A DNA stretch of 64,000 nucleotides from Dehalococcoidia bacterium (GTDB lineage Bacteria > Chloroflexota > Dehalococcoidia > UBA2979), in the NCBI GenBank assembly GCA_009692765.1, contig SHYQ01000002.1:12476-76475 (forward strand), written 5' to 3'. This document shows positions 1 to 64,000 of this stretch, one piece after another. The notes beneath the pieces were generated by a model that was not told where the DNA came from, did no database searches, and saw nothing but the letters and a program-made list of their open reading frames with translations. The translations under genes were made by a program, and so were the position numbers. How positions within the stretch are numbered: position 1 is the stretch's first letter; every line of letters begins with the position of its first letter.

Positions 1-1489
1 TCCACTGGCTCCACACGTTCGGGCCGCTCGCCCGCGCGTCGGCGATCGACACGAGGTAGAGCAGCCGGAGCGTCTGCGCGTCGCCGATGCGGCGCGCGGT
101 CTCTTCGATCACCGCGGGGTCAGCGATATCGCGGCGCGTCGCGATGTTCGGCAGCAGCAGGTGCAGCCGCACGGACGTGACCAGGCGATGCGCCACCTCG
201 GCCGGGAGGGCCGCGCGCTCCGCGAAGCGCTGCGCGATCAGCGCGCCCACCTCCGGGTGGTCGCCGCCGTGGCCCTTGCCGATGTCGTGCAGCAGCATCG
301 CGAGCAGCACCTCGTCGTCGTCGCCGAACTCGCGCGCGACGGCGGGCGTGCCCGCCTCGAACGTGTCCTCGCCGAGGATCGTGCGTGCCTCCACGACGGC
401 GCGCATGACGTGCACATCGACCGGGTGGATGTGGAACGGCGCGATGTGCGGCCGCGCGCGCAGCACCTCCCACTCCGGCAGCAACTCGCCGAGCCACGCC
501 GTCGCGGGCAGCGGTTCGAGGAGGCCACCCGCCTCCGCGGTGCGCAGCAGCGCCCGCACCGCATCGATGCCGCCGCGGGCCTCGAGGCTTCGCGTCGCGT
601 TGGCCGCCGGTCGCGCCGGGCGTCGCCAGGGCAGGCGCCAGCGCGGCGTCGAGGTCAGCCGCGCCGTCGCGGCGGCGTCGGCCTCGCGCATCGCCGCGTG
701 CAGGTGGCGGCCCCACTCGAGCGAGTCGACGCCGAGCCATTCCGCGACCGCGCGCGCCTGCTCCGGGCGGTAGGCGTCCGTGGGGCGCTCGGCGAGGGCG
801 TGCACCGCGTTGCGCGTGCGCAGCATGTGCTCGTGTGCCTCGACGAGGGCGTCCGGGTAGCGCGGCGGTTCCTCGCCGCGCGCGATCGCCTCGGCGGCAT
901 CGAGCCAGTGGACGGCCTGGATGTCGCGCAGTCCCCCGCGCCCGCCCTTCACGTCAGCGGCCAGCAGCTGCCACGGCTCGCGCTGCCGCGCCTGCTCGCG
1001 CCGCGCCGCCAGCTCGTCGCGCAGCCAGCCTCGACGCCCGCGCACGAGCGGCACACGCGCGTGCACGAACCGCTCGAAGAGCGCGCGGTCGCCGGCGACG
1101 TGCCGCGCGTCGAGGATCGCCGTGAACGTCTCCACGTTCGCCTCAGCGGCCTCGACGGCGTCCGCCACCGTGCGCACGGAGTGCCCGACCTTCAGCCCGG
1201 CGTCCCACAGCGGGTAGAGCGAGCGCAGCGCCCGGTTGTCGCCACTCCCCGCGATCAGCAGCATCACGTCGATGTCCGAGTGGCGCGCCTGCTCGCTCCG
1301 CCCCGAGCCGCCCACCGCCACCACAGCGAACGTGGCCCCCACGCCCGCCAGCTCCGCCAGCGCGGCGTCGAGCAGCCTCGTGAGCGCGAGGCACGCCTCC
1401 ATCCCCGCGTGCGCCGCCGCCCGCGGCGCGCGGTCGTCGCGCGCCGCGAGGTACCGCACGAGGGCCGGCGGGAGGGTAGTGGTGGTCAC
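1..1489 (-). CDS. glnD: [protein-PII] uridylyltransferase-like nucleotidyltransferase/HD-domain protein (3' end outside window)
   Basis: Minus frame is open from the window edge to GTG at 1489; it is absent from the ORF track because there is no stop in the window. Translation shows the nucleotidyltransferase motif GGSGRSEQARHSDIDVMLL and the HD motif LLHDIGKGHGGDH followed by LYLVSIADARASGP, as in GlnD. Confidence 0.8.
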   Translation of the reverse strand, partial: MTTTTLPPALVRYLAARDDRAPRAAAHAGMEACLALTRLLDAALAELAGVGATFAVVAVGGSGRSEQARHSDIDVMLLIAGSGDNRALRSLYPLWDAGLKVGHSVRTVADAVEAAEANVETFTAILDARHVAGDRALFERFVHARVPLVRGRRGWLRDELAARREQARQREPWQLLAADVKGGRGGLRDIQAVHWLDAAEAIARGEEPPRYPDALVEAHEHMLRTRNAVHALAERPTDAYRPEQARAVAEWLGVDSLEWGRHLHAAMREADAAATARLTSTPRWRLPWRRPARPAANATRSLEARGGIDAVRALLRTAEAGGLLEPLPATAWLGELLPEWEVLRARPHIAPFHIHPVDVHVMRAVVEARTILGEDTFEAGTPAVAREFGDDDEVLLAMLLHDIGKGHGGDHPEVGALIAQRFAERAALPAEVAHRLVTSVRLHLLLPNIATRRDIADPAVIEETARRIGDAQTLRLLYLVSIADARASGPNVWSQW

Positions 1490-1560
1490 GCTGGGAGTGT
1501 ACGAGACGGAATGTGTCCGCCGTGTGTCGCAGAGGGTGCCCCCGGCCCCCCGCCAGCGGC

Positions 1561-1566
1561 TACAAT
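1561..1566 (+). promoter_or_regulatory. candidate -10 hexamer TACAAT upstream of the methyltransferase
   Basis: Perfect TACAAT in an otherwise very GC-rich divergent intergenic region (glnD start 1489). No convincing -35 seen. Confidence 0.3.
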
Positions 1567-1671
1567 CCTCGTACCTCCCTAGGTACCCACCCGGCACCCC
1601 CTCGACGGAGCACACCCGCCATCGTCGCCCAGCGCGTCCGTACGCCCGCCGCCGACCGCGCTCGCGCCGCC

Positions 1672-2673
1672 GTGGCCGCGCGCCCGTTCGTGAAGTGGGC
1701 GGGGGGCAAGGGGCAGATGGCCCCCGCCATCGTCGCGCGCAGTCCGAGGCGGATCGAGACGTACTACGAGCCCTTCGCCGGCGGCGGCGCGATCTTCTTC
1801 GCGCTTGCGGCCGACCTCGCGCTGATGCCTCGCCTCGCCGTGCTCAACGACGCCAACCGCGACCTGATGACGGTGTACGAGGTCGTGCGTGACGACCTCG
1901 ACCGGCTGATCGCGCGCCTCGAGACGCTCGCCGAGGCGTACCTAGCGCTGGCGGCGCCGGAGCGCGTGCGCTACTACTACGAGCAGCGCGAGCGCACGCC
2001 GGACGACCGCGTGGACCTCGCGGCGCGGTTCCTGTTCCTCAACAAGACGTGCTTCAACGGGCTCTACCGCGTGAACCGGCGCGGCGAGTTCAACGTCCCG
2101 CACGGGCGCTACCTGCACCCGCGCATCGTCGACGCGCCGGGGCTGCGCTCGGCCTCGACGGCGCTGCGCGGCGTCACGCTCGAGTGCACCGACTTCGCGC
2201 AGGTCGTCGCCGAGGCGACGCGCGGCGACTTCGTCTACCTCGACCCGCCCTTCGAGCCGCTTTCGAAGACCTCGTCGTTCACCGGCTACACCGAGGGCGC
2301 GTTCGACCGGCACGAGCAGCTGCGCCTGAAATGGCTGATCGACGACCTCACCGACCGCGAGGTCGCGGTGATGCTGTCGAACTCGCCCGCGGAATGGATC
2401 CTCGGCGTGTACGAGGGCGACCGGCGCGGCTATCGCATCGAGCGGCTGCCCGCGCGCCGCGCGATCAACTCGCGCGGCGACCGTCGAGGCGCGATCGACG
2501 AACTGGTGGTGACGAACTACCCGCCCGAACTCGCGCGCGGCCGGCTGGAGTCCGCCTCTGAGTCTTCGTCTTCGTCACCCTCGTCCGAGGGCGCCTCGGG
2601 CGCATCGCCTGCATCGGCCGGCCCGCGGGTCGCTGCGGCGAAGCTGCCGCGCGGGGCCGGCAGCACGAAGTAG
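1672..2673 (+). CDS. Dam-type (D12 class) N6-adenine DNA methyltransferase
   Basis: Motifs FVKWAGGKGQ, YYEPFAGGGAIFF, NKTCFNGLYRVN and DPPF. The ORF is open from 1513, but GTG at 1672 gives the typical N-terminus (M)AARPFVKWAGGK. The Ser-rich C-terminal tail overlaps the convergent nuclease gene. Confidence 0.85.
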   Translation: MAARPFVKWAGGKGQMAPAIVARSPRRIETYYEPFAGGGAIFFALAADLALMPRLAVLNDANRDLMTVYEVVRDDLDRLIARLETLAEAYLALAAPERVRYYYEQRERTPDDRVDLAARFLFLNKTCFNGLYRVNRRGEFNVPHGRYLHPRIVDAPGLRSASTALRGVTLECTDFAQVVAEATRGDFVYLDPPFEPLSKTSSFTGYTEGAFDRHEQLRLKWLIDDLTDREVAVMLSNSPAEWILGVYEGDRRGYRIERLPARRAINSRGDRRGAIDELVVTNYPPELARGRLESASESSSSSPSSEGASGASPASAGPRVAAAKLPRGAGSTK

Positions 2674-3101
2674 AGCCGCAGCCACGTCTCCAGGTCGGCC
2701 AGGTCGACGGCCTTGCCGCTGGCCTGGAGGAACGCGCGCATGTTCGCGCTGAAGCCCGGGCCGTAGAAGCACACCAGGCCGGGGATCGGCCACGCCGCGA
2801 TGTCCTCGATCGTCGTGGGGATCTTCTCCTCCGCGCTGCCCGAGGTGCGCTGGTACTTCGCCTCGATGCCGAGCGAGCGACGCAGCGTCGGGTCCGTGAC
2901 GACGAGGTCGATGCGCCGTCGTGCGCCCCAGATGCGCCGCCCGACGTACACCTCCGTCTCCACCGCGAGCCCGAGGTCGCGCGCCACCTCGACGCACGCG
3001 GCAGTGAGCGACTGCCACGAGGTCGGCGCGAAGAAGTCGCCCTGCTCGCCCACGCCCGCGCGAGGCGCACGAGGTACACGCGGTAGGCGAGGCGCGGTCA
3101 T
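2517..3101 (-). CDS. PD-(D/E)XK-type nuclease, candidate restriction endonuclease partner of the Dam-like methyltransferase
   Basis: Core RRIDLVVTD...LGIEAKYQRTSGSAEEK gives a D...E-x-K arrangement. From memory it resembles the DpnII/MboI core fDFVi...IEvNFYsGSGSKlnE. ATG at 3101 lies 8 nt after the upstream stop; the ORF track start 3140 would overlap that gene. Acidic C-terminal tail. Confidence 0.55.
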   Translation of the reverse strand: MTAPRLPRVPRAPRAGVGEQGDFFAPTSWQSLTAACVEVARDLGLAVETEVYVGRRIWGARRRIDLVVTDPTLRRSLGIEAKYQRTSGSAEEKIPTTIEDIAAWPIPGLVCFYGPGFSANMRAFLQASGKAVDLADLETWLRLYFVLPAPRGSFAAATRGPADAGDAPEAPSDEGDEDEDSEADSSRPRASSGG

Positions 3102-3108
3102 GGCGTAC

Positions 3109-4185
3109 TCACGGCGTGATGCCTGCCTCGATCGGCCCAACGCCCACCGAGGCCGCGGCCAGCGCGATCTGCTTCCACGTCTCGTCGTCGAGTACGATGC
3201 CGTGCGCGTTGCGCGCCCGCAGCGCGCGGCGCTCCGGCTCGCCCGCCAGCAGCACCTCGTCCACGCCGGGCTGGAGCGGCGGCGCCTGCACGTGCTGCGC
3301 GAGCGCGGCGAACATCGCGGTGAAGACGTCGAGGCCCGCGAAGCGCTCCGGGTCGAGCGCCATCAGGAACACGCCGTTGCTGCCGCGCGCGCCCTCGACG
3401 GCGCTGCCCGCGCCGGAGAGCAGGCCCGACAGCGCCTCGACGGCCATGTTCAGCCCGAAGCCCTTGTAGCCGCTGGCGGGCCCGCCCACCGGCAGCAGCG
3501 CGCCCGCGCGCTCGTTGCCGCCGGCGCCGTAGAAGTCGCGCGGGTCGGTCGTCGGATGCCCGTCGCCGTCGAGGATCCACGCCTCGGGCACCGCCTTGCC
3601 GGCGTTGACCGCGACGCGCAGCTTGCCCTCCGCGACGACCGAGGTCGCCATGTCCAGCACGAAGGGCGCCGCAGGATCCTCGGTGGGCAGGGCGACCATG
3701 ATCGGGTTCGTGCCGAGCCGCCTCGACGCCCCGCCGAAGGCGGTGACGATGCGCGTGCCGGGCGTGTTCACGCTGCCGATGCCGATCATCCCCGCCGCGA
3801 CGGCCTGCTCGCCGTACGCGCCGACGCGGCCGATGTGCCCGCTGCGGAACGCCGAGGCCACGCCGACCCCGGTCTCCCGTGCCTTCGCGATTGCGATCCC
3901 CATGGCATAGGTGGCGACGACCGGGCCGTAGTTCAGGCCGCCGTCGATGAGCGCCGTCGAGACCGTCTCGCGCGCGATGCGCGGGCGCGCGCCCGGGACG
4001 ATCGCGCCGTCGCGCGCGCGCTCGACGTACGAGGTGATGCGGATCACCCCGTGCGAGTCGTGACCGCGCAGGTTCGCGCCGACAAGGTGCTCCGCGACGG
4101 TGCGCGCCTCCTGGGCGGGCGCCCCCGTGGCCGCGAAGATGCGCGCGGCGTACGCGGTCAGTGCCTCGACGGCGACGGTCGGCAT
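3109..4185 (-). CDS. Ldh_2 family malate/L-lactate/sulfolactate-type dehydrogenase
   Basis: MPTVAVEAL...GANLRGHDSHGVIR...GTNPIMVALP...ATSVVAEGK is typical of the Ldh_2 family. Only the C-terminal 358 codons of the 591-aa track ORF look real. Confidence 0.8.
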   Translation of the reverse strand: MPTVAVEALTAYAARIFAATGAPAQEARTVAEHLVGANLRGHDSHGVIRITSYVERARDGAIVPGARPRIARETVSTALIDGGLNYGPVVATYAMGIAIAKARETGVGVASAFRSGHIGRVGAYGEQAVAAGMIGIGSVNTPGTRIVTAFGGASRRLGTNPIMVALPTEDPAAPFVLDMATSVVAEGKLRVAVNAGKAVPEAWILDGDGHPTTDPRDFYGAGGNERAGALLPVGGPASGYKGFGLNMAVEALSGLLSGAGSAVEGARGSNGVFLMALDPERFAGLDVFTAMFAALAQHVQAPPLQPGVDEVLLAGEPERRALRARNAHGIVLDDETWKQIALAAASVGVGPIEAGITP

Positions 4186-4211
4186 GGCGCGCGCCTCCGG
4201 GGGGTCCGCGC

Positions 4212-5003
4212 CTACGCGCCGCCGATGACGCGCGCGACCTTTGTCTCGGTGCGCGCGGCGGCGAGGTCGGCGGCGGCCTTCGAGCGCATGGCGATCATGT
4301 CGGAGCCCAGCGTCACCATCTGGAAGCCCGCCTTCAGCCACTTGTTCGTGAAATCGAGGCCGCTCGTGTGCGCACCGGGGGCGACCTTGTGGCGCAGGCA
4401 CGCCTCGTAGATGCGCATCACCGCCGCCTCGTGGATCGGGTTCGTGTTGTCGCCGGTGGGCTGGAGCCCGAGGGCGTACGCGAGGTCCGAGGGCCCCATG
4501 TACGCGCAGTCCACCCCCGGCACCGACAGGATCTCGTCGAGGTTGGCGAGCCCCTCGGCGGTCTCGATCATCACGATGACCGCGATCTCGTCGTTGGCGT
4601 GCAGCGCGTAGTCGGCCCCGCCGTACAGCGAGGCGCGCACCGGCCCCGAGGAGCGTCCGCCGACGGGCGGGTACTTCGCGGCCCACACGGCGCGCTCGGC
4701 CTCGGCGCGGTTGTTCACCAGCGGCACCACCACGCCGTACGCGCCGGCGTCCAGCACCTTCATGATCGTCGCGGGGTCGTTCCACGGCACGCGCACGAAG
4801 GGGATGGTGTCGGTGGTGGAGATCGCGGTCATCATCGCGACCGCGTCGTGGTAGTCGATCAGGCCGTGCTGCATGTCCACGCACAGCCAGTCGTAGCCGG
4901 TGTGCGCCATCTGCTCGGCGGTGAGGCTGCTAGGGATCGAGAGCCAGGCGCCGATCGTCTGCGCCCCTTCTCGCCAGGCGCGGAGCGCGGTGTTCGGTCG
5001 CAT
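4212..5003 (-). CDS. HpcH/HpaI family aldolase (2-keto-3-deoxy-acid aldolase)
   Basis: GAWLSIPS...DWLCVDMQHG...VRVP...VIVMIETAEGLANLDEIL...GPSDLA pattern of HpcH/HpaI aldolases. Confidence 0.85.
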   Translation of the reverse strand: MRPNTALRAWREGAQTIGAWLSIPSSLTAEQMAHTGYDWLCVDMQHGLIDYHDAVAMMTAISTTDTIPFVRVPWNDPATIMKVLDAGAYGVVVPLVNNRAEAERAVWAAKYPPVGGRSSGPVRASLYGGADYALHANDEIAVIVMIETAEGLANLDEILSVPGVDCAYMGPSDLAYALGLQPTGDNTNPIHEAAVMRIYEACLRHKVAPGAHTSGLDFTNKWLKAGFQMVTLGSDMIAMRSKAAADLAAARTETKVARVIGGA

Positions 5004-5149
5004 GTCGATCCCTTCGAGGTACGGGCGGGAGCAGTCCGAGGGAGCATAGCGCGCGCCCGCGCGATACCACGTGCATCCCGCGTCGGGCGGCGTGCTTCGT
5101 CACGTCTCGCGGACCCCATGGGCCCCGCCTTTCAGCCGGCGACGTGGAA

Positions 5150-5302
5150 GAGCGCGAGGGCGTTCCGCCCATTCGTGGCTACCGCGGCGCCTTTCGTGGC
5201 TCCGTTCCGTCCCGGCGTGCGCCTGCCGCGCACACCTCCGCCGGGAGCGCGAGGGGCGCAGTCCTCCCGCGCAGGGAGGGGGCAGGGGGTGGGCGCCCCA
5301 CA
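5150..5302. repeat. intergenic hairpin-repeat block (modules D, B, C in reverse orientation)
   Basis: Contains CCATTCGTGGCTACCGCGGCG...CCGGCGTGCGCCT, CCGGGAGCGCGAGGGGCGCAG and CGCGCAGGGAGGGGGCAGGGGGTGGGCGCCCC, all shared with other loci. Confidence 0.75.
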
Positions 5303-5327
5303 CAGCACCTCTCGCCCACGCGGGCGC

Positions 5328-5333
5328 TACGAT
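5328..5333 (+). promoter_or_regulatory. candidate -10 hexamer TACGAT, 7 nt upstream of the ogt GTG (leaderless-type)
   Basis: TACGAT-N7-GTG. The same geometry recurs at four other genes in the window. Confidence 0.35.
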
Positions 5334-5340
5334 CGGGCGC

Positions 5341-5910
5341 GTGACGTACTACGACACGATCGAATCCCCCGTCGGCACGCTCTTCGTGGGCGGTTCAGCC
5401 GTCGGCGGCTCCGCGGCCGGCGTGCACCGCGTCGAGTTCGTGCGCGAAGCCGCAGACCTCGCGCGGTGGATCACCGCGATCGAACGCGACGCCGGCGCGG
5501 ACGTCGAGGATGGCCCGGCGCGGCGCGATAGCGCGGCCGCTGCCGAGGTGACGCGGCAGCTGCGCGCCTACTTCGCCGGCGAACGCGCCACCTTCGACCT
5601 GCCGCTCGCACCCCGAGGCACGGCGTTCCAGCAGCGCGTCTGGCTGGCGCTGCGCGCGATCCCGCACGGGCGCACCACCACCTACGGGGCGATCGCGGCC
5701 GCGATCGGGCAGCCCTCGGCGGCGCGCGCGGTCGGGCTCGCGATCGGGCGCAACCCGCTGGCGATCGTCGTGCCATGCCACCGCGTGATCGGCGCGGGGG
5801 GCGCGCTCACCGGCTACGCCGGCGGCCTCGACCGCAAGCGCTGGCTGCTCGCGCACGAAGGCGGCGCGCCGGCGCAGGCGGCGCTGCCCGCGCTCCTCGA
5901 GGCTTCGTAG
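5341..5910 (+). CDS. ogt: methylated-DNA--protein-cysteine methyltransferase (O6-alkylguanine repair)
   Basis: FQQRVWLALRAIPHGRTTTYGAIA...NPLAIVVPCHRVIGAGGALTGYAGG, with the PCHR active-site motif. Start GTG at 5341. Confidence 0.9.
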   Translation: MTYYDTIESPVGTLFVGGSAVGGSAAGVHRVEFVREAADLARWITAIERDAGADVEDGPARRDSAAAAEVTRQLRAYFAGERATFDLPLAPRGTAFQQRVWLALRAIPHGRTTTYGAIAAAIGQPSAARAVGLAIGRNPLAIVVPCHRVIGAGGALTGYAGGLDRKRWLLAHEGGAPAQAALPALLEAS

Positions 5911-5915
5911 TGGCG

Positions 5916-6338
5916 ATGAGCGCGGCGCGCCGCGTCACCGATCGCGTGTTCCGCCTGTGCGGTGTCGTCGCGCTGGTCGCGCTCGCCGCGACGGCCGCGT
6001 CGCTGGCGAGCGGGATCAGCGCGTGGCGCGTCCCCTTCGTGGCGGCGCACCTCGCGGCACTAATCGCGCTCGCGCCGCTGGGTGTGGTGCTCGCCGTCGA
6101 GGCGATCGCAGCGGCGCGTGTCGAGGCGGGGTCGCTCGCCGGCGTCCCGGCCGCCCTTGTGCGCCGGCGTCCCGTCGAGGTCACGCTGCTCGCGGTGGTC
6201 GCCGTCTCGATCGTGGTGTCGCTCGCGACGAACTTCTCAGAGGGCGCGCGGTGGGTGCGCACGACCGCCAACCTCGTGTCGGTCGCGGTCATCCTCGTGC
6301 TGGTGGCGCGCTACTTGCGCGCCGGGCGCGGAGCCTGA
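5916..6338 (+). CDS. hypothetical multi-pass membrane protein
   Basis: About 4 hydrophobic helices and no recognised family. Start (ATG 5916 or GTG 5910) abuts the ogt stop. Its last 35 bp are duplicated at 6957-6992. Confidence 0.5.
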   Translation: MSAARRVTDRVFRLCGVVALVALAATAASLASGISAWRVPFVAAHLAALIALAPLGVVLAVEAIAAARVEAGSLAGVPAALVRRRPVEVTLLAVVAVSIVVSLATNFSEGARWVRTTANLVSVAVILVLVARYLRAGRGA

Positions 6339-7335
6339 CGCGTGTCGAGGTGCTGCGCGGGAGGGGGAACCCTCACCCCCGGCCCCTCTCCCGCTTCGCG
6401 GGAGGGGGGAGTCAGAAATCAGAAGGTGATGCGAGGGGGCTGCGCCCCTCGCGCTCCCGGCGGAACGGCGCGCGGTAGGCGCCCCTACGGCGAGGTGGGA
6501 GCGGCCGGCGTCGAGGTGCTGGAGGGTGAACCCTCACCCCTGGCCCCTCTCCCGCGAAGCGGGAGAGGGGAGTCAGAAATCAGAAGGTGATGCGAGGGGC
6601 TGCGCCCCTCGCGCTCCCGGCGGAACGGCGCGCGGTAGGCGCGCCTGCGGCGAGGTGGGAGCGGCCGGCGTCGAGGTACTGCGCGGGAGGGGGAACCCTC
6701 ACCGCCGGCCCCTCTCCCGCTTCGCAGCAGAGGGGAGTCAGAAATCAGAAGGTGATGCGAGGGGGCTGCGCCCCTCGCGCTCCCAGCGGAACGGCGCGCG
6801 GTAGGCGCCCCTACGGCGAGGTGGGAGCGGCCGGCGTCGAGGTGCGGATGGGGGAAACCTCACCCCCGGCCCCTCTCCCACTTCGCAGGAGAGGGGAGTC
6901 AGAAATCCGCAGGTGATGCGAGGGGGCTGCGCCCCTCGCGCTCCCGGCGGAACGGCGCGCTACTTGCGCGCCGGGCGCGGAGCCTGACGCGCGTCGAGGT
7001 GCTGCGCGGGAGGGGGAACCCTCACCCCCGGCCCCTCTCCCGCTTCGCAGGAGTGGGGAGTTAGAAATCAGAAGGTGATGCGAGGGAGCTGCGCCCCTCG
7101 CGCTCCCGGCGGAACGGCGCGGGTAGGCGCGCCTACGGCGCGGGGGAGCGGCCGGCGCGCGGCGCCATCGAGCCGCATGGCGTGGTGCGCCCTCACCCTG
7201 CCCTCGCCCACTGCGTGGGCGAGGGTTCTGATCGGATCTGGCCCCCTCTCCTGCGGAGCGGGAGAGGGCGGGGGGTGAGGGCGCACCACGCCACGCCCCC
7301 GTATGAGCAGCGGCAGCGACGAACAGGCCGAAGGC
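6305..7335. repeat. tandem array of five ~160-bp composite hairpin-repeat units plus a nested-palindrome module
   Basis: Units start with GTCGAGGTRCTG at 6344, 6510, 6670, 6836 and 6993 (periods 166, 160, 166, 157). Each unit is module A plus TCAGAAATCAGAAGGTG plus module B. Module E lies at 7179-7292. Confidence 0.9.
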
Positions 7336-7336
7336 C

Positions 7337-8839
7337 TCAGACCGCCCAGGCCACGACAGCCTCGTCGTCGCGTATCACCTGCAGTGCGAGCGGCGGGTAG
7401 GGGTACAGTTGGCTCACGCGCATGCGCCGGCCGATCTCGATGACGACCTCGACGTGCTCGCGGGCGAGCGCGCCCGGCGAGTCGAGGCCCAGCGAGCGCG
7501 TCATCACCATCAGGTCCTCTTGCACCGCCGCGGCGTAGTTCGCGACGCGCGAGTGCTTCTGCGCCGGTACGAGGCCGCGCTGCCGCCAGCGGCTCTGCGT
7601 CGCGACCCCCGTTGGGCACTCGTTCGTGTGGCACTTCAGCGCCTAGATGCACCCGATCGAGAAGAGGAACCCGCGCCCGATGTTCACCATGTCAGCGCCC
7701 AGCGCCAGCGCGTACGCGGCCTCCGCGCCCGTGATGATGCGGCCCGCGCCGATGATCGTGATCTGATCGCGCACGCCCCAACGGCGGTAGGCGTCGTCCA
7801 CCACGACGAGCGCGTCGTGCAGCGGCACGCCCATGTGGTCCGACAGCGAGATCGGCGCCGCGCCGGTGCCGCCCTCGGCGCCGTCGACCGAGATGTAGTC
7901 GGGGCCGCGGCCCTCCTCGGCGCGCGCGCGCGCGAGGCCGTCGATGAACGCGGGGTCGCCGAGGACGATCTTGACGCCGACGGGCACCGGCACCTCGGCC
8001 TTCACGCGCTCGACGAAGTCGATCAGCTCGGGCAGCGTGCGGAACTCCGCGAAGCGGTTGGGGGAGAGCGAGTCCTCGCCCGCCGGGATGCCGCGGATGC
8101 CGGCGATCTCGGCGGTCACCTTCGCGGCGGGGAGGATGCCGCCTTTGCCGGGCTTGGCGCCCTGGCTGACCTTGATCTCGATCGCGCGGATCTGCTGCAT
8201 GCGGCCGATCTCGCGCAGGCGATCCCAGTCGAGGTCGCCGTTGTGGTGGCGCACGCCGTACTTCGCCGGCCCGATCTGGAAGATCACGTCGCCGCCGCCG
8301 CTGAGGTGGTACGGCGACAGGCCGCCTTCGCCGGTGTTGATGTAGACGCCCGCCTCGGCGGCGCCCCAGGCGAGGGCGCGCACGGCGGCCTCCGACAGCG
8401 CGCCGAAGGACATCGGCGCGATGTTGATGCGTGAGCGCGCCGCGAACGGGCGCGGGCGGTCGGGGCCGATCACGTGGGGCCGCGCGTCCTCGGGGGCCTC
8501 CTCGTGCAGCGTGGGGAAGGGCGAGGGGAGGAAGTGGAACTGGCCCGGGCGCCAGACGTCGTGCTGCGTGCCGAAGCCGACGGCGCTGTTCACGCCCTTC
8601 GCCGTCTGGTACACCCACGCCCGCTGCGAGCGGTAGAACGGGCGCTCCTCGAGGTCACTCGTGACGATGTACTGGCGGATCTCCGGCCCGATCGTCTCGA
8701 AGAAGTAGCGCAGACGCCCGAGCAGGGGGTACACTTGGCAGATCGTCTGCTTCGTCTGCAGCACGTCGACGACGCCGAGCGCGACGAGGGCCCCGATGGT
8801 GGCGATCGCGACGAGAGCCCAGGTAGGCATAGGAAACAC
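7337..8839 (-). pseudogene. FMN-binding glutamate synthase (GltB domain 2) family protein interrupted by an in-frame TAG
   Basis: The 398-aa ORF (7643-8839) ends ...FLFSIGCI*. It continues in the same frame as ALKCHTNECPTGVATQSRW...VANY... to the stop at 7337. The TAG (7643-7645) sits where the family has a conserved Gln (GCIQALKCH). Confidence 0.8.
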
Positions 8840-8981
8840 CTCACCAAGCCCGCACGCACGGGCCCCTACCCGGAGAGCATCGGCTGATGACGCTCAATCG
8901 CGCAATGGGTACGGCCCTGAGAGCAGTTTCGACAGCATCTCGCCGGCCGTGGTCCAGCCGCCGCCGGCCGCCGCCTGCGGT

Positions 8982-9746
8982 TCACTGGGCTGCGTCAGCA
9001 GCCGAGCGCGCCTGCCAGCCGTCGATGACCCCCGGGAGGTGCAGCAGGCGCTCGATCGTGGCGTCCGGCTGGACGTCGTGGGCGGGCACGAGGGGGTTCG
9101 GCACGAGCACGGCGCGCATCCCGGCGCGCTGCGCCCCGAAGATGTCGTCGAATGGCCGGTCGCCGACGAAGACGGCCCGCGCGGGGCCATCGACTCGCAG
9201 CGCGTCGAGGGCGGCCCGGAACGCCTGCGGGTGTGGCTTCATGTAGGGCATCTCGCTGGTGTACAGGCGGGCGTCGATCAGCCCGGCCAGCCCGTCGCGT
9301 TCCAGGAAGCGCTCGTGGTAAGCGGGCGGCCAGTGCGTGTTCGACAGCAGGCCGATGCGCAGCCCGCGGGCGCGCAGCGCCGTCAGCGCCTCGACGGCGT
9401 CGGGCACGTGGCGGATGTGCGGCGTCCACATATCGAGGTAGTGCGTGCCCGCCTCCTCCAGCACCGCCGCGGCGACGTCCGCGCCCAGGTCCCGCGTCGC
9501 CTCGGCGAGCAGGTCGGAGAGCGACGCGGCGCGCGCGTCGGTCGCCGTGCGCTCCCACATCGCTAGCTCGACGGCGGCGAGGCGGCGTTGGATCGTCGCC
9601 TCGTCGCCCGGCGTGTGTCCCACCAGGTGGCGCGCGGCGAGTTGCCACATGTCGGCCATCTCGACGCCCGCGTAATGCGCGAGGGTGCCGCCCCAGTCGA
9701 AGATCACCGCCTGTACGGGGGCGCCGTGGGCGGGCCCGGGCGTCAC
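8982..9746 (-). CDS. HAD superfamily hydrolase
   Basis: AVIFDWGGTL (motif I), LLSNT, KPHP and VGDRPFDDI. The GTG start overlaps the upstream stop (GTGA at 9743-9746). Confidence 0.8.
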   Translation of the reverse strand: MTPGPAHGAPVQAVIFDWGGTLAHYAGVEMADMWQLAARHLVGHTPGDEATIQRRLAAVELAMWERTATDARAASLSDLLAEATRDLGADVAAAVLEEAGTHYLDMWTPHIRHVPDAVEALTALRARGLRIGLLSNTHWPPAYHERFLERDGLAGLIDARLYTSEMPYMKPHPQAFRAALDALRVDGPARAVFVGDRPFDDIFGAQRAGMRAVLVPNPLVPAHDVQPDATIERLLHLPGVIDGWQARSAADAAQ

Positions 9747-11014
9747 GGGAGCGCCTGGGCGCCGTCCACGTCCGGCGCGCTCTCGATGCGCACCTGCGTG
9801 ATCCGGCGTTCGTCCGCCTCCACCACGGTGAAGCGGTAGCCGCGGTACACCACCGCCTCGCCGGTGACGGGGAAGCGCTTGAGCTCCGCGAGCAGCAGGC
9901 CGGCGACGGTGTTGCCCTCGATCTCCGTGAAGTCGACCTCGAGGTCGTTCGAGAGGTCGACGAGCAGCATGCCGCCGTCCACCACCCACGGGCGATCGCC
10001 GGTGACCGGCGGCTCCACGTCCTCGAAGCCGCTCTCGCTGCGCAGGTCGCCCACCACCTCCTCGAGAATGTCCTCGAGCGTGATCAGGCCGGAGGTCACG
10101 CCGAACTCGTCCACGAGCATCACGAGGTAGGCGGCGTGCTCCTGCATGACGTCGAGCACGCGCGCGACCGAGGCGTGCTCGGACTCGAACAGCACGGTGC
10201 GCATCACCTCGCGGATCGTGTGGCCCTCCAGGCCCGTCAGTTGACGCGCGTTCAGGTCGCTGACGTGCAGGTAGCCGATCACCTCGTCGGGGCTGCCCTC
10301 GTACACCGGGAGGCGCAGGAAGCCGGAACGCGCGAGGGTCTCCGCGCCTTCGCGCAGCGTGCGCCCCACCTCGATCGCCACCATGTCGACGCGCGGGATC
10401 ATCACCTCCTGCACCTGGCGCTGCTGCAAGGTGAGCGCGCCGAGGAGCTGCGACGAAGCCACGCCCTCCAGCGCGCCGCTCTCCGCGCCCAGAAGGATGG
10501 CGGTGCGCAGCTCCGCCGAGGTGAGCGCGGCGGTCTCCTCGCTCGGACGCCCCACGAGGGCGAGCACGAAGCGCGTGAACTGGTCGAGCGCCCACGACAC
10601 GGGCCGCGTGACGCGCACCCACGCGATCATCGGCAGGGCGAACGCGTGACTGAGCGGGAACGGGTGCGACAGCGCCACGTTCTTCGGGCCGACCTCGCTG
10701 AAGACGACGAGCAGCACCGTCGAGGCCAGCGTCGAGATAATGATCGCGGTGCCGTCGCTGGTGACGAAGCGCGCCGTCAGCGCGGTCAGCACCGCCGCCG
10801 TCGCGGTGTTCGTCAGGTTCGCGCCGAGCAGGATCGAGGAGAGCAGGCTCGTGGGCCGCTCCAGCAGCCGCGCGACGCGCGCCGCGCCGGGCACCCGCTC
10901 CGCGACCATGTGCGCAAGACGTACGCGCTGGATCGAGAGGAACGCCGTCTCCGCCGCGGAGAAGAAGCCCGAGAGTGCGATCAGCGCGACCGCCAGGACG
11001 ATCAGCGTGGTCAT
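9743..11014 (-). CDS. CNNM/TlyC family transporter (DUF21 + CBS pair + CorC_HlyC)
   Basis: N-terminal DUF21 membrane region (FFSAAETAF...), a CBS pair (VMIPRVDMVAI...) and a C-terminal CorC/HlyC domain (VDGGMLLVDLSN...). Confidence 0.9.
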   Translation of the reverse strand: MTTLIVLAVALIALSGFFSAAETAFLSIQRVRLAHMVAERVPGAARVARLLERPTSLLSSILLGANLTNTATAAVLTALTARFVTSDGTAIIISTLASTVLLVVFSEVGPKNVALSHPFPLSHAFALPMIAWVRVTRPVSWALDQFTRFVLALVGRPSEETAALTSAELRTAILLGAESGALEGVASSQLLGALTLQQRQVQEVMIPRVDMVAIEVGRTLREGAETLARSGFLRLPVYEGSPDEVIGYLHVSDLNARQLTGLEGHTIREVMRTVLFESEHASVARVLDVMQEHAAYLVMLVDEFGVTSGLITLEDILEEVVGDLRSESGFEDVEPPVTGDRPWVVDGGMLLVDLSNDLEVDFTEIEGNTVAGLLLAELKRFPVTGEAVVYRGYRFTVVEADERRITQVRIESAPDVDGAQALP

Positions 11015-11056
11015 CGCGCGCGTCGCCGCGGTCGCGCGGGGCTCGTATCGCCGGGC

Positions 11057-11650
11057 TCACTCATGGCTGTGCGGAGTGGCTACGTCCGGGTGGCTATGTT
11101 CCGGGTGGCTAGCTTCCGGGTGGCTATGTGGGGCCATCGCGCCGTCGAAGGCGCGCTCCCCGGCGCGGATCGCCACCGGCAGCCGGTTCTCCGCGGGCGG
11201 CAGCGGGCACGAGTACCCGTCGTTGTAGGCGCAGTACGGGTTGTACGCGTAGTTGAAGTCGATCAGCACGCGCCCGTCCTCGAGCTCGTGCACTTCGAGG
11301 TAGCGCCCCGCGCCGTACGACTCGTGGCCGGCGGTCGCGTCACGGAACGGCAGGAAGAGCGACCCCGACTCCGGGTGGCGGTAGATCATCAGGCTCGCCG
11401 GCGCTCCCTCGACGTCGAAGCGCACGCGCGCCCACTCCTCGTACGTGACGATCTCGCCGCTGCTCGTCGGCAGCTCGATGAACGCCAGCGCCGGCACACG
11501 CTCGGGCGTCAGCGTGAAGACGAGGCCCGGGGCGTCCTCGAAGTACGCGAGGCCACCGAAGCGGCGGCGCTGCTGCGCCGTCAGCGGCGACTGCGCGTCC
11601 AGCGACATCCAGCGATCCTTCGCGCGCCGAAACTCGTCGAGGTCGGACAT
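11057..11650 (-). CDS. DUF1684 domain protein with His-rich pentapeptide-repeat tail
   Basis: DUF1684 hallmarks (LAYFEDAP..., GAGRYLEV..., DFNYAYNPYCAYN..YSCPLPP). The tail HSHPEASHPEHSHPDVATPHSHE is encoded by 3 x 15-bp tandem DNA repeats at 11084-11128. Confidence 0.8.
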   Translation of the reverse strand: MSDLDEFRRAKDRWMSLDAQSPLTAQQRRRFGGLAYFEDAPGLVFTLTPERVPALAFIELPTSSGEIVTYEEWARVRFDVEGAPASLMIYRHPESGSLFLPFRDATAGHESYGAGRYLEVHELEDGRVLIDFNYAYNPYCAYNDGYSCPLPPAENRLPVAIRAGERAFDGAMAPHSHPEASHPEHSHPDVATPHSHE

Positions 11651-11680
11651 GGGCGGCGTACCCTCGGCGAGAGCGCGCGG

Positions 11681-12526
11681 CTAGAGCGCGCGGTAGGCGT
11701 CGTGCAGCGTGTCGCCATCGAACATGCCGGCGCCCTCGCCGCGCGCGTAGCGGTAGAGGGCGGCCTTGAAGATGCCCTCGAGGGCCATCACGATCGCGGC
11801 GGCGAGCGACATCGTAAGCACGCCCACGACGATGCCGAGCGCGGGCGAGGCCGCGTACAACGCCGCCGCAGGCAGGAACGCCACGCCCAGCGCGGCGAGG
11901 TAGACCAGCCCGAAGCCGAAGCCGGCGACCGCCTGGTTGCCCCACGTCTTGCTGAACAGCGCGCTCGACTGCCGGATCGCCGCGATCGGGCCGAGGCCCT
12001 CGACGACGAGCACCGGTACGACGAAGTAGGTCACGTACGCCCACACGCCACCGACGAGGCTCACCGCGAGGCGGCCCATGAAGTTGTCGTTCGCGCGGTC
12101 GCGCAGCGCGCTCAGGATCATCCCCACCGTCGCGGCGATCACCGCCCAGCCGAGGATCGCCGGGAGGTGTGGGAGGACGGCGCGCAGTCCGCTGCCGACC
12201 GTCGGGTCGCCGCCGCGCAGGCGCTCGAGCGCCGCCGAGATCAACGCGGCGTTGAAGGTGATCGCGATGGTATACGCGAGCACGAGGAAGACGAACGTCA
12301 CGATGCCATCGACGCCCGTCACCGCCGCGCCCGCGCCGCCCGAGGCCGCCGCCGCGCCGAGGCGCGCCACCGTGCCGGTGCCCATGCCGATGACGAAGAA
12401 CACCCCGATCAGCCCGAGCAGCGCGACGCCCGAGAGGACCGGGAACAGCAGCAACTCGCGGTCGTGCATCAGCACGCGCCAGGAGGTTTTGACGAGCGAG
12501 AACGTGTGGCCAATGGTGTTGAACAT
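11681..12526 (-). CDS. DUF6159-like integral membrane protein
   Basis: MFNTIGHTFSLVKTSWRVLMHDRELLLFPVLSG... followed by about 6 TM helices. ATG 12526 is preferred over the track start 12589. Confidence 0.65.
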   Translation of the reverse strand: MFNTIGHTFSLVKTSWRVLMHDRELLLFPVLSGVALLGLIGVFFVIGMGTGTVARLGAAAASGGAGAAVTGVDGIVTFVFLVLAYTIAITFNAALISAALERLRGGDPTVGSGLRAVLPHLPAILGWAVIAATVGMILSALRDRANDNFMGRLAVSLVGGVWAYVTYFVVPVLVVEGLGPIAAIRQSSALFSKTWGNQAVAGFGFGLVYLAALGVAFLPAAALYAASPALGIVVGVLTMSLAAAIVMALEGIFKAALYRYARGEGAGMFDGDTLHDAYRAL

Positions 12527-12593
12527 GCCCCCAGCATACCGCGTCCACGCGCGCCCGTGTCTCGCGCAGGCGCGTCCCGCTGGCCGCATGGGC

Positions 12594-12599
12594 TAGGAT
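12594..12599 (+). promoter_or_regulatory. candidate -10 hexamer TAGGAT, 7 nt upstream of ATG 12607 (leaderless-type)
   Basis: TAGGAT-N7-ATG. Supports 12607 rather than 12598 as the mscS-family start. Confidence 0.35.
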
Positions 12600-12606
12600 G
12601 CCGCCC

Positions 12607-13629
12607 ATGCGGTTGAGCGGGCTGACGCGCACGGAGTGGTTCGAGACGCTCGAGGCGGGCGGCATCGTGCTGGCCGCGATCCTCGTCGCCGCGATCGTGT
12701 CGGCGGCGATGCGCTGGGCGATCCATCGCTACACCCGCGCGACCGAGGCGGAGCTGGACGAGACGGTGGTGCGGGCGCTGCGGGGGCCGGCGGTGACGCT
12801 GATCGTGCTGCAGGGCGTCGCGGCCGCCGCCGGGTCGCTGTCGTACCTCGCGCCGCACGCCGGCCTCGTGCGGCGGGTGTGGCTGGCGGCCACGCTTACG
12901 GTGCTCCTGGTCGCGTTGCAGCGCATCGTCACGCGGCTGCTGCACTGGTACGCGGGCCGGCCGGCGATCGGCGGGGGCGCGCGCCTCGACCCGCGCACGC
13001 TGCCGATGCTGCGTCGAGTGGTGGGCGTCGCGGTCTGGCTCGCGGGCGGCCTGGTCATCCTCGGCACGCTCGGCATCGAGATCAGTCCGCTGCTCGCCGG
13101 CCTCGGCATCGGTGGCGTCGCCGTCGCGCTCGCGCTGCAGCCGCTGCTCGCCAACGTCTTCGCGTCTTCGTACATGCTGTCGGACCAGTCGATCCGCATC
13201 GGCGATCACATCTCGATCGCGGGTGGCCCGTCCGGGACGATCGAGGACATCGGCTGGCGCGCGACGCGCATCCGCGGCGGCGGCCACGAGATCGTGATCG
13301 TGCCGAACGCCACGCTCGCGTCCTCGATCGTGACGAACTACGACGTCGTCGGCGGCGAGGACGCCGAGGTCGTGCTGCGCGTCGGCGTCACCGCGGACCT
13401 CGACGCCGTCGAGCGCATCTGCCGCGACGAGCTCGAGCGGGTGCGCGACGCGACCGCGGAGGCGGCGGCCGAGCCGCCCGTCGTGCGCTTCGAAGCCTTC
13501 GAGGGGCGCAACGTGCGCGTCACGCTGCGCCTGCGAGCGGCCGCCTCGCGCGACGCGGGGGCGCTGCGCCACGAGATGATCCGCCGCCTGCACGCGCGCC
13601 TGCGCGCGGAGGGCATCGCGATCCGCTAG
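12607..13629 (+). CDS. MscS-family mechanosensitive ion channel
   Basis: TM helices, then LLAGLGIGGVAVALALQPLLANVFAS..., IRIGDHISI..GTIEDIGWRATRIR and a C-terminal alpha/beta domain. Confidence 0.9.
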   Translation: MRLSGLTRTEWFETLEAGGIVLAAILVAAIVSAAMRWAIHRYTRATEAELDETVVRALRGPAVTLIVLQGVAAAAGSLSYLAPHAGLVRRVWLAATLTVLLVALQRIVTRLLHWYAGRPAIGGGARLDPRTLPMLRRVVGVAVWLAGGLVILGTLGIEISPLLAGLGIGGVAVALALQPLLANVFASSYMLSDQSIRIGDHISIAGGPSGTIEDIGWRATRIRGGGHEIVIVPNATLASSIVTNYDVVGGEDAEVVLRVGVTADLDAVERICRDELERVRDATAEAAAEPPVVRFEAFEGRNVRVTLRLRAAASRDAGALRHEMIRRLHARLRAEGIAIR

Positions 13630-13639
13630 CGGCGGCATC

Positions 13640-13955
13640 GCGCGCGGGAGGGGAGCCCTCACCCCCGGCCCCTCTCCCGCCAAGCGGGAGAGGGGAGGAA
13701 GACAGAGATCATGGGGGGCTGCGCCCCCCACACCCCGGCGGAACGGCGCGCGGTAGGCGCGCCTCGCGGAAGGCACCCTGCGGCCGGCACGCGAGTCGGC
13801 CCCGCGCGCGAAGCGCCGAGGCGGACTCCCCCTTCCCGGAGGGAAGGGGGCCGGGGGGATGGGCGATCATCTCTCTCTGACTCCCCTCTCCCGCGAAGCG
13901 GGAGAGGGGCCGGGGGTGAGGGTTCCGCCCGCCCGGTCAGTCCTCGACGCGTGGC
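13640..13955. repeat. MITE-like composite repeat with inverted module A termini
   Basis: Module A forward at ~13656 and reverse at ~13881. The two are inverted copies over about 55 nt. Module B and a C variant lie between them. Ends with CCTCGAC. Confidence 0.85.
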
Positions 13956-13957
13956 GC

Positions 13958-16210
13958 CTACTGCCGCGGCGCCGGCGTCGCGGGGGTGGGGCGCGCGGGC
14001 TCGATCTGCGGCGGCGGCGCGGGCGTCTCGCCGAGGAGCATGCGGCGCAGTCGTGCGCGCAGCTCCGCGGGCGCGGCGGCGTCGGACAACTGGGCCACGC
14101 GGTTTCGCAGCGCCGCCTCCCCGTCGCCCGCGAGCGCCTTCGTGACGCGATTCGCGGCATCGTCGTTCGAGGTGAGCGAGGCCAGCGTGCGCAGGCCGAC
14201 CTCGGCGGTGCCCGCGTTCGCCGGCGCGACGAGATCGGCGAGCCACGCGCGGATGGTGTTGGCGTCGTTCCGCGCGAGGGCGTCGCGCAGCCGCTGCGCG
14301 CGCAGCTCGGCGGGGGCCGCGGTCGCCGTCGCGGCGCGCGTGGGGGCTATCGTCGGGCGCGCGGGCGGCGTGGGTGTGGGGCGGGCGTCATCGCGCTCCT
14401 CCCGCCGCTCGGCGGGGCGCTCGGTGGGCCGAACGGCAGGCGTCTGCGCCGGACGCGCGCTGAGCACCTCGGTCGGTCGTGCGGCCGGCGTCTGCGTCGG
14501 CCGCGTGACCGGCGGCGTCGGCCGTGCCGCGAGCCGCTCGCCGAGGATCGCGCCGCGCAGGCGCGCGTGCACCTCCGGCGCCAGGGTGCCCTCGCCGGCG
14601 CGCAGGAGCTGCGCGCGCAGCGTGGCGTGCTGGTCGCCGACGAGGGCGCGCGCGAGGCGCGCGGCCGCGTCGTCCTGCGCGACGAACGCCGCGAGCACCT
14701 GCATGCGCTGCCGCGTGCCGGCCGCGTCGCCCGCAGTGACGCCGGTCGCGAAGATCGCCTCGAGTTGCGCGCGCAGCGCGGCGTCGTCGGCGCCGGCGAG
14801 CGCGGCGCGCAGGTCGCGCGCGAACTGCTCCGCGCCGGGCGCGGTGAGCGCCGTGAACGCGCCGATGCCGGGCACCGTGCCGCGTTCGCGCGCCACGCTC
14901 GCGGCGCGTTCACGCTGCGCCGCGAGGTCCTCGGCGGGCTTGGTGCGCGCGGTCTCGACGACGCGCACGGGGTCGGCGGCCCGCGGCGCGACCTTCGCCT
15001 GGCCTTCGACGAGCTCCATGCTGCGCTTGCCGTTCTGCTCGGCGACGCGCACGCGCACGGCCACTTCGCCGCCGCCACCGTCCAGGGTGATGCTGCGCTC
15101 CACGCGGTCCGGGCCGCCGCCCTGGAGGACGACCGTGCCCACGCCGGCGGAGTAGGGGCGCAGCAGCAGCGTGTACTCGCCCGGCTCTACCCGCTGGAAG
15201 TCGAAGCGCTGCGGCCCGGCGCCGGGGTCGGAGGTGGTGACGCCACGGATCTGCTGGAACAGCGCGCCGCTCGTCTTCGCGCCGGTCGCCTCGCCGCCCG
15301 GGCCGACGAGCGCCGCGGCGAACGGAGCGTCCACGGTGAGAGAGCCGTCGCGCTCCACCACGCTCCGTTCGGCGACCTGCTGGCGCTGCGCGCGCACCAG
15401 TTCGCCGCTCGGGACGCTCACGCGCTGCGGCCCGGCGACGACGTCGACGGTGCCCTCCGCCGTCGCGACGGAGGTGTGGCCGCCGTCGATGCTGGTCTCG
15501 AAGATGGTGCCGTGCACCTGCACGGTGGCGTCATCCGTGCGCACCTCGTACGCGGCGCCCGCGCGCAGGTCGGTCGCCACGTCGTTCCACAGGCGGCCGG
15601 AGCGCTGGCGGAGCACGACGACGCGCGGCGCGACCTCGATGCGCTCGAGGTCGACGTCCGTGTTCGTGTCGAGCGCGGCGGTGGAGCCATCGGGGAAGGT
15701 GAGCAGGGCGCGGCCCTCGGCGGTGGTGCGGAGACGCACGCCGGCGCGCAGCCGCGCGCCATCGGCGACGGGCTGCCACTGGTCGCCGCGCTGCTCTTCG
15801 ACGCTGCCGGCGAAGAGCGTGAGCGTCGAGGCGGCATCCGCGGGAGTCGGCGTCTGCGTAGTGAGCAGGACGAGCGAGATCGCGACGGCCGCCGCGACGG
15901 GCGCCGCGCCGAGGGCGAGCCGCGGCAGCATGCCGCCCAGGTTGAACGTGGGGAGCCCGTGTCGCCACCAGGGCACGCGTTGCTGCGGGGTGCGCCGGAT
16001 CTCCGTCATCAGGGCAGCGCGGCGCGCCGGGTCGGGGGCGCGTTCGGCGCGCCGGGGCACGCGCATCGTCGCGGCCGCGGTGAGCAGCGGCGCGAGCGCC
16101 GCGCGGTGCTCCGGGTAGCGCGCGAGGCACGCCTCGAGGGTGGCGCGTCCGGCGGCGAGGTCGTCCAGGCAGCGATCCACGATCGAGGCGAGGTCACGCC
16201 GGTCGTTCAT
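13958..16210 (-). CDS. anti-sigma factor, single-pass membrane protein with FecR domain and long Pro/Thr/Ala-rich helical-repeat ectodomain
   Basis: MNDRRDLASIVDRCLDDLAAGR...CLARYPEH..., a TM segment (LALGAAPVAAAVAISLVLL) and FecR-like LRTTAEGRALLTFPDGSTAALDTNT. The ATG overlaps the sigma-factor stop (ATGA at 16207-16210). Confidence 0.8.
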   Translation of the reverse strand: MNDRRDLASIVDRCLDDLAAGRATLEACLARYPEHRAALAPLLTAAATMRVPRRAERAPDPARRAALMTEIRRTPQQRVPWWRHGLPTFNLGGMLPRLALGAAPVAAAVAISLVLLTTQTPTPADAASTLTLFAGSVEEQRGDQWQPVADGARLRAGVRLRTTAEGRALLTFPDGSTAALDTNTDVDLERIEVAPRVVVLRQRSGRLWNDVATDLRAGAAYEVRTDDATVQVHGTIFETSIDGGHTSVATAEGTVDVVAGPQRVSVPSGELVRAQRQQVAERSVVERDGSLTVDAPFAAALVGPGGEATGAKTSGALFQQIRGVTTSDPGAGPQRFDFQRVEPGEYTLLLRPYSAGVGTVVLQGGGPDRVERSITLDGGGGEVAVRVRVAEQNGKRSMELVEGQAKVAPRAADPVRVVETARTKPAEDLAAQRERAASVARERGTVPGIGAFTALTAPGAEQFARDLRAALAGADDAALRAQLEAIFATGVTAGDAAGTRQRMQVLAAFVAQDDAAARLARALVGDQHATLRAQLLRAGEGTLAPEVHARLRGAILGERLAARPTPPVTRPTQTPAARPTEVLSARPAQTPAVRPTERPAERREERDDARPTPTPPARPTIAPTRAATATAAPAELRAQRLRDALARNDANTIRAWLADLVAPANAGTAEVGLRTLASLTSNDDAANRVTKALAGDGEAALRNRVAQLSDAAAPAELRARLRRMLLGETPAPPPQIEPARPTPATPAPRQ

Positions 16211-16800
16211 GGCAGCCCTCCCGTCTCCTCGATCGCGCGGCGGAGCGCCTGGAGCGCCCGCATCTGCAATCCGCGCACCGTGACTTCCTTGCGTCCCATG
16301 ATCACCGCGATCTCCCGCGCCGACTTCTCCATCAGGAACCGCAGCGTGAGCACCTGCCGGTGGTCCTCCGAGAGCCGTCCGAGGGCGTTCGTGAGCGCCT
16401 CGCTCATCTCCGCCGTCAGCAGCGACGACTCCGCCTCGGACTCCTCGGGGATCTCCACCCCTTCGAGGTCGGTGGTCGGCCGGCGGGTCCGGAAGTGGTC
16501 CACCATCTGGTTGTGGGCCATCCGGTAGAGCCAGGCCCGGAACGGCACCCCCCGCGCCTCGTACCGCGGGATCGCCTGCCACGCCTTCAGGAAGACCTGC
16601 TGGGCGAGGTCCTCGGCCGCGTCCGGATCCCCCACGCGATGCGCGAGGTACCGCACGATCTCCGGCTGAAAGCGGTCGTACAGCGAGCCGAACGCATCCG
16701 CGTCCCCGTGCTGGGCCCGCTCCACCAGCACCCCGACGATGGCCGGCTCTTCGGCAGAGCGGCCGGCGGGTGTGCGTGACTGCGGTTCCGAGCGATCCAA
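16207..16800 (-). CDS. ECF-type RNA polymerase sigma-70 family factor
   Basis: Region 2 (FGSLYDRFQPEIVRYLAHRV..AEDLAQQVFLKAW...FRAWLYRMAHNQMVDHFR) and region 4 (REIAVIMGRKEVTVRGLQMRALQALR). The track start is TTG; the true start may be an internal GTG. Confidence 0.9.
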   Translation of the reverse strand: MDRSEPQSRTPAGRSAEEPAIVGVLVERAQHGDADAFGSLYDRFQPEIVRYLAHRVGDPDAAEDLAQQVFLKAWQAIPRYEARGVPFRAWLYRMAHNQMVDHFRTRRPTTDLEGVEIPEESEAESSLLTAEMSEALTNALGRLSEDHRQVLTLRFLMEKSAREIAVIMGRKEVTVRGLQMRALQALRRAIEETGGLP

Positions 16801-16880
16801 CGATCCCGCCCCGCTTCCGTTCGCCTGCCGCCCGCAGGGGCGCGGGGTGTGGGGCGGCCTTCGGCGGGTTCGCCCTGGTG

Positions 16881-16937
16881 CCCGAGTATCCGCTTAGGGC
16901 CCGAATATCCGCCTAGGGCCCGAATATCCGCCTAGGG
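16881..16937. repeat. 3 x 19-bp tandem direct repeat CCCGARTATCCGCYTAGGG overlapping the argC stop
   Basis: Units at 16881-16899, 16900-16918 and 16919-16937. The last two are identical. The last unit contains the argC codons Pro-stop. Confidence 0.9.
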
Positions 16938-17999
16938 ATAGAGCGGCCCGCGGTCGAGGCCCGCGGTCTGCGGCAGGCCGAACATAATGTTCAGGTTCTG
17001 CATCGCCGAGCCGCTCTGACCCTTCATCAGGTTGTCGATCGACGACATCACTACAACGCGCCGGCCACCCTCCGCGGTAAACACCGAGAGGTCGATGTAG
17101 TTCGACCCCAGCGTGCCCTTCAGCGTGGGCGGCTCGTCCAGGACGCGCACGAACGGGTGTCCGGCGAAGAACGCCCGGTACCGCTCGAGCAGTGCGGGGC
17201 GCGTCGTCGCCTTCGTCACCGTGAGGTGCATCGTGTTCAGGATGCCCCGCGTGGTGCCGAGCAGGTGCGGGATGAAGTCGACGGTCGCGCCGGTGGACTC
17301 GCCGATGCGCCCGAGGGTGAACTCGGCCTCGACGACGTGCTGGTGGTTGAGCACGCGGTAGGGCACGACGTTGTCGTTGAGGTGCGAGAAGTGCTGCACG
17401 GGGGCGGGCTTCTTGCCCGCGCCGGAGGCGCCGGTGAGCCCGTCCACGATGAGCATGCCGTCCTGCACGATGCCGTCCGCGTACAACGGCGCCAGGCCGA
17501 GGACGATGCCGACGGCGAAGCAGCCGGGGTTGCCGACGATCGGCGCCTCCGCGATCGCGCCGGCGTTGAGTTCGGACACGCCGTAGACGGCGCTGCCCAG
17601 CAGCCCCGGCGCGGCGTGCGCGGTGTCGCTGATCGACGGGTGGCGCTCCGCGTAGCGCGCGTAGTCCGCGGTGTTGGCGAAGCGGAAGTCGCCCGAGTAG
17701 TCGATGAAGCGCACGCCGCGCGCGGTGAGGTCGGCGGCGTACTGCTGCGACACGCGGTCGGGCGTCGCGAAGATCACCACGTCGCAGTCCGTGCCGATCG
17801 CGGCGTCGTCCGGCGCCTGCACGACCATGGCGCAGCGGCCGCGCAGGTGCGGGTAGACCTCGTCGATGCGGCGGCCGGCGTCGTCGCGCGCGATCAGCGC
17901 GGTGACCTCGAAGTTGGGGTGCCCGAGCAGCAGCTCGAGGATGCCGAGGCCCCCGTACCCGGTCGCGCCCACCAGCTGCGCCCGCACCGTCGTCGCCAT
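16932..17999 (-). CDS. argC: N-acetyl-gamma-glutamyl-phosphate reductase
   Basis: VGATGYGGLGILELLLGHPNFEV..., active-site region VGNPGCFAVG, C-terminal SIDNLMKGQSGSAMQN. Confidence 0.9.
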   Translation of the reverse strand: MATTVRAQLVGATGYGGLGILELLLGHPNFEVTALIARDDAGRRIDEVYPHLRGRCAMVVQAPDDAAIGTDCDVVIFATPDRVSQQYAADLTARGVRFIDYSGDFRFANTADYARYAERHPSISDTAHAAPGLLGSAVYGVSELNAGAIAEAPIVGNPGCFAVGIVLGLAPLYADGIVQDGMLIVDGLTGASGAGKKPAPVQHFSHLNDNVVPYRVLNHQHVVEAEFTLGRIGESTGATVDFIPHLLGTTRGILNTMHLTVTKATTRPALLERYRAFFAGHPFVRVLDEPPTLKGTLGSNYIDLSVFTAEGGRRVVVMSSIDNLMKGQSGSAMQNLNIMFGLPQTAGLDRGPLYP

Positions 18000-18136
18000 G
18001 CCCGTGCTCCTTCGTCACCGCCCAGGTTCCTCAGCACGCGTTCCTCGGCACGCTGGGCGCTCAGGGTGACAGGATAGGCGAGCCCTCCTGACGGGGGATA
18101 GCCGCGCGGCGTCCGAGGGCGGGCGGCGAGAGCGAG

Positions 18137-18646
18137 GTGCGGGCGATGGCGGACTGGCGCGACTACCTCGGCCTCAGCGATGCGGAGCTCTTCGAGCAGT
18201 GCGAGTTCGACCGCTTCCGCGCGAGCGGTCCCGGTGGTCAGAAGAAGAACAAGACGGCCTCCGCGGTGCGGCTCCGCCATCGCCCGACCGGCCTCACCGG
18301 CGAGGCCGTCGAGGAGCGCTCGCAGCACCTAAACCGCGCTCGCGCGCTGCGCCGGCTGCGCATGGAGATCGCGTACGGCCTGCGCGCGCCTGTGGACGTG
18401 GAGGCCGGCCCGCCGGAAGTGTCCTTCGGCCTGCCGAGCGCGCGTAACCCCGCCTACCCGCCCGCGGTCGCGCACCTCTTCGACGTGCTGGAGGCGTGCG
18501 GCTGGCGGCTCGCCGAGGCCGCGCCGCACCTCGGCATCACGACTGCGCGCCTCGGCCGCGCCCTCGCGCGCGAGGAGGCGCTGTTCCGCGCGGTCAGCGA
18601 GCGCCGCCAGGGCCTCGGCCTGCCGGCGCTCAACGCGGAGCGGTAG
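18137..18646 (+). CDS. RF-1 domain (GGQ) peptidyl-tRNA hydrolase, ArfB/release-factor-like
   Basis: [26 protein letters not shown]...[18 protein letters not shown] motif and RF-1 domain pattern. The C-terminal half is unassigned. Confidence 0.75.
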
Positions 18647-18654
18647 CGGCCCCG

Positions 18655-19195
18655 AGGGCTGACGTCGCGCGCGTCGAGGTGCTTGCGACGGGGCGGCCCC
18701 CCGCCCCCTCCTGGCGCGGGACGCGGAACCCTCACCCCCGGCCCCTCTCCCGCTTCGCAGGAGAGGGGAGTGAGCAGTCAGAAGGGTGGTGCGAGGGTGC
18801 TGCGCCCCTCGCGCTCCCTGCGGAGGCGTGCGCGTAAGGCGCACGCCGGAGGGGAGACGGAGCCCCGAGCCGCGTCGCGGCAGCCACGAACGGGCGGAAC
18901 GCCCTCGCGGTTCCGGCGGGACGGCGCGCGGTGGGCGCGCCTCGGAAGAGAGGGCGGCGCACTCCCTCCTCGACGCTTCGCGCGAGGGCGGAATGGGCAC
19001 CGCGAACGACCCCCTGCGGTGGCCGGTGAGTCGCGCACGCCGTGCGAGGCGGAGCGGAGCGACGCTCTCGCGACATCCCCTCCTGGAAGGAGGGGGCCGG
19101 GGGGAGGTTGACCCTCCTTCCGAAGCTCAGAACCCCCTCCCGCGCCGGGAGCGGGCAGGGGGTGGGCCGCCCCGTCAGTCCTCGAAGCCACGCGT
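18655..19195. repeat. composite hairpin-repeat block (modules A, B, D-reverse, C variants)
   Basis: Starts CGTCGAGGTGC. Module A at ~18729. Reverse module D GGCGCACGCCGGAGGGGAGACGGAGCCCCGAGCCGCGTCGCGGCAGCCACGAACGGGCGGAAC. Reverse module C near 19135. Confidence 0.85.
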
Positions 19196-19197
19196 CG

Positions 19198-19446
19198 CTA
19201 CGCGGCCTGCGGGGGCTCGAGGAGACCGCTCTGGCGCAGCATTTCCAGGCGCGCCCACTTCACGTCGCTGTACGCGATGTCCGACCAGTGCACGAGGAGT
19301 TCCGCGAAGTCGTCGCGCGAGGAGTTCTCGACCAGCCGCTCCACGATCTCCGCAAGCATGTCCGACCGGTGGCCCCGCGAGAGGTCGCGGAACCAGGGCA
19401 GGCGCCCCAGCACCTCGTGCAGCTCAGGGAGGTTGGGGATGTCCAT
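19198..19446 (-). CDS. hypothetical small protein (82 aa) downstream of the clpS pair
   Basis: MDIPNLPELHEVLGRLPWFRDLSRGHRSDMLAEIVERL... has no recognised family. It lies 57 nt downstream of clpS on the same strand. Start uncertain; the ORF is open to 19581. Confidence 0.4.
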   Translation of the reverse strand: MDIPNLPELHEVLGRLPWFRDLSRGHRSDMLAEIVERLVENSSRDDFAELLVHWSDIAYSDVKWARLEMLRQSGLLEPPQAA

Positions 19447-19502
19447 GCCGCCATCGTCGGAAGCTGCGGCGCAGATCTTGAGGGGTAACCCTCCGTTTGC
19501 GC

Positions 19503-19808
19503 TCAAGATCGCCGGATCGTCGCCGTCAGCCCGTGCCGTTCGAGGCGGTCGCGGTACAGCTCCGCCCGTTCGAGGGGGCACGCGATGACGTCCGCCTCGC
19601 CGTGGTGGTGCGCGGCCAGCATCACCTCCACGGCGCGCTCGGCCTCGAGTTCGGGGACGCTGTCGAGCAGCGCGTGGACGACGTGCTCCATCGAGTTCAC
19701 GTCGTCGTTGTGCAGCACCACCGTCGCCGGCGGCAGCGTCTCCGCGATCGGGCGGAGGACGCCCGCGGGCGTCGCCGGGGGCCGCGTCGCGGGCGGTCGG
19801 GTGGTCAC
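19503..19808 (-). CDS. clpS: ATP-dependent Clp protease adaptor ClpS
   Basis: VVLHNDDVNSMEHVVHALLDSVPELEAERAVEVMLAAHHHGEADVIACPLERAELYRDRL. The GTG start overlaps the upstream stop (GTGA at 19805-19808). Confidence 0.85.
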   Translation of the reverse strand: MTTRPPATRPPATPAGVLRPIAETLPPATVVLHNDDVNSMEHVVHALLDSVPELEAERAVEVMLAAHHHGEADVIACPLERAELYRDRLERHGLTATIRRS

Positions 19809-20173
19809 GCCGTGTCCGTCTGCTCGACGACGGCCGACATCGAGCCCTTGCAGCGCGGGATGCGCGGGTCGGCGCCGTAGGCGTGCACCTGCGACTGCTT
19901 CGCCTCGCACGCCTCGCGCTCGCCGGTCATCAGCGTGACGCGCCCGTCGGTGTCCACGATGCGCGCGAGGGCGAACGCCTTGTCGCGCGCGTAGCCGAAG
20001 ACGTGCGCGAGCATCTCCAGCACGTACTCGTAGGTGTGGTCGTCGTCGTCGAGGAGCACCAGGCGCCAGAGCCGCGCGGGCTCCGGCCGCGGCGCCTCGC
20101 GCACCGTGCGCGTAGGCGTCGTCGAGGGGCGCGTCGAGGGCGTGACGGCGAGGGGAGACATTCGCGGCACCAT
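19805..20173 (-). CDS. ClpS-like adaptor paralog
   Basis: WRLVLLDDDDHTYEYVLEMLAHVFGYARDKAFALARIVDTDGRVTLMTGEREACEAKQSQVHAYGADPRIPRCKGSMSAVVE, a ClpS fold pattern of the second (ClpS2-like) type. Confidence 0.8.
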   Translation of the reverse strand: MVPRMSPLAVTPSTRPSTTPTRTVREAPRPEPARLWRLVLLDDDDHTYEYVLEMLAHVFGYARDKAFALARIVDTDGRVTLMTGEREACEAKQSQVHAYGADPRIPRCKGSMSAVVEQTDTA

Positions 20174-20184
20174 TCTGCGACCCC

Positions 20185-20880
20185 ATTCTGGGGCATCGTG
20201 CGCCCGCTGCGCGCGCTCTGTGCGGGAGCGTTCCGCCCGTTCGTGGCTGCCGCGACGCGCCTCGAGGCTCCGTCGCCCCTCCGGCGTGCGCCTACCGCGC
20301 GCCGTTCCGCCGGGAGCGCGAGGTGGTTCCCCCCTTCGTGGCTGCCGCGACGCGCCTCGGGGCTCCGTCTCCCGTCCGGCGTCCGCCTCGAGCGCACGCC
20401 TCCGCCCGTTCGTGGCTGCCGCGACGCGGCTCGGGGCTCCGTCTCCCCTCCGGCGTGTGCCTCACGCGCACGCCGGAGGGGAGCGCGAGGGGCGCAGCCC
20501 CCTCGCATCACACTTCTGACTGCTGACTCCCCTCTCCTGCGAAGCGGGAGAGGGGCCGGGGGTGAGGGTTCCGCCTCCCGCGCCGGGAGGGGGCAGGGGT
20601 GGGCCGCCCACCGCAAGTCCTCGACGCGCGCGAAGCACCTCCACAGGCTCCGTCTCCCCTCCGGCGTGCGCCTCACGCGCACGCCTCCGCCGGGAGCGCG
20701 AGGCGCGCAGCCCCCTCGCATCACATTCTGACTGCTGACTCCCCTCTCCTGCGAAGCGGGAGAGGGGCCGGGGGTGAGGGTTCCGCTTCCCGCGCCTCGC
20801 GGGGGCGGGGGGTGGCCGCCCCGCCGCACGGACCTCGACGCGCGCGGGGCCCCTGCGACCCATTGTCGCCCGCGCGGCAC
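20185..20880. repeat. largest composite repeat block: module D x3 in tandem plus a duplicated B-A-C segment
   Basis: Module D at ~20236, 20333 and 20406. The segment ~20455-20610 is repeated at ~20655-20825. Module A reverse at 20527 and 20739. Confidence 0.9.
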
Positions 20881-21007
20881 TCGCGTATCAACGGACGGGA
20901 CGGGTCGCACTCGGGCGTGCGTCGAGGGGGCTCGGGCCCACGCGGCCTCACGAGCGCGGGACCGTCGCTCCGGCCTTCGGCGTCGGGCGTCGCGTGCGGG
21001 GAGAAGC

Positions 21008-21940
21008 ATGGACCAGCGCGCACCCCTCGGCGTCATCCTCACCGGCGGCCGCGCCACGCGGCTGCGCCCGCTGTCCGAGGAGATGCCGAAGTCGCTCATC
21101 CCGCTGCTCAACCGCCCGCTGATCGCCTACGCGGTCGATCTGCTCGCGGCGGCCGGCTTGCGCGAGATCGTCGTCGTGGTGGGGCCGGACGACGACCGCA
21201 CCGGCCCCGCGGCCGTCGCCGCCGCGCCCCCCGGCGTCGAGGTCAGCGTGGCGGTGCAGCGCGAGCCGAAGGGCTCCGGCGACGCGCTGACCAGCGCGGG
21301 CGACCGCCTCGCAGGGCGGCACGTCATCGTACTGGCCGTGGACACGATTCTGCGCGGCGACCTACGTCCGCACATCGAGGCGTTCGTGGCGTCCTCGATG
21401 GACGCGTGGTTCGTGCTGCACGAGACCGACCGCCCGCGCGAGATGGGGATCGTGGTGCTTGAGGGCGACCGGGTCGTGCACCTCGACGAGAAGCCGGCGG
21501 AGCCGCGCTCGAACCTCGCGCTTGTGGGCGTCTGGATGGTCGCGCCGCGCGTGGTGCAGGAGATGCGCGCGCACCCGCTGGTGAGCCCGCGCGGGGAGGT
21601 GGAGCTGTCCGGCACGCTGCAGGTGATGCACGCCGCGGGCCGCCCGATGGGCGGCAGCGTCTTCGCGGGCGACTGGCTGGACGCCGGCACGCTGCCCGCG
21701 CTGATCGCGACGCAGGGCGCGCTCCTCGCCGCTCCCGAGCATGGCGGCCGCGCCACGCTGGTCGCGCCGGACGCCACCGTCGAGGAATGCACGCTCGGCC
21801 CGAACGTCGTCGTGGGGGCGGGCGCGGCGCTGCGCCGCGTGACGCTCAGCCACGCGCTGGTCGTGGCCGGCGCGCACCTCGAGGGCGTGCAGGCGTCGCA
21901 CGTCATCGTCATGGGCGACGGACAGGTGGTGTCGGCGTGA
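21008..21940 (+). CDS. sugar-phosphate nucleotidyltransferase (NTP_transferase + left-handed beta-helix C-terminus)
   Basis: GVILTGGRATRLRPLSEEMPKSLIPLLNRPLI... and EKPAEPRSNLALVGVW. ATG 21008 chosen within the 388-aa track ORF. Confidence 0.8.
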   Translation: MDQRAPLGVILTGGRATRLRPLSEEMPKSLIPLLNRPLIAYAVDLLAAAGLREIVVVVGPDDDRTGPAAVAAAPPGVEVSVAVQREPKGSGDALTSAGDRLAGRHVIVLAVDTILRGDLRPHIEAFVASSMDAWFVLHETDRPREMGIVVLEGDRVVHLDEKPAEPRSNLALVGVWMVAPRVVQEMRAHPLVSPRGEVELSGTLQVMHAAGRPMGGSVFAGDWLDAGTLPALIATQGALLAAPEHGGRATLVAPDATVEECTLGPNVVVGAGAALRRVTLSHALVVAGAHLEGVQASHVIVMGDGQVVSA

Positions 21941-23130
21941 CGGGTATGGGCGGAGGCACCGGCACCCTCGACGCCCCTCTGGACGCGGAGATCGTGATCG
22001 TCGGCGCGGGCGTCGTCGGGCTCGCCATCGCGCAGCGGCTCGCCGCGGACGGCCGCTCGCTAGTGGTGGTCGAGCGGCACGAGGGCTTCTCGCGCGAAAC
22101 GTCCTCGCACAACAGCGGCGTGGTGCACGCGTCGATCTACTACGAGACCGGGTCGCTCAAGCACCGGCTCTGCTGGGAGGGCAACGCGCGCCTCTACGCG
22201 TGGGCGGACGCGCACTCCGTGCCCGTGCGGCGCACCGGCAAACTCATCGTGGCACTCGCCGAGGAGGAGCGCGCCGGCCTCGACGAGGTGTACCGGCAGG
22301 CGGTCGCGAACGAGGTGCGCGGCGTCGAGCGCATCACCGGCGCGCGCGCGCGCGCGCTGGAGCCGCACGTCCCCACCGTGGAGGCGGTGTGGTCGCCGAG
22401 CACCGGCGTCGTCGACGCGTACGCCCTCGCGCGGTCGTACGCGGCGGAGGCGCTCGCCCACGACGCGCTGATCGTCTACCGCCACACGCTCGTCGAGGCG
22501 GAGCGCGTGGCGGGCGGCTTCGCGCTGACGCTGCGCGACGCCGACGGTGCGACCTCGACGTTGCGCTGCGCGGCGCTGGTGAACAGCGCAGGCCTCGCCG
22601 CCGCGAGCGTCGCCGCGCTGCTCGGCTACCCCCTGGACGGTGGCGTGCTCGATGGCGTCTCCGACGTCGAGGCGCCGCTGCTGCGGCAGACGGCGAACCG
22701 TGGCCGCTACTACGACATCGTGGACGCCGCGGTCGCACGGCTCGTGTCGCGGCCGGTGTACCCGCTGCCGGAGCACGCCGCGGGCGGCCTGGGCGTGCAC
22801 CTCACCGTGGACACCGAGGGGGGACTGCACCTTGGGCCCGCGACGGAGTGGATGGCCGAGGACGAGCCGCTGGACTACCTCAACCTCGACGACGCAGAGC
22901 GCCGCGCGACGTTCCTGCGCGCGGGGCAGCGCTTCCTGCCCGCGCTGCGCGACGACCAGATCGCGCCGGGGCAGGTGGGCTACCGCCCGAAGGTGCAGCG
23001 GCCCGGCGAGGGCATCGCCGACTTCCTCGTCTGGCACGACCGCGGCTACGTGCACCTCGGCGGCATCGAGTCGCCGGGCCTCACGGCGAGCCTGCCGCTC
23101 GCCGACCTCGTCGCCGCAGCGTTAGGCTGA
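21937..23130 (+). CDS. FAD-dependent oxidoreductase, L-2-hydroxyglutarate oxidase (LhgO)-like
   Basis: IVIVGAGVVGLAIAQRLA (GxGxxG), ETSSHNSGVVHASIYYETGSLK, C-terminal GIESPGLTASL. The GTG overlaps the upstream stop (GTGA at 21937-21940); alternative ATG at 21946. Confidence 0.8.
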   Translation: MTGMGGGTGTLDAPLDAEIVIVGAGVVGLAIAQRLAADGRSLVVVERHEGFSRETSSHNSGVVHASIYYETGSLKHRLCWEGNARLYAWADAHSVPVRRTGKLIVALAEEERAGLDEVYRQAVANEVRGVERITGARARALEPHVPTVEAVWSPSTGVVDAYALARSYAAEALAHDALIVYRHTLVEAERVAGGFALTLRDADGATSTLRCAALVNSAGLAAASVAALLGYPLDGGVLDGVSDVEAPLLRQTANRGRYYDIVDAAVARLVSRPVYPLPEHAAGGLGVHLTVDTEGGLHLGPATEWMAEDEPLDYLNLDDAERRATFLRAGQRFLPALRDDQIAPGQVGYRPKVQRPGEGIADFLVWHDRGYVHLGGIESPGLTASLPLADLVAAALG

Positions 23131-23396
23131 CCGGGATGGGCCCACTCGAAGATCCCGGCCGGTTCTACTGACTGTGCTTCTCAGAGATGGCTCGCCGGGC
23201 TCGTCGCGTCGGCGCTCCGCTGAGGGCACCGCGAGCGACACGCCCCCGCTCGAGGAGTCTCGCCCTCGTCGCCACCTCGTCGCCGCGGCGCTAGGCTGTC
23301 GGGCATGGGCCCACTCGAAGATCCCGGCCGGTTCTAATGACTGTGCTTCTCAGAGATGGCTCGCCGACCTCGTCGCAGCGGCGTTAGGCTGAGGGC
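23098..23396. repeat. local tandem duplications of the junction between the oxidoreductase 3' end and a small-ORF 5' end
   Basis: CTCGCCGACCTCGTCGCNGCNGCGTTAGGCTGA recurs at ~23098, ~23193 (degenerate), ~23270 and ~23362. ATGGGCCCACTCGARGATCC recurs at 23136, ~23306 and 23397. Confidence 0.85.
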
Positions 23397-23510
23397 ATGG
23401 GCCCACTCGAGGATCCTGGGCGGTACTACTGGAAGTGGCTCGCCATCGGTGGGGGGCTGCTGATCGTCTACGCGATCGAGCGCACCATCCGCACCGGCGC
23501 GCTCTTCTAG
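23397..23510 (+). CDS. candidate 37-aa single-TM small protein
   Basis: MGPLEDPGRYYWKWLAIGGGLLIVYAIERTIRTGALF*. Not in the ORF track (too short). Two upstream duplicated 5' ends are truncated after 10-11 codons. Confidence 0.35.
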   Translation: MGPLEDPGRYYWKWLAIGGGLLIVYAIERTIRTGALF

Positions 23511-23525
23511 GCCTCGGCTCGTTCG

Positions 23526-23999
23526 ATGCAGCTGCGCCTCGACCCGATCACCGCTGAGAACTGGGGCGCCGCGGTTGCCATCGAGGTCGCCGACGATCAG
23601 CGCCGCTTCCTCACGACGCCCGCGGTCGCTGATTTTCTCGCGGACGATGCCGCGCATCCGACGTTCACGTCGTACCTCATCTGCGACGGTGCGACGCCGG
23701 TCGGGTTCGTGAGTCTCGGACACACGCCGCTCGATACCGCGGAGTGGTCGATGCCCTTGCTGATCATCGATCGGGTGCAGCGGCGTCGCGGCTACGGCCG
23801 GGCCGCGATGGAGGGGGTGATCGGGCACGTCCGCGGGGCGTTGCCGGCGCCGCGCGTTCTCGGCCTCTTGTGCCACCGCCACAATGTCGTCGCCCAACAC
23901 CTCTACACGAGCCTCGGCTTCGCGCAGGCCGGCGCCCCCGAGGATGGCGACGCGGAACTCAAGTTCCGACTCGACCTGTTCACGGAGACAAGCACATGA
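23526..23999 (+). CDS. GNAT family N-acetyltransferase
   Basis: IDRVQRRRGYGRAAMEGVI... (Q/RxxGxG/A acetyl-CoA motif) and HNVVAQHLYTSLGF. Confidence 0.8.
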   Translation: MQLRLDPITAENWGAAVAIEVADDQRRFLTTPAVADFLADDAAHPTFTSYLICDGATPVGFVSLGHTPLDTAEWSMPLLIIDRVQRRRGYGRAAMEGVIGHVRGALPAPRVLGLLCHRHNVVAQHLYTSLGFAQAGAPEDGDAELKFRLDLFTETST

Positions 24000-25057
24000 C
24001 CTGCGAGCGGATGACCGCCCTCGAGGTGTGGTGGCGCGCCTTCGCCCCGCCCGAGGCCGTCGATTCCGCCCGCGCGCTCTACGCGCTGACGCCGCGCTGG
24101 TCGAGCGGCAACCTCCCCTTCGTCGACGTCCCCTATGACCCCGCGCGCGTGGCGCACTGGGCGGACGCCGCCCGCGTCGCGGACTACGCCGCCGCACTCC
24201 CGTCCGGCGGCACGCGCATCCTCGACTTCGGTCCCGGCGACGGGTGGCCCGCGCTGCCGCTGGCCGCGGCGCTGCCGCGCGCGCGCGTCGTCGGCGTCGA
24301 CCCCGCGCCGCGCCGCGTCGAGGTATGCGTGGCGAACGCGCGCCGGCTCGCCCTCGGCAACGCGGCGTTCGCCACCGGCGACGGCGCGGCGCTGCCGTTC
24401 GCGAGCGCGTCGTTCGACCTCGTCACCGCGTCCCAGTCGCTCGAGGAGACGCGCGACCCCTCGGCGGTGCTCGCGGAGATCGCGCGTGTGCTGCGGCCCG
24501 GCGGCGTGCTACGCGCGTCGTACCAGGTGTGGACGCTCCCGGCGCGCCGCTTCGAGACGGTCACGCTCGTCGAGGGCCGCGACCTCGATGGCGCGGACGC
24601 GCTGCTCTACACGTACGCGGTGCGCTGCCAGGAGCCGCCGCGCGAGCGGCGCTACGTGCTCGTGCTGCCGCGCGAGGGCGAGGCGGCTGCGGTCCACGCG
24701 CAGGCGCTGGTTGCCTCGGCGGACGCGCCGCGCGCCTACGGCGAGACGCTGCTGACGCGCCGGTCGCCCCTCGGCGCGCCGCTGCTGCGCCACCTCGCCC
24801 CGTTCGCGCGGCGCTCGTACGTCGTGGAGCTGCACCGCTGGACCACGGCGTGGCTCGTGCAGGCGCTGCGGCGCGCGGGGTTCGCGGAGGTGCGCGCGAC
24901 GGTGCACGCGGGCGACCTCGCGCGGTCGTTCGCGCGCGCGGCGATCGCGCGCGGCGACCTGGACGCGCTCGCGCCGCACTTCGAGGTGATCACGCGCGCG
25001 CTCGGCGAGGCCGCGGCGCAGCAGCCCGGCGAGTCGATGGTGACGGCGGTGCGGTAG
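23996..25057 (+). CDS. class I SAM-dependent methyltransferase
   Basis: RILDFGPGDGWPALPLA (motif I), FDLVTASQSLEE, VLRPGGVL. The ATG overlaps the GNAT stop (ATGA at 23996-23999). Confidence 0.8.
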   Translation: MTCERMTALEVWWRAFAPPEAVDSARALYALTPRWSSGNLPFVDVPYDPARVAHWADAARVADYAAALPSGGTRILDFGPGDGWPALPLAAALPRARVVGVDPAPRRVEVCVANARRLALGNAAFATGDGAALPFASASFDLVTASQSLEETRDPSAVLAEIARVLRPGGVLRASYQVWTLPARRFETVTLVEGRDLDGADALLYTYAVRCQEPPRERRYVLVLPREGEAAAVHAQALVASADAPRAYGETLLTRRSPLGAPLLRHLAPFARRSYVVELHRWTTAWLVQALRRAGFAEVRATVHAGDLARSFARAAIARGDLDALAPHFEVITRALGEAAAQQPGESMVTAVR

Positions 25058-25064
25058 CGGTCCT

Positions 25065-25228
25065 TGCGGGGGCGCCATCGAGGTGACGTAGCGCGGCGGA
25101 ACCCTCACCCCCGGCCCCTCTCCCGCGGAGCGGGAGAGGGGAGCCGGTGGCAGAAGGAGATGCGAGGGGGCTGCGCCCCTCGCGCTCCCGGCGGAACGGC
25201 GCGCGGTAGGCGCGCCTCGGAAGCGGGC
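25065..25228. repeat. hairpin-repeat block (modules A + B forward)
   Basis: CATCGAGGTGACG..., GAACCCTCACCCCCGGCCCCTCTCCCGCGGAGCGGGAGAGGGGAG..., ATGCGAGGGGGCTGCGCCCCTCGCGCTCCCGGCGGAACGGCGCGCGGTAGGCGCGCC. Confidence 0.9.
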
Positions 25229-25230
25229 GG

Positions 25231-25902
25231 CTACTCGACCAGCTCGCGGACGTGGCCGATGGTGGCATGCGGCACGAGGGCCGCGCGGTCGGGGACGGAA
25301 CGCACGAGGGCGTTGCGGACCCAGATCGACAGCACGCCGGCGGCGTTCGCCCCGGCGACGTCGGTGACGAGCGAGTCCCCGATGTGTGCCGTGCGCTCGG
25401 CGGCGACGCCCGTGAGCCCGCGGACGTGATCGAAGATCGCGCGGTCCGGCTTCTCCACGCCGACCTCGCCGGAGATCACGATCCAGTCCACGCGCTCCGC
25501 CAGTCCGAACCGCTCGATCTTCCGCCGCTGGAGCTCCGACGGGCCGTTGGTGACGATGGCGAGCCGGAAGCGCCCCGCGAGTTGCGCGAGCGTCTCCGGC
25601 GCGTCCGCCATGACCGCGGAGCCCTCGGCCATGCGGTCGAAGTAGGCGGCGCGCACGAGGTCGACCTCGGGCGCGGCGGCGAGGCCGAGATCGGCGAGGA
25701 AGTTCGCCATCCGCCCCTCGGTCGGATGGGTCGCCAGCCCGCGTTCGACGGCCGCAACGATCGTCGCGTCGAGGATGTCCGGGCGGATCGCCCGCACCGC
25801 CCGCGCCGCGGCGGCGAACCGCGCGGGCGCACCGGCCTCGGTGTCGACGAGCGTGTCGTCGAGGTCGAAGCAGAGCAGCTCGATCGTGCGACCGAAGAGC
25901 AG
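25231..25902 (-). CDS. HAD-IA family hydrolase, start codon unresolved
   Basis: Motifs IVTNG, EKPD and GDSLVTD. The catalytic motif I (LLCFDLDDTLVDT, Asp at 25864-25866) lies upstream of the first ATG/GTG/TTG (GTG 25797). The frame is open to 25959. I give the CTG at 25902 as a nominal start. Confidence 0.7.
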   Translation of the reverse strand: MLFGRTIELLCFDLDDTLVDTEAGAPARFAAAARAVRAIRPDILDATIVAAVERGLATHPTEGRMANFLADLGLAAAPEVDLVRAAYFDRMAEGSAVMADAPETLAQLAGRFRLAIVTNGPSELQRRKIERFGLAERVDWIVISGEVGVEKPDRAIFDHVRGLTGVAAERTAHIGDSLVTDVAGANAAGVLSIWVRNALVRSVPDRAALVPHATIGHVRELVE

Positions 25903-25936
25903 GCCCCCGGCGCGCTGCCGATCCTCGATGCGGAGC

Positions 25937-26866
25937 CTAGCGTCCCGCGCCGAGGCGCTTCACCACGAACGCGTCGAGCGCGGCGGCGGTGTCCTTCGGG
26001 TTGTCGCCCTGCACGTTGTGCGTCGCGCGCGGAATCACGACCGCTTCGCAGTCGCGCATCGCCTTCACGGTGGCCGCGGTGCTCTCGGGGGAGAGGATGC
26101 GGCTCACCTCGCCACGCATCAGCAGCGTGGGGGTCGTGATCACCTTCACCGCGGCCCACATCACCTCGGTGCGGGCCTTGCGTGCGGCCTCGTCCTGCGC
26201 CCCGCGGCGTCGATGGTCCTGCTTCCATGTCCAGCCGCCGTCGACCTGCTTCAGCGAGTGCAGCAGGGAGTAGCGCAGGTGCGCGGGCTTGCGGTTCGGG
26301 TTGAAGCTCACCGCGCGGTCGAGGAAGTCCTCGAAGCGCGACAGCGTCTCCGACTCGCGGCGGAACGCCTCCATGTCGCGCTGGCCCTCGGTCATGATCT
26401 CCGGCGCGACGTCGACGATCACCAGCGCGCGCAGGCGGTCGGGGTGCTTCGCGGCGTAGCGGTAGGAGTTGTTCCCGCCCATAGACATGCCGCAGAGGAT
26501 CACCTGCGGGTAGCCGAGGTGGTCGATGAACGCCTCCGTGTCACGCAGCATCAGCGCTTCGTTGTCCTCGGCGAGCTGCGCGTCCGGCGTCCACTCGGTG
26601 TCGCCGTGCCCGCGCTGGTCGAGCGCGATCATGTGGTAGTGCGGGCGCAGCAGCAGCGCGGCCATGTCCCACGTGTGCGCGGTGAGGCTGCCGCCGTGCA
26701 ACAGCACGAGGGGCGGCTTCGCGTCGTTCCCCCAGTCGAGGTAGTGCATGCGGATGCCGTTGAGCGTCACCCACTTGTCCTGCGGCGTCACGTACTCCGG
26801 CGCCCCGAGGCCGATCGCCTCGGCGCACTCGCGCATCTCCTTGAGGTATCCCGCAGTCGTCGTCAT
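25937..26866 (-). CDS. alpha/beta hydrolase
   Basis: PPLVLLHGGSLTAHTWD, nucleophile elbow CGMSMGG, C-terminal ATHNVQGDNP. ATG 26866 is preceded by GAGGAGG. Confidence 0.85.
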   Translation of the reverse strand: MTTTAGYLKEMRECAEAIGLGAPEYVTPQDKWVTLNGIRMHYLDWGNDAKPPLVLLHGGSLTAHTWDMAALLLRPHYHMIALDQRGHGDTEWTPDAQLAEDNEALMLRDTEAFIDHLGYPQVILCGMSMGGNNSYRYAAKHPDRLRALVIVDVAPEIMTEGQRDMEAFRRESETLSRFEDFLDRAVSFNPNRKPAHLRYSLLHSLKQVDGGWTWKQDHRRRGAQDEAARKARTEVMWAAVKVITTPTLLMRGEVSRILSPESTAATVKAMRDCEAVVIPRATHNVQGDNPKDTAAALDAFVVKRLGAGR

Positions 26867-26944
26867 CGTGTCCTCCTCGATCGGGCGCAGGATACGCCTC
26901 GGCGCGATGTCGAGGTGCTGGCGAGAGGCGGCGCACCTGGCGCG

Positions 26945-27330
26945 GAGGCGGCCCACCCCCTGCTCCCCCCGGCGCGGCGTGGTGCGCCCTCACCCTGCCC
27001 TCTCCCACTCCGTGGGCGAGGGTTCTCACCGGATCCGGCCCCCTCTCCTGCGCAGCGGGAGAGCGCGGGGGTGAGGGCGCACTACGGTAGGCGCGGAGCA
27101 CGCAGGGCTCGCGGGGGCACGCCGCTCTCTTCCGAGGCGCGCCTACCGCGCGCCGCTCCGCCGGGAGCGCGCCGCTCACTTCCGAGGCGCGCCTACTGCG
27201 CGCCGTTCCGCCGGGAGCGCGAGGGGCGCAGCCCCCTCGCATCACCCTCTGAATCTGAACCCCCTCCCGCGCAGGGAGGGGGCAGGGGGTGGGCCGCCCC
27301 CCGCAAGCACCTGCACGCGGCGCGCACGCG
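26945..27330. repeat. composite repeat block with nested-palindrome module E and modules B (x2) and C in reverse
   Basis: Module E at 26975-27086. GGCGCGCCTACYGCGCGCCG(Y)TCCGCCGGGAGCGCG occurs twice. GAACCCCCTCCCGCGCAGGGAGGGGGCAGGGGGTGGGCCGCCCC is present. Confidence 0.9.
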
Positions 27331-27366
27331 ATCGGGCGGCCCCACGCACACGTCGCCGCCGCGCGC

Positions 27367-28023
27367 CTACCTCGAGGGCGGGAGGTCGAAGATCTGCTCG
27401 AGCCAGCGCGAGAGGTCGCGCAGGCTCGCCGTGCCGATCTGGTGGCCCATCGCGTACTCGCGGTAGTCTGGGCGCGCGCCCATGATCAGCAGCAGGTCGC
27501 GCGACTGTTGCGCGCGCTCGATCGCAATCTGCGCGTCGCTGCTCCCGTGCTGCACGAGGATCGGCAGCCCCTCCACCACCTCGGCGGGGGCGGCGTGCTC
27601 GATCGCCTCCTCGGGGAGGTACGTCGAGAGCGCCGCGAGGCCGCGATAGCGGGCGGGGTCGCCGAGCGCGAGGCGGTACGCCAGCGTGCCACCCTGCGAG
27701 AAGCCGAGGACGGCCACGCGCGCCGGGTCCCCGCCCAGCCGCGGCACGGCCTCGTCGATGAACGCGCGCACGGCGGCGGTCACGCGCTCGAACTCCTCGG
27801 AGGTGCGGGACGCCGCGCCCTCGCGCGCGAACCAGGTGAACGCGCCGCCGTGCTCCTCGAGGGCGAACTCGGCCTCCGGGCAGATCACCAGCAGCCGGCC
27901 CGCCGCGAGCAGCGGTGCGAGGCCCATGAGGTCGAGGCCATGCGCGCCGTGGCCGTGCAGCGCGACGAGCGTGGGCAGGGGCCCCTGCACGCTGGGGTGC
28001 CACACCGAATGCACCAGGCTCAT
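27367..28023 (-). CDS. phospholipase/carboxylesterase family alpha/beta hydrolase
   Basis: LVALHGHGAHG..., nucleophile elbow GFSQGG, C-terminal HGSSD...GHQI. Confidence 0.85.
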   Translation of the reverse strand: MSLVHSVWHPSVQGPLPTLVALHGHGAHGLDLMGLAPLLAAGRLLVICPEAEFALEEHGGAFTWFAREGAASRTSEEFERVTAAVRAFIDEAVPRLGGDPARVAVLGFSQGGTLAYRLALGDPARYRGLAALSTYLPEEAIEHAAPAEVVEGLPILVQHGSSDAQIAIERAQQSRDLLLIMGARPDYREYAMGHQIGTASLRDLSRWLEQIFDLPPSR

Positions 28024-28091
28024 GCGCGGATCGCTTTCCCCGGCGGCGGATGGCTCGTCGATACGTGGCAGGATAGCCGCTGCGCGCCTAA

Positions 28092-28115
28092 ACCCCCACC
28101 CGGGGGGTATGGGTA
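28092..28115. promoter_or_regulatory. candidate CsoR operator
   Basis: ACCCCCACCCGGGGGGTATGGGTA contains the inverted repeat ACCCCC-N5-GGGGGT. From memory it resembles GC-rich CsoR operators such as B. subtilis copZA TACCCTACGGGGGTATGGTA. It sits immediately upstream of the TACGAT -10 of the copper operon. Confidence 0.5.
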
Positions 28116-28120
28116 CGTGC

Positions 28121-28126
28121 TACGAT
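28121..28126 (+). promoter_or_regulatory. candidate -10 hexamer TACGAT of the copper operon
   Basis: TACGAT lies 20 nt upstream of ATG 28147, with SD GAAGGAG in between. Confidence 0.35.
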
Positions 28127-28146
28127 CGCTGGCGAAGGAGCCCGCC

Positions 28147-28764
28147 ATGCCCGTCATGACCCTGTTCGCGCCCGACATCTTCTGCGACCACTGCATCTCG
28201 ACCATCAAGAAAGCGACCGAAGCCATCGAGGGTGCGCGCTTCGTCCAGGGCGACCCGGCGACGCGGCTGTTCACCGTCGACCTGCCGAACGGCGCCGCCC
28301 TCGACGCGCTCGGCGCGGCGCTTGCCGAGGAGGGCTACCCGCTTTCCGACGCACCCTCGACGCCCGCGGGCGCGTCCGAGGCGCACCCCGGCATGACGAT
28401 GCTCGGCACGCTGATGAGCGCGCCGGGGGCAGCGCCCGCGATGATGCACGGCGGCCACGCCGTGGCGAGCGGCCCGTTCCACCCGCAATACCTCAAGATC
28501 GAGCGCACCGAGGCCGGGGCGGACATCACCTACTCCTGCCCGTGCGGCAGCACGACGGAGGTGTTCCACCTCGATCGCGGGCAGGCGGATCACGCGCCGC
28601 ACTCCTGCTGCGGGCACCACACGCTCGTCGGTGCGGACGCGGCGGCGCGGCTGCGCGCCCGCCTCGGCGACGGGTACGACATCGACGTGCAGACGATCAC
28701 GATGCCGTGGGGCCAGCCGCTCGAGGCGGCGCAGGCGGTCCCCCGGGCAATCTCGAGGGGCTAG
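28147..28764 (+). CDS. three-part putative copper-binding protein (HMA-like CDHC domain, Met/His-rich linker, Cys/His-rich C-terminal domain)
   Basis: MPVMTLFAPDIFCDHCISTIKKATEAIEG (ferredoxin-like HMA pattern with CxxC), HPGMTMLGTLMSAPGAAPAMMHGGH, and YSCPCGSTTEVFHLDRGQADHAPHSCCGHH. SD GAAGGAG precedes the start. Confidence 0.65.
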   Translation: MPVMTLFAPDIFCDHCISTIKKATEAIEGARFVQGDPATRLFTVDLPNGAALDALGAALAEEGYPLSDAPSTPAGASEAHPGMTMLGTLMSAPGAAPAMMHGGHAVASGPFHPQYLKIERTEAGADITYSCPCGSTTEVFHLDRGQADHAPHSCCGHHTLVGADAAARLRARLGDGYDIDVQTITMPWGQPLEAAQAVPRAISRG

Positions 28765-28774
28765 GGAGGCGACG

Positions 28775-29041
28775 ATGGACGAGCACACCCAGGCCGACGT
28801 GCTCAAGCGCCTCGCGTACATCGAGGGGCACCTCGCCGGCGTGCGCCGCATGATCGAGGCCGACACCTATTGCGTCGACGTGCTGAAGCAAACGTACGCC
28901 GTGCGCCGCGCGATCGAGAAGATGGAGGCGGAGATGCTCGACGGGCACCTGCACCACTGCGTCCTCGACGCGATCCGCGAGGGCAAGGCGGAGCAGTCGT
29001 TCACGGAGCTGATCGACCTCTATCGCGTCGCCAACAAGTAG
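28775..29041 (+). CDS. csoR: CsoR/RcnR family metal-sensing transcriptional repressor
   Basis: LKRLAYIEGHLAGVRRMIEADTYCVDVLKQTYAVRRAIEKMEAEMLDGHLHHCV, a DUF156 pattern with C...H...C ligands. Confidence 0.9.
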   Translation: MDEHTQADVLKRLAYIEGHLAGVRRMIEADTYCVDVLKQTYAVRRAIEKMEAEMLDGHLHHCVLDAIREGKAEQSFTELIDLYRVANK

Positions 29042-29120
29042 CGTCACGTAGCCGCCATCAGGTGTTGTGCGCGCCGTACGACGGCGTCATCGCGCTAGAG
29101 AACTCGGTAGGGCCGCCCGC

Positions 29121-31520
<2,400 letters not shown>

Positions 31521-31615
31521 GGGCGCCCGCTCGAGGGCACCTCGCGCGATCGCGGATCGGCTACGCTGCGCTCGCCCTCGGATCCACCGAGGTGCGCGCG
31601 CGGAAGGAGACCGCT

Positions 31616-31906
31616 ATGCCCAGCTACCTGTCGCTCATCTCGTGGACGGATCAGGGCGTCCGGAACGTGAAGGACAGCGCGGCACGCCTCGACGCCGCGA
31701 AGAAGGTCTTCGAGGCCGGCGGGGGCCGACTGATCTTCTTCTACATGCTGATGGGTGAGTACGACCTCGCGACGCTGATCGAGATGCCGAACGACGAGGC
31801 GGCCACGAAGGCGCTGCTCAGCATCGGCGCCGCGGGCAACATCCGCACGACGACGATGAAGGCGTTCACCGAAGCCGAGTACCGCGCGATCATCGGGTCG
31901 CTGTAG
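31616..31906 (+). CDS. GYD domain protein
   Basis: MPSYLSLISWTDQGVRNVKDSAARLDAAKKVFEAGGGRLIFFYMLMGEYDLATLIEMPNDEAA...IRTTTMKAF. SD GGAAGGAG precedes the start. Confidence 0.85.
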   Translation: MPSYLSLISWTDQGVRNVKDSAARLDAAKKVFEAGGGRLIFFYMLMGEYDLATLIEMPNDEAATKALLSIGAAGNIRTTTMKAFTEAEYRAIIGSL

Positions 31907-31934
31907 CGCCCGGCCGCGCTCGTACGCCGCGCGC

Positions 31935-32957
31935 ATGCTGGCGCTGATCACCACGGCGGGCGTCGCATTCGCGGTCGGGTTGAGCGGCGCACTGAGCCCC
32001 GGTCCGCTCACGGTGCTCGCGATCCGCGAGGGTGCCCGCCGCGGGTGGCGCGCCGGCGTCTACGCGACGGCGGGCCACGCCGTCGTCGAGGCGGCCACGG
32101 TCGCGCTGCTCGCGCTCGGGCTGTCGGCGGTCGTGCGTGACCGCCCCGCGGTGACCTCGACGATCGCGCTGGTGGGCGGGGCGGTGCTGCTGTGGATGGC
32201 GTGGGGCCTCGTGCGTGCGGCGCCGAGCGCCACGCTGCCGTTGCGCGCCGCCGGCCCGGCCTCGACTCGCGCCCCGCTCCTGGAGGGCCTGCGCGGCGTC
32301 GCGCCGGCCGCGATGGTGGTGAGCGTCACGAACCCGTACTGGGTGCTGTGGTGGGCGACGGTTGGCACGAAGCTCACGGTCGATTCGCTGGCGTTGGGGG
32401 CGGCGGGGCCGGCGGCGGTGTTCCTCGGACACGCCCCTCGGGCTCCGGCGGAAACGCGCGCGGTGGGCCTGCTCGGGGGATCCGGAAGCCCCCTTCCCGC
32501 CAGGGAAGGGGGTTGGGGGGATGGGAGAGATCCAAGTTCTGACTCCCCTCTCCCGCTCCGCGGGAGAGGGGCCGGGGGTGAGGGTCCCCTCCCGCAGCGG
32601 TGCACGGCCCGTCGAGGGGCGCTACACGCCCTTCTCGCGACGCCAGCGCGCGATCCAGCCGGTGTGCTCGGCCTCGTGGCCGCTGCGCAGCGGCGCCTCG
32701 CCGTAGCGCGCCCCGTCGAGGCCGGCCGCCGTCGCCGCCGCGATCGCGTCGAGCAGCCGCTGCCGCGACTGCGCGAACTCCCAGCGCACCTGATCGAGCG
32801 ACAGCGGCGCGCGGATCTCGTACCCCATCGCGTTGTAGGCCAGCTCCTGCGCGGGAGTCATCCGCCACGCGGTGGCGTGCCCGGCGGAGATGCGCACGAC
32901 CTCGCTCGCGCGGATGTCGTCCCAGAGCGCGAGGTGCGCGAGGTGGTTCTTCACTGA
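31935..32957 (+). CDS. LysE/RhtB family translocator whose 3' end is replaced by repeat sequence (possible pseudogene)
   Basis: LysE pattern (GLSGALSPGPLTVL..., NPYWVLWWATVG..., AAVFLGH) runs to ~32430 (about 165 aa). After that the frame runs through repeat modules and antisense to the DinB gene until 32957. Confidence 0.6.
   Translation: MLALITTAGVAFAVGLSGALSPGPLTVLAIREGARRGWRAGVYATAGHAVVEAATVALLALGLSAVVRDRPAVTSTIALVGGAVLLWMAWGLVRAAPSATLPLRAAGPASTRAPLLEGLRGVAPAAMVVSVTNPYWVLWWATVGTKLTVDSLALGAAGPAAVFLGHAPRAPAETRAVGLLGGSGSPLPAREGGWGDGRDPSSDSPLPLRGRGAGGEGPLPQRCTARRGALHALLATPARDPAGVLGLVAAAQRRLAVARPVEAGRRRRRDRVEQPLPRLRELPAHLIERQRRADLVPHRVVGQLLRGSHPPRGGVPGGDAHDLARADVVPEREVREVVLH
32432..32615. repeat. 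hairpin-repeat block (degenerate B, C variant, A reverse) abutting the truncated LysE gene
   Basis: GCCCCTCGGGCTCCGGCGGAAACGCGCGCGGTGGGCC, GAAGCCCCCTTCCCGCCAGGGAAGGGGGTTGGGGGGATGGGAGAGATC, CTGACTCCCCTCTCCCGCTCCGCGGGAGAGGGGCCGGGGGTGAGGG. Confidence 0.85.
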
Positions 32958-33074
32958 CCAGCCGTCGATCGATGGCTCCGTCATCAGCGCGTCGCTAAGC
33001 CCCTCGATCGCGGTCAGCAGCGCCTGGCGCGTGCCGCGGTAGTGCTCCAAGAGATCGTTGCGGTCTTCGGCCAT
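32622..33074 (-). CDS. DinB/ClbS-like four-helix-bundle family protein
   Basis: LLEHYRGTRQALLTAIEGLSD...WSVKNHLAHLALWDD...HEAEHTGWIARW has His-containing helices typical of the DinB_2/ClbS-like fold. ATG 33074 is preceded by GGGAGGG. Confidence 0.65.
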   Translation of the reverse strand: MAEDRNDLLEHYRGTRQALLTAIEGLSDALMTEPSIDGWSVKNHLAHLALWDDIRASEVVRISAGHATAWRMTPAQELAYNAMGYEIRAPLSLDQVRWEFAQSRQRLLDAIAAATAAGLDGARYGEAPLRSGHEAEHTGWIARWRREKGV

Positions 33075-33224
33075 CTTGCCCTCCCGATCCACCCTGCGCG
33101 TTCGCCCCATCATCCCGCGATCGGCGCCGCAAGGGCATCCCTCGTGACAGGCGCGCGGGTGAGCGGCTATCGTCGGGGCATCGAGGGCGCAGGGCGCGGG
33201 CCCGCCTCGAGGAGGGAGCGCACG

Positions 33225-34142
33225 ATGCCGCTGGATCCGACCGCCGAGGAGTGGCTCGACCGCCTCGCCAAGATGGGCACGCCGCCGCTCTGGACACTCA
33301 CGCCGGCGCAGGCGCGCGAGGCGCGCCTGCTGCCGCCGGCCGGCCCCAACGTGCACCGCGTCGAGGACATGCAGGCGGCGGGCCCCGAGGGGCCGATACC
33401 GCTGCGCATCTACTGGCCGAGCGACGCCGAGGGCCTGCCGATCCTCGTCTGGTTCCACGGCGGCGGCTGGGTCGTCGGCGACCTCGAGACGAGCGACCCG
33501 ACCGCGCGGCGGCTGTGCAGCCTCGCGGGGTGCATCGTGATCTCGGTGGACTACCGGCTGGCGCCGGAGCACCCGTACCCCGCCGCCGTCGATGACGCGT
33601 ATGCGGCGGTGGTGTGGGCCGCGCAGAACGCGCCCCGCTTTCGCGGCGACGCGACGCGCATCGCGGTCGGCGGCGACTCGGCGGGCGGCAACCTCGCGGC
33701 GGTGGTGGCGCAGCTGTTGCGCGACCGCGGCGGCCCGCCGGTCGTGCGGCAGCTGCTGGTCTATCCCGTCACGGACGGCGCGATGGACACGCCCTCATAC
33801 CACGAGAACGACCGCTACGGCCTGACGCCCGCCTCGATGGCCTACTTCTGGGGGCACTACTGCCCGCCCGGCGCCGACCGCATGCAGCCGGGCGCGAGCC
33901 CGGCGCGCGCCGCGAGCCTCGCCGGCCTCGCGCCCGCGCACGTCGTGACGTGCGAGTACGACCCGCTGCGCGACGAGGGCAATGCGTACGCGGCGGCGCT
34001 GCGCGCGGCAGGCGTCCCCGTGGACGCCGAGGAGCTCGCCGGCCAGATCCACGGCTGCTTCGGCAACGCCCACGTCTTCCCTCGTGCGATGCAGGCCGTC
34101 GAGGACGTTTCGGCCGCGCTGAAGCGCGCCTTCGCACGCTGA
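33225..34142 (+). CDS. alpha/beta hydrolase fold-3 (HSL-type) esterase/lipase
   Basis: VWFHGGGWVVGD (HGGG oxyanion motif), GDSAGGNLAA (GDSAG nucleophile), C-terminal DPLRDEG...HGCF. Confidence 0.9.
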   Translation: MPLDPTAEEWLDRLAKMGTPPLWTLTPAQAREARLLPPAGPNVHRVEDMQAAGPEGPIPLRIYWPSDAEGLPILVWFHGGGWVVGDLETSDPTARRLCSLAGCIVISVDYRLAPEHPYPAAVDDAYAAVVWAAQNAPRFRGDATRIAVGGDSAGGNLAAVVAQLLRDRGGPPVVRQLLVYPVTDGAMDTPSYHENDRYGLTPASMAYFWGHYCPPGADRMQPGASPARAASLAGLAPAHVVTCEYDPLRDEGNAYAAALRAAGVPVDAEELAGQIHGCFGNAHVFPRAMQAVEDVSAALKRAFAR

Positions 34143-34149
34143 GCGAGCC

Positions 34150-34785
34150 CCAGGGGCGCGGAACGTCGAGGACTGAGCGGGTGTGACGACTGAGTGGCCA
34201 ACCTCCTGCGTGCCCAGGAACGTCGAAGTGCTCTCGGTCGGCGGCCCATCCCCCTGCCCCCTTCCCTGCGCGGGAAGGGGGGACTCATTTTCTTTCCGTG
34301 GGGGCGCAGCCCCCACGGGCCCCTGCCTCGGGCGCACATCGACGCAACGGTTCCGCTCTCTCCGCACGAGGGCGCGCGTCACGTGGTGCGCCCTCACCCT
34401 GCCCTCTCCCACTCCGTGGGCGAAGGTTCTGAGTTCCCGGTTGGCTGTCCGTTGTCTAGTTTCCGAGGCGCGCCTGCCGCGCGCCATTCCGCTAGGAGCG
34501 CGAGGGGCGCAGCCCCCTCGCGTCACCATCTGACTTCTGACTCCCCTCTCCTGCGAAGCGGGAGAGGGGCCGGGGGTGAGGGTTCCGCCTCCCCTCCCAC
34601 GCAGGCAAGGGGCAGCGGGCGGGCCGCCCCGTCGCACGCATCTCGACGTACGCGCGCCATCCCAGGCGCGCCTACCGTGCGCCGTTCCGCCGGGAGCGCG
34701 AGGGGCGCAGCCCCCTCGCATCACCTGCTGACTTCAGAGCCCCCTTCCCGCGCAGGGAAGGGGGCAGGGGAATGGGCCGCGCCCG
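34150..34785. repeat. composite repeat block (C forward, partial E, B reverse, A reverse, B reverse, C reverse)
   Basis: GGCGGCCCATCCCCCTGCCCCCTTCCCTGCGCGGGAAGGGGGG at ~34240. Half of module E at ~34383-34440. Module A reverse at 34540. GTCGAGG/CTCGAC boundary motifs at 34165, 34640 and 34790. Confidence 0.9.
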
Positions 34786-34787
34786 TC

Positions 34788-35198
34788 CTAACCTCGACGC
34801 TCTCGGCGCCAGACAAGGCGCAGCGCGGACCACGTGGCGTCGACGGCGCACACCTTGTTGTCGACGAGGCCGAGCGGCAGCGCGACCTCGCGCACGACGT
34901 CCTCGGTCATGTCGGTCGGGACGCCCGAGGCGCGCTTCGGCCACGCGATCCACGCCGCGCCGTCCGGGAACACCGCGCGGCCCAGCGCCTCGACGCGCCG
35001 CTCCAGGTCGCTGCGGCGCGTCACGAAGCACAGCGCCACGTCGGCGCCCCCGCGCAGCGTCGTGCGCGTCGCGACGTCCTCGGGGAGCGCGCCCAGCGTC
35101 GCGTCGAAGCCGGGCGGCGCGTCGAGGAGCGCGAGCCGGGCGCCGGCCGCGATGCCCAGCTTGCGCGGCAGCGGCGTGCCTGAGTACCCGGCGGTCAT
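34788..35198 (-). CDS. DUF3052 family protein
   Basis: MTAGYSGTPLPRKLGIAAGARLALLDAPPGF... is an N-terminal signature I associate with DUF3052. Confidence 0.7.
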   Translation of the reverse strand: MTAGYSGTPLPRKLGIAAGARLALLDAPPGFDATLGALPEDVATRTTLRGGADVALCFVTRRSDLERRVEALGRAVFPDGAAWIAWPKRASGVPTDMTEDVVREVALPLGLVDNKVCAVDATWSALRLVWRRERRG

Positions 35199-35224
35199 GG
35201 GCGGGAGTGTAGCAACGACCGGCG

Positions 35225-35470
35225 CGGGATGAGCGCGCGCGGGGGCTCGAGGTGCGCGGCACAGTGAGGTGCTTGAGGTGGGCGGCCCACCCCCCTACCC
35301 CCTCCCGGCGCGGGAAAGAGATGCGAGCGGGCTGCGCCCCTCGCGCTCCCGGCGGAACCGCGCGCGGCAGGCGCGCCTCGGACGCCAACGAAAGGAGCAC
35401 TCAGCACGTCGGAACCCTCGCCCACGAAGTGGGAGAGGGCAGGGTGACGGCGCACCACGTAACGGGCGCC
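35225..35470. repeat. hairpin-repeat block (C variant, B forward, half of E reverse)
   Basis: GGCGGCCCACCCCCCTACCCCCTCCCGGCGCGGGAAAGAG, ATGCGAGCGGGCTGCGCCCCTCGCGCTCCCGGCGGAACCGCGCGCGGCAGGCGCGCC, GGAACCCTCGCCCACGAAGTGGGAGAGGGCAGGGTGACGGCGCACCACG. Confidence 0.85.
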
Positions 35471-35538
35471 CTCGTGCGTCTGGCGTGGTGGCGTCTATGA
35501 CCCTCGCAGGGGACAGGCACGCGGCCCGCCGCGGCGAT

Positions 35539-36000
35539 TCACGCAGCGCGCGAGGGGAGCACGCACGCGAGCAGCCCGCGCAGCAGGTCAGCGGAGGTCA
35601 CGATGCCCACGACCGCGCCGCTCGTGTCGCGCACGGGCAGCGCCGAGATTCGATGCTCGATCAGCAGCGCCGCCGCTTCCTCCACCGGCGCGCTTTCGGC
35701 GACCGTGATCATGCGGAACGCGGCGACTTGGAGCACGCGGCGACGCAGCGCCTCCTCCTCATGGCGGGAGAGGAGTTGCGCGCCCAGGCCGGTGCGGCGC
35801 GCGATGTCGCGGTCGGACATGATGCCGACGATGCGGCCGCGATCCTCGACGAGGAGGTGGTGGATGTGGTGCTCGCGCATCTTCGCGTGCGCCTCCCACA
35901 GTTCCGCCTCGGGCGCGATCGTGATCAGCCCACGCGACATCATCGCCCCGACGGTGATCGAGGTGGTCCCCCCGCTCGAGGCGCCGTCGTGCGTCGTCAT
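35539..36000 (-). CDS. CBS domain pair protein
   Basis: VGAMMSRGLITIAPEAELWEAHAKMREHHIHHLLVEDRGRIVGIMSDRDI... and a second CBS (MITVAESAPVEEAAALLIEHRISALPV). Confidence 0.85.
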   Translation of the reverse strand: MTTHDGASSGGTTSITVGAMMSRGLITIAPEAELWEAHAKMREHHIHHLLVEDRGRIVGIMSDRDIARRTGLGAQLLSRHEEEALRRRVLQVAAFRMITVAESAPVEEAAALLIEHRISALPVRDTSGAVVGIVTSADLLRGLLACVLPSRAA

Positions 36001-36052
36001 GTCTGAGTATCGGCGGCCACCGGCACCGCGATAGGACCCGGCATCCGGGGGG

Positions 36053-36661
36053 TCAGTGGGGAGCGGGCGGCGGGTCGGCGCCCGTCGACGGGGGCGCGGG
36101 CGGGGGCGGCGGCGGCACGAACAAGTTCGCGCGGTACCAGCGCAGCTCCTCCAGGCTCTCGCGGATGTCATCGAGGGCCTGGTGCGCCTGCCGCTTCTCG
36201 GGCGGCGTCGGGCCGTGGCGGTACCAACGGCGCACCAGCTCCTTCACGGTGCTGACGTCCACGTTGCGGTAGTGCAGGTAGGCCTCGAGTTTCGGCATCT
36301 CGCGGCGGAGGAATCGCCGGTCCTGCGCGATCGAGTTTCCCGCGAGCGGCGACGTCCCCTTCGACACCCACTTGCGGATGAAGGCGAGCGTCTGGCGCTC
36401 GGCCTCGGCGGCGTCGACGTCCGAGGCGGCGATGCGCGCGAGCAGGCCCGACTCGCTGTGCGTCTTCACGTTCCACGCGTCCATCAGCGCCAGTTGCTCC
36501 GGCGTCCGCTGGATCGCGAACGTCGGGCCCTCCGCCAGCACCTCGAGGTTGGCGTCCGTGACCAGGGTGGCGACCTCGATGATCACATGGCGCTCGGGGT
36601 CGAGCCCCGTCATCTCGAGGTCCATCCACACGAGGTTGAGCGGGTCGCGTTTCGCGGGCAC
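36053..36661 (-). CDS. orn: oligoribonuclease
   Basis: [27 protein letters not shown]..., [40 protein letters not shown] (DEDDh exonuclease). Pro-rich tail. Confidence 0.95.
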
Positions 36662-36750
36662 GCGGCGAGCCTACGCGCCGGGCGCGATGCCGTCGACGGA
36701 GGGCCGTCGACGGCACACCGGCGCCGGCAGAACATGCCGCGGTCGCGTGC

Positions 36751-36756
36751 TAGCCT
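36751..36756 (+). promoter_or_regulatory. candidate -10 hexamer TAGCCT, 6 nt upstream of GTG 36763 (leaderless-type)
   Basis: TAGCCT-N6-GTG. Confidence 0.3.
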
Positions 36757-36762
36757 GCTGGC

Positions 36763-37308
36763 GTGAACACACGCGCATCCTCCCGTCCACCCTCCGTTGC
36801 CGGCCTCGCCGCGCTGTTGGTTGGGCTGTTGGTCGCGCTGGGCCTGGTCGCGGTGGCGGCGGTCCTCGGCGGCTGCGGGGCGGGTGGCGCGAGTGGGGCG
36901 AAGCGCGTGGCGAAGGCCGGCGACACGGTCTCGGTGCACTACACCGGCACGCTGGACGACGGATCGCAGTTCGACTCCTCGAAGGGGCGCGAGCCGCTGG
37001 CGTTCACCGTCGGCGCGGGTCAGATGATCGCGGGGTTCGATCGCGCGGTCGTCGGCATGGGCGCGGGGGAGAAGAAGACGGTCCACCTCGCGGCGACGGA
37101 GGCGTACGGCGAGCGCCGCAGCGACCTCGTGGTGACGGTCCCGGCCGCGCAGGCCCCGGCGGGGCTCAAGGTGGGTCAGCGCGTGCAGCTGGGCAACGGG
37201 TCGGGCCTCGTCACGGCGGTGACGGCGGAGTCGGTCACGGTGGACGCCAACCACGCACTGGCGGGCAAGCCGCTGAACTTCGCGATCGAGATCGTCAGCA
37301 TCAAGTAG
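36763..37308 (+). CDS. FKBP-type peptidyl-prolyl cis-trans isomerase lipoprotein (SlyD-like insert)
   Basis: Lipobox LGGCG. GDTVSVHYTGTLDDGSQFDSS...LAFTVGAGQMIAGFDRAVVGM..., C-terminal NHALAGKPLNFAIEIVSI. Confidence 0.9.
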   Translation: MNTRASSRPPSVAGLAALLVGLLVALGLVAVAAVLGGCGAGGASGAKRVAKAGDTVSVHYTGTLDDGSQFDSSKGREPLAFTVGAGQMIAGFDRAVVGMGAGEKKTVHLAATEAYGERRSDLVVTVPAAQAPAGLKVGQRVQLGNGSGLVTAVTAESVTVDANHALAGKPLNFAIEIVSIK

Positions 37309-37362
37309 CCCGCATCAAGTGGCACTGGGCGATGCGGCGCGGGTCGGCGCGGAGCGCCGAGG

Positions 37363-37602
37363 CTAGAGCGGCAGCTCCTCGCGCGGCACGCCCTGAGTGA
37401 CGTACACCTCGCGCACGGCGGCGCGGACTTCCTCGACGTTCTTGTAGCGCCGCTCGGGCAGCAGCGAGAGCACGTAGGCGACCTCGCGGTCGAGCCCGCC
37501 CTTGTCTCGCCCCATGTTGATGATCCCTGAGCGCGACATCGGGTAGTGGAAGCCCTTGAACGCGGCCTCGTAGTCCGACTTCGACGCGTGCGGCTTGACC
37601 AT
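37363..37602 (-). CDS. DUF2795 domain protein
   Basis: FKGFHYPMSRSGIINMGRDKGGLDREVAYVLSLLPERRYKNVEEVRAAV. SD GAGGAG precedes the start. Only the last 79 codons of the 297-aa track ORF are taken. Confidence 0.75.
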   Translation of the reverse strand: MVKPHASKSDYEAAFKGFHYPMSRSGIINMGRDKGGLDREVAYVLSLLPERRYKNVEEVRAAVREVYVTQGVPREELPL

Positions 37603-37812
37603 CGCGGGCTCCTCGGGTGCTGCTGGCCTCATGCTATCGAGAACGCGCACTATCGGGAACGCAGCCGATCGGGGACTCGAGGGCCCGACGCCCCCCTCGA
37701 GGGCAGCGCGACATAATCGAGGACGAGGGCGTCCGGGCGGGCGTCCGCGGCGTACACTCGATGTTCGAGACACGAGGCCCGCCTCCGGGCCAGCGATGGG
37801 GGATGAGACACC

Positions 37813-38313
37813 ATGCCGCTCTACGAGTACTACTGCGCCGACTGCGAAGGCCGCTTCGAGCTGCTGCGGCCGGTCAGCGCCGCCTCGCAGGATCAGCCCT
37901 GCCCCCAGTGCGACAACGATGCCAAGCGCATGGTCTCCCGCGAGTTCTCGGCGTTCATCTTCCGCGACGGCTCCGCGCGCCGCCTCCCAGACGACGGCGG
38001 GTACATGCACCTCGGGAAGAAGGTGAAGAACATGATCACCTCCTCCACCGACGCCTTCAGCCACCCCGAGCTGAACCCCGAGCCGCCCCCCGCCCCGCCG
38101 ACGATCGAGGAGATCGAGGCGTTCGAGGCGCAGCAGCACCAGAAGCTGGAGATCGACCCCGAGTTCCGCGGGCGCGTCATCGACGACTCGTTCCGGCGCG
38201 AGGCCGACATCAAGCGCCGCATGGTCTCCACGCGCGGCTCGAAGGTGGAGGAGCACGCGAAGCGCCGCGCGCTCAACATCGAGCGTGCCGTGAAGAAGGA
38301 AACCTCCTCATAG
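37813..38313 (+). CDS. FmdB family zinc-ribbon protein with long charged C-terminal extension
   Basis: MPLYEYYCADCEGRFELLRPVSAASQDQPCPQCDND (CxxC...CxxC). Confidence 0.85.
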   Translation: MPLYEYYCADCEGRFELLRPVSAASQDQPCPQCDNDAKRMVSREFSAFIFRDGSARRLPDDGGYMHLGKKVKNMITSSTDAFSHPELNPEPPPAPPTIEEIEAFEAQQHQKLEIDPEFRGRVIDDSFRREADIKRRMVSTRGSKVEEHAKRRALNIERAVKKETSS

Positions 38314-38489
38314 GCCCCGCGGACTGATCGCGGCCGCGCCGCCGGGCGCCTCCGCGGCGCGGCCGCTCCTGAGCACCGTGCTGTTCCTGACAGATGGGCC
38401 GCCTATACTCGGCGCTCGCCCCGAGCGTCGCGATGCCTTCCGCGTCCGCGCCCGGCGGCGTCCACTCGCGTGCAGGAAGAAGGGCAGTC

Positions 38490-39425
38490 ATGGAATACCG
38501 CCACCTCGGCCGGTCGGGCCTCGAGGTCTCCGTCGTCGGCCTCGGTGCGAACAACTTCGGCGGCCGCCTGGACGCGAAGGCCACGGCCGACGTGGTGAGC
38601 CAGGCGCTGGACCTGGGCATCAACCTGATCGACGAGGCCGACAGCTACGGCGGGCGCGGCAAGTCCGAGGAGTTCGTCGGCAAGGCGCTGGGCAGCCGCC
38701 GTCACGAAGCCGTGATCGCGACGAAGTTCTCGCAGGCGATGGGCGACGGCCCGATGCGCTCCGGCACGTCGCGCCGCTACATCATGCAGGCGGTGGAAGA
38801 CTCGCTGCGCCGGCTCGGCACGGACTACATCGACCTCTACCAGATCCACGTGCTCGACCCGCAGACACCCCAGGAGGAGACGCTGCGCGCGCTGGACGAC
38901 CTGGTGACGCAGGGGAAGGTGCGCTACCTGGGGCATACGCGCTTCTTCGGTTACCAGATCGCCGACACGGCGTGGCTGGCGCGCACGGAGCACCTCAACC
39001 CGTACATCAGCACGCAGAACGCGTACAACCTGCTCGACCGCAGCGTGGAGGCCGAGATCATCCCCGCCGCCGAGGCGTTCGGACTGGGCATGCTGCCGTA
39101 CGTCCCGCTCGCGGGCGGGCTGCTCACCGGGAAGTACGAGCGCGGCAAGGCGGCGCCCGAGGGTACGCGCCTCGCCAGCGGACGCCAGGCAGGTGCGCTC
39201 AACGACAGGAACTTCGACATCGTCGAGGCGCTCGGTGCGTTCGCGCAGGAGCGCGGCCACACGCTGCTCGAGCTGGCGTTCTCGTGGCTCGCCACGCAGC
39301 CCGTCGTCGCCAGCGTGATCGCCGGCGCCACGAGCCCGGAGCAGGTGCGGGCCAACGCCGAGGCCGCCACGTGGCGTCTCTCCGCGGAGGAGCTGGCCGC
39401 CGTCGACAAGATCACGAAAAAGTAG
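38490..39425 (+). CDS. aldo/keto reductase
   Basis: MEYRHLGRSGLEVSVVGLGANNFGG..., DEADSYGGRGKSEEFVGKAL, YIDLYQIH, C-terminal SVIAGATSPEQV. Confidence 0.9.
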   Translation: MEYRHLGRSGLEVSVVGLGANNFGGRLDAKATADVVSQALDLGINLIDEADSYGGRGKSEEFVGKALGSRRHEAVIATKFSQAMGDGPMRSGTSRRYIMQAVEDSLRRLGTDYIDLYQIHVLDPQTPQEETLRALDDLVTQGKVRYLGHTRFFGYQIADTAWLARTEHLNPYISTQNAYNLLDRSVEAEIIPAAEAFGLGMLPYVPLAGGLLTGKYERGKAAPEGTRLASGRQAGALNDRNFDIVEALGAFAQERGHTLLELAFSWLATQPVVASVIAGATSPEQVRANAEAATWRLSAEELAAVDKITKK

Positions 39426-39434
39426 CGCGCCCAC

Positions 39435-39712
39435 CGAGGACTGAGGGGCCGGCCCACCCCCTGCCCCCTTCCCTGCGCGGGAAGGGGGTGTTCATCTTCT
39501 TGTGGGGGCTTCGCCCCCGCGCCCCCGTCTGAGGCGCGCCTACCGCGCGCCGTTCCGCCGGGAGCGCGAGGGGCACAGCCCTTCGCATTCCCCTTCCACT
39601 TTCCGACTCCCCTCTCCTGCGAAGCGGGAGAGGGGCCGGGGGTGAGGGTTCCGAGCTCCCGCGCCGGGAGGGGGCAGGGGGTGGGCCGCCCCCCGCAGTC
39701 ACCTCGACACCC
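39435..39712. repeat. hairpin-repeat block (C forward, B reverse, A reverse, C reverse)
   Basis: GGCCGGCCCACCCCCTGCCCCCTTCCCTGCGCGGGAAGGGGG, GGCGCGCCTACCGCGCGCCGTTCCGCCGGGAGCGCGAGGGGCACAGCCC, module A reverse at 39607. Ends CACCTCGAC. Confidence 0.9.
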
Positions 39713-39718
39713 GCGCGC

Positions 39719-40924
39719 CTACTGGTAGATGACGTAGTCGGGCGGGTACGCCATGCGCATCACCTGCTCTGGCGTGAGCACCGGCGTGTCGTGGTCGTAG
39801 AACAACTTGAAGCCCGCGTACGTCGCGTAGGGCGCGCGCGCGAACGCGAGGTAGCCCTCGAGCTTCTGCTGGATCGTGCCGTAGCCGTCCATGTCGATCA
39901 CGAGGTACACACCCTCGACGCGCTCGATCGCCTCGACGTCGGGCAGCATGTCATAGCGGAACTGGTGCACCACCAGCACCTTCGGCGGCACCGCCTTGCC
40001 TCGCACGAGGTCCGCCAGCGCGCGCTGCACGGCGTTCACCTGCGCCGCGGTGAGAGAGCCGATCGCCTCGCCGGGCGGATCCGCCTTGCCCGCCGTCGCG
40101 AACTCCGGGTCGAGCGCGAGGTGCACGTGCGGCTCCGCGAGCAGCGGCGCGAGCCGTCGCATGTCCACCCGAGGATCGCTGAGCCCGACCTGCAGGTCCA
40201 GGAACAGCAACTGCCCGGCGGCCCGCGTCGCCTCCACGTACGGCGCGATCGTCTCCAGCGGCAGCCGTCCGAGGTGCGTGCCGTCCGCGCCGGGATCGAT
40301 CTGCGCGGCATCGACGATCACGTGCAGCGCCGGCACGACGCGGCGGCCGCCGCTGAACGGCGCGTAGCGCGCGGCCAGCTCCGCGGCCGCCTTCGAGGCC
40401 CCCGCCGCCGAGGGGTACACCCCGAGCGCGCCCATCTGCGGCACGCCGGGCCGACCGTACAACGACACGATGCGCGCCTCGGCGAAGAGCGAGGGCCGCC
40501 CCAGCGGGCCGATGCTCCACGCGAGGTTGGCCTCGCTCACGACGTAGTAGGTGGCGCCCTGCTGGAGCGCCGGCAGTGGTTCTGCGCCGAGCACCCGCTG
40601 GCCCGACCAGCCGCGCCACGCGTTGCCCTCGCGCTGCCACACGGAGACGAACTCGAGGGGCTGCGCGCCGCGGCGTGGCGGCGGGCCGATGAACGCCAGC
40701 CGTTCGCCGGCGAACGCCTCCGCGACCGGCGTCGAGGGGTGCGTCCACCTCACCACGTGCGCGCCCGGCGTCAGCGCGAGCCCGCACGCGCGGTCGGCGA
40801 TGTCCGTCAGCGACACGCCGGTGCACGCGGGCGCGGCGGCCTCCGCCGCACCGCGGGGCAGCGCGAGCGTCAGCGCGGTGAGGACGGACAGTGCGAGCAG
40901 GAGCGCGGCGAACGCGCGGCGCAT
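39719..40924 (-). CDS. secreted hypothetical protein (signal peptide; possible glycoside-hydrolase-like barrel, unassigned)
   Basis: MRRAFAALLLALSVLTALTLALPRGAAEA signal peptide. Conserved-looking core LFLDLQVG...HLALDPEF...LVVHQF...DMDGYG. Family not recognised with confidence. Confidence 0.6.
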   Translation of the reverse strand: MRRAFAALLLALSVLTALTLALPRGAAEAAAPACTGVSLTDIADRACGLALTPGAHVVRWTHPSTPVAEAFAGERLAFIGPPPRRGAQPLEFVSVWQREGNAWRGWSGQRVLGAEPLPALQQGATYYVVSEANLAWSIGPLGRPSLFAEARIVSLYGRPGVPQMGALGVYPSAAGASKAAAELAARYAPFSGGRRVVPALHVIVDAAQIDPGADGTHLGRLPLETIAPYVEATRAAGQLLFLDLQVGLSDPRVDMRRLAPLLAEPHVHLALDPEFATAGKADPPGEAIGSLTAAQVNAVQRALADLVRGKAVPPKVLVVHQFRYDMLPDVEAIERVEGVYLVIDMDGYGTIQQKLEGYLAFARAPYATYAGFKLFYDHDTPVLTPEQVMRMAYPPDYVIYQ

Positions 40925-41074
40925 GAGGGCTCCAGGCTGGGCCTCGAACGGAACGGACGGGCCTCGAACGGGTGGGCGTGGTTCAGTGTACGGGTGCGCC
41001 GGATCGCGCGCCGGGGCGGGGCGTGCGGCTGGCGGACGGCGCCTGCGCGATGTCCGCCCGGCGCGCCCCTCGAC

Positions 41075-41080
41075 TATCGT
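41075..41080 (+). promoter_or_regulatory. candidate -10 hexamer TATCGT, 6 nt upstream of ATG 41087 (leaderless-type)
   Basis: TATCGT-N6-ATG. Confidence 0.35.
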
Positions 41081-41086
41081 GACGGC

Positions 41087-41854
41087 ATGACGCTCGCCCT
41101 GCGCAATCCGCACGCGGTGCTCGCCGCGTTCGACGCGCGTCCCGCCGACATCCTCGAGGTGCGCCTGCCCGACGGGCGCGCGCCCGGGGCGTGGGAGCGG
41201 GTGGCCGCGCTCGCCCGCCAGCACGACGTCCCGCTGGTCGAGGGGCCGCGCGCCCAACCTCGCGCCCAACCTCGCGCACTGCCTCGCGCACGCGACGCGG
41301 AGGGCGGTCGCGCGGGCCCGGAGGCGGTGCTGCGGGAGCGCGCGGCGGTGAGCCTCGACGCGCTGTACAGCGGTGCGCGTGACGCGCCCGGCGCCGGCGC
41401 CGGCGCGTCGCGGCTGTGGCTCGCGCTCGACTCGATCCAGGACCCGCACAACGTCGGCGCGATCTTCCGCACCGCGGCCTTCTTCGGCGTGCGCGGCATC
41501 GTCACCACTGCGGACCGCGCCGCGCCGCTCACCTCCGTGGTGTACGACGTCGCCAGCGGCGGCGTCGAGGCGGTGCCGTTCGCCATCGAGACGAACCTGC
41601 GCCGTGCCCTCGACGCCGCGAAGGCGGCGGGGCTGTGGATCCTCGGCTCGTCGGAGCACGCGACGCAGGGCGTCGCGGAGGTCGCGCGCGACCGCGCGTG
41701 GTTGCTGGTGCTGGGCAACGAGGAGGAGGGCCTGCGCCGCCTCACCCTCGACACCTGCGACGAGGTCTGCCGCGTCGCGCCGCGCGGCGAGATCGTCACC
41801 TCGCTGAACGTCGCGTCCGCGGCGGCGGTGATGATCGCCGCGCTGTCGCGCTGA
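41087..41854 (+). CDS. SpoU/TrmH family RNA 2'-O-methyltransferase (RlmB-like)
   Basis: LALDSIQDPHNVGAIFRTAAFFG, LVLGNEEEGL, SLNVASAAAVMI (SPOUT motifs). An internal PRAQPRAQPRA repeat lies in the linker. Confidence 0.85.
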   Translation: MTLALRNPHAVLAAFDARPADILEVRLPDGRAPGAWERVAALARQHDVPLVEGPRAQPRAQPRALPRARDAEGGRAGPEAVLRERAAVSLDALYSGARDAPGAGAGASRLWLALDSIQDPHNVGAIFRTAAFFGVRGIVTTADRAAPLTSVVYDVASGGVEAVPFAIETNLRRALDAAKAAGLWILGSSEHATQGVAEVARDRAWLLVLGNEEEGLRRLTLDTCDEVCRVAPRGEIVTSLNVASAAAVMIAALSR

Positions 41855-41869
41855 CGGGCACGTCGGGGT

Positions 41870-42292
41870 GCGTCCGGGGACGGTCGCAGACTGCGAGGAG
41901 CTGGAGGACTGCGTCGGCGGCCCATCCCCCTGCCCCCTTCCCTGCGCGGGAAGGGGGACGTTCTTGTGGGGCTCCGCCCCCACGGGCCCCGTTTCTCAGG
42001 ACAGCAACCCGCTCTTCGAGTGGAGACGATGCGCCATCCGCAGCGCGCCCGCCCCCCGCCGCTTCACGAGCGTGGGTTCCGAATGCACGACATCCCTCTG
42101 ACTCCGGCGTGCGCCTAACGCGCACGCCTTCGCCGGGAGCGCGAGGGGCGCAGCCCCCTCGCATCACATTCTGACTTCTGACTCCCCTCTCCTGAGAAGC
42201 GGGAGAGGGGCCGGGGGTGAGGGTTCCGCTCCCCTCCCGGGGCACGGAGGGGGCAAGGGGTGGGCCGTCCCTCAGTCCTCGACGCCCTGCGC
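41870..42292. repeat. hairpin-repeat block (C forward, D-like, B reverse, A reverse, C reverse)
   Basis: GGCGGCCCATCCCCCTGCCCCCTTCCCTGCGCGGGAAGGGGGAC, CCGGCGTGCGCCTAACGCGCACGCC, module A reverse at 42182. Ends AGTCCTCGAC. Confidence 0.9.
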
Positions 42293-42298
42293 ATCCCG

Positions 42299-42961
42299 CT
42301 ACCGCCCCGCGCCCTCGCGCGCCTCGATGTACGCGCCGAGGAAGTCGCGCGCCCACGTCGCGAAGTCACCGGCCGCGTCGCCGAGGGCGATGATGTGGTC
42401 GTCCTCCAGCGGCAGCCGCGCCTCGACGGGCGCGCCGTCGGCGTCGAGGTTCGACAGCAGCAGGCTCGCCGCGCCGCCGCCGTCGCCCCCCGCTGGGCCG
42501 GGGAGCGTGGTCACGGTGGGCGGGCCGGCCTCGAAGGCGCGCATCGGCGTGGCGAAGGAGGCGAGGCCGGGGAACTCCGCCAGCTCCTCCGCGCTCTGCA
42601 GCGCGCTGCCGTCGAGGTGCATCGCTTCGAGCAGCGCGGCGGGGCGCTCCTCGGCGAGGGCGACGTCGGCCGCGAAGCGCGTCCACGCCGCCGCGCCCGG
42701 CAGCGGCCGCGCGAGGGAGCGCGCCACCGGGTGCGTGCGATCGACGAGCGCGAGCCAGACGTGGTTGAGGCGGCGCGCCGCCTCGATCGCCTCCTGCACG
42801 AGGAGCGCGGTGAGCGCGGGGCGGTACGCGGCGTCGGCGAGGAAGATGCCGGTGAGCACGTTGTCCGCGACGATCTGCGGCTTGCGCAGCGCCGTCGAGG
42901 CGTACGCGCGCAGGAACGCGGACTCGCTCATGCCGCCGGGGAACGTCGAGTCGGTGGTCAT
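42299..42961 (-). CDS. hypothetical protein, last gene of the radical SAM cluster
   Basis: 220-aa ORF with non-shadow composition. It lies 67 nt downstream of the cytochrome c gene on the same strand. No family recognised. Confidence 0.5.
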   Translation of the reverse strand: MTTDSTFPGGMSESAFLRAYASTALRKPQIVADNVLTGIFLADAAYRPALTALLVQEAIEAARRLNHVWLALVDRTHPVARSLARPLPGAAAWTRFAADVALAEERPAALLEAMHLDGSALQSAEELAEFPGLASFATPMRAFEAGPPTVTTLPGPAGGDGGGAASLLLSNLDADGAPVEARLPLEDDHIIALGDAAGDFATWARDFLGAYIEAREGAGR

Positions 42962-43028
42962 GCGCGCAGCCTCATCCGGAGTGCAGCCGGGAGCGCAGCC
43001 CTCGACGTACCGGCGCGTCGGGCGATCG

Positions 43029-43544
43029 CTACCTGAGGCTCTTGATGTACGCGATGACCTGGTCGATCTCCTCGGCCTTCATCGTCTTCGCGAAGTCCTG
43101 CGGCATGATGCTGGGCGCGAACCCCTGGTGCACCTTCGCGTTGGGGTTCTCGATCGATTCCTTGAGGTAGGCGTCGTCGGCGGTCAGCTTCTGGCCGTTC
43201 GTCAGCGCGACCTCGTGCCCCGCGAGGCCCTTCCACGTCGGCCCGACGCCGTTCGCGCCGGTCGCGCTGTGGCACGCCGTGCAACCGTACTTGCCGGCCA
43301 CGGCCTGGCCCAGGCGCACCGGGTCGCTGCCGGCCGCCGCCTTGCCGGGCGCAGCCGCGGGCGCGCCCGGCGCGCTCGCGCCGCCCGCGGGGATATGCGC
43401 GGCCATCCCGGAGCGCTCCGCGAGCGCCATCTGCGCCTCGTGGCGGCGCATCGTCGGGGCGTCGGCGCCCATGCAGCCGGCGGCGAGCGAGGTGAGCGCG
43501 ATCAGCGCGAGCATCGTGATGGCTCGGTGGGGGAACTTACGCAT
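43029..43544 (-). CDS. class I c-type cytochrome lipoprotein
   Basis: Lipobox LAAGC. Haem-binding CTACH. The downstream PSIMP region provides a Met axial-ligand candidate. Confidence 0.9.
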   Translation of the reverse strand: MRKFPHRAITMLALIALTSLAAGCMGADAPTMRRHEAQMALAERSGMAAHIPAGGASAPGAPAAAPGKAAAGSDPVRLGQAVAGKYGCTACHSATGANGVGPTWKGLAGHEVALTNGQKLTADDAYLKESIENPNAKVHQGFAPSIMPQDFAKTMKAEEIDQVIAYIKSLR

Positions 43545-43623
43545 CGGCGGGTCCTCTCGTGCAGGCGGCGGGGCCGAGTCGCGCCATCTGCATAGCCTAG
43601 CGAAAGCCTAGCGGAGCCGCCCG

Positions 43624-45201
43624 CTAGCGTCCGCCTTCGGCCCCCGCGGGAGCCAGCGGAGCGGTGCGCGTGGCTGGCGCGAGGTGGAACGGCGCGAGCT
43701 GCTCCGCGGTCGGCTCGGCGCAGCAGAACCACGCCTCCGTCAGCCCGGGCACGAAGTCGCCCGCCGCCGCGCCCGCGCCGTCGGGCGCGGCGGGCGCGCC
43801 CGCGTCGTCGAGGCGCCCCGCCGCACGGTATGCGGCCGCGCGCACCCGCGCGAAGACCTCGGCCGCATCCTCGATGGGCGCACCGGCGTCGTCGAGCGCC
43901 GCCGCCTCGGCGATCGCCGCCAGTTCCGCCTGGAGCGCGTCCACGCGCGAGTCGGCGGCGCGCCACGTGTACGTCAGCCGCTCCTCGTCGAGGGGGCCCA
44001 ATCCACCCTCGGACGCCAGCCGCGCCACCAGCGGCGAGCCGGGGGGGAGCAGCAGCCGCAGCCCGTACTGCACCGCCTGCACGCTGCGCGTGAGGCCCTG
44101 CGCCGCGACGAAGTCGAGCATCGCCAGCACGTCGTCGAGGCTCGTCCACGGCGTGAAGGCCACCCACGTCGGCCGCACCGGCAGCCCCGCCGCCGCAGCG
44201 TGCGCGAGCGCGGCCGCGAGGTCGCCGGCGCTGTGCCCCTTCTCGAGGATCGCGAGGATCGCGTCGTTGCACGACTCGAACGCTGAGGTGACGAAGATGC
44301 AGCCGGTGGCGCGTAGACGCGGCAGCAGGCCGGCGTGCTCGATCAGGTGCTCGACCTTGATCGTGGCGTCGTAGGTGAGATCCGGCCAGCGCCGGTGTAG
44401 CTCCTCCACGATCGCCAGCGAGTGCGGCGCGGCGTTGAGGAAGTCCGGGTCGCCGAAGGTGATGTGACGCGCGCCGGCCTCGACCTGCTGCGCCATGTCG
44501 GCGAGCACGACCTCGCGCTGCACCAGGCGCAGCGCGCCGCCGTACACCGGCGTGATCGGGCAGTGCGTGCAGGTGTGCGCGCACCCGCGCGTCGCCTCCA
44601 CGTACCCCGCGAGGTGCTCGCCGTCCGCGCGACGCACGCGCGCGTACCGCTCGAGGCCGGGCAGCCCTCGACGGTCCGGGATGGCGTAGCGCTGGCGCGT
44701 GAGCAGCGGCGTCGCGCCCGCGCCGGCGATCGGCGCGCCGGCCGGCGCGCGGCCCGCGATGCGATCGGCCAACGCGCGCAGGCCCTCCTCGTACTCCCCG
44801 CCGATCACGAGGTGCGCGCGGTCGGGCCCGACCAGCTGCGCGTACAGCGGCGACGCGTACAGCCCGTAGCACGCGACGGTCACGTGCGGCGCGGCGTCGC
44901 GCGCCGCGCGCGCGAACGCGAGGCCGATGCGCGCCGCCGTGTGCATGGGGATCGAGATCGCGACGAGGTCGACGTCGCGCAGCACCGTCGGTAGCGGCAC
45001 GTCCACGGCGAGGTCGAGCGTGCGCACCTCGTGCCCGGCGGCGCGCAGCACCGCCGCGGGGGCGGCGAGGCCGAGCGGCTGGTGGCCGAGCTCGTACGTC
45101 GAGACGAGCAGCACGCGCGCGCCGCCCGTGCCCGTCGCGGCGATCGAGGCGCGGCCGGGCAGCGTGCCGAAGGCGAGCGCGGCGGCGGGCGTGGAGGTCA
45201 T
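43624..45201 (-). CDS. B12-binding-domain radical SAM protein with C-terminal CCAEP motif
   Basis: N-terminal Rossmann-like VLLVSTYELGHQPLGLA...VDLVAISIP. Radical SAM cluster motif GCAHTCTHC (CX3CX2C). C-terminal EAWFCCAEPTAEQL. I recall a curated family named CUAEP/CCAEP-tail radical SAM (seleno)protein. Confidence 0.8.
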   Translation of the reverse strand: MTSTPAAALAFGTLPGRASIAATGTGGARVLLVSTYELGHQPLGLAAPAAVLRAAGHEVRTLDLAVDVPLPTVLRDVDLVAISIPMHTAARIGLAFARAARDAAPHVTVACYGLYASPLYAQLVGPDRAHLVIGGEYEEGLRALADRIAGRAPAGAPIAGAGATPLLTRQRYAIPDRRGLPGLERYARVRRADGEHLAGYVEATRGCAHTCTHCPITPVYGGALRLVQREVVLADMAQQVEAGARHITFGDPDFLNAAPHSLAIVEELHRRWPDLTYDATIKVEHLIEHAGLLPRLRATGCIFVTSAFESCNDAILAILEKGHSAGDLAAALAHAAAAGLPVRPTWVAFTPWTSLDDVLAMLDFVAAQGLTRSVQAVQYGLRLLLPPGSPLVARLASEGGLGPLDEERLTYTWRAADSRVDALQAELAAIAEAAALDDAGAPIEDAAEVFARVRAAAYRAAGRLDDAGAPAAPDGAGAAAGDFVPGLTEAWFCCAEPTAEQLAPFHLAPATRTAPLAPAGAEGGR

Positions 45202-45260
45202 GCGTCTCCCTGCTGGCGGGCGCGTCCGCGCGGCCTCCACGGTACGGCGTGCACGCCGCT

Positions 45261-46505
45261 CTAGCGGCGCGCCTCGTGCGGCGCATCGTGGGCGGCGCGC
45301 GCGGCGGCGTTCGTCTCCGCCACCGTCTCGCGGGCGGCGCGCCAGAGCGCCCGCACCTGCCCGCGGTGCACGACGAGGATGCCGATCGCGAGTACGAAGT
45401 AGATCACGGCTGCCGCCAGACGCACCTCGCTGTTCGGCACGACAAAGGTGACGGCGAACATGCCGAACAGCAGCATCGCCTCGCGCGTGCTCAGGCTCAG
45501 GCTCATCACCACGACCACCGCGAAGATCGACTGCGCCGCGGTGAGGAGCATCTCCTCCGTCTGGCGTTCGTCCAGCGGCAGGCCGTGCCAGCCGCCGCTG
45601 GCGATCGCGTAGGCCACCGCCAGCCCGCCGACGAGCAGCGTCCACTGGTTCACCTTCGACGAGAGCAGCACACCCATCCCCACCGCCGCCCGGCCTCGCC
45701 ACGCGAGCAGACCCGCCACGAGGAACTCCGGCGCCTCCGAGGCGAATGGCGCGAGCCACTGCACGAGCACGAACTCGTCGATCCCCAGGCTGGTTCCCGA
45801 GTGCACCAGCCCCTCCGCGAACGGCTCTGCCGACAGCAGGATCGCGACCGCGGAGTACACGAACAGCGTGCCGACGACAGCCCGCCGCTGGACGCGCGGC
45901 AGCGTGCCGATCAGTTGCGCGGGGCCGACGAGGTCGGGCTCCTCCGACGGCGCGCGCGCGATGATCCACATGTAGGCGACGAAGCCGAGCGCGAGGATCG
46001 CCGCGTCGTAGAGATCGATCGAGCGCTTGAACGGGATGATCAGCGCGTAGATCGACACGAGCGCGAGCGTGAGCACCTCGACGGAGCGCGACTTCTCGAG
46101 GATCAACTCGCGCACGCGCGTGCGCCACCACACGACGAGCACGACCATCGGCCACGCCGCGCCGATCAGCAGGCGGTTGCCGCCGGTCATGTTGGCGACC
46201 GCGTAGGGCGCGAACGACGGATCCGTCCCGGCCTTCCACGCGAACGACATGCTCACCGCGTACTCCGGCAGCACAGCGATCAGTGCGATCAGCGCGACCG
46301 CGAGGCCCTGCGTGATGTCGACCTCGGCGGCCTCCGCTGCCCACGAAAGGAGGAATGCGGCCGCGACGATGGAGAGGCCGTAGAGTGACGTGTCGGGGAC
46401 GGTGCCGAGGTGCGTCCCGCTCAGCTTGAGGATGACGCCCGGGGTGGCGCCCACCACCGCCGCGACGAGCGCTACGCCGTTCGAGTTCATCGCCTGCCGT
46501 TCCAC
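45261..46505 (-). CDS. CaCA (sodium/calcium exchanger) family cation antiporter membrane protein
   Basis: 10-11 TM helices with duplicated alpha-repeat-like regions (LSWAAEAAEVDITQG... and LAPFASEAPEFLVAG...). Start GTG 46505 or ATG 46490. Confidence 0.75.
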   Translation of the reverse strand: MERQAMNSNGVALVAAVVGATPGVILKLSGTHLGTVPDTSLYGLSIVAAAFLLSWAAEAAEVDITQGLAVALIALIAVLPEYAVSMSFAWKAGTDPSFAPYAVANMTGGNRLLIGAAWPMVVLVVWWRTRVRELILEKSRSVEVLTLALVSIYALIIPFKRSIDLYDAAILALGFVAYMWIIARAPSEEPDLVGPAQLIGTLPRVQRRAVVGTLFVYSAVAILLSAEPFAEGLVHSGTSLGIDEFVLVQWLAPFASEAPEFLVAGLLAWRGRAAVGMGVLLSSKVNQWTLLVGGLAVAYAIASGGWHGLPLDERQTEEMLLTAAQSIFAVVVVMSLSLSTREAMLLFGMFAVTFVVPNSEVRLAAAVIYFVLAIGILVVHRGQVRALWRAARETVAETNAAARAAHDAPHEARR

Positions 46506-46662
46506 CGGGCGCGGCCGTTGCTGCGCAGCGTTTCCCCGCAGGGTACCCTCCCGGCAGGGTAGAGGGCGGATACGCTCGTGTCCGACCCGGCCGCCCGCGC
46601 GATGGAGCCCTCGACTGCCATTCCAGCTCGACTCGCTGCTCGACGCACTCCGGCACCTCGAC

Positions 46663-47232
46663 GTGTGGATTCAGGCCATCGGCTACGCGGGCCTGTTCGT
46701 CGTCGTCTTCGTGGAGACGGGGCTGTTCTTCGGGTTCTTCCTGCCCGGCGATACGCTGCTGCTCACCGTCGGGATCCTCGCGCAGCGCGGCCACTTCGAC
46801 CTCGAGGTCGTGGTGCCGCTGCTGATCATCGCGGCGATCACCGGCGACGCCACCGGGTATGCGATCGGCCGGCGGGCGGGCCCGCTGCTCTTCGCCCGCG
46901 ACGACGCGCGCTTCTTCCGGCGCCGCCACCTCGAACGCGCGCGCGAGTTCTTCGACCGTCACGGTGGCAAGGCGATCGTGCTGGCGCGCTTCCTGGCGAT
47001 CGTGCGCACCTTCGCGCCGCCGGCGGCGGGCGCCGCCGGCATGTCGTACGGGTGGTTCACCGTGTGGAACATCAGCGGCGGCGTGCTCTGGGTGGTGTCG
47101 ATGGTCGGCACGGGCTACCTGCTGGGGAACACCATCCCGAACCTCGACCTGGTGCTGATCGCGGTGGTGCTGGTCGTCTCGGTCGCACCGGTCGCGTGGC
47201 ATTGGTGGCGCGAGCGCGCGCGTCGCGCGTAG
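46663..47232 (+). CDS. DedA family membrane protein, start unresolved
   Basis: GYAGLFVVVFVETGLFFGFFLPGDTLLLTVG...ITGDATGYAIGRRAG...GGKAIVLARFLAIVRTFAP. The conserved-looking N-terminus LDSLLDALRHLD lies upstream of the first in-frame canonical start outside the antiporter gene (GTG 46663). Confidence 0.75.
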   Translation: MWIQAIGYAGLFVVVFVETGLFFGFFLPGDTLLLTVGILAQRGHFDLEVVVPLLIIAAITGDATGYAIGRRAGPLLFARDDARFFRRRHLERAREFFDRHGGKAIVLARFLAIVRTFAPPAAGAAGMSYGWFTVWNISGGVLWVVSMVGTGYLLGNTIPNLDLVLIAVVLVVSVAPVAWHWWRERARRA

Positions 47233-47398
47233 CCGCGCGCAGCGACTCCCACCCGCGGCCCGGACACCCCCCCGGCCCTCCCCCGCCGAGGGGAGCGGGG
47301 AAGCAGCGAGGGCACGCGCGCGTGAGGTGGCCGCGCGGGCGGGGCTCGGCGTACGCTCCTCGTCGCAGCGTGTGCCGGGCCGCGGTGGAGGAAGCATC

Positions 47399-48109
47399 GT
47401 GACGAATCGACGTCCGCCGGCCGGCGAGGCCGAAGCGCCGCCCCCCGCGACGGCCCCCTCCGCGACGGCCGAGCGGTACCTCGAGGCGATCTTCTACATC
47501 GAGGGGGAGGGCGAGGCGGTGCACGCCTCGCGGCTCGCGGAGTGGCTCGGCGTGTCGCAGCCCACCGTGGGCGCGATGCTGCGGCGTATGGCGGCGGACG
47601 GCCTCGTGCGCACCTCGGCGGCGAAGGTGGTGACGCTGGCGCCGCGCGGCGTGGCGCTGGCCTCGAGGATCGTGCGGCGGCATCGCATCGCGGAGCGCTG
47701 GCTGACGGACGTGGTCGGCCTCGACTGGGCGGCGGCGGACGACGAGGCGAGCCGTCTGTCGCACGCGCTCTCGGACGCCGTCGCCGACCGCCTGTTCGAG
47801 TTGATCGGCCGCCCGACCGCGTGCCCGCACGGCAACCCCATCCCCGGCGTCGACGCGCCGCGCGGCGCGGAGCGCCCGCTCTCCTCGCTAGCCGCGGGCG
47901 AGCGCTCGAAGGTGCGCCGCATCTCCGAGGTCGCCGAGCACGAGGCGCCGGAGTTGCTGCGCTTCCTGGGCGGGCAGGGCTTCCGCATCGGCGTCGACGT
48001 GGAGGCCTCCGCGATCTCGCGCGGCGCCGGCACCTTCACCGCGCGCGTCGAGGGCAAGGACGTGCCGATGTCCCTCGACGTCGCGGGGCGCGTCTGGGTC
48101 GACGCGTGA
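47399..48109 (+). CDS. DtxR/IdeR/MntR family metal-dependent transcriptional regulator with FeoA/SH3-like C-terminal domain
   Basis: ERYLEAIFYIEGEG..., SRLAEWLGVSQPTVGAMLRRMAADGLV, RRHRIAERWL, ACPHGNPIP. SD GGAGGAAG precedes GTG 47399. Confidence 0.9.
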   Translation: MTNRRPPAGEAEAPPPATAPSATAERYLEAIFYIEGEGEAVHASRLAEWLGVSQPTVGAMLRRMAADGLVRTSAAKVVTLAPRGVALASRIVRRHRIAERWLTDVVGLDWAAADDEASRLSHALSDAVADRLFELIGRPTACPHGNPIPGVDAPRGAERPLSSLAAGERSKVRRISEVAEHEAPELLRFLGGQGFRIGVDVEASAISRGAGTFTARVEGKDVPMSLDVAGRVWVDA

Positions 48110-48114
48110 GCGTG

Positions 48115-48480
48115 GTGTGCACGGGAGGGCGGACCCTCACCCCCGGCCCCTCTCCCGCGGAGCGGGAGAGGGGAGAGAAGGAGCAGATGATGCGAGGGTG
48201 CTGCGCCCCTCGCGCTCCCGGCGGAGGCGTGCGCGGCAGGCGCACGCCGGAGTGGGGGAACGGTGTGGGCGGGGGTTCAGAACAGGAGAACGTGATCTTC
48301 TCCCATCCCCCCAGCCCCCTTCCCTCGCGGGAAGGGAGAGTTCGCCTCGCGGGATCGGAGCACGCCGACTGCGCGCGTTCCGCGAGGCGCGGGGGCGGAG
48401 CCCCCACATCTCCGTTCTTCTCAGAACCCCCTTCCCGCGCAGGGAAGGGGGCAGGGGGATGGGCCGGCCCGCGCATTGCG
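48115..48480. repeat. hairpin-repeat block (A forward, B-like, D-like, C variants)
   Basis: GGACCCTCACCCCCGGCCCCTCTCCCGCGGAGCGGGAGAGGGGAG, ATGCGAGGGTGCTGCGCCCCTCGCGCTCCCGGCGGAGGCGTGCGCGGCAGGCGCACGCCGGAG, GAACCCCCTTCCCGCGCAGGGAAGGGGGCAGGGGGATGGGCCGGCCC. Confidence 0.9.
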
Positions 48481-48524
48481 ACGAGGCGCGCCCCGCGCAC
48501 TGCGACGACGTCGGCGTCACCTCG

Positions 48525-49349
48525 ATGACGGGCGCGCCGCTCCCAGCCGACCGCTACACGCACGGGCACGACGCCTCGGTTGTCGCGCGGCACGCGCGGC
48601 GCACCGCCGAGCGCGATGCGGCGCATCTGTTGCCGCACCTGCGCGCGGGCATGCGGCTGCTGGACGTCGGCTGCGGGCCGGGGACGATCACGACCGGCCT
48701 CGCGCGCGCCGTCGCGCCCGGCGAGGTCGCCGGCATCGACGTCTCGGCCGCGGTGCTCGAGCAGGCGCGCGCGCACGCGATCCTCGAGGGGGTCACCAAC
48801 GTGCGCTTCGAGACGGGCAGCGCGTACGCGCTCGCGTTCGCGGATGGCGCGTTCGACGTCGCGCACGCGAACCAGGTGTTGCAGCACCTCGCGCGCCCCG
48901 TGGATGCGCTGCGCGAGGTGCGCCGCGTCGTGCGGCCGGGCGGCCTCGTCTCGGTGCGCGACGCCGACTACGCGACGATGGTCGCGTGGCCACGCTCGCC
49001 GCTGATCGACCGCTGGCTCGAGGTCTACCACGCGGTCTCCGCGCGCAACGGCGCCGACGCCGATGCGGGACGCCGCCTGCGCGCGTGGATGCTCGAGGCC
49101 GGCTACGTCGACGTCGAGGTCACCGCGACGGTGGAACTGTTCGATGACCCGGCGGCCGCCGCCGACTGGGGCCGCTCGTGGTACGAGCGCGCGTTGCACT
49201 CGAACTACCGCGCGCAGGCCGTCGAGTACGACATCGCCACGGACGCCGAGGTGGTGGCGATCGCCGAGGGCTGGCGCGCGTGGGCGGAGCGCCCGGACGC
49301 GTTCTTCATGTTCGCGCAGGTGTGCTGCCTCGGACGCGTGCCGGCGTAG
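48525..49349 (+). CDS. class I SAM-dependent methyltransferase (Methyltransf_11/UbiE-like)
   Basis: LLDVGCGPGTITTGLA (motif I), FDVAHANQVLQHL, VVRPGGLVSV. Confidence 0.85.
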   Translation: MTGAPLPADRYTHGHDASVVARHARRTAERDAAHLLPHLRAGMRLLDVGCGPGTITTGLARAVAPGEVAGIDVSAAVLEQARAHAILEGVTNVRFETGSAYALAFADGAFDVAHANQVLQHLARPVDALREVRRVVRPGGLVSVRDADYATMVAWPRSPLIDRWLEVYHAVSARNGADADAGRRLRAWMLEAGYVDVEVTATVELFDDPAAAADWGRSWYERALHSNYRAQAVEYDIATDAEVVAIAEGWRAWAERPDAFFMFAQVCCLGRVPA

Positions 49350-49413
49350 CGGTGGGGCGCGCCGCGCGGCGTATCATCGCCCGCAACGTGACCGGTGACC
49401 GAGGGAGCGCGCG

Positions 49414-50175
49414 ATGCAATGGACGAGTGACACGCCGATCGAGGGTGGCCTGCGCGAGCGGCGCTTCGATGCCGACCACGGCGCGGGGTCGGTGACGGGC
49501 GTGCTCTGGACGCGCGCGGGCGCGACCGGGCGCACGCCCCTCGTGCTCGTCGGGCACGGCGGCGGCAGCAACAAGCTCGGCCCGAACGTGATCGAGGCAC
49601 GCGACGCGTACGCGGCGCACGGCGTCGCGGTGGCCGCGATCGACGGGCCGCTGCACGGCGACCGCGGCCCCGTGACCGACTCGACTCAGCCTGAGTACGC
49701 CGCGATGTGGAAGCGGCCTTCTTTCGGCGACGGGGCGATCGTCGACGGGATGGTCGCCGACTGGCGCGCGAGCCTCGACGGGCTGCTCGCGACGGGCGAG
49801 TTCCTCGACGGCGCGGTCGGCTACCACGGCCTCTCGATGGGCACGATGTTCGGGCTGCCGTTCGTGGTCGCGGAGCCGCGCGTGGTCGCCGCGTCGCTCG
49901 GCCTGTGCGGCACCGGCGGATCCTCGATCGATCGCAGCGGCATCGGGCCGCGGCTGACGGCGGACGCCGCGAAGCTGCGCGTGCCGGTGCTCTTCCACTT
50001 CCAGTGGGACGACGAGCGCTTCTCGCGGGCCGGGTCGCTGGAGATGTTCGACCGCTTCCCGACCAACGATAAGCGCCTCCAGTCCACGCCCGGGATGCAC
50101 GCCGATACCTCCCCCGAGGCGAAAGCGGCGCTCGTGCGCTTCCTCGCGGAGCGGCTCGCGCTCGTCCACGCGTAG
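49414..50175 (+). CDS. alpha/beta hydrolase (dienelactone-hydrolase-like)
   Basis: LVLVGHGGGSNK, nucleophile elbow GLSMG, C-terminal PGMHAD. SD GAGGGAG precedes the start, with TATCAT upstream. Confidence 0.75.
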   Translation: MQWTSDTPIEGGLRERRFDADHGAGSVTGVLWTRAGATGRTPLVLVGHGGGSNKLGPNVIEARDAYAAHGVAVAAIDGPLHGDRGPVTDSTQPEYAAMWKRPSFGDGAIVDGMVADWRASLDGLLATGEFLDGAVGYHGLSMGTMFGLPFVVAEPRVVAASLGLCGTGGSSIDRSGIGPRLTADAAKLRVPVLFHFQWDDERFSRAGSLEMFDRFPTNDKRLQSTPGMHADTSPEAKAALVRFLAERLALVHA

Positions 50176-50184
50176 ACCTCGAGG

Positions 50185-50340
50185 GGCGTGACCGCGCGTC
50201 GTCGAGGACGGCGACGGCGGCCCATCCCCCTGCCCCCTTCCCGGCGCGGGAAGGGGGTTCGGAAAAGAACAGAGATGTGGGGGCTGCGCCCCCACGCCCC
50301 GCGGAACGCGCGGGGTGCGTGACGTCGAGGACGGCGACGC
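50185..50340. repeat. single ~107-bp repeat element (C + B variant) flanked by a 16-bp perfect direct repeat
   Basis: GTCGAGGACGGCGACG at 50201-50216 and 50324-50339. Between them lie GGCGGCCCATCCCCCTGCCCCCTTCCCGGCGCGGGAAGGGGGTTC and GATGTGGGGGCTGCGCCCCCAC. Confidence 0.85.
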
Positions 50341-50447
50341 CACGCACCGCGCGCGTCGCCCGGCCGCGCACCGCAGGCTCCTGCGCCGGTGCTGCGGTAC
50401 GCTCGCTGCCCGCGTCATGGCGCGTAGGGCCGAGGGGGCGCGAGCGC

Positions 50448-51404
50448 ATGACGAGCAACCAGCGAGTGACGATCGGCACGGTGATCGGCACCGCGCTGCT
50501 CGCGGTGGTCGGCGTGTGGTCGATCGCGTGGGTGGGAGCGGACGCGGCGCTGAAGCCCGATCCGCGACAGGACTCCCCGTTCCTCGCCGCGTACTCCTTC
50601 ACCGCGGAGGACGTCGCGTTCCCCGCGCGCGATGGCGCGCCGCTCGCGGGGTGGTTCGTGGCGGCGGCGCCGCCCCGCGGCGAAGCGCCGCTGCTCCGCC
50701 CCTCGCCGGTGATCATCCTCGTGCATGGCTACGGCGGGACGCGCGACACGATGCTCCCCGCGGCGGACATGCTGACGCGCGCGGGGATGCACGTGCTCAT
50801 CTTCGACCAGCGCGGCACAGGGCACTCGGGCGGCACGAACGTCACCTTCGGCGCGCGCGAGCCGCTCGATGTGATCGGCGCGCTCGACTACCTCGTCGGG
50901 CGGCCGGACGTCGACGCCGGGCGCGTCGGCGTGATGGGCGCCGGCATGGGCGGGTCGGTGGCGATCATCGCGGCCGCCGAGGACCCGCGCATCCGCGCCG
51001 TCGTGGCCGAGGCGCCGTACGCGTCGCTCGACGCGTCCCTTCAGGACGTGCTCGCCGACGGTGTGGGGCTGCCATCACTGCTGCGGCCGCTCGCGACGCG
51101 CATCCTGCGGTCGCGCATCGGCGATCCGCCGGAGGATCGCGCGCCGCTCGACGCTGCGGCACGCCTCGGCGACCGCCCGGTGATGCTGATCGCGGACACG
51201 CAGGCATCCACAGCGGGCACGGAGGCGATCCTCGCGGCCGTGGTGGGGCCGAAGGAGCTGTGGGTGGCCGTCGGCCGGACGCTGGGGTCGGAGACGAAGC
51301 AGGAGTACCCGCCCGAGTACACCTCCCGCGTCCTGGGCTTTTGGCGTGGCGTCTTCGAGCGTTCCGCCGCAACCTCGACCGCCCCGGCCGGCACCCCCCG
51401 GTAG
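50448..51404 (+). CDS. membrane-anchored alpha/beta hydrolase
   Basis: N-terminal TM (VTIGTVIGTALLAVVGVWSIAWV), ILVHGYGGTRD, nucleophile elbow GAGMGG. Confidence 0.8.
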   Translation: MTSNQRVTIGTVIGTALLAVVGVWSIAWVGADAALKPDPRQDSPFLAAYSFTAEDVAFPARDGAPLAGWFVAAAPPRGEAPLLRPSPVIILVHGYGGTRDTMLPAADMLTRAGMHVLIFDQRGTGHSGGTNVTFGAREPLDVIGALDYLVGRPDVDAGRVGVMGAGMGGSVAIIAAAEDPRIRAVVAEAPYASLDASLQDVLADGVGLPSLLRPLATRILRSRIGDPPEDRAPLDAAARLGDRPVMLIADTQASTAGTEAILAAVVGPKELWVAVGRTLGSETKQEYPPEYTSRVLGFWRGVFERSAATSTAPAGTPR

Positions 51405-51409
51405 GTCCC

Positions 51410-51560
51410 GATAGGACGGCGACTGCGGCCCCTCCCCCTGCCCCCTTCGCGGCGCGGGAAGGGGGTTCAGAACCAGAGGGTGACGCGAGGGGGCTGCACC
51501 CCTCGCGCGCCCGGCGGAGGCGTGCGCGGCGGGCGCACGCCGGAGCGCACCGGCACGCAG
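51410..51560. repeat. hairpin-repeat block (C forward, B/D-like forward)
   Basis: GCGGCCCCTCCCCCTGCCCCCTTCGCGGCGCGGGAAGGGGGTTC, GACGCGAGGGGGCTGCACCCCTCGCGCGCCCGGCGGAGGCGTGCGCGGCGGGCGCACGCCGGAG. Confidence 0.85.
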
Positions 51561-51564
51561 ACGC

Positions 51565-51606
51565 GGAGAGACCCCCGCGAGCCGTGAGGCTCGCGGGGGT
51601 CTCTCC
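51565..51606. terminator. perfect 19-bp-stem hairpin between convergent genes (terminator-like, no U tract)
   Basis: GGAGAGACCCCCGCGAGCC-GTGA-GGCTCGCGGGGGTCTCTCC. It lies 16 nt downstream of the minus-strand stop at 51623. Confidence 0.5.
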
Positions 51607-51622
51607 CGAACGCCAGGCGGGG

Positions 51623-52742
51623 CTAGCCGGCGTTCTGCTGTGGGGCGCCGAAGCCGCGCGCGGGCTTCTGGCTGTTGCCCGGGCCCTGCGACTCACGGCG
51701 GTCTTCGCGCCTGTCGTCACGGCGGTCTTCACGCTTGTCGTCACGGCGGTCTTCACGCTTGTCGTCACGGCGGTCTTCACGCTTGTCGTCACGGCGGTCT
51801 TCACGCTTGTCGTCGCGGCGGTCTTCGCGCCTGTCTTCGCGCCGGTTGTCGCGGCGGTCGTCACGCTTCGTGAAGTCCGCCGCGTCGAAGCGGTCCAGCA
51901 TGGCGTCGGCCTCGGCGCGCGTGAGCTTGCCGCTCTCGACCGCGCCCTTGAGGCGCTCGACCAGGTGGGCGCGCCTCGGTCTTCGCGTGCTCCGGGTCGA
52001 TGCGGTCGGGGCGCTCGCTGCTGTCGAGGCGCGCGAGCAACGCGTCGGCCTCGTCTTGCGTGATCTTGCCGCTCTCCACCGCCGCCTCGAGCCGCTCGAC
52101 GAGGTGCACGCGCGCCTCGGTCCTCATCTGCGCCCGGTCGGGCTGGCCCGCCTTGAGCGCCTCCTGCAACTTCGCGACGGTGACGCCCAGCTTCTCGGCC
52201 ACGGCGGTGAGCACCTTCAGCTCGAACGCGGCGCGCGCGGCCGGGTCGCGCATGGTCGCGGGGTCGGGCTTGCCGGCTGCCTCGCGGGCCGCCTGCATCG
52301 CGGCCTTGAGCGCCTCGGGCGTGACGCCGAGGACGTTCGCGACCGCCTCGAGGTGCCTGCCGCCGAAGTCGTGCAGACCGGGGACGCCAGGGCCGCGGCC
52401 GCGGCGGCCGTCGTCGCCGCGCTGCGGTCTGGCCGCGTCGAGGGCGGCCTGCACCTTCGCGACGTCGAGCTTGAGCGTGGCCGCGAGCGTCGCGAGGCGC
52501 TGCTTCTGGCCGGCCTCGTTCGCCGTCTCCATCGCCGCCGCGAGCGCCTCGGGAGTGACGCCGAGTGCCTTCGCGAGCGCCTCGAGGTGGTTGGTGCGTG
52601 GGGCGATCTGCGCCGCCGCCGCCGTGCCGGGGTGGCTCGATGCGCCGTCGTGGGCCATGACGGCCGTCGGCGTGACCGCGAGGCCGATCATCGCCGCCGC
52701 GGCGAGCCCGGCCCGGAGTGCGCGCTGCTGGGTTCCGAACAT
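51623..52742 (-). pseudogene. secreted helical-repeat protein with Arg/Asp/Glu-rich octapeptide-repeat tail, split by a frameshift near 51969
   Basis: Signal peptide ([17 protein letters not shown]). Repeats L(E/T)A(L/V)AxxLGVTPEAL and TEARVHLVERLEAAVESGKITQDEADALLARLD. The second copy, TEAR|HLVERLKGAVESGKLTRAEADAMLDRFD, continues only in the frame of the 92-aa ORF (51623-51901). Confidence 0.75.
51689..51868. repeat. 24-bp coding tandem repeat (GTCGTCACGGCGGTCTTCACGCTT), 4 perfect + at least 3 degenerate units
   Basis: Perfect units at 51713, 51737, 51761 and 51785. They encode KREDRRDD on the minus strand. Confidence 0.9.
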
Positions 52743-52916
52743 CTGCAGTCTCCTTCACCCTGGGTGGGGGTGGTTGTTGCGTTCGGTACTTCTAACGACG
52801 GGCCGCGCCCGGCGTTTGGGTCGGGTGGCTGCATGTGCCTCGATGTGGGGACACCGATCGTGATGGCTGCCGCCGGGCCCCATCTGCGATGATTCTCTCG
52901 CTGCGAGGATCCCCAC

Positions 52917-53495
52917 ATGGACGGCCTGCTGACCGGACGCCTGCTCGTCGCGACGCCGCTCCTGGAGGAGCCGAACTTCCGGCGGGCGGTGGTCTTCGTG
53001 TGTGCGCACAACCAGGACGGCGCGTTCGGTGTGGTGCTCAACCGGCCGCTTGAGGAACCGGTGGCCGCGCAGTTGCCGCAGTGGGACGGCCGCGCGGCGG
53101 CCCCGCGCGTCCTCTTCTCCGGCGGCCCGGTTGACCCCGAGCGTGTGACCGCCCTCGCGCGCGACCGCAGTCGCGCCAGCGCGCGGGCCGGCGCGTGGGA
53201 CGGCGCGCCCGGCTGGACACCCGTGGGCCCCGAGGTCGGCCTGCTGGACCTCACGATCGAGCCCGCGGGGTTGGCGCCCACCATCGAAGCGGTGCGGTTG
53301 TTCGCCGGCTACGCCGGGTGGGGCGGCGGGCAACTGGAGCAGGAGATCGGGCAGGATTCCTGGTTCGTGGTGGACGCCGCCGCCGGCGATCCGTTCACCC
53401 TCGCGCCGCGGGACCTCTGGCGCGTCGTGCTGCGCCGCCAGCCGAGCCCGCTCGCGATCTACTCGACGTTCCCCGCCGACACCGCGCTGAATTGA
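52917..53495 (+). CDS. YqgE/AlgH family (UPF0301) protein
   Basis: GRLLVATPLLEEPNFRRAVVFVCAHNQDGAFGVVLNRP..., LFAGYAGWGGGQLEQEI. Confidence 0.9.
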   Translation: MDGLLTGRLLVATPLLEEPNFRRAVVFVCAHNQDGAFGVVLNRPLEEPVAAQLPQWDGRAAAPRVLFSGGPVDPERVTALARDRSRASARAGAWDGAPGWTPVGPEVGLLDLTIEPAGLAPTIEAVRLFAGYAGWGGGQLEQEIGQDSWFVVDAAAGDPFTLAPRDLWRVVLRRQPSPLAIYSTFPADTALN

Positions 53496-53579
53496 ACGGC
53501 GGTCGGCTGAGGGTCGCCCCACTCGGGGGCTCCCTATTGATCGGGGCATGCCCGTCGACGATCGCCCTGTCGGGGTGGC

Positions 53580-53601
53580 GTTAACCTCGCGTTTACTCGC
53601 G
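53580..53601 (+). promoter_or_regulatory. candidate PHO box (two 11-nt direct repeat units)
   Basis: GTTAACCTCGC GTTTACTCGCG resembles the actinobacterial PhoP direct-repeat unit GTTCACC-N4 with 11-nt periodicity. It lies 20-40 nt upstream of the pstC start candidates. Confidence 0.3.
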
Positions 53602-53621
53602 GCCCCGATCCTGACGTTGGG

Positions 53622-54638
53622 ATGCACCCAACCCCAACCATGGCGCGGAAGGGAACCCCCGTGGGGGTCGAGGCTCAGCGCGCGCGGATCGAGCGGACCC
53701 CGCTGACGGGCGGGGCGAACCTCGGCAACCTCGTGTTCGCGGGGTTGATGAGCGTGGCTGCGGCCGTGGTGGGGCTGCTGATCTTCGGGCTGTTCTGGGA
53801 ACTCACCTCACGCTCGCTCCCCTCGATCCAGGCCAGCGGCTTCGGGTTCCTCTGGGGGACGACGTGGGACCCGCCGAAGGGGATTTTCGGCGCGGGGACG
53901 TTCATCGTCGGCACGCTGATCACCGCCGTCGCCGCGCTCGTCGCGGCCTCGGTCGTCGGGGTGCTCGTCGCGCTGTTCCTCGTCGAGGTCGCCCCACCGG
54001 CGATCGCGCGGCCGATCTCCTACGTGGTGGAGCTGCTCGCGGCGATCCCGAGCGTGGTGTACGGCCTCTGGGGCGTGTACGTCCTCGGCGTCTTCATCCG
54101 CGATCACCTGGGCCCGTGGATCGACGGCAGCCTCGGCGCGTTCATCCCGTTCTTCGATGGCGAGCCGCGCATCACGGGCATCTTCTCGGCGTGCATCGTG
54201 CTGTCGATCATGATCCTCCCCACCGTCATGGCGGTGTCGCGCGACGTGATCGCGGCGGTGCCGGGGAGCCAGCGCGAGGGCGTGCTGGCGCTGGGCGCGA
54301 CGCGCTGGGAGATGATCCGCACGTCCGTCCTGCCGTACGCGCGCTCCGGCGTGATGGGCGCGGCGATCCTCGGGCTGGCGCGCGCCGTGGGCGAGACGCT
54401 GGCCGTCACGCTCGTAATCGGCAACCGTGTCGGCATCCCGCACACGATCTTCGACCCCGCCTACACGATGGCGAGCGTCATCGCGAACCAGTTCACCGAG
54501 GTCGAGAACGAGATGCACCGCTCCGCCCTCCTGGAGGTCGCGCTGGTGCTGCTGGTGATGACGTTCCTGATCAACGTGGTCGCGCGGCTGCTGGTCTGGC
54601 GCGTGACGAATGGCCAGCGAGTGACGGTGCAGGAATGA
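53622..54638 (+). CDS. pstC: phosphate ABC transporter permease PstC
   Basis: FGFLWGTTWDP...FGAGTFIVGTL..., EAA-loop region SQREGVLALGATRWEMIRTSVLPYARSG. Alternative start ATG 53640. Confidence 0.9.
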   Translation: MHPTPTMARKGTPVGVEAQRARIERTPLTGGANLGNLVFAGLMSVAAAVVGLLIFGLFWELTSRSLPSIQASGFGFLWGTTWDPPKGIFGAGTFIVGTLITAVAALVAASVVGVLVALFLVEVAPPAIARPISYVVELLAAIPSVVYGLWGVYVLGVFIRDHLGPWIDGSLGAFIPFFDGEPRITGIFSACIVLSIMILPTVMAVSRDVIAAVPGSQREGVLALGATRWEMIRTSVLPYARSGVMGAAILGLARAVGETLAVTLVIGNRVGIPHTIFDPAYTMASVIANQFTEVENEMHRSALLEVALVLLVMTFLINVVARLLVWRVTNGQRVTVQE

Positions 54639-55540
54639 CCGCTCCCATGACGCCAGACAACGCGGCCGCCTCGGTGGACCGCTTCACCGCCGCCGACCCG
54701 CTCTACCGGCGGCGGAAGGCGATCGACCGCGCGATGACGGCGGTGATGTTCGCGGCCGCCGGCGCGACGGTGGTGCCGCTGGCGCTGATCCTGTTTTATC
54801 TGTTCAGGAACGGGCTGGGGGCGATCAACCTCGACCTGTTCCTGCTCGACCCGTCGGCGCCCGGACGGGGCGGCGGCGGTGTGCGCAGCGCGCTCGTGGG
54901 CAGCGCGATCATGGTGGGGCTGGGCACCGCGATCGGCACGCCGGTCGCCATCGGCTGCGGCGTCTTCCTCGCCGAGTTCGGGCGCAACCGCGCCGGCACA
55001 GTGCTGCGCTTCCTTGTCGACGTGCTGGCGGGCATCCCGTCGATCACCGTCGGGCTCTTCGTGTACGGGCTGATCGTGCTGCCGGCGCGCCAGTTCACCG
55101 CGTTCGCCGGCGCGGTCGCGCTCGCGATCATCCTCATCCCGATCCTCGCGCGGATCACGGAGGAGATGATGCTGCTGGTCCCGCGCTCGCTGCGCGAGGC
55201 CGCCTACGCCCTGGGCGCGCCGCACTGGATGACGGTCCTGCGCATCGTCCTGCCGACGGCGATGCCGGGGATCATGACGGGGCTGATGCTGGCGCTCGCG
55301 CGTATCGCGGGCGAGGCCGCTCCCCTGATGTTCACCGCGCTGGGGAACCAGTTCCTGAGCACGGACCTCTTCCACGCGATGGACGCGCTGCCGCTCCGCA
55401 TCTTCTACTTCGCCACCGGGCCGTACGAGAACTGGCATCAGCAGGCGTGGGCGATGAGCCTCGTGCTGGTGCTGTTCATCCTCGGCGTGAGCCTGCTGGC
55501 GCGCACCATCGTCGGCTCGAAGGTCACCGTCCGCCAGTAG
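54635..55540 (+). CDS. pstA: phosphate ABC transporter permease PstA
   Basis: GGGVRSALVGSAIMVGL..., SLREAAYALGAPHWMTVLRIVLPTAMPG, FTALGNQF. The ATG overlaps the pstC stop (ATGA at 54635-54638). Confidence 0.9.
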   Translation: MTAPMTPDNAAASVDRFTAADPLYRRRKAIDRAMTAVMFAAAGATVVPLALILFYLFRNGLGAINLDLFLLDPSAPGRGGGGVRSALVGSAIMVGLGTAIGTPVAIGCGVFLAEFGRNRAGTVLRFLVDVLAGIPSITVGLFVYGLIVLPARQFTAFAGAVALAIILIPILARITEEMMLLVPRSLREAAYALGAPHWMTVLRIVLPTAMPGIMTGLMLALARIAGEAAPLMFTALGNQFLSTDLFHAMDALPLRIFYFATGPYENWHQQAWAMSLVLVLFILGVSLLARTIVGSKVTVRQ

Positions 55541-55618
55541 TCAGCCCCGGAGTCAGCATGGACGGCCGTATGGCCGTCCGAGGAGCATCGGCATGATAAT
55601 GAGCAGGCCACCATCGAG

Positions 55619-56515
55619 ATGGAGCGTCCGGAGCTGATCGTGCAGGAACCCATCGTGCAGGCGCCCGCCGCGCCGGAGCCGCAGCGGCGCGACTTCTTCC
55701 AGGTCGGGACGGCGAGCGGCCGCGTCGAGCGCGCCGAGCGCCGGGTGTCCGTGGCCGTCGAGGACGTCTCGGCGTGGTACGGCTCGAAGCTCGCCGTCGC
55801 GGGGGTGTCGTTCGAGGTCCTCGCGCACTCGGTGACCGCGCTGATCGGCCCGTCGGGCTGCGGCAAGTCGACGGTGCTGCGCTGCATCAACCGCATGCAC
55901 GAGATCAACGTTGGCGCCCGCGTCGAGGGCACGGTGCGCCTCGAGGGCGCGGACGTGTACGGGCCGAACGTGGACGCGACGCGCGTGCGCCAGCGCGTCG
56001 GGATGGTGTTCCAGAAGCCCAACCCCTTCCCCACGATGTCGATCGCGGAGAACGTCGCGGCGGGCCTGCGCTTCATGAAGATCGGCACCAAGTCCGAGGA
56101 GCGCGACCGTGTCGAGGAGGCGCTGCGGGCGGCGGCGCTCTGGGATGAGGTGAAGGACGACCTCAACAAGTCCGGGATGGCGTTGTCGGGCGGCCAGCAG
56201 CAGCGTCTCTGCATCGCCCGCACGATCGCGGTCGAGCCCGAGGTGGTGCTGATGGACGAGCCCTGCTCCGCGCTCGACCCGGTCGCGACGCTGAAGATCG
56301 AAGACCTGATGGCCGAGCTCGCGCAGCGCTACACGATCGTGATCGTGACGCACAACCTGCAGCAGGCGGCCCGCGTGGCGGACTACACGGGCTTCATCCT
56401 GCTGGAGCAGTCGGACAGCGCGGGGCACCTCATCGAATACTCGCCCACCTCCGACCTCTTCACGCACCCGCGCGACAAGCGCACGGAGGACTTCATCACC
56501 GGCCGCTTCGGCTAG
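55619..56515 (+). CDS. pstB: phosphate ABC transporter ATP-binding protein PstB
   Basis: Walker [10 protein letters not shown], signature [13 protein letters not shown], Walker B VVLMDEP, C-terminal [10 protein letters not shown]. The N-terminal ~45 aa extension leaves the start uncertain. Confidence 0.95.
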
Positions 56516-56524
56516 GCGCTGTCG

Positions 56525-56940
56525 GCGCGGGGCGCTAACGAGGTTCCCCCGGGCCGTCGAGGCGCGCGCGGCGGGCGGCCCATCCCCCCTTCCCCCTTCC
56601 CCATCCCCCTGTCCCCTTCCCGGGGCGGGAAGGGGGTTCTGATGGAGAAGTGATGCGAGGGGGCTGCGCCCCTCGCGCTCCCCACGGAGGCGTGCGCAGC
56701 AGGCGCGCGCGGATGGGAGCGTGACGTTGCGATCGGAAGCCCCCTCCACGCACGGAGGGGGCAGACCTCGACGCCTCGCGCGAGGTTCGGCACGGGGGCC
56801 TGCCGCGCGCGTTCCGCCGGGGTGTGGGGGCGGCAGCCCCCACGATCTCCTCCGGACTCCCCTGTCCCGCGCGGCGGGAGAAGGGCCGGGGCCGAGGCTT
56901 CCCCTCCCGCGCCGACAACCGGTGCCCGCCTGCGCTCGCC
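56525..56940. repeat. composite repeat block (degenerate C, B, A-reverse variants)
   Basis: CCGTCGAGGCGCGCG..., GGCGGCCCATCCCCCCTTCCCCCTTCCCC..GGGGCGGGAAGGGGGTTC, GATGCGAGGGGGCTGCGCCCCTCGCGCTCCCCACGGAGGCGTGCGCAGCAGGCGCGCGC, degenerate A reverse GACTCCCCTGTCCCGCGCGGCGGGAGAAGGGCCGGGG. Confidence 0.8.
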
Positions 56941-56947
56941 TGGCGCG

Positions 56948-58045
56948 CTACGGCGCGCGCCACACCGTGACCGCGCCGTTCTCGGCGGAGGTGGCGAGCA
57001 GCCGCCCGTCGAGGGAGAACGTGACGTCGACGGCGTCCGGCACGGCGAGCGTCCGCAGCGGCGCGCCGCCGTCCCGCGCCCAGAGCGTGACGCCACCGCG
57101 GTTCGCCGTCGCGACCAGGCCGCCGTCCGGCGTGATCGCGATCGCGCGCGCCGGCCCGCCGGGATCCACCGCGCGCCCGGTCTCCCGGCCGGTCGCCGGA
57201 TCCCACCACTGGAGCACCCCCGGAGGCGTGCCCGATCCCCCCGCGCCGGGCGCCGAGGTCACGAAGCGCGACCCGTCCGCCGTGAACGCCGCCGCCGCCA
57301 CGAAGTCCTCGAAACGGAGCGTCGCGCCCAGGGCGTTCGTGGCGACGTCATGGAACTGCACGGTCGCGCGGGCGACCCAGGCGGCGCGGCGGCCGTCCTC
57401 GGACAACTGGACGCTATAGACGGGCGCCGCCGAGGTGAAGCCCGTCAGCTCGCCGGCCCGTGCGCCCGTGGCGACGTCCCACAGTGTCACCAGGTGCCGG
57501 TCAGCCGCCGTCAGCGCGACGAGGCTGCCGCCCTTCAGGAACACCGCCCCGGCGACTGCCGACGGCGGCGCGAGCGCGCGGAGCACCGGGCCGCCGAGCG
57601 CCTCGATGCGGGCGTCCGGCGCGCCGGGGCCGGAGGTACGGACGGTGGCGCCGTCCGGCCCAAGGGCGAGGAGCGTCTCGGGCCGGATCAGGTCGATCGA
57701 GAGCGCCTGGAGCAGCGGGTCGAAGCGCGAGACGCCCACGTCGCCTCGCACGATCAGGTGCTGGTCGACACCCCAGCGGAGGTGAGGGGCGGCGAACGTC
57801 TGGATCGCTTTGGGGCCGAAGAGCTTGCTTGCGTTCGCCGCGTCGAGGGCCGGCGGAGGCCCGAGTCCCGCCAGCAGCCCGCCCCCGCCGAAGCCGAGGG
57901 TCAGCCCCGTGGTGTTCAGCGGGGGCGTGAGGAGCGCCCGCTGCGGTCCGCGACGCCACGCCTCGGCGCCCAGCGCGACCGCGGCGGCCGCGAGGACGGC
58001 GATGGCGAGCAGGAGGGCCGCGCGAGGCGAGAACGTCGCGTGCAT
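56948..58045 (-). CDS. membrane-anchored WD40-like beta-propeller repeat protein
   Basis: N-terminal TM (AALLLAIAVLAAAAVALGA). Repeated blades ending in ...VTLWD/QFHDVAT/LQWWDPATG/VTLWARDGG/VTVWRAP. Confidence 0.7.
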   Translation of the reverse strand: MHATFSPRAALLLAIAVLAAAAVALGAEAWRRGPQRALLTPPLNTTGLTLGFGGGGLLAGLGPPPALDAANASKLFGPKAIQTFAAPHLRWGVDQHLIVRGDVGVSRFDPLLQALSIDLIRPETLLALGPDGATVRTSGPGAPDARIEALGGPVLRALAPPSAVAGAVFLKGGSLVALTAADRHLVTLWDVATGARAGELTGFTSAAPVYSVQLSEDGRRAAWVARATVQFHDVATNALGATLRFEDFVAAAAFTADGSRFVTSAPGAGGSGTPPGVLQWWDPATGRETGRAVDPGGPARAIAITPDGGLVATANRGGVTLWARDGGAPLRTLAVPDAVDVTFSLDGRLLATSAENGAVTVWRAP

Positions 58046-58213
58046 GCCTCGATCTTACGCCGGGGCGGCCCGCCCGGTCGCTCCTCGGACTTCTGGCGGG
58101 TCAGCGCGTCCGGAGGAAGCAGTCGAGAAGCCGTCAAGAAGCGGGGGCGACCGACCGACGATGGCAGCGCGGGATGAAACGCCCTCTGTTGGGCGTGCGC
58201 GTGCAGGGGTGAG

Positions 58214-59109
58214 GTGGCGCAGGGAGAAGCGCTCGCCCAACGCCGCGTGGAACTCGCGGAGGTTCCCGTGCTTCCGGCCGCCCGCGCCCGGGCGCTCTCC
58301 ATGCTCCAGAACGAGCACGTCTACCTGAGCGACCTCGCCGAGGTGATCGCGGCGGACCCCGGTCTGACGATGGTGCTGCTGCGCGCCGCGAACTCCGCCC
58401 AGTCGGCCTCCCGGCGGCGCATCGATAGCGCACGGGACGCGCTGATCCGCCTCGGGCTGACGGCCGCGAAGCGGATGGTCGCCGCGGCGATCGTGGGGAC
58501 GCGTTCGTCGACTTCAACGAGCGCGGGATCGACGTCGACGCCTTCTGCGCGCACTCCATTGCGATCGCCGTGGCCGCGGAGACGCGCGTGACCGCCGAAG
58601 CCAAGCCCGGGGCCTTCTCCGCCGGCCTGCTGCACGATGTGGGCCGGCTCGCCCTCGCGGCCGCAGCGGCGGCCGCGTACCCCGCGATCAGCCAGCGCGC
58701 CCGCGACGAGGAGATGGTACTGGCGGCCGAACGCCTGATCTTCCACGAGGATCACGCAGAGGCGGGCGGACGCATCCTCGATGCGTGGCAGCTCCCCGCC
58801 GAGATCATCGAGGCCGTCACTCTGCACCACGCGGAGCAGAAGGGCGAGCTCCACGAGGGGCTGCGCTACGCCCGCAGGCTCGCGGCGGAGGCTGGCTACA
58901 CCGATGGTCTCGCGCGCGCCTTCGAGACGCCGGTGCCGCCGGTCGCCGACATCACGGCGATCTCCGCGCTCCACGCGCGCGTCGAGTGGTACCGCTCCGC
59001 CATCCGTGGCGGCGCCGCAGCGACAGCTGCGCCCGCCGGCGGCCCTAGCGACCGAGGCCACGCAGCCGCCAGGCCAGCGGGAGCGCCGCGGCGGCCACGC
59101 CGATCTTGA
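58214..59109 (+). pseudogene. HDOD domain protein split by a 1-nt frameshift in a G-run (58495-58498)
   Basis: ORF1 carries DLAEVIAADPGLTMVLLRAANSA...IDSARDALIRLGL...MVAAAIVG. The family pattern continues as DAFVDFNERGIDVDAFCAHSIAIAVAAE...FSAGLLHDVGRLAL...HHAE only in the frame of ORF2 (58570-59109). One extra G would join them. Confidence 0.8.
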
Positions 59110-59632
59110 TGGCGTCGCCGAGGAGGAACGGCAGCACCCCCAGTGCCCACACGCGCTCCCAGCCGACGAAGCCCTGGAGCCACGCCACCCCGGCCGCGTA
59201 GATCACGATGTTCCCCAGCACCATCGCCGCCACCGTGAGCGTGGGTCGCCGGTCCCAGCCGCGCTCCGCCAGCGCGCCCACCAGCGCCATCGCCGGCAGG
59301 AACCCGACGAGGTACCCGGCGGACGGCTTCGCGAAGATCGCGAGGCCGGAGAAGCCGCCCGCGAACACCGGCAGCCCCGCCGCACCCGCCAGCACGTACG
59401 CCACGCCTGTCGCCAGGCCAAGCCGCGGCCCGTACGCCGCGCCCACCAGCAGCACCCCCAGCGTCTGGCCCGTGATCGGCACGGGCGTCACAGGGAGGCG
59501 CACGCTGAACTGCGCCGAGAGCCCGAGGATGGCGACGCCGATCGCCACCAGCGCCGCACTCGCGAGCGCGCGCGGCCACGTCGAGGGGATCGCCACCAGC
59601 GTGCGCCGGAGTGCGGGTGTGGTCATGGACAT
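59045..59632 (-). CDS. bioY: biotin transporter BioY
   Basis: PITGQTLGVLLVGAAYGPRLG...GGFSGLAIFAKPSAGYLVGF...PFLLGDAIKI. Confidence 0.9.
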   Translation of the reverse strand: MSMTTPALRRTLVAIPSTWPRALASAALVAIGVAILGLSAQFSVRLPVTPVPITGQTLGVLLVGAAYGPRLGLATGVAYVLAGAAGLPVFAGGFSGLAIFAKPSAGYLVGFLPAMALVGALAERGWDRRPTLTVAAMVLGNIVIYAAGVAWLQGFVGWERVWALGVLPFLLGDAIKIGVAAAALPLAWRLRGLGR

Positions 59633-59716
59633 GCGGGATCCCTTCGTGCGTTCGTGGACGGTGTCGAGGGTACCGGGTGAGGGGCCGCTGCCGAAAGAGA
59701 CGCTCGGCGGCGGCGG

Positions 59717-60127
59717 TCAGCGGTGCGTGGGGTGCTCGGACGCGACGGTCTCCAGCGGCTGGTTCGCGGTGGTGAGGTGGACGATGCGCGGGTGGTGGGT
59801 GGCCACCGCCGCCGAGGGGATCCACTCGTACGTGAGCACGATCACCAGGTCCCCGGGGTGCACGAGGTGCGCGGCGGCGCCGTTGATGCAGACCTCGCCC
59901 GTGCCGCGGCCACCCGGGATCGCGTACGTCTCCAGGCGCGCCCCGTTCGTGATGTCCAGGACGTGGACCTGCTCCCACTCCTCGATGCCGGAGGCCTCCA
60001 TGAGGTTGCGGTCGAGCGTGATGGAGCCGACGTAGTCGAGGTTCGCGTCGGTGACGACCGCGCGGTGGATCTTGCCGCGCAGCACGGAGCGCAGCGAGGT
60101 GCGTTCGGAGTCCGGGGAGGAGGTCAT
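59717..60127 (-). CDS. panD: aspartate 1-decarboxylase
   Basis: VLRGKIHRAVVTDANLDYVGSITLD (self-processing Gly-Ser), NGARLETYAIPG..GSGEV-like, INGAAAHLVHPGDLVI. Confidence 0.95.
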   Translation of the reverse strand: MTSSPDSERTSLRSVLRGKIHRAVVTDANLDYVGSITLDRNLMEASGIEEWEQVHVLDITNGARLETYAIPGGRGTGEVCINGAAAHLVHPGDLVIVLTYEWIPSAAVATHHPRIVHLTTANQPLETVASEHPTHR

Positions 60128-60314
60128 CGGGTGGGCTTCCTGTCTCGGCCGGGAACGGTCCGAGCGGGCGTGTGTCTCCGGCCAATGATCACAGACCGCG
60201 GCGACCGCGTCCACCCGCAAGCATCCGGCGACCGCCAGCGTTGCTAGGATGAGCCGCCGAGGCCACCCGGCCTCACCGGCATCTGCCCTCGTCCGCCGTC
60301 CGAAGGAGCCCGCT

Positions 60315-60863
60315 ATGTCTCGACTCCCGCCCCTCGACCTGACCCGGCTCGATCCGGAGCAGCAGCGCGTCGCGGACGCCATCCGCTCCGGCCCGCGCGG
60401 CGCGGTGATCGGGCCGCTCGAGGTGTGGCTGCGCAGCCCCGGCCTCGCCGACCCGGCGCAGCGCCTCGGTGCGTTCTGCCGCTACCACAGCGCGCTGCCG
60501 TCGGAGCTGTCCGAGCTCGCGATCATCCTCGTCGGGAAGCACTGGCAGTCGGCGTACGAGTTCGCCGCGCACGCCCCCCTGGCGATCGCGGCAGGCGCGG
60601 GCGCGGCGGTCGTCGAGGCGATCCGCGCGGGGACGCCGCCGCCGTACACGGACGCGCGCGCGGCGGCGATCCACGCGCTCGTGACGGAGTACCTCTCGAC
60701 GCACGCGGTCGCGGACACCACGTACCAGCGCGCGGTGGAGTTGCTCGGCGAGCGGGGCGTCGTCGATCTCGTCGGGATCATCGGCTACTACTGCCTGATC
60801 TGCGTGACGCTCAACGTGTTCGAGGTGCCGCTGCCCGAGGGCACGATCGCGCCGGTGCTCTAA
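60315..60863 (+). CDS. carboxymuconolactone decarboxylase (AhpD-like) family protein
   Basis: LSELAIILVGKHWQSAYEFAAHAPLA... and VDLVGIIGYYCLICVTLN. SD GAAGGAG precedes ATG 60315. Confidence 0.75.
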   Translation: MSRLPPLDLTRLDPEQQRVADAIRSGPRGAVIGPLEVWLRSPGLADPAQRLGAFCRYHSALPSELSELAIILVGKHWQSAYEFAAHAPLAIAAGAGAAVVEAIRAGTPPPYTDARAAAIHALVTEYLSTHAVADTTYQRAVELLGERGVVDLVGIIGYYCLICVTLNVFEVPLPEGTIAPVL

Positions 60864-60947
60864 CCGGGACGTCGAGGCGCGCGTTTCGCCTCGCGCGCCG
60901 CACGGCTAGGATGGCGGCGCACCCAGGACGGATTCGAGAGGACGGCC

Positions 60948-61316
60948 ATGACGCTCAAGATCATCCACGCGCACGAGGGTGAGATCGCGAACCGCACGGG
61001 ACAGCCCATCTTCGAAGGCGACGTGCGCGGCCGCACGATCGTCGACGCGACGTTGAGCGAGCACGTGGCGGCCTCGTACGTGCACTTCCAGCCGGGCGCG
61101 CGTACGCGCATGCACCGGCACACGAGCGATCAGCTGCTCGTGATCACGGGCGGCGTCGGGCAGGTCGGCGACACGCACGGCGACCACACCGTCGCCGCCG
61201 GCGACTGCGTCTTCATCCCCGCGAACGAGGATCACTGGCACGGCGCCGGCAACACCGGCTTGCCGATGGTGCACATGACCGTGACGCTCGCCAGCAGCCA
61301 GACGACCGTCCTCTAG
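60948..61316 (+). CDS. cupin domain protein
   Basis: YVHFQPGARTRMHRHTSDQLLVITGGVGQVG......GDCVFIPANEDHWHG (two-motif cupin His ligands). Confidence 0.85.
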   Translation: MTLKIIHAHEGEIANRTGQPIFEGDVRGRTIVDATLSEHVAASYVHFQPGARTRMHRHTSDQLLVITGGVGQVGDTHGDHTVAAGDCVFIPANEDHWHGAGNTGLPMVHMTVTLASSQTTVL

Positions 61317-61324
61317 GGTCTTCG

Positions 61325-61695
61325 ACCCGTTCGTGGCTGCCGCTGCTCGCTGCGGACCGGCCAGGACTGAGTGGGGCGGCCCGCCCCCTGCCCTCTCGCG
61401 GGCGGCCCACCCCCTGCCCCCTCCCTGCGCGGGAGGGGGTTCTGAGATCAGAAGGGGATGCGAGGGGGCTGCGCCCCTCGCGCTCCCGGCGGAACGGCGC
61501 GCGGTAGGCGCGCCTCGGACTTCGCGCGAAGCGCCGAAGCCGGACTCCCCCTTCCCGCCAGGGAAGGGGGCCGGGGGGATGGGAGAAATCTCATCCCTCT
61601 TCAGAACCCCCTCCCGCGCAGGGAGGGGGCAGGGGGTGGGTCGCCCCCCGCAGCCACCTCGACGTCCGCCCGGCCCTCGCGGCTCCGCTCCGCGC
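61325..61695. repeat. composite repeat block (D-like, C forward, B forward, C variant, C reverse)
   Basis: GGCGGCCCACCCCCTGCCCCCTCCCTGCGCGGGAGGGGGTTC, GATGCGAGGGGGCTGCGCCCCTCGCGCTCCCGGCGGAACGGCGCGCGGTAGGCGCGCC, GACTCCCCCTTCCCGCCAGGGAAGGGGGCCGGGGGGATGGGAGA. Ends CACCTCGAC. Confidence 0.9.
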
Positions 61696-61703
61696 GGCGA
61701 TCG

Positions 61704-62657
61704 CTATCCGGCGATCGCCTTGTGCGCTGCGGCGACGGCGGCGAACGCGCTCGCGATGCTGCCCGCGCGGTCGGCGGGGTCGAGGAGCGGGTGCGCCAGC
61801 ACCTCGCCGCAGCCGTCGATGATGTAGCCGCGCAGCCGCTCCGTGATCTCCGCCTGCGTGCCGGAGACGACGAGGTCGTCCAGCATCTCGTCGCTGTAGC
61901 CCTCGTTCGCCGTGGGGAAGCCGGCTTCGCGGAACATCGCGAGGTAGAACGGCGAGGTCATGTAGCTGCCGAGCTGCTTGCGCGCGAGGTCGCGCACCGC
62001 CGCGCGGTCCGAGGACACCGCGACCGGCACGTGCGCGATCAGCGGCGGGGTGGCGCGGTTGCCGCGCTTCGCGCCGGCGGCCAGCGCGGGCAGTCCCTGC
62101 GTGACGAGGTAGTGCTTCGGGCACATCCACGAGATCGCGCCGTCGGCGAGCTGGCCGCACAACTCGAAGGACTTCGGTCGGAGCGCGGAGGCCAGCAGCT
62201 CGAACGGTACGGGCGCGCGCCAGGTCGCCACCGCCGTGATGTGCTCGCCAACGAAGTCCACCTTGCCCGTCGTGCTCAGCGTGCGCAGCACTGTGAGGTA
62301 CTCGCGCAGCTCCGTCAGCGGGTGGTGGAACGCCGCGCCGTAGGAGCGCGTCATGCTCGCCTCGTGCGATGGCCCGACGCCGAGGCGCAGGCGGCCGGGC
62401 GCCAGCTGCTCGATCGTCATCGCCTGCGACGCCATCACGAGCGGGTGGCGCGGCCATGTCGGCACGATCGCCGTCCCCAGGCGGATCGTCGAGGTGCCCG
62501 CCAGCGCCGCGGCGTACGCGGTGAGCGTGTCCCCGCCGGCCGCGCCGCCGATGGTGCACCACGCGACGGGCACCCCCGCGCGCTCCGCCTGCTGCACCTG
62601 CGCGACGAATTCGCGTGCCTCGGTCGCCTGGATCGCTACGCCAACGGTGGGGGCCAT
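61704..62657 (-). CDS. LLM-class (luciferase-like) flavin/F420-dependent oxidoreductase
   Basis: IRLGTAIVPTWPRHPLVMASQAMTIEQLAPGRLRLGVGPSH..., GAISWM..., VVSGTQAEITERL. Confidence 0.85.
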   Translation of the reverse strand: MAPTVGVAIQATEAREFVAQVQQAERAGVPVAWCTIGGAAGGDTLTAYAAALAGTSTIRLGTAIVPTWPRHPLVMASQAMTIEQLAPGRLRLGVGPSHEASMTRSYGAAFHHPLTELREYLTVLRTLSTTGKVDFVGEHITAVATWRAPVPFELLASALRPKSFELCGQLADGAISWMCPKHYLVTQGLPALAAGAKRGNRATPPLIAHVPVAVSSDRAAVRDLARKQLGSYMTSPFYLAMFREAGFPTANEGYSDEMLDDLVVSGTQAEITERLRGYIIDGCGEVLAHPLLDPADRAGSIASAFAAVAAAHKAIAG

Positions 62658-62842
62658 GTGCTCGTTCCTCTTCGTGCGTTCGTGCGGGACTCGGAGGCTG
62701 CGGTCGGGTCATGCCGCCGCCGGCACGCGGGGCGGCGATCCAACTGGGCGCCTGCGGCATGATACCGGCCAACACGATACCGGCCAGCGCGCCCGGAGTC
62801 GCCGTGCCCGTCGAGGCGCGGGCGGTAGGCGGTCGCGGTGCG

Positions 62843-62848
62843 TACGAT
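62843..62848 (+). promoter_or_regulatory. candidate -10 hexamer TACGAT, 6 nt upstream of ATG 62855 (leaderless-type)
   Basis: TACGAT-N6-ATG. Confidence 0.35.
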
Positions 62849-62854
62849 GCAGCG

Positions 62855-64000
62855 ATGGTCCGTCGGCTGCTCCCCAACGTCTATGAGGGCTGGATCGTCG
62901 TCGGCGCGTCGGCGCTCGTGGTGCTGCTGATCGGCGCGACGTTCTTCTACGGCTTCGGCACGATCTTCAACGAGGTGATCGAGGAGTTCGGCTGGAGCGT
63001 GGCGGCGACCTCGCTCGCCTTCTCGCTGCGCTCGGAGGTCGGCGGCATCGCGGCGCCGTTCGTTGGGTGGGCGATCGACCGCCTCGGCGTGCGGCGCGTG
63101 CTGATGGCGGGCATCCTCGTCACCGGCGGCGGCGTGCTCGCGATGTCGTACATCCAGAACATCTGGCAGTTCTACGCCGCGATGTTCGTGATCGCGCTGG
63201 GCGGCTCCGCCTCCGGCGGCGGGTCGGGCATCGTCGCGATCGCGACGTGGTTCGAGCGCCGCCGCGCGCTGGCGATGTCGCTGATGACGGTAGGCGGCGG
63301 CATCGGCGGCGTGCTGGTCGTCGGCATCGCGGCGCTCGTCGAGGCCTTCGGGTGGCGCGGCGCGCTGCGCCTGCTCGCGCTCGCGATGCTCACGATTGGC
63401 CCGCTGATGGCGATCGACGTCCGCTCGCGGCCCCCGGGGCACCCGCAGCCGATGGACGGCGCGCGTGCGCGGCTGCCGGGCGAGGAGGAGACGCCCGTGC
63501 TCAACTGGGGCGTGCCGGTGCGCCTGGTGGTGCGGTCGCGCGCGTTCCTGCTGCTGACGGGCGCGCTCCTGGCGCTGGCGTTCTCCACGACCGCCGTCGT
63601 GGTGCACCAGGTGCCGTACATGGAGCGGGAGATCGGCGTGTCGAAGGCGGTCGCGGGGACGAGCGTCGCGGTGTTCACGATCACCTCGATCATCGGGCGG
63701 CTCGCGGTCGGGATTCTCGGCGACCGCTACTCGAAGCAGTGGCTGATGGCGGGGTGCGGGCTGCTGATCGCCGCGGGCTCGCTCGTCCTTGCGCTGGCGG
63801 ACAGCTACGGCGAGGCGACCATCGGCATCATGCTGATCGCGCCGGGCTTCGGCGGGTCGATCCCGGTACGTCCGGCGATCCTCGCGGACTACTTCGGCAC
63901 GCGCTCGTTCGGGACGATCAACGGCATCGCGACGCTGCTGTCCACCAGCGGCAGCGCGCTCGGCCCGTGGCTGGTGGGGCTGCTCGTCGACGTCACCGGC
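62855..64000 (+). CDS. MFS transporter (3' end outside window)
   Basis: The frame is open from ATG 62855 to the window end; it is absent from the ORF track because there is no stop. About 11 TM helices. WAIDRLGVRRVLMAG (MFS motif A-like) and GILGDRYSK. Confidence 0.8.
   Translation, partial: MVRRLLPNVYEGWIVVGASALVVLLIGATFFYGFGTIFNEVIEEFGWSVAATSLAFSLRSEVGGIAAPFVGWAIDRLGVRRVLMAGILVTGGGVLAMSYIQNIWQFYAAMFVIALGGSASGGGSGIVAIATWFERRRALAMSLMTVGGGIGGVLVVGIAALVEAFGWRGALRLLALAMLTIGPLMAIDVRSRPPGHPQPMDGARARLPGEEETPVLNWGVPVRLVVRSRAFLLLTGALLALAFSTTAVVVHQVPYMEREIGVSKAVAGTSVAVFTITSIIGRLAVGILGDRYSKQWLMAGCGLLIAAGSLVLALADSYGEATIGIMLIAPGFGGSIPVRPAILADYFGTRSFGTINGIATLLSTSGSALGPWLVGLLVDVTG

Follow-up and report, generated by a model that had tools for sequence, protein, structure and literature searches.

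The GC-rich intergenic repeats located between positions 5,150 and 61,695 of a 64,000-nt stretch of Dehalococcoidia bacterium DNA (GCA_009692765.1 SHYQ01000002.1:12476-76475, hereafter the window) are confirmed as genuine, and three of their recurrent modules (A, C and E) are, judged by sequence, variants of the E. coli intrastrand-triplex motif that goes by the names BoxC, PIT and TMECO. This motif is known and widespread; new here are its fusion to hairpins that apparently occur in this lineage only and its placement, mostly in one orientation, just after genes.

Allowing up to 3 mismatches, the 25-mer of module A (CCCTCACCCCCGGCCCCTCTCCCGC) is matched 16 times in the window, 12 times exactly; the expected number is 0. 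Its forward coordinates in the first-pass annotation of this DNA proved exact in every case; the reverse copies exist too, lying ~17 nt to the right of the numbers reported because these referred to the start of the hairpin and not to that of the 25-mer. Each of the modules B to E emerged as a repeat family, and the left edge GTCGAGG(T/A) belongs to the repeated unit. By self-BLAST, 5.8 kb of the window is repeated sequence, of which this family makes up ~5.0 kb (~8% of the window, so that the earlier estimate of a tenth was slightly generous). We count 17 intergenic loci in place of 18, with 10 of the 17 convergent (previously 11 of 18), 2 divergent and 5 co-directional. The loci overlap genes of the window gene map by at most 34 nt, in agreement with the proposed confinement to intergenic DNA, and the description of a modular, BIME-like mosaic of structured GC-rich units is upheld. 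The whole window is 70-78% GC and the genome 73% GC, which could make the repeats look like an artefact of composition; with 0 matches expected in shuffles, sharp unit boundaries, and the same core standing as a GC island inside viral contigs of 36-37% GC, this is next to impossible, and the shuffled-sequence controls rule it out.

On the C-rich strand the core consists of a C-rich 'third strand' block, a 2-nt turn, a mirror-image pyrimidine arm, a loop and a complementary purine arm. This three-part motif occurs 35 times in the window and not once in 20 composition-matched first-order Markov controls. Three alleles (A, C1 and C2) are present in addition to inverted pairs (E), module E being an inverted pair of two different triplex motifs with copies at 7174-7290 and 26970-27085. 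In module A the turn is GCCGG and the 7-nt loop contains a GC clamp. The lengths of the runs mirror one another, as 3-4/5-3 in A and as 3-5-5-3 in both C1 and C2; interruptions in the mirrored blocks correspond in kind (TCT to TCA, T to A and TT to AT); and in the window and ~135 foreign loci a mirror block flanks nearly every homopyrimidine hairpin on one side. The paired-arm change described earlier for module C (CCCCCTCCC/GGGAGGGGG versus CCCCCTTCCC/GGGAAGGGGG) was confirmed, and it takes in the third block as well (CCCACCCCC versus CCCATCCCCC). Since the three blocks vary in concert across at least five sequence types, the conserved unit is three-part, more than a hairpin; the claim that the hairpin itself is maintained is right in that a structure is maintained, but the unit is a three-block mirror-plus-inverted repeat and not a simple hairpin. 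The A, C1 and C2 sequences would be candidates for triplex formation, and, as far as sequence can tell, this natural co-variation test over three alleles points to a triple helix more than to a plain hairpin or to a G-quadruplex (G4).

The modules had been described as recurring in varying order; the alignment of 20 units, with its conserved module boundaries, shows instead a fixed syntax: [C][A or C], A-rich spacer, B1, B2, then optional D. The core is here joined to the spacer plus two hairpins, B1 and B2 (or B2v), with an optional D'. B2 and B2v differ by compensatory pairs (GC/CG 13:7 and CG/UA 12:7). The unit measures 161 nt, is repeated 4.9 times in tandem at 6360-7157, and folds into three hairpins. 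The features of the family are listed below.

5153-5298, minus strand: divergent gap; one unit with the C1 triplex motif, a degenerate B1, B2v and a partial D'.
6339-7157, plus strand: five tandem 161-nt units (GTCGAGG leader, A, A-rich spacer, B1, B2) immediately 3' of the stop codon of gene 5910-6338.
6959-6990, plus strand: within the array, a copy of the final ~40 nt of gene 5910-6338 with its TGA stop; junction at the microhomology GGCGCGC.
7174-7290, no strand assigned: module E, an inverted pair of unlike triplex motifs, closed by a 20-bp inverted repeat (GGCGTGGTGCGCCCTCACCC / GGGTGAGGGCGCACCACGCC).
13642-13935, both strands: convergent gap; plus, A, B1-variant and B2 behind the plus-strand gene; minus, C2 and A behind the minus-strand gene.
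18666-19184, both strands: convergent gap; plus, (C1-like), A, B1, B2v, D' and B2; minus, a triplex-motif variant (19076-19108) and C1 (19126-19184).
20228-20846, minus strand: divergent gap; two C1-A-B1-B2v units, then three D' copies.
25095-25231, plus strand: one clean A-spacer-B1-B2 unit; three hairpins on folding.
26970-27312, no strand assigned: a module E copy (26970-27085); minus, a C1-B1-B2-B2 unit behind minus-strand gene 27367-28023.
32482-32595, minus strand: module A and a C2-type triplex motif behind minus-strand gene 32622-33050.
34237-34780, both strands: convergent gap; plus, C2 with a T-rich tail, a B1-variant hairpin and a partial E; minus, two units spaced exactly 198 nt apart.
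35266-35478, both strands: plus, C1-B1-B2, among the few antisense-placed units; minus, a partial E.
39435-39715, both strands: convergent gap; plus, a C-type motif with a T-rich tail and a B1-variant; minus, C1-A-B1-B2.
41904-42266, both strands: convergent gap; plus, C2 with a T-rich tail and a B1-variant; minus, C1-A-B1-B2v.
48118-48470, both strands: plus, A-B1-B2v behind gene 47399-48109, and a C2-like motif; minus, C2-spacer-B1-variant.
50204-50312, plus strand: C2, A-rich spacer and a B1-variant hairpin behind gene 49492-50175.
51413-51545, plus strand: a C2-B1-B2v unit behind gene 50466-51404.
56576-56912, both strands: plus, C2-B1-B2v behind gene 55619-56515; minus, a degenerate A-like motif and a B1-variant.
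61321-61663, both strands: convergent gap; plus, a D fragment, C1, C1, B1 and B2; minus, a C2-type motif (61548-61583) and C1 (61607-61640).

BoxC, the PIT elements and TMECO are the same element (Bergler 1992; Hoyne & Maher 2000, 2002; Holder et al. 2015, PMC4666352), and CD, NMR and footprinting have established that TMECO forms a triplex (PMC4666352). Module A is built from the 9-mers of E. coli TMECO, CCCTCTCCC, GGGAGAGGG and GGGTGAGGG, as listed in Table 1 of PMC4666352 and as read directly in the hrpB-mrcB copy. The two families have in common these identical 9-nt blocks (CCCTCTCCC/CCCTCGCCC, GGGAGAGGG, GGGTGAGGG), carried here by A and E; the block order pyrimidine arm, purine arm, G-rich mirror (CCCTCNCCC ... 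GGGNGAGGG ... GGGNGAGGG); a type-B-like CCG/CCGG turn; a mismatch that recurs at the same triad; inverted pairs that combine two types, with module E matching type-A/type-B pairs such as E. coli hrpB-mrcB; and a strictly intergenic location without a linked transposase, phage or integrase gene (here, in the 64-kb window). TMECO loci are unusually rearranged between close strains; gene coordinates and a duplicated gene end hint at an association with local rearrangement here too. The two families differ in the lengths of their parts: here GC-clamped stems of 10-12 nt go with a loop 1 of 7 nt and a turn of 2-5 nt. The published TMECO pattern allows N3-6 as the spacing of the arms and N3 ahead of the third block, and because of these loop and turn lengths it gives 0 matches in the window when applied strictly and 8 when relaxed (loops of 3-8 and 2-5 nt). 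In addition, two further alleles (C1 and C2) coexist here, the core is fused in fixed order to lineage-specific hairpins, it stands in a strong sense orientation behind genes whereas no strand bias exists in E. coli, and its density is 35 per 64 kb versus 23 per 4.6 Mb in E. coli. The first-pass annotation saw a resemblance to REP/BIME/BOX mosaics and could not name the family: the mosaic likeness stands, but A, C and E, by their match to BoxC/PIT/TMECO, belong to a family already described and named.

Outside the window, the exact module A 25-mer with its hairpin arm is found at at least 120 loci in ~10 phyla, and the core of A also on plasmids and in viral contigs; the C2 core has so far been found elsewhere only in two AT-rich viral contigs. 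A 47-nt query from the module A consensus has matches of 90% identity in 569 E. coli genomes. Relatives at ~70% protein identity hold almost none of the repeats. Modules B and D were found neither in 120 foreign loci nor in two relatives, and outside the window only on three JGI metagenome contigs, so that they are, by all appearances, specific to this Dehalococcoidia lineage. The five recurrent modules of the first-pass annotation are therefore not equivalent: A and C are found in unrelated genomes, B and D are private to the lineage. Wherever the exact core occurs elsewhere, it is embedded in different, lineage-specific flanks. Its identity over ~10 phyla exceeds structural need, which hints at a sequence-specific partner or at horizontal spread. 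One could imagine the triplex core as a horizontally travelling, sequence-specific cassette, kept identical in ~10 bacterial phyla, plasmids and phages by a conserved recognising factor or copying mechanism, around which lineages built their own repeat families independently and which serves here as a strand-specific 3'-end insulator/terminator; we consider this unlikely.

The units are strongly oriented relative to the upstream gene, a feature absent from the first-pass annotation: 27 of the 35 motifs follow a co-oriented gene closely on its 3' side, as do 16 of the 20 units, or 11 of 14 when the units are counted by locus, a placement in which the C-rich strand is the mRNA strand and the G-rich strand mostly the template. 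Repeats occupy 10 of 13 convergent gaps versus 2 of 14 divergent ones (window gene map), which bears out the enrichment reported between convergent genes. In other phyla no sense preference is seen at 3' ends (35 sense versus 35 antisense, with a crude gene caller), so that the orientation rule could be a property of this organism or of the composite unit rather than of the core. Kaplan et al. 2016 (PMC5100583) likewise locate the E. coli copies between operons and near 3' UTRs. The 3'-sense placement in the window, together with the occupied convergent gaps, would suit selected transcription terminators or insulators, that is, gene-end hairpins that stop or pause RNA polymerase, with the A-rich spacer providing B1 with a U-rich tail on the opposite strand, so that the unit would shield the gene from convergent read-through. 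There are 13 terminator-like sites versus 3.2 expected (32-52 kb of the window), several being C2 hairpins with T-rich tails, which stand on the sense strand at 34257, 39462 and 41933; the antisense-strand tail of B1 has 5-9 T per 20 nt (background 13.7%), a weak terminator match. However, a sense-strand U-tract is missing from most units, most motif hairpins being followed by an A-rich tail, the E. coli elements showed neither terminator nor promoter activity according to Hoyne & Maher 2002 as cited in PMC4666352, termination needs neither five tandem copies nor copies in divergent gaps, and orthologous gaps in relatives function without units, all of which leaves a selected terminator or insulator function somewhat unlikely. 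It is far less probable that the units are genes for small structured RNAs or cis-regulatory RNA, or harbour a tiny ORF starting at the ATG that follows a Shine-Dalgarno-like purine tract (AGAAGGTGATG) upstream of B1. The three conserved hairpins and some compensatory change speak for an RNA, but folding z-scores are only -1.8 to -3.1, no promoter-like sites were found, head modules are swapped freely among copies, and an Rfam 15 covariance-model search gave 0 matches at the gathering score and at E-value ≤1 a single chance match, to a miRNA model (E-value 0.63). As for an ORF, third-position GC is ~70% (read by eye) versus 93-98% in real genes, and copies differ by frame-breaking 1-nt indels.

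Close strains appear to differ by whole units. A near-identical strain contig is 198 bp shorter at the 34237-34780 gap, the exact spacing of the two minus-strand units there, and at the 39435-39715 gap a near-identical strain contig has 61 nt versus 293 nt here, a 232-bp presence/absence difference; both comparisons are from gene coordinates, as are the short gaps at repeat sites in an 89%-identical relative, in which the 41904-42266 junction has only 57 nt. The end of gene 5910-6338, duplicated inside the array with a junction at microhomology, is a sign of duplication by recombination or slippage. Transposase, RAYT and integrase domains were found neither in the 50 predicted proteins scanned in the window nor in the precomputed annotation of its central 21 kb, in line with the absence noted earlier. 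Palindromic intergenic units mosaically arranged in either orientation, their recent lineage-specific expansion and the presence/absence differences among strains recall REP/REPIN-like elements, hairpins that would be recognised on single-stranded DNA and mobilised by a RAYT-type transposase (IS200-like HUH) whose gene lies in another part of the genome. With the REP/BIME/REPIN-RAYT systems of Enterobacteria and Pseudomonas the 20 units share mosaics of palindromic units with defined linkers outside genes, location at gene 3' ends and tandem expansion. REP elements stabilise upstream mRNA. REP sequences are, however, species-specific and RAYT-linked, while here the core is identical across phyla, a third mirror block is present and no RAYT was seen in the 64-kb window; unit ends show neither target duplications nor terminal inverted repeats (GTCGAGG... 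and ...GCGCGCCTCGGA are not inverted copies of one another), the duplicated gene end points to recombination instead, and Holder et al. (PMC4666352) never found transposase remnants near TMECO sites. Mobilisation by a RAYT is accordingly improbable. A MITE identity was rejected, as terminal inverted repeats are lacking and the polymorphic cluster has only 5-nt direct matches at the 232-nt spacing. Pneumococcal BOX (boxA-boxB-boxC) likewise has few short modules in variable copy number between genes, but there is no sequence or structural relation, and the E. coli 'BoxC' and pneumococcal boxC are alike in name only.

A switch between G4 and hairpin (or i-motif), in which the G4 rather than a triple helix competes with the hairpin as a regulatory or replication signal, also deserves consideration. 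The window contains 45 G4 motifs versus ~6 expected, 31 within triplex motifs and only 2 inside genes, and CD evidence of G4/hairpin switching exists for E. coli (PMC5100583) and for archaeal relatives (PMC8044849). The E. coli HPG1/HPG2 'G-quadruplex-hairpin-duplex switch' comprises the same sequences read as four G-runs and a 5' C-rich block, likewise intergenic, near 3' UTRs, between operons and often in opposite-strand pairs (PMC5100583); it is a structural reading, not a separate element, and the mirror co-variation seen here would favour the triplex. The recurrent PQS with an adjacent C-tract of Methanomicrobiaceae are also interspersed intergenic repeats near gene ends, able to form a hairpin, an antiparallel triplex or a G4, but they are archaeal, have the C-tract 3' of the G-runs and differ in sequence (PMC8044849). 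A G4 has no need of mirror symmetry, yet run lengths and interruptions are mirrored in every allele, and the G-rich strand is mostly template, so an RNA G4 would usually not be made; a G4 is compatible with the triplex and does not exclude it. We regard the switch as the sole explanation as rather unlikely.

On balance we lean towards non-coding mosaic repeats, in which a conserved BoxC/PIT/TMECO-type core is fused to lineage hairpins, spread by duplication and recombination and kept as 3'-end structures. On the G-rich strand a purine-motif triple helix could arise, with the adjacent G-block lying in the major groove of the hairpin; a G4 built from the same four G-runs would be the alternative. 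For the mode of spread and the effects on transcripts we infer that copies duplicate and recombine with one another, which adds and removes units without any enzyme from the window, and that the units probably work at the 3' end as stable hairpins by which a transcript is protected or delimited and convergent transcription kept apart. They would render their gaps unstable, and persist almost only directly 3' of stop codons and with the C-rich sequence in the mRNA, a position and orientation in which they would be tolerated.

BoxC/TMECO-type motifs have been on record since 1992. The window packs 35 of them into 64 kb, an unusually high density; here the motif is tied to gene 3' ends in a single orientation and close strains appear to differ by whole units. 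The repeats account for many spurious GC-rich "hypothetical proteins" in annotation and for MAG fragmentation at these loci in assembly. With the exact core present over many phyla, plasmids and viral contigs, the persistence of an identical 45-nt non-coding sequence becomes directly testable.

The first-pass annotation had claimed a modular family of GC-rich intergenic repeats, and this family proved to be real. The 25-mer that forms the C-rich core of module A, and that is followed by a loop and a complementary hairpin arm, occurs in 16 copies at ≤3 mismatches (12 of them exact) in the 64-kb window against an expectation of 0 from dinucleotide-preserving shuffles, and all five modules (A to E) emerge as families in a repeat finder run on the window. 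Since the GC content is 70-78% across the whole window, third-position GC served to call genes, 63 in all; the family occupies 17 intergenic loci and overlaps coding sequence by at most 34 nt. One encoded protein, an aldo/keto reductase, has 100% identity to a protein that NCBI assigns to an uncultured Dehalococcoidia bacterium (Chloroflexota), which identifies the organism. Self-BLAST delimits 5.8 kb of repeated sequence, of which ~5.0 kb (~8% of the window) derives from this family, including a tandem array at 6360-7157 (161-nt unit, 4.9 copies; Tandem Repeats Finder). Convergent gaps account for ten of the 17 loci, and occupancy is 10 of 13 for the convergent gaps of the window versus 2 of 14 for the divergent ones. 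Three further repeats were observed:

51693-51866, minus strand: 24-nt tandem repeat, 6.4 copies, that reads in frame as a repeated charged octapeptide (DDKREDRR) and lies close to the end of a long minus-strand ORF (50965-52758) with weak HTH and sigma-like Pfam matches
23097-23431: 169-nt direct repeat, 2-3 copies, ~90% identical, between DAO oxidoreductase and methyltransferase genes, with nothing in common with modules A-E
16880-16937: 19-nt tandem repeat GCCCGAATATCCGCCTAGG, 3.1 copies, flanked by the beginning of an ECF sigma factor/FecR operon and by the asd 3' end, unusually A/T-rich for this genome

Alignment of the 20 composite units that contain hairpin B1 revealed a fixed module order, in which the head motif is interchangeable and the remainder of the unit is constant.

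Order of modules within a unit
1: GTCGAGG(T/A)-type leader
2: C1, optional
3: A, C1 or C2
4: A-rich spacer TCAGAAnTCAGAAGGTGATG
5: hairpin B1
6: hairpin B2 or its variant B2v
7: D' (reverse complement of module D), optional

B2 and B2v are separated by compensatory pairs (GC/CG, 13 versus 7 copies; CG/UA, 12 versus 7 copies), a difference that is essentially a single subfamily split and is shallow, the units being very similar. A folded unit contains three hairpins, whose z-scores of -1.8 to -3.1 are as modest as the GC content of the window would lead one to expect, and Rfam returned no relevant match at the gathering score or at an E-value up to 1. A small ORF following an SD-like ATG was rejected on account of its low third-position GC and frame-breaking indels.

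On their C-rich strand, modules A and C are built alike: a C-rich block is joined by a 2-nt turn to its own mirror image, and a loop then leads into the complementary, G-rich arm. Searching for three 9-nt blocks related in this way, with no more than one mismatch allowed per relation, gave 35 instances in the window and 0 in twenty first-order Markov simulations. In module E, two three-block motifs stand in inverted orientation to each other, and a 20-bp inverted repeat closes the pair.

Alleles of the three-block core
A: third block CCCTCACCCC; pyrimidine arm CCCCTCTCCC; purine arm GGGAGAGGGG
C1: third block CCCACCCCC; pyrimidine arm CCCCCTCCC; purine arm GGGAGGGGG
C2: third block CCCATCCCCC; pyrimidine arm CCCCCTTCCC; purine arm GGGAAGGGGG

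The paired-arm change noticed earlier in module C was borne out: its "Y" position is not noise, because both arms change with it. The same regions are rich in G-quadruplex motifs (45 in the window versus ~6 expected, 31 of the 45 in triplex-motif regions and 2 in genes). Among all perfect homopyrimidine hairpins of the window and of ~135 loci in other genomes, a mirror block flanks exactly one side of the hairpin in 108 of 111 cases (A arm), 12 of 12 (C2 arm) and 7 of 7 (C1 arm). At least five arm types are represented, and in each the interruptions mirror one another in position; as copies of the same type are non-independent, this co-variation amounts to about five observations. Mirror symmetry of this kind is required by a purine-motif triple helix, and not by a hairpin or a G-quadruplex alone.

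The core is of a kind that already has a name and has been studied before. TMECO (Holder et al. 2015), the intrastrand triplex motif of E. coli known earlier as BoxC and PIT elements, has the pattern CCCTCNCCC-N3-6-GGGNGAGGG-N3-GGGNGAGGG with type A (TTA) and type B (CCG) turns; its 3610 copies across 262 proteobacterial genomes are always intergenic, without a linked transposase, the two types occur as inverted pairs, the motif is associated with rearranged loci, and the triplex has been demonstrated by CD, NMR and footprinting (PMC4666352). Module A has the identical three 9-mers together with a type-B-like turn; we read the E. coli hrpB-mrcB copy directly. A 47-nt module-A consensus query carrying the AAG-type loop (the commonest in foreign genomes) has matches of 90% identity, unannotated there, in 569 complete E. 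coli genomes. The strict published pattern has 0 matches in the window and relaxed loop lengths give 8; the motifs of the window are therefore variants, whose stems are longer than those of TMECO, which have a GC clamp and in which the turn is not the same. The same E. coli sequences have also been read as a G-quadruplex-hairpin-duplex switch that lies between operons, close to 3' UTRs (PMC5100583), and analogous repeats exist in methanogenic archaea (PMC8044849). The likeness to BIME mosaics proposed in the first-pass annotation stands; the core, part of a family that the annotation could not name, does have a name. New features are the mosaic into which the modules are combined, the extra alleles and a placement that is strand-specific.

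For 27 of the 35 motifs, the nearest gene end is a 3' end and the C-rich strand lies on the gene's own strand; two further motifs are inner members of the tandem array. Sixteen of 20 units (11 of 14 loci) lie behind a co-oriented gene, and convergent gaps tend to hold a separate unit for each gene. The motifs divide 17 versus 18 between the DNA strands, hence the orientation rule tracks transcription, not replication. Units behind genes may act as 3'-end stabilisers, terminators or insulators, or may merely be tolerated there. Terminator-like scores and sense-strand T-rich tails are found in three solitary C2 copies. We are cautious about a 3'-end role because most sense-strand hairpins are missing a U-tract (the spacer, the sole A/T-rich segment of the unit, is A-rich on the sense strand, which puts a U-rich tail after B1 on the antisense strand), because the copies of module A at 3' ends in other phyla favour neither orientation (35 sense versus 35 antisense; ~70 motifs near 3' ends versus ~32 near 5' ends, both rough figures from a crude GC3 gene caller), and because published tests (Hoyne & Maher 2002, as cited in PMC4666352) detected no terminator activity of the E. 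coli elements.

Units have probably been gained or lost recently. Two near-identical contigs (ENA sample ERZ1305449) encode the same proteins and were compared by gene coordinates: one is 198 bp shorter at gap 34143-34787, where the window has two units exactly 198 nt apart, and the same contig has a 61-nt gap versus the 293 nt of the window at 39426-39718. At the spacing of this 232-nt indel, no direct repeats longer than 5-mers were found. By gene coordinates, an 89%-identical relative has gaps of 57-76 nt at two junctions that are occupied in the window. A 136-aa ORF (34788-35198) without a Pfam match has repeat clusters on both flanks; the gene table of the same relative holds no equivalent, its esterase-CBS gap being 76 nt versus 1.4 kb in the window. 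The last ~40 nt of the upstream gene 5910-6338 (6310-6341), its stop codon among them, were copied into the tandem array at 6959-6990 (fourth/fifth unit) with a 7-nt microhomology (GGCGCGC) at the junction, which points to recombination or slippage between copies. In agreement with the earlier statement that no mobilising gene is present, Pfam scans of 50 predicted proteins and the precomputed annotation of the central 21 kb contain no mobility functions, only housekeeping ones. Two adjacent ClpS paralogues (19503-20104) and a stand-alone D12-class (Dam-like) adenine methyltransferase (1672-2673) with no adjoining restriction enzyme gene are also encoded. The best supported reading of these sequences is that the units are BIME-like mosaics, in which a BoxC/TMECO-type core is fused to lineage-specific hairpins. 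They would have expanded recently in this Dehalococcoidia lineage through duplication and recombination, and would be kept behind genes, oriented so that the transcript carries the C-rich strand.

Beyond the window, the core and the other modules part company. Modules B, C, D and E have 0 matches in 120 foreign module-A loci, hence the modules do not travel together. Module B has 0 matches in IMG/VR and 7 in JGI metagenomes, with real units on only three short contigs of one sample, the only ones in the collections searched to carry B and D. Both are absent from two relatives of ~70% protein identity (L121, L122); this pair has one degenerate module A, downstream of an aldo/keto reductase homologue, and no other module. 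In two viral contigs whose GC content is 36-37% (L138:106-150, L139:6020-6061), an exact copy of the C2 core, complementary arm included, stands out as an isolated GC island.

The exact 25-mer, by comparison, is present at no fewer than 120 loci in other genomes, which by organism name represent, among the matches listed, ~10 phyla (Pseudomonadota, Planctomycetota, Chloroflexota, Acidobacteriota, Gemmatimonadota, Verrucomicrobiota, Myxococcota, Deinococcota, Bipolaricaulota and Salinibacter). Among the same matches, the complementary arm follows in 151 of 156 foreign copies. Foreign units have sharp boundaries and flanks that vary by lineage, and a recurrent mismatch (GGGCGAGGGG opposite CCCCTCTCCC, 34 copies) falls at the same triad as in the E. 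coli "mm" types (PMC4666352). The motif occurs on 43 plasmid or chromid records, cyanobacterial included, and on 15 IMG/VR contigs, one of which has it flanked by terminase and portal genes; nothing in the GenBank phage collection matched module A. In the foreign loci (L001-L120) the core sits inside a larger repeat of the lineage's own, such as a GCGCGCTTCGCGCGC hairpin upstream of the core and a long loop in Longimicrobium, a GGTTAGC...GCTAACC hairpin downstream in Thermoanaerobaculia, and a GAGCAAACC tail in Cupriavidus. Three copies (L123:97-200, L123:1725-1830 and L125:2966-3070) carry a 42-nt loop insert, GCTGGTTTCGATATGGCTCGAAGACTCGCCTACTCAACCGAC, with the three-block frame intact. That the core is conserved exactly from phylum to phylum is not explained by structure alone, and this conservation is the most interesting point of the family.

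Follow-up and report, generated by a model that had tools for sequence, protein, structure and literature searches.

A five-unit tandem array of BoxC/TMECO-type repeats behind a membrane-protein gene in a Dehalococcoidia assembly

We find that a small membrane-protein gene in an uncultured freshwater Dehalococcoidia bacterium (Chloroflexota) is followed by a five-unit tandem array of composite repeats, and that these are BoxC/TMECO-type triplex-motif repeats in a BIME-like mosaic. All coordinates refer to the window, the whole 64-kb stretch of DNA that was analysed. In the reading that we favour and consider probable, a dispersed composite element inserted behind the gene, was amplified in place and was later altered by a microhomology event; replication would have driven these steps, and no function is needed to account for them. 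By itself the array is junk-like, an instructive but ordinary case of repeat-driven instability in which no hint of a gene or of an RNA was seen. A triplex/hairpin repeat family has here turned a convergent gap of zero length into 1 kb of DNA plus a copied piece of gene, which is local instability of the sort ascribed to the E. coli motif by Holder et al. (PMC4666352). Moreover, the motif is common in the Chloroflexota, a phylum for which that study has no report.

A repeat-filled spacer between convergent genes

The source assembly is fragmentary (1.26 Mb in 67 contigs, 71.8% G+C, 76% completeness). The array lies downstream of an ogt/MGMT gene, whose synteny is kept in 8 relatives, and of the membrane-protein gene, which is 39-66% identical to its syntenic counterparts and for which a Pfam search returned no family (Table 1). 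The spacer between the latter and the convergent downstream gene (6339-7336, 998 bp) is filled with repeat DNA. A comparison of the orthologous locus in related genomes, suggested in a preliminary description of this DNA, finds both the spacer and the modules missing there. In 7 relatives with the same convergent gene pair the stop codons are separated by -25 to +22 bp, and array modules occur in 0 of the 10 orthologous loci examined; the nearest relative is 83% identical at the protein level. Given this spacing of the stop codons in the 7 relatives, the entire 998-bp spacer is a lineage-specific addition. An exact-protein look-up returned no other assembly of the locus, and a scan of JGI metagenome contigs with gene-end 31-mers gave no match.

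In the downstream Glu_synthase-domain gene the assembly has an in-frame TAG at 7643-7645. Position 7645 is G in all contigs of the sequencing runs X1, X2 and X3, so that the codon there is CAG, not TAG.

Anatomy of the array

Tandem Repeats Finder reports one array (6360-7157, period 161, 4.9 copies, 86% matches, score 1189), and a repeat finder returned the same families at this place. The units, here called U1 to U5, start at 6344, 6510, 6670, 6836 and 6993, as the preliminary description had it, and all five open with GTCGAGGT. When cut at these starts they measure 166, 160, 166, 157 and 168 nt, with pairwise identities of 81-96%. The composition that had been given for every unit, with an exact linker TCAGAAATCAGAAGGTG and tail GGCGAGGTGGGAGCGGCCGGC between and behind modules A and B, holds for U1-U3 only, and U4 and U5 carry variants. 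In U1 the order is GTCGAGG box, truncated H0, triplex/hairpin module A, linker, hairpins H2 and H3, and a co-amplified flank. The hairpins H1, H2 and H3 measure 27, 22 and 19-24 nt, respectively; in U2 the H1 loop is flipped (GAA, not TTC), which yields a perfect 12+3+12 palindrome. A 'long' left end is common to U1, U3 and U5, and a 5-nt deletion to U2 and U4. Downstream of U5, a nested palindrome holds two further triplex-type modules (7190-7225, minus strand; 7242-7281, plus strand). Across the window the module cores give 17-18 matches, against 0-0.05 in shuffled sequences. A CRISPR array was considered and rejected: what recurs is the complete unit of 160 bp, with no unique spacers in between.

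The array is non-coding repeat DNA. The preliminary description had all three forward frames open across it, giving repetitive pseudo-peptides; this proved wrong, as no forward frame is free of stops (7, 5 and 4 between 6305 and 7335), nor is any reverse frame (5, 6 and 9). The longest ORFs in the array match no Pfam family, and with stops in all six frames a protein-coding repeat is rejected. An Rfam scan of 5800-7800 at E values up to 10 returned only chance microRNA-like matches far below thresholds, and the fold of the whole unit, as RNA or DNA, is no better than that of shuffles (z = -1.2). A search for RNA sequencing runs came back empty.

Table 1. Features at the array locus, with positions in the window
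Feature	Position	Strand	Evidence
ogt/MGMT (methylated-DNA-protein-cysteine methyltransferase), upstream neighbour	5371-5910	+	Pfam PF01035 E=1.7e-37, PF02870
Small membrane-protein gene, 140 aa	5916-6338	+	ORF; syntenic in 8 relatives
Original gene-end segment; GGCGCGC 6305-6311, stop TGA 6336-6338	6305-6343	+	
U1, 166 nt, 'long' type	6344-6509	+	Unit alignment, dispersed-copy comparison
U1 triplex motif (predicted)	6370-6409	-	10/10 triads
U2, 160 nt, 'short' type	6510-6669	+	Unit alignment
U2 triplex motif (predicted)	6531-6569	-	10/10 triads
U3, 166 nt, 'long' type, 96.4% identical to U1	6670-6835	+	Unit alignment
U4, 'short' type, truncated within hairpin H3 at GGCGCGC	6836-6960	+	Unit alignment
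U4 triplex motif (predicted)	6857-6895	-	9/10 triads
Second gene-end copy with TGA 6985-6987; 7-nt microhomology overlap with U4	6954-6992	+	38/38 identity
U5, 'long' type, nearest U1, then original right flank	6993-7150	+	Unit alignment
Nested palindrome, outer stem 20-24 nt; also a dispersed element	7179-7292		Repeat finder, pattern matches
Convergent downstream gene, Glu_synthase-domain FMN protein	7337-8839	-	Pfam PF01645 on both pieces

Module A resembles the BoxC/TMECO triplex motif

BoxC, or 'TMECO', is a G/C-rich intrastrand triplex motif that earlier went by the name 'PIT motifs' (Holder et al. 2015, Nucleic Acids Res 43:10126, PMC4666352). Its published pattern is CCCTCNCCC-N3-6-GGGNGAGGG-N3-GGGNGAGGG, and type B of E. 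coli reads CCCTCTCCC-TGT-GGGAGAGGG-CCG-GGGTGAGGG (PMC4666352). Holder et al. found the motif only in 262 proteobacterial genomes, where it is always intergenic, without strand bias and without a link to transposons. The E. coli sequence forms a stable triplex as single-stranded DNA (by CD and NMR) that was not detected in vivo, and it has no promoter or terminator activity according to earlier work cited there. Between E. coli strains, rearrangement is also more frequent at TMECO loci than at control loci, and the authors propose that replication fork stalling, slippage and illegitimate recombination occur at the motif (PMC4666352).

On the minus strand, module A reads CCCCTCTCCC-GCGAAGC-GGGAGAGGGG-CCG-GGGGTGAGGG. 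Its three blocks, their order and the CCG of the second loop are as in E. coli type B. Judged by its sequence, module A represents the BoxC/TMECO motif in a variant with a long loop. Like the published motif it occurs in many copies, lies between genes, shows no strand bias, forms inverted pairs and sits at structurally unstable loci. It differs in its stems of 10 nt (9 in the published motif), in its first loop of 7 nt (GC-NNN-GC, which adds two base pairs), and in forming part of a composite of 135-200 nt that has two or three hairpins besides it. The host also differs, Chloroflexota here and Proteobacteria in PMC4666352, and the triplex is here a prediction. Lastly, we see tandem amplification, whereas the published rearrangements are mostly small intergenic changes, deletions and mutations of the motif.

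The three TMECO 9-mers are exact on the minus strand of U2, have at most 2 substitutions in U1, U4 and U5, and are degenerate in U3. A third-strand test that allows G*G.C, A*A.T and T*A.T triads over at least 8 positions predicts a triplex in U1, U2, U4 and U5, the last with 10/10 allowed triads. If the stems are taken as 9 nt, the first loop has 7 nt and the second 4-5 nt, outside the published loop lengths, and owing to the 7-nt first loop the strict published pattern has 0 matches in the genome, as in the shuffled control. Once the loops are relaxed to 3-9 and 2-6 nt, the genome has 50 matches (40 per Mb; 23 forward and 27 reverse), and with up to 2 substitutions allowed as well it has 135; both patterns give 0 in the shuffled control.

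A dispersed mosaic family

The units belong to a family that is dispersed through the genome. There are 76 cores of module A and 88 of module B in the 1.26-Mb assembly, and within the window each core occurs about 12 further times against none expected. Over unit positions ~10-143, at least 27 dispersed composites are 85-94% identical to the units, and the composite element measures ~135-200 nt. An alignment of the copies reveals a sharply conserved core, from GGAACCCTCACC… to …GGCGCGCCTCGGA, with optional modules on either side, that is, a mosaic build. Multi-copy short repeats form 183 blocks (median 175 nt) and make up 3.3% of the assembly; the array locus, at 959 nt, is the largest of these blocks. 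By a crude GC3-based gene call, 66 of the 76 A cores lie outside ORFs, and convergent-gene gaps are enriched in them, holding 24 of these 66 compared with 20% of all gene pairs. Their orientation relative to the upstream gene is without bias (18 same, 15 opposite). The element often stands directly 3' of a stop codon and has a conserved GTCGAGG box at its start.

Tandem clusters of the family are found at no fewer than 9 other loci; for instance, contig 44 has a five-unit array that likewise begins directly after a stop codon. A diverged local triplication of a gene boundary lies elsewhere in the window (23097-23420), separate from the array. Together, these clusters and the triplication demonstrate that local duplication across gene ends does occur in this genome. 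Across the genus and several sister genera the family is present at 74-86% identity and is often locally clustered. The H1 loops come as complementary pairs (TTC/GAA, GGA/TCC) and some of the stem changes are compensatory. By analogy with quasi-palindrome mutagenesis, both observations would fit flipping in place and hairpin-templated correction of the palindrome.

As described by Di Nocera et al. (2013, PMC3733652) and Ton-Hoang et al. (2012, PMC3333891), the REP and BIME sequences of enterobacteria and pseudomonads are short imperfect G+C-rich palindromes of high copy number, extragenic with a preference for the 3' ends of genes, and they join other short motifs in mosaic clusters that include tandem arrays; REPINs are moved by RAYT transposases. 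The unit hairpins share the likeness, as imperfect extragenic palindromes of 20-40 nt in high copy and in mosaic clusters. However, the modules here run head to tail in one orientation, whereas BIMEs are made of alternating inverted REPs. REP tags at the base of the stem are rare or missing (GTAG 0/168 and CGTC 4/168 beside H1; 0/88 beside H2), and GTAG occurs only within some H3 loops (GGTAG in 23 copies, GGCAG in 26). No Y1/RAYT transposase (PF01797) was found in this genome and 7 congeners, which are MAGs of 72-93% completeness, and the 4 genomes with PF01797 matches do not coincide with the repeat-rich ones.

The terminal inverted repeats of a MITE are absent: the first 40 nt of the consensus, aligned to its reverse-complemented last 40 nt, score 6, less than the shuffle mean of 9.7. 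The array is also reminiscent of the MIRU minisatellites of mycobacteria, which are dispersed intergenic tandem arrays with units of 50-100+ bp in a high-G+C genome and whose copy number is expected to vary from strain to strain. It is likewise an intergenic tandem array of a dispersed family, but the MIRU sequence is unrelated and has no hairpin or triplex modules. Strains in lake populations may be distinguishable by the copy number of the present array.

Probable growth of the array in place

Each unit boundary consists of ~25 nt (CCCTACGGCGAGGTGGGAGCGGCCGGC) that are found in the array only, with a close variant after U5, directly before unique sequence; the dispersed copies stop short of this stretch. 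A boundary that is confined to the array and matches the flank behind U5 argues that amplification took in a single element and the flank to its right, and we conclude that the array appears to have grown by tandem duplication of this one element plus flank rather than by repeated insertion. The preliminary description had also placed local duplication above independent insertions. It drew this from the copied gene end, to which the array-specific boundary is superior as evidence, and the ~650-bp tandem duplication that it envisaged is, as a simple event, not fully supported. The near-identity of U1 and U3, together with the deletion in U2 and U4, points to the duplication of a two-unit block.

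The reappearance of the gene end within the array, stop codon included, was correctly noted before. We find that 6305-6342 and 6954-6991 are identical over 38 nt at an offset of 649 bp, and that the copied segment takes in the last 34 nt of the membrane-protein gene (6305-6338). The match is followed by one mismatch (6343 T, 6992 C) and then by 56 further identical positions (6344-6399 and 6993-7048); the alignment at this offset has 5 mismatches in 166 nt. There are only two copies of the gene-end sequence in the genome, both at this locus. The copy is indeed fused inside module B at a microhomology, which is the 7-nt GGCGCGC and not GGCGCG as first described. This joint is common to the gene (…GTGGCGCGCTACTTG…) and to hairpin H3 of module B (…AACGGCGCGCGGTAGG…), and the junction reads …CGGAACGGCGCGCTACTTGCGCGCC….

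The order seen is gene end, U1 to truncated U4, gene end, one unit and tail. A plain 649-bp tandem duplication instead predicts gene end, U1 to truncated U4, gene end and U1 to truncated U4 once more. With a second four-unit block predicted, this duplication would require an extra deletion, and as the sole event it is rejected. In the second copy, 32 nt of gene end stand in place of the final 32 nt of U4; the 7-nt microhomology forms their left border, and the right border is a unit start, which is also the native neighbour of the gene end. A one-step, microhomology-templated patch is a better fit to this arrangement than the simple duplication.

We propose that one dispersed composite of ~135-200 nt, made up of a GTCGAGG box, a triplex/hairpin module of the BoxC/TMECO type, a linker and two more G+C hairpins, landed just past the stop codon of the membrane-protein gene. 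This copy and ~25 nt of its right flank would then have been amplified in situ by tandem duplication, with the long-short dimer U1U2 probably duplicated to give U3U4. A later microhomology event, anchored by GGCGCGC on the left and by unit homology on the right, may have copied the 32 nt of gene end (from 6312) onto the boundary of U4 and U5, either as a templated patch or through a 649-bp duplication and a subsequent deletion. These steps were likely driven by stalled replication, slippage and template switching where repeats form structures. What the data show is how the array is built, that its units belong to the dispersed family, that the site is empty in relatives, that the flank was amplified along with the element, and that the DNA is non-coding. 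Both this order of events and the replication-based mechanism are what we infer; the mechanism is borrowed from the proposal for the E. coli motif, whose triplex went undetected in vivo.

Read-level support

Logan contigs of public short-read runs served as the read check, and those of X1 and X2 hold both flanks exactly at ~16x. On the left, the gene runs directly into U1 (5831-6386, ~16x in both runs); on the right, 7264-7598 is exact in both, as is the segment from U5 into the tail (7095-7211, 11-13x). Words specific to U2 (6550-6614) were found, with a depth of 15-24x in X1, as were words common to U1 and U3 (6738-6775, ~26x). The contigs of the two runs thus contain three unit variants, of the U2, U1/U3 and U5 types, each at about single-copy depth. 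No contig of either run covers any unit boundary (0 on 6476-6536, even at 88% likeness), contains stretches specific to U3 or U4, or crosses the joint 6960|6961, and no run in the index contains the boundary words. Repeat words reach 5,000-19,000x in X1 and X2, so that graph simplification could have removed paths of 16x, although the path from U5 to the tail survived.

Position 6343 is T in X2 and C in X1, and the second gene-end copy carries the X1 allele. Close to the copied gene end there is a single mismatch, at a distance of exactly 38 nt from the edge of the copy, which is where a variant unitig at k=39 would start. This placement is suggestive of such a unitig; its probability by chance is ~8% at the observed 3% divergence. 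A single k-mer size does not fit both ends of the joint and was rejected (k of 44-51 for the left edge, 32-39 for the right edge). In sum, the preliminary description is accurate for the assembled sequence and was confirmed in part at the level of reads: a multi-unit array is likely real, and the exact unit number and the second gene end are seen in the assembly only.

Alternative explanations

The most serious competitor, to which we give a substantial but clearly smaller chance than to in-place amplification, is that the array is in part an assembly artefact. The true locus would then be shorter, with 1-3 units, and strain variants threaded in series, edges joined over a short overlap, or both, would account for the second gene end and for too high a count of units. 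The X1 and X2 contigs indeed lack the boundaries and the junction though the flanks stand at ~16x, and there are two alleles at 6343, of which the second copy has that of X1. The mismatch 38 nt from the copy edge fits k=39, or k=33 within the 7-nt ambiguity; some scaffolders join edges on overlaps of at least 6 nt; and the TAG at 7643-7645 is in none of the three runs. However, a de Bruijn graph makes no joint on a 7-nt overlap without spanning reads, and the two ends of this joint are not explained by one value of k. The three boundaries and U1 to U4 each have variants of their own, which must come from reads somewhere, and three unit variants were seen in X1 and X2. In addition, tandem repeats usually come out of an assembler collapsed, not expanded, and Logan contigs drop low-depth paths between words at 5,000-19,000x, which makes absence from them weak evidence. 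The array marks a place at which assemblies of such genomes can least be trusted.

It is highly improbable that a mobile element, targeting either its own end or a fixed site, inserted several times independently to give the head-to-tail units. The element is dispersed, often lies directly after stop codons, starts with a conserved GTCGAGG box and is commonly clustered, all of which would suit such targeting. Yet the ~25 nt between units are in no dispersed copy and equal the unique flank after U5, the units follow a pattern of period 2 (U1/U3 at 96.4%, the 5-nt deletion in U2/U4), and neither terminal inverted repeats nor, in this genome and 7 congeners, a Y1/RAYT transposase were found. Selection of the array as a functional block that would stabilise RNA 3' ends, bar transcription or bind proteins, as has been proposed for REP/BIME clusters, also seems unlikely to us, if less so than serial insertion. 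In its favour are the placement at 3' ends, with 24/66 intergenic A cores between convergent genes against 20% of gene pairs, and the compensatory changes that maintain the hairpins. Furthermore, the gene pair overlaps or nearly touches in relatives, so that convergent transcription would collide there; these relatives nevertheless manage without the array. The A cores show no orientation bias to the upstream gene, the locus has no Rfam match and a whole-unit fold no better than shuffles, the sequence has no T-runs of the intrinsic-terminator kind, and the E. coli motif itself lacks promoter and terminator activity (earlier work cited by Holder et al., PMC4666352). Amplification in place followed by a microhomology event thus stays our preferred explanation.

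The motif beyond this genome

The relaxed pattern is present in 177 of 401 sampled Chloroflexota genomes (44%; 93 of 218 genera). Some of these genomes have 200-490 copies, a reversed-pattern control gives essentially zero, and some copies match E. coli type A letter for letter. A literature search found nothing on such repeats in Dehalococcoidia. We offer as a speculative idea, one that we doubt more than we believe, that BoxC/TMECO is no proteobacterial speciality but a trans-phylum motif, its stems identical in E. coli and Chloroflexota, and that in the present freshwater Dehalococcoidia lineage it is carried within a larger composite that amplifies in place and has reached ~100 copies without tags, terminal inverted repeats or RAYT, which would point to a so far unrecognised sequence-specific process of copying or maintenance. 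Such a process could involve, for example, a conserved host factor or structure-templated repair, and arrays like the present one would then be natural records of it. The repeat has no match among phage records, and in plasmid and chromid records module A is the only part present, in Cupriavidus, Azospirillum and Sulfitobacter. On the Cupriavidus chromid, module A occurs at 23 places with 91% identity, as inverted pairs.

Variation within the modules and their occurrence elsewhere

We compared the orientation of the tip of hairpin H1, the hairpin of module A, between units of the array and across the genome. Genome-wide, the tip is found in both orientations, as TTC (more than 34 copies), GAA (4 copies), GGA (6 copies) and TCC (6 copies). 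The palindrome tips of this hairpin seem to flip in place, and compensatory changes in the stem occur too.

The BoxC/TMECO triplex type to which module A belongs extends well beyond this genome. Using a relaxed pattern (loops of 3-9 and 2-6 nt), we find matches in 177 of the 401 Chloroflexota genomes sampled (G136, G098, G086, G088, G335, G383 and others), with a reversed control giving approximately zero. Some of these genomes hold 200-490 matches each, and some Chloroflexota copies are identical to the E. coli type A element (CCCTCTCCCTTTGGGAGAGGGTTAGGGTGAGGG). In the chromid of Cupriavidus sp. EM10 (NZ_CP076061.1), this same motif occurs as an inverted pair (CCCTCACCCCCGCCCCTCTCCCGCTCGCGGGAGAGGGGAG … CCCCTCTCCCGCTCTGCGGAGAGGGGCCGGGGTGAGGG), and there are 23 places with such pairs on this chromid.

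Module B was examined in two public sequencing runs, X1 and X2, where its 31-mers reach ~16,500-19,000x against ~16x for the unique flanks of the array. This depth is roughly ten times what the copy number of this genome accounts for. Words identical to these must also be present in other populations of that lake.

Coordinates of the features described in this section
Feature	Location
H1 tips compared for orientation in the array	window 6544-6570 vs 6383-6409
Module B 31-mers	window 6934-6951
In-frame TAG of the Glu_synthase-domain gene	window 7643-7645
Duplication spanning a gene boundary	window 23097-23420
Second-largest tandem cluster	G000 (this genome), contig C44:3238-3967
Repeated 48-nt stretch	G000, contig C61:22889-22936 and 24914-24961
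Inverted motif pair of Cupriavidus	L078 (NZ_CP076061.1) 401-520

Single-nucleotide differences in and beside the array

The two gene-end copies of the array differ at a single position (6343 versus 6992), at a distance of exactly 38 nt from the copy's left edge. The allele at 6992, in the second copy, is the one that run X1 has at native position 6343. This could be the signature of an assembler (k = 39).

In the convergent Glu_synthase-domain gene, an in-frame TAG is found in this assembly only. Position 7645 is G, giving CAG (Gln), in all contigs of X1 (76.4/76.4), X2 (23/23) and a third run, X3. Recoding is less likely here than a rare allele or an error of the assembly, one of which probably accounts for the TAG.

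Other local repeats

A second local duplication spanning a gene boundary is built of non-family sequence: a gene end and the beginning of the small membrane ORF that follows it (…CTCGTCGCCGCAGCGTTAGGCTGA…ATGGGCCCACTCGAAGATCC…) are present in three copies, diverged from one another, in ~330 bp. In the tandem cluster that ranks second in size, there are five units of ~127 nt, built of module A and a variant H2 (GTGGGGGCTGCGCCCCCAC); the cluster begins with CGTCGAG immediately 3' of a stop codon. Its inter-unit spacers have diverged, and this cluster is therefore probably older. Lastly, a unique 48-nt stretch occurs twice, 2,025 bp apart, each time followed by an apparent 3' half of a tRNA gene (…GGGATTCGAACCCGCGAC) that is repeated along with it; such an arrangement is reminiscent of att sites flanking a small integrated element.

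Follow-up and report, generated by a model that had tools for sequence, protein, structure and literature searches.

The six genes between positions 42,299 and 48,109 of the 64-kb stretch of Dehalococcoidia DNA analyzed here (the window) very likely do not constitute one dedicated functional module, and the neighbors of the radical SAM gene among them are lineage-specific. The radical SAM gene itself is, judged by its sequence, a genuine and intact Cys-form member of the family NF040546. Across this family, the true neighbors of the enzyme are an ATP-grasp protein of the L-amino-acid-ligase type together with one of three further proteins, namely an NfuA-like protein, YggX or DUF169.

The six genes, their motifs, the gaps of 59, 79 and 67 bp and the two flanking repeat blocks described in the first-pass annotation were all found in the DNA (Table 1), the gap lengths on the minus strand being exact. 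Each of the four minus-strand genes is preceded by a Shine-Dalgarno sequence, and the radical SAM gene has an ATG start and the ribosome-binding site AGGGAG. For the CaCA gene, the ATG at 46,490 was taken as the start in agreement with the public gene call (409 aa), with a GTG at 46,505 as an alternative. A promoter and terminator scan revealed neither sigma-70-like promoters nor terminators on the minus strand in the gaps that separate the four genes, and when these gaps were folded, the only structure was a weak hairpin (z −2.1) at the stop codon of the CaCA gene. Co-transcription of the four minus-strand genes in the host is possible, with gaps of 59–79 bp and no clear terminator between them. 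In the divergent region between the CaCA and DedA genes, which was inspected by eye for a DtxR-type operator, only the palindrome GGGTACCC and a CAGGGTA direct repeat were seen.

Table 1. Features of the radical SAM locus and its flanks (positions refer to the window).
Feature	Position	Strand	Basis
220-aa conserved hypothetical protein	42299..42961	-	gene call, translation
Cytochrome c, monohaem class I lipoprotein, 171 aa, extracytoplasmic	43029..43544	-	PF00034, CTACH, LAAGC lipobox
CCAEP-tail radical SAM enzyme, 525 aa, Cys form of NF040546	43624..45201	-	HMM
CX3CX2C motif, C207/C211/C214, predicted radical SAM [4Fe-4S] cluster ligands	44560..44583	-	invariant in alignments
C-terminal CCAEP motif, C493-C494-A-E-P	43711..43725	-	W[FY]C[C/U][AS]EP in 83/83 complete loci
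CaCA-family cation antiporter, 409 aa	45261..46490	-	PF01699
DedA/VTT-domain membrane protein, 189 aa, GTG start	46663..47232	+	PF09335
DtxR-family regulator, FeoA/SH3-like C-terminal domain, 236 aa	47399..48109	+	PF01325, PF02742, PF04023
Left block, dispersed GC-rich palindromic intergenic repeats	41860..42298	.	repeat comparison within window
Right block, same repeat family, partly inverted vs left	48110..48490	.	repeat comparison within window

The assignment of the enzyme to the CUAEP/CCAEP-tail radical SAM family, which had been proposed in the first-pass annotation, was verified with the curated HMM NF040546. The match scored 564.9 bits against a cutoff of 500 (E 1.2e-169) and covered the model positions 1–467 of 468. 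All 81 positions that are conserved to at least 97% across 79 loci from many phyla are kept in the window enzyme. It carries the motif GCAHTCTHC (C207/C211/C214), whose three cysteines are invariant in the alignments A1 and A3 as well as in the 79-locus alignment, and the tail WFCCAEPTAEQL (residues 491–502). Its architecture consists of an N-terminal B12-binding-like Rossmann domain (PF02310, residues 31–144, E 5e-10) and a radical SAM core (PF04055, E 8e-10), and this Pfam B12-binding match is the one basis for the label "B12". A signal peptide is absent. The AF2 model has a pLDDT of 91 (75–88 in the tail) and AprD4 as the best PDB fold in a Foldseek search, while a sequence search of the PDB gave no match.

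At least 589 species-level genomes, spread over many phyla, encode a relative of the enzyme, and the tail pattern is present in every complete locus. The earlier suggestion that a tail Cys can be replaced by selenocysteine was borne out at the second tail position (C494), which is Sec in most relatives: 53 of the 83 loci have an in-frame TGA there and 30 a Cys codon. Among 120 database homologues, 73 end early at ...WFC. In the window enzyme the second position is a Cys codon (TGC/TGT) instead of TGA and Sec is absent; Sec is optional at this position in NF040546 and the Cys form is allowed by the family definition. In agreement with the first-pass annotation, NF040546 is still described as uncharacterized in the literature (Haft 2022 preprint, 10.1101/2022.07.06.499078). 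This preprint was the only result of a literature search on CUAEP, CCAEP and NF040546, and it also describes the CU motif as rare and linked to heavy-metal chemistry.

For the analysis of the gene neighborhoods, neighbor families were clustered de novo over 84 loci. ATP-grasp proteins were found in 47 loci, NifU in 31, YggX in 22 and DUF169 in 15, and no other family occurred in more than nine. Among the 47 well-flanked loci, in which 2.5 kb or more of sequence is available to each side of the enzyme, 39 have at least one of the four partner families within 2.5 kb of it; none of the five from the window clade does. Within the 64-kb window no homologue of ATP-grasp, NifU, YggX or DUF169 was detected. 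A literature search on DUF169 yielded nothing of use.

The first-pass annotation had grouped the antiporter, the cytochrome, the DedA protein and the regulator with the enzyme as a functional unit, and this grouping did not hold. Across the 84 loci, a cytochrome c gene is found near the enzyme in two, a CaCA gene in seven, the 220-aa protein in six, and DedA and DtxR in one each, this single locus being the window itself. All seven CaCA-bearing loci belong to one Dehalococcoidia clade, and the six loci with the 220-aa protein, which lies 0.7–7 kb off, belong to the same clade. Unrelated neighborhoods of the homologues had been named beforehand as the outcome that would speak against the unit, and unrelated neighborhoods are what the 84 loci displayed.

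The neighbor proteins were analyzed one by one. The product of 43,029–43,544 has the CxxCH motif (CTACH) and the PF00034 domain (E 2.9e-8, 35.3 bits, cutoff 21.3) of a class I c-type cytochrome, and its translation displays the lipobox behind a signal peptide. The antiporter matches PF01699 in two stretches (E 7e-21). The DedA protein scored 168.8 bits with NF008102, below the cutoff of 236, and 40–44 bits with the UptA models. For the 220-aa protein no Pfam or NCBIfam match could be found, and its AF2 model (pLDDT 95.3) had no fold match in the PDB by Foldseek (best E 0.8). It has 114 homologue clusters, and the homologues with a named source come from Dehalococcoidia/Chloroflexota MAGs, save one labeled Phycisphaerales and one marine metagenome fragment.

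The description of the last plus-strand gene as encoding a DtxR/MntR-type metalloregulator stood in part. Its product has the Pfam domains of the wider family, whereas the score with the DtxR equivalog NF053665 (133 bits) is below the cutoff of 290 and three of the four primary DtxR ligands are lost. The positions M10/C102/E105/H106 read R/S/S/H (M10→R, C102→S, E105→S, H106 kept); furthermore, H98 is replaced by D, and H79 and E83 are kept. Going by these residues, the regulator has a degenerate primary metal site.

This bears on the reading in which all six genes between the repeats make up a single redox module linked to metals or metalloids, with sensing by DtxR, transport by DedA and CaCA and transformation by the radical SAM enzyme and the cytochrome. 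The six genes adjoin one another, for every one of them a link to metals is conceivable, the CU/CC dyad is tied to heavy-metal chemistry in other proteins, and the same six-gene order was also found in an 86%-identical relative. However, DedA-DtxR stands beside the enzyme only at 86% identity or above and is already gone at 72–75%, 166 bp with a hairpin separate the two genes, and of the two presumed transforming proteins one, the cytochrome, is an extracytoplasmic lipoprotein and the other, the radical SAM enzyme, lacks a signal peptide. The regulator has lost its metal ligands as described above, and no selenium (sel) or arsenic (ars) genes were found in those parts of the window for which annotation was available. 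tRNA and Rfam scans of the 64 kb gave zero matches, including tRNA-Sec, SECIS and riboswitch elements. Together with the counts over the 84 loci, these findings make such a module highly improbable.

The repeats had also been taken to bracket the unit. The left and right blocks repeat each other's sequence, partly in inverted orientation, in stretches of 66 nt (94%), 40 nt (100%) and 43 nt (88%), but the same family occurs at approximately 17 intergenic sites in the window, including five tandem copies at 6,346–7,151, and is not specific to the region. The flanking is therefore no more than expected by chance and does not mark a boundary; the repeats are probably genome-wide REP/MITE-like elements. 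A composite transposon built on the inverted flanking repeats was considered and rejected, as the repeats are dispersed and mobility genes are absent: an HMM search of 42,299–48,109 with Pfam and NCBIfam detected no transposase or integrase domains.

A smaller co-transcribed operon of the lineage, in which CaCA, the radical SAM enzyme, the cytochrome and the 220-aa protein share a function in place of the ATP-grasp/Nfu partnership, was weighed as well. The four genes lie on one strand with the short gaps given above and no terminator-like site between them, their order (with a last protein of ~215 aa) is kept in four relatives at 72–86% identity, and only this clade has lost the family-wide partners from the neighborhood. 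The order conservation carries no specific signal, however, because the surrounding backbone of ~20 kb is equally syntenic among these close relatives. In several of them CaCA and the enzyme are set apart by an inserted Usp gene on the opposite strand or by an entire Opp operon. The cytochrome adjoins the enzyme in close relatives only and is absent in L007 (75% identity) and in the members at 63–67%. The 220-aa gene stays with a SpoU methylase gene, with which it is convergent in five of six relatives (in L087 a NUDIX gene lies between them), and it lies anywhere between 67 bp and 7 kb from the radical SAM gene. Moreover, the compartments differ, as the enzyme belongs in the cytoplasm and the cytochrome outside it, and a shared function of the four genes is unlikely. 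The reading preferred here is that of six real but functionally unrelated genes on what would be an ordinary Dehalococcoidia MAG chromosome, their adjacency probably reflecting a gene order inherited in one clade plus a local insertion of DedA-DtxR.

Concerning the chemistry of the enzyme, the second-best family after NF040546 is ArsL (NF040542, 261.9 bits, below the cutoff of 450), which is by far the next-best match with E 1e-77 compared to 3e-15 for the third. An RCCLKC-tail protein of the ArsL family is 33% identical over the full length, and the CC of the two tails are aligned. ArsL, of all characterized families the one closest to the enzyme, acts in arsinothricin biosynthesis, where it forms a C-As bond via a 3-amino-3-carboxypropyl radical, and its tail cysteines bind As(III). 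By analogy, radical chemistry like that of ArsL, directed at an atom that a mobile Cys-Cys tail would hold, is put forward tentatively as the likeliest mechanism. A [4Fe-4S] cluster on C207/C211/C214 would cleave SAM reductively as in ArsL, perhaps by breaking the C-gamma-S bond, which would yield the 3-amino-3-carboxypropyl radical. The mobile C-terminal dyad (Cys-Sec in most relatives), perhaps together with C301, would hold a soft acceptor atom or be a redox-active site, and the N-terminal "B12-binding" domain would be a probably cobalamin-free Rossmann domain. The adjacent ATP-grasp of the L-amino-acid-ligase type and a dedicated Fe-S/Fe helper (NfuA-like, YggX or DUF169) would be its partners in most lineages. 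Against an ArsL-like mechanism speak the two tail cysteines versus three in ArsL and the lack of arsenic genes accompanying the family.

A more speculative and rather doubtful extension is that NF040546 represents a second, far more widespread ArsL-like group. In this group the 3-amino-3-carboxypropyl radical would be offered a soft chalcogen or metal(loid) atom by the tail, the resulting hetero-atom amino acid would be coupled by the ATP-grasp, and NfuA/YggX/DUF169 would maintain the Fe-S cluster; the subclade of the window would be a rewired variant without these partners. The cluster proposed at first gives no functional handle on the orphan (seleno)enzyme family. Better leads for its de-orphanization are the kinship to ArsL with the aligned vicinal-Cys tail, the ATP-grasp with a helper for Fe-S or Fe trafficking, and the probable independence of cobalamin. 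These leads bear on the family as a whole, and the window locus, having no partners nearby, is ill suited to its study.

With respect to known systems, the two-domain fold and the Pfam B12-binding match are shared with the class B cobalamin-dependent radical SAM enzymes, and fold similarity reaches OxsB, TsrM, MgmA, CysS and TokK. On this basis, the enzyme could be a conventional class B methyltransferase with 5′-deoxyadenosyl radical chemistry, in which the tail Cys would serve as a hydrogen-atom donor or as a redox pair. The C-terminal Cys-Sec of the family resembles the redox-active C-terminal Cys-Sec tail of thioredoxin reductase, which also fits this assignment. The models for class B methyltransferases, however, scored only 25–56 bits against cutoffs of 360–650, and no methyltransferase-specific features were identified in the enzyme. 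In addition, neither ArsL, the nearest relative in sequence, nor AprD4, the nearest in fold, is reported to bind cobalamin; for both, binding is reported to be absent (PMC12931638). A class B enzyme is accordingly not a likely assignment, and by analogy with these two relatives the window enzyme probably does not use cobalamin.

AprD4, a radical SAM 1,2-diol dehydratase (PDB 6fd2), resembles the enzyme in its N-terminal Rossmann-like domain and radical SAM barrel (Foldseek E 1.8e-16, TM 0.63–0.72), but the identity is only 18%, the match to NF033070 reaches 20 bits against a cutoff of 500, and AprD4 has an aminoglycoside substrate and no Cys-Cys tail. With NF040546 at large, the window enzyme shares CX3CX2C, the B12-binding-like N-terminal domain and the tail ...LTE.WFC[C/U]AEP, whereas it is a Cys form with a longer C-terminal extension past the motif. 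The members of its Dehalococcoidia subclade (identity of 63% or more) have neither an ATP-grasp nor an NfuA/YggX/DUF169 neighbor, whereas 39 of the 42 other well-flanked loci have such neighbors. ArsL differs in its third tail cysteine, as AEP in the window enzyme takes the place of LKC and the third Cys of CCxxC is missing. Further differences to ArsL are a linker of ~40–60 aa ahead of the tail, the far wider phyletic spread of NF040546 and the absence of an ars context (arsM, arsQ, ACR3, ArsR, ArsN) in the annotated window parts and in the other 83 loci, where no ars-type families were among the neighbor clusters. ArsL and the window enzyme agree in domain architecture and in the vicinal CC near the C-terminus, and an ATP-grasp gene, as found family-wide in NF040546, is also present in the ArsL-like locus of B. 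cereus.

The window has a G + C content of about 74%, so that many of the frames in mechanical ORF lists are spurious. Six genes were recognised as real from Pfam and NCBIfam matches, public gene calls of the identical contig and inspection of the start codons (see table). All motifs quoted for these genes in the first-pass annotation could be found in the translations, and the gaps between the minus-strand genes are exactly 59, 79 and 67 bp, as claimed there. The cytochrome is an extracytoplasmic lipoprotein, since its signal peptide ends in a lipobox, and no signal peptide was found in the radical SAM enzyme or the 220-aa protein.

Features of the six-gene region, the rest of the window and loci on other contigs (nt unless kb is given)
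Feature	Position	Strand	Remarks
220-aa protein	42299-42961	-	
Cytochrome c	43029-43544	-	CTACH; lipobox LAAGC
Radical SAM enzyme, 525 aa	43624-45201	-	GCAHTCTHC; WFCCAEPTAEQL
CaCA antiporter	45261-46490	-	
Divergent CaCA/DedA intergenic region	46500-46662		GGGTACCC palindrome; CAGGGTA direct repeat
DedA	46663-47232	+	
DtxR-like regulator	47399-48109	+	
CsoR, then HMA-domain P-type ATPase	28445-31520	+	
Repeat sites (kb, approx.)	5.2, 6.3-7.3, 13.6-13.9, 18.7-19.2, 20.3-20.8, 25.1, 27.0-27.3, 32.5, 34.2-34.8, 35.3, 39.4-39.7, 50.2, 51.4, 56.6-56.9, 61.4-61.6		6.3-7.3: five tandem copies (array 6346-7151, head-to-tail)
Partner-flanked loci (L005-L086), examples	L006 7378-10665; L054 10001-13976		
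Thermomicrobium roseum DSM 5159 megaplasmid NC_011961.1 (L088)	796591-798027		CUAEP/CCAEP-tail gene
Bacillus cereus pAH820_272 (L089)	244200-255414		RCCLKC-tail locus

The assignment of the enzyme to the CUAEP/CCAEP-tail family was confirmed by the profile NF040546 with an end-to-end alignment (564.9 bits, cutoff 500), and an identical protein from a Dehalococcoidia MAG is already in the database. Relatives are encoded in at least 589 species-level genomes of Chloroflexota, Acidobacteriota, Actinomycetota, Nitrospirota, Gemmatimonadota, Proteobacteria and other phyla. The ending ...WFC, seen in 73 of the top 120 homologues, means that gene calling truncated these proteins at a UGA. At the DNA level, W[FY]C[C/TGA][A/S]EP is present in all 83 complete loci (53 Sec and 30 Cys forms), and the reading frame runs on for 10-30 codons beyond the TGA. 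The window enzyme retains every one of the 81 positions that reach at least 97% conservation in an alignment of 79 loci. Apart from C207/C211/C214, C493/C494 and C301 (92%), no cysteine is conserved, and an auxiliary-cluster motif is thus lacking. The family is described as "uncharacterised" in a preprint by Haft (2022, 10.1101/2022.07.06.499078), according to which CU motifs cluster in heavy-metal chemistry. The locus adds a new Cys form to this known, still orphan family and lies in an uninformative context. In the cultured organism T. roseum, an annotated CUAEP/CCAEP-tail gene has genes for a PLP aminotransferase and an MFS transporter as neighbours on either side; its annotation ends in ...WFC, which suggests a Sec form cut at UGA, and T. 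roseum could serve as experimental host for such an enzyme.

The repeat blocks proposed to bracket the six genes exist as described and are in part inverted copies of each other (66 nt 94%, 40 nt 100%, 43 nt 88%), but they do not mark a boundary. With both blocks as BLASTN queries, members of this repeat family were found at about 17 intergenic sites of the window between 5212 and 61652, and at about one site per 4 kb the repeat bounding is uninformative on the group. The GC-rich, palindromic units of about 130-170 nt, with hairpin cores such as CCCCTCTCC...GGAGAGGGG and CCCCCTTCCC...GGGAAGGGGG, give rise to long spurious ORFs and look REP/MITE-like. No mobility genes were found within the six-gene group.

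For conservation of the neighbourhood, a comparison that the first-pass annotation had itself proposed, 84 loci were used (80 from genome contigs, contig look-up loci and the window). All ORFs lying up to 6 kb away from the enzyme were clustered by all-against-all BLASTP, with TBLASTN of named queries as a cross-check. Cytochrome c was found in only two loci, and DedA and DtxR only in the window itself. CaCA (seven loci) and the 220-aa protein (six loci, 0.7-7 kb from the enzyme) are confined to the Dehalococcoidia clade closest to the window (63-100% enzyme identity for the CaCA loci). The reading as a functional cluster is thus not supported. Close relatives (72-86% identity, Pfam-annotated contigs) have in common a backbone of about 20 kb in the order DUF179, ADH, hydrolase, UbiE-type methyltransferase, CaCA, radical SAM, cytochrome c, ~215-aa protein, SpoU (opposite strand), ~400-aa protein, aldo-keto reductase, Zn-ribbon, FKBP, RNase T and CBS. 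DedA-DtxR is inserted between methyltransferase and CaCA only in the window and the 86% relative, while other relatives carry an opposite-strand Usp gene, or Usp and a whole Opp operon, between CaCA and the enzyme. Neither the 75% relative (L007) nor the members with 63-67% identity have the cytochrome c gene there. In all six annotated relatives the 220-aa protein adjoins SpoU, directly convergent in five and separated by a NUDIX gene in L087. For these reasons the group is very probably no selected module, and its arrangement represents inherited gene order. The four minus-strand genes may be co-transcribed, as no terminator was found among them; each has its own Shine-Dalgarno sequence. This possible co-transcription is the main residual support for a small lineage-specific operon, which is improbable.

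The remaining proteins were also analyzed individually. Homologues of the 220-aa protein form 114 clusters; wherever a source is named, it is a Dehalococcoidia/Chloroflexota MAG, except for a Phycisphaerales label in one case and a marine metagenome fragment in another. The protein matches no Pfam or NCBIfam model. Its structure prediction gave a confident AlphaFold (AF2) model (pLDDT 95.3, pTM 0.92) but no PDB fold match (Foldseek, best E 0.8). The supposed DtxR/MntR-type metalloregulator contains all three Pfam domains of the DtxR family but scores far under the DtxR and MntR equivalog cutoffs, and its primary metal site is degenerate (M10 to R, C102 to S, E105 to S and H98 to D relative to DtxR); judged by these residues, it may be non-canonical as to iron/manganese sensing. 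The palindrome and the direct repeat (16 bp apart) in the CaCA/DedA intergenic region could be an operator and do not resemble a DtxR box. DedA matches at family level only and is no UptA orthologue by model score. The annotated parts of the remaining window contain housekeeping genes and, 11 kb from the group, a CsoR-family metal-sensitive repressor followed by an ATPase, likely a copper efflux pair and the only clear metal-homeostasis module there. Scans of the window for tRNAs and Rfam elements were negative.

Across the family, only four neighbour families occur in more than nine of the 84 loci: an ATP-grasp protein (47), a NifU-domain NfuA-like protein (31), YggX (22) and DUF169 (15). The latter three hardly ever occur together, and whichever is present usually lies within 100 bp of the enzyme. 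At least one of the four is present within 2.5 kb in 39 of the 47 loci with 2.5 kb or more on both sides. The five of these loci that belong to the window clade (63% identity or more, Cys forms throughout) have none, and no homologues were found within the 64-kb window. The ATP-grasp partner carries PF13535, PF18603 (L-amino-acid-ligase C-terminal domain) and PF18130, with sub-threshold matches to the dipeptide-antibiotic ligases BacD and DdaF. The NifU partner resembles NfuA, some copies having an A-type carrier N-terminal domain, and YggX is an Fe(2+)-trafficking protein (oxidative-damage-protection equivalog, 126 bits, cutoff 74). No mention of this association with NF040546 was found in the literature searched.

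The second-best NCBIfam model for the window enzyme is ArsL (NF040542; 261.9 bits, E 1e-77; third model E 3e-15). The AF2 model of the enzyme (pLDDT 91, tail 75-88) matches AprD4 best in the PDB, followed by OxsB, TsrM, MgmA, CysS, MiaB and TokK. Since AprD4 and ArsL homologues are reported to have a Rossmann-like domain without cobalamin binding (2026 review, PMC12931638), the 'B12' label is probably nominal. The leads gained at family level are ArsL as closest characterised relative, a partnership with ATP-grasp and Fe-S helper proteins, and likely cobalamin independence. Published work shows that ArsL splits SAM, giving a 3-amino-3-carboxypropyl radical besides MTA, and that it binds As(III) through the three cysteines of its tail. 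By analogy, NF040546 enzymes might perform ArsL-like chemistry, in which a mobile Cys-Cys/Cys-Sec dyad would present a soft acceptor atom or serve as redox centre, and the ligase partnership would point to an amino-acid-like product. This mechanism is proposed tentatively, because the CUAEP/CCAEP tail has only two cysteines and the family is not accompanied by ars genes. The ArsL-family locus on the B. cereus plasmid has an arsenic context (MIP channel, GNAT, ArsR, ACR3 and ArsC). Its RCCLKC-tail protein is 33% identical to the window enzyme over the full length, with its tail CC aligning with C493-C494. An ATP-grasp beside an ArsR at the same locus shows distant similarity to its CUAEP-linked counterpart (24% identity, E 5e-18), so that the pairing of CUAEP enzymes with an ATP-grasp has a parallel here.
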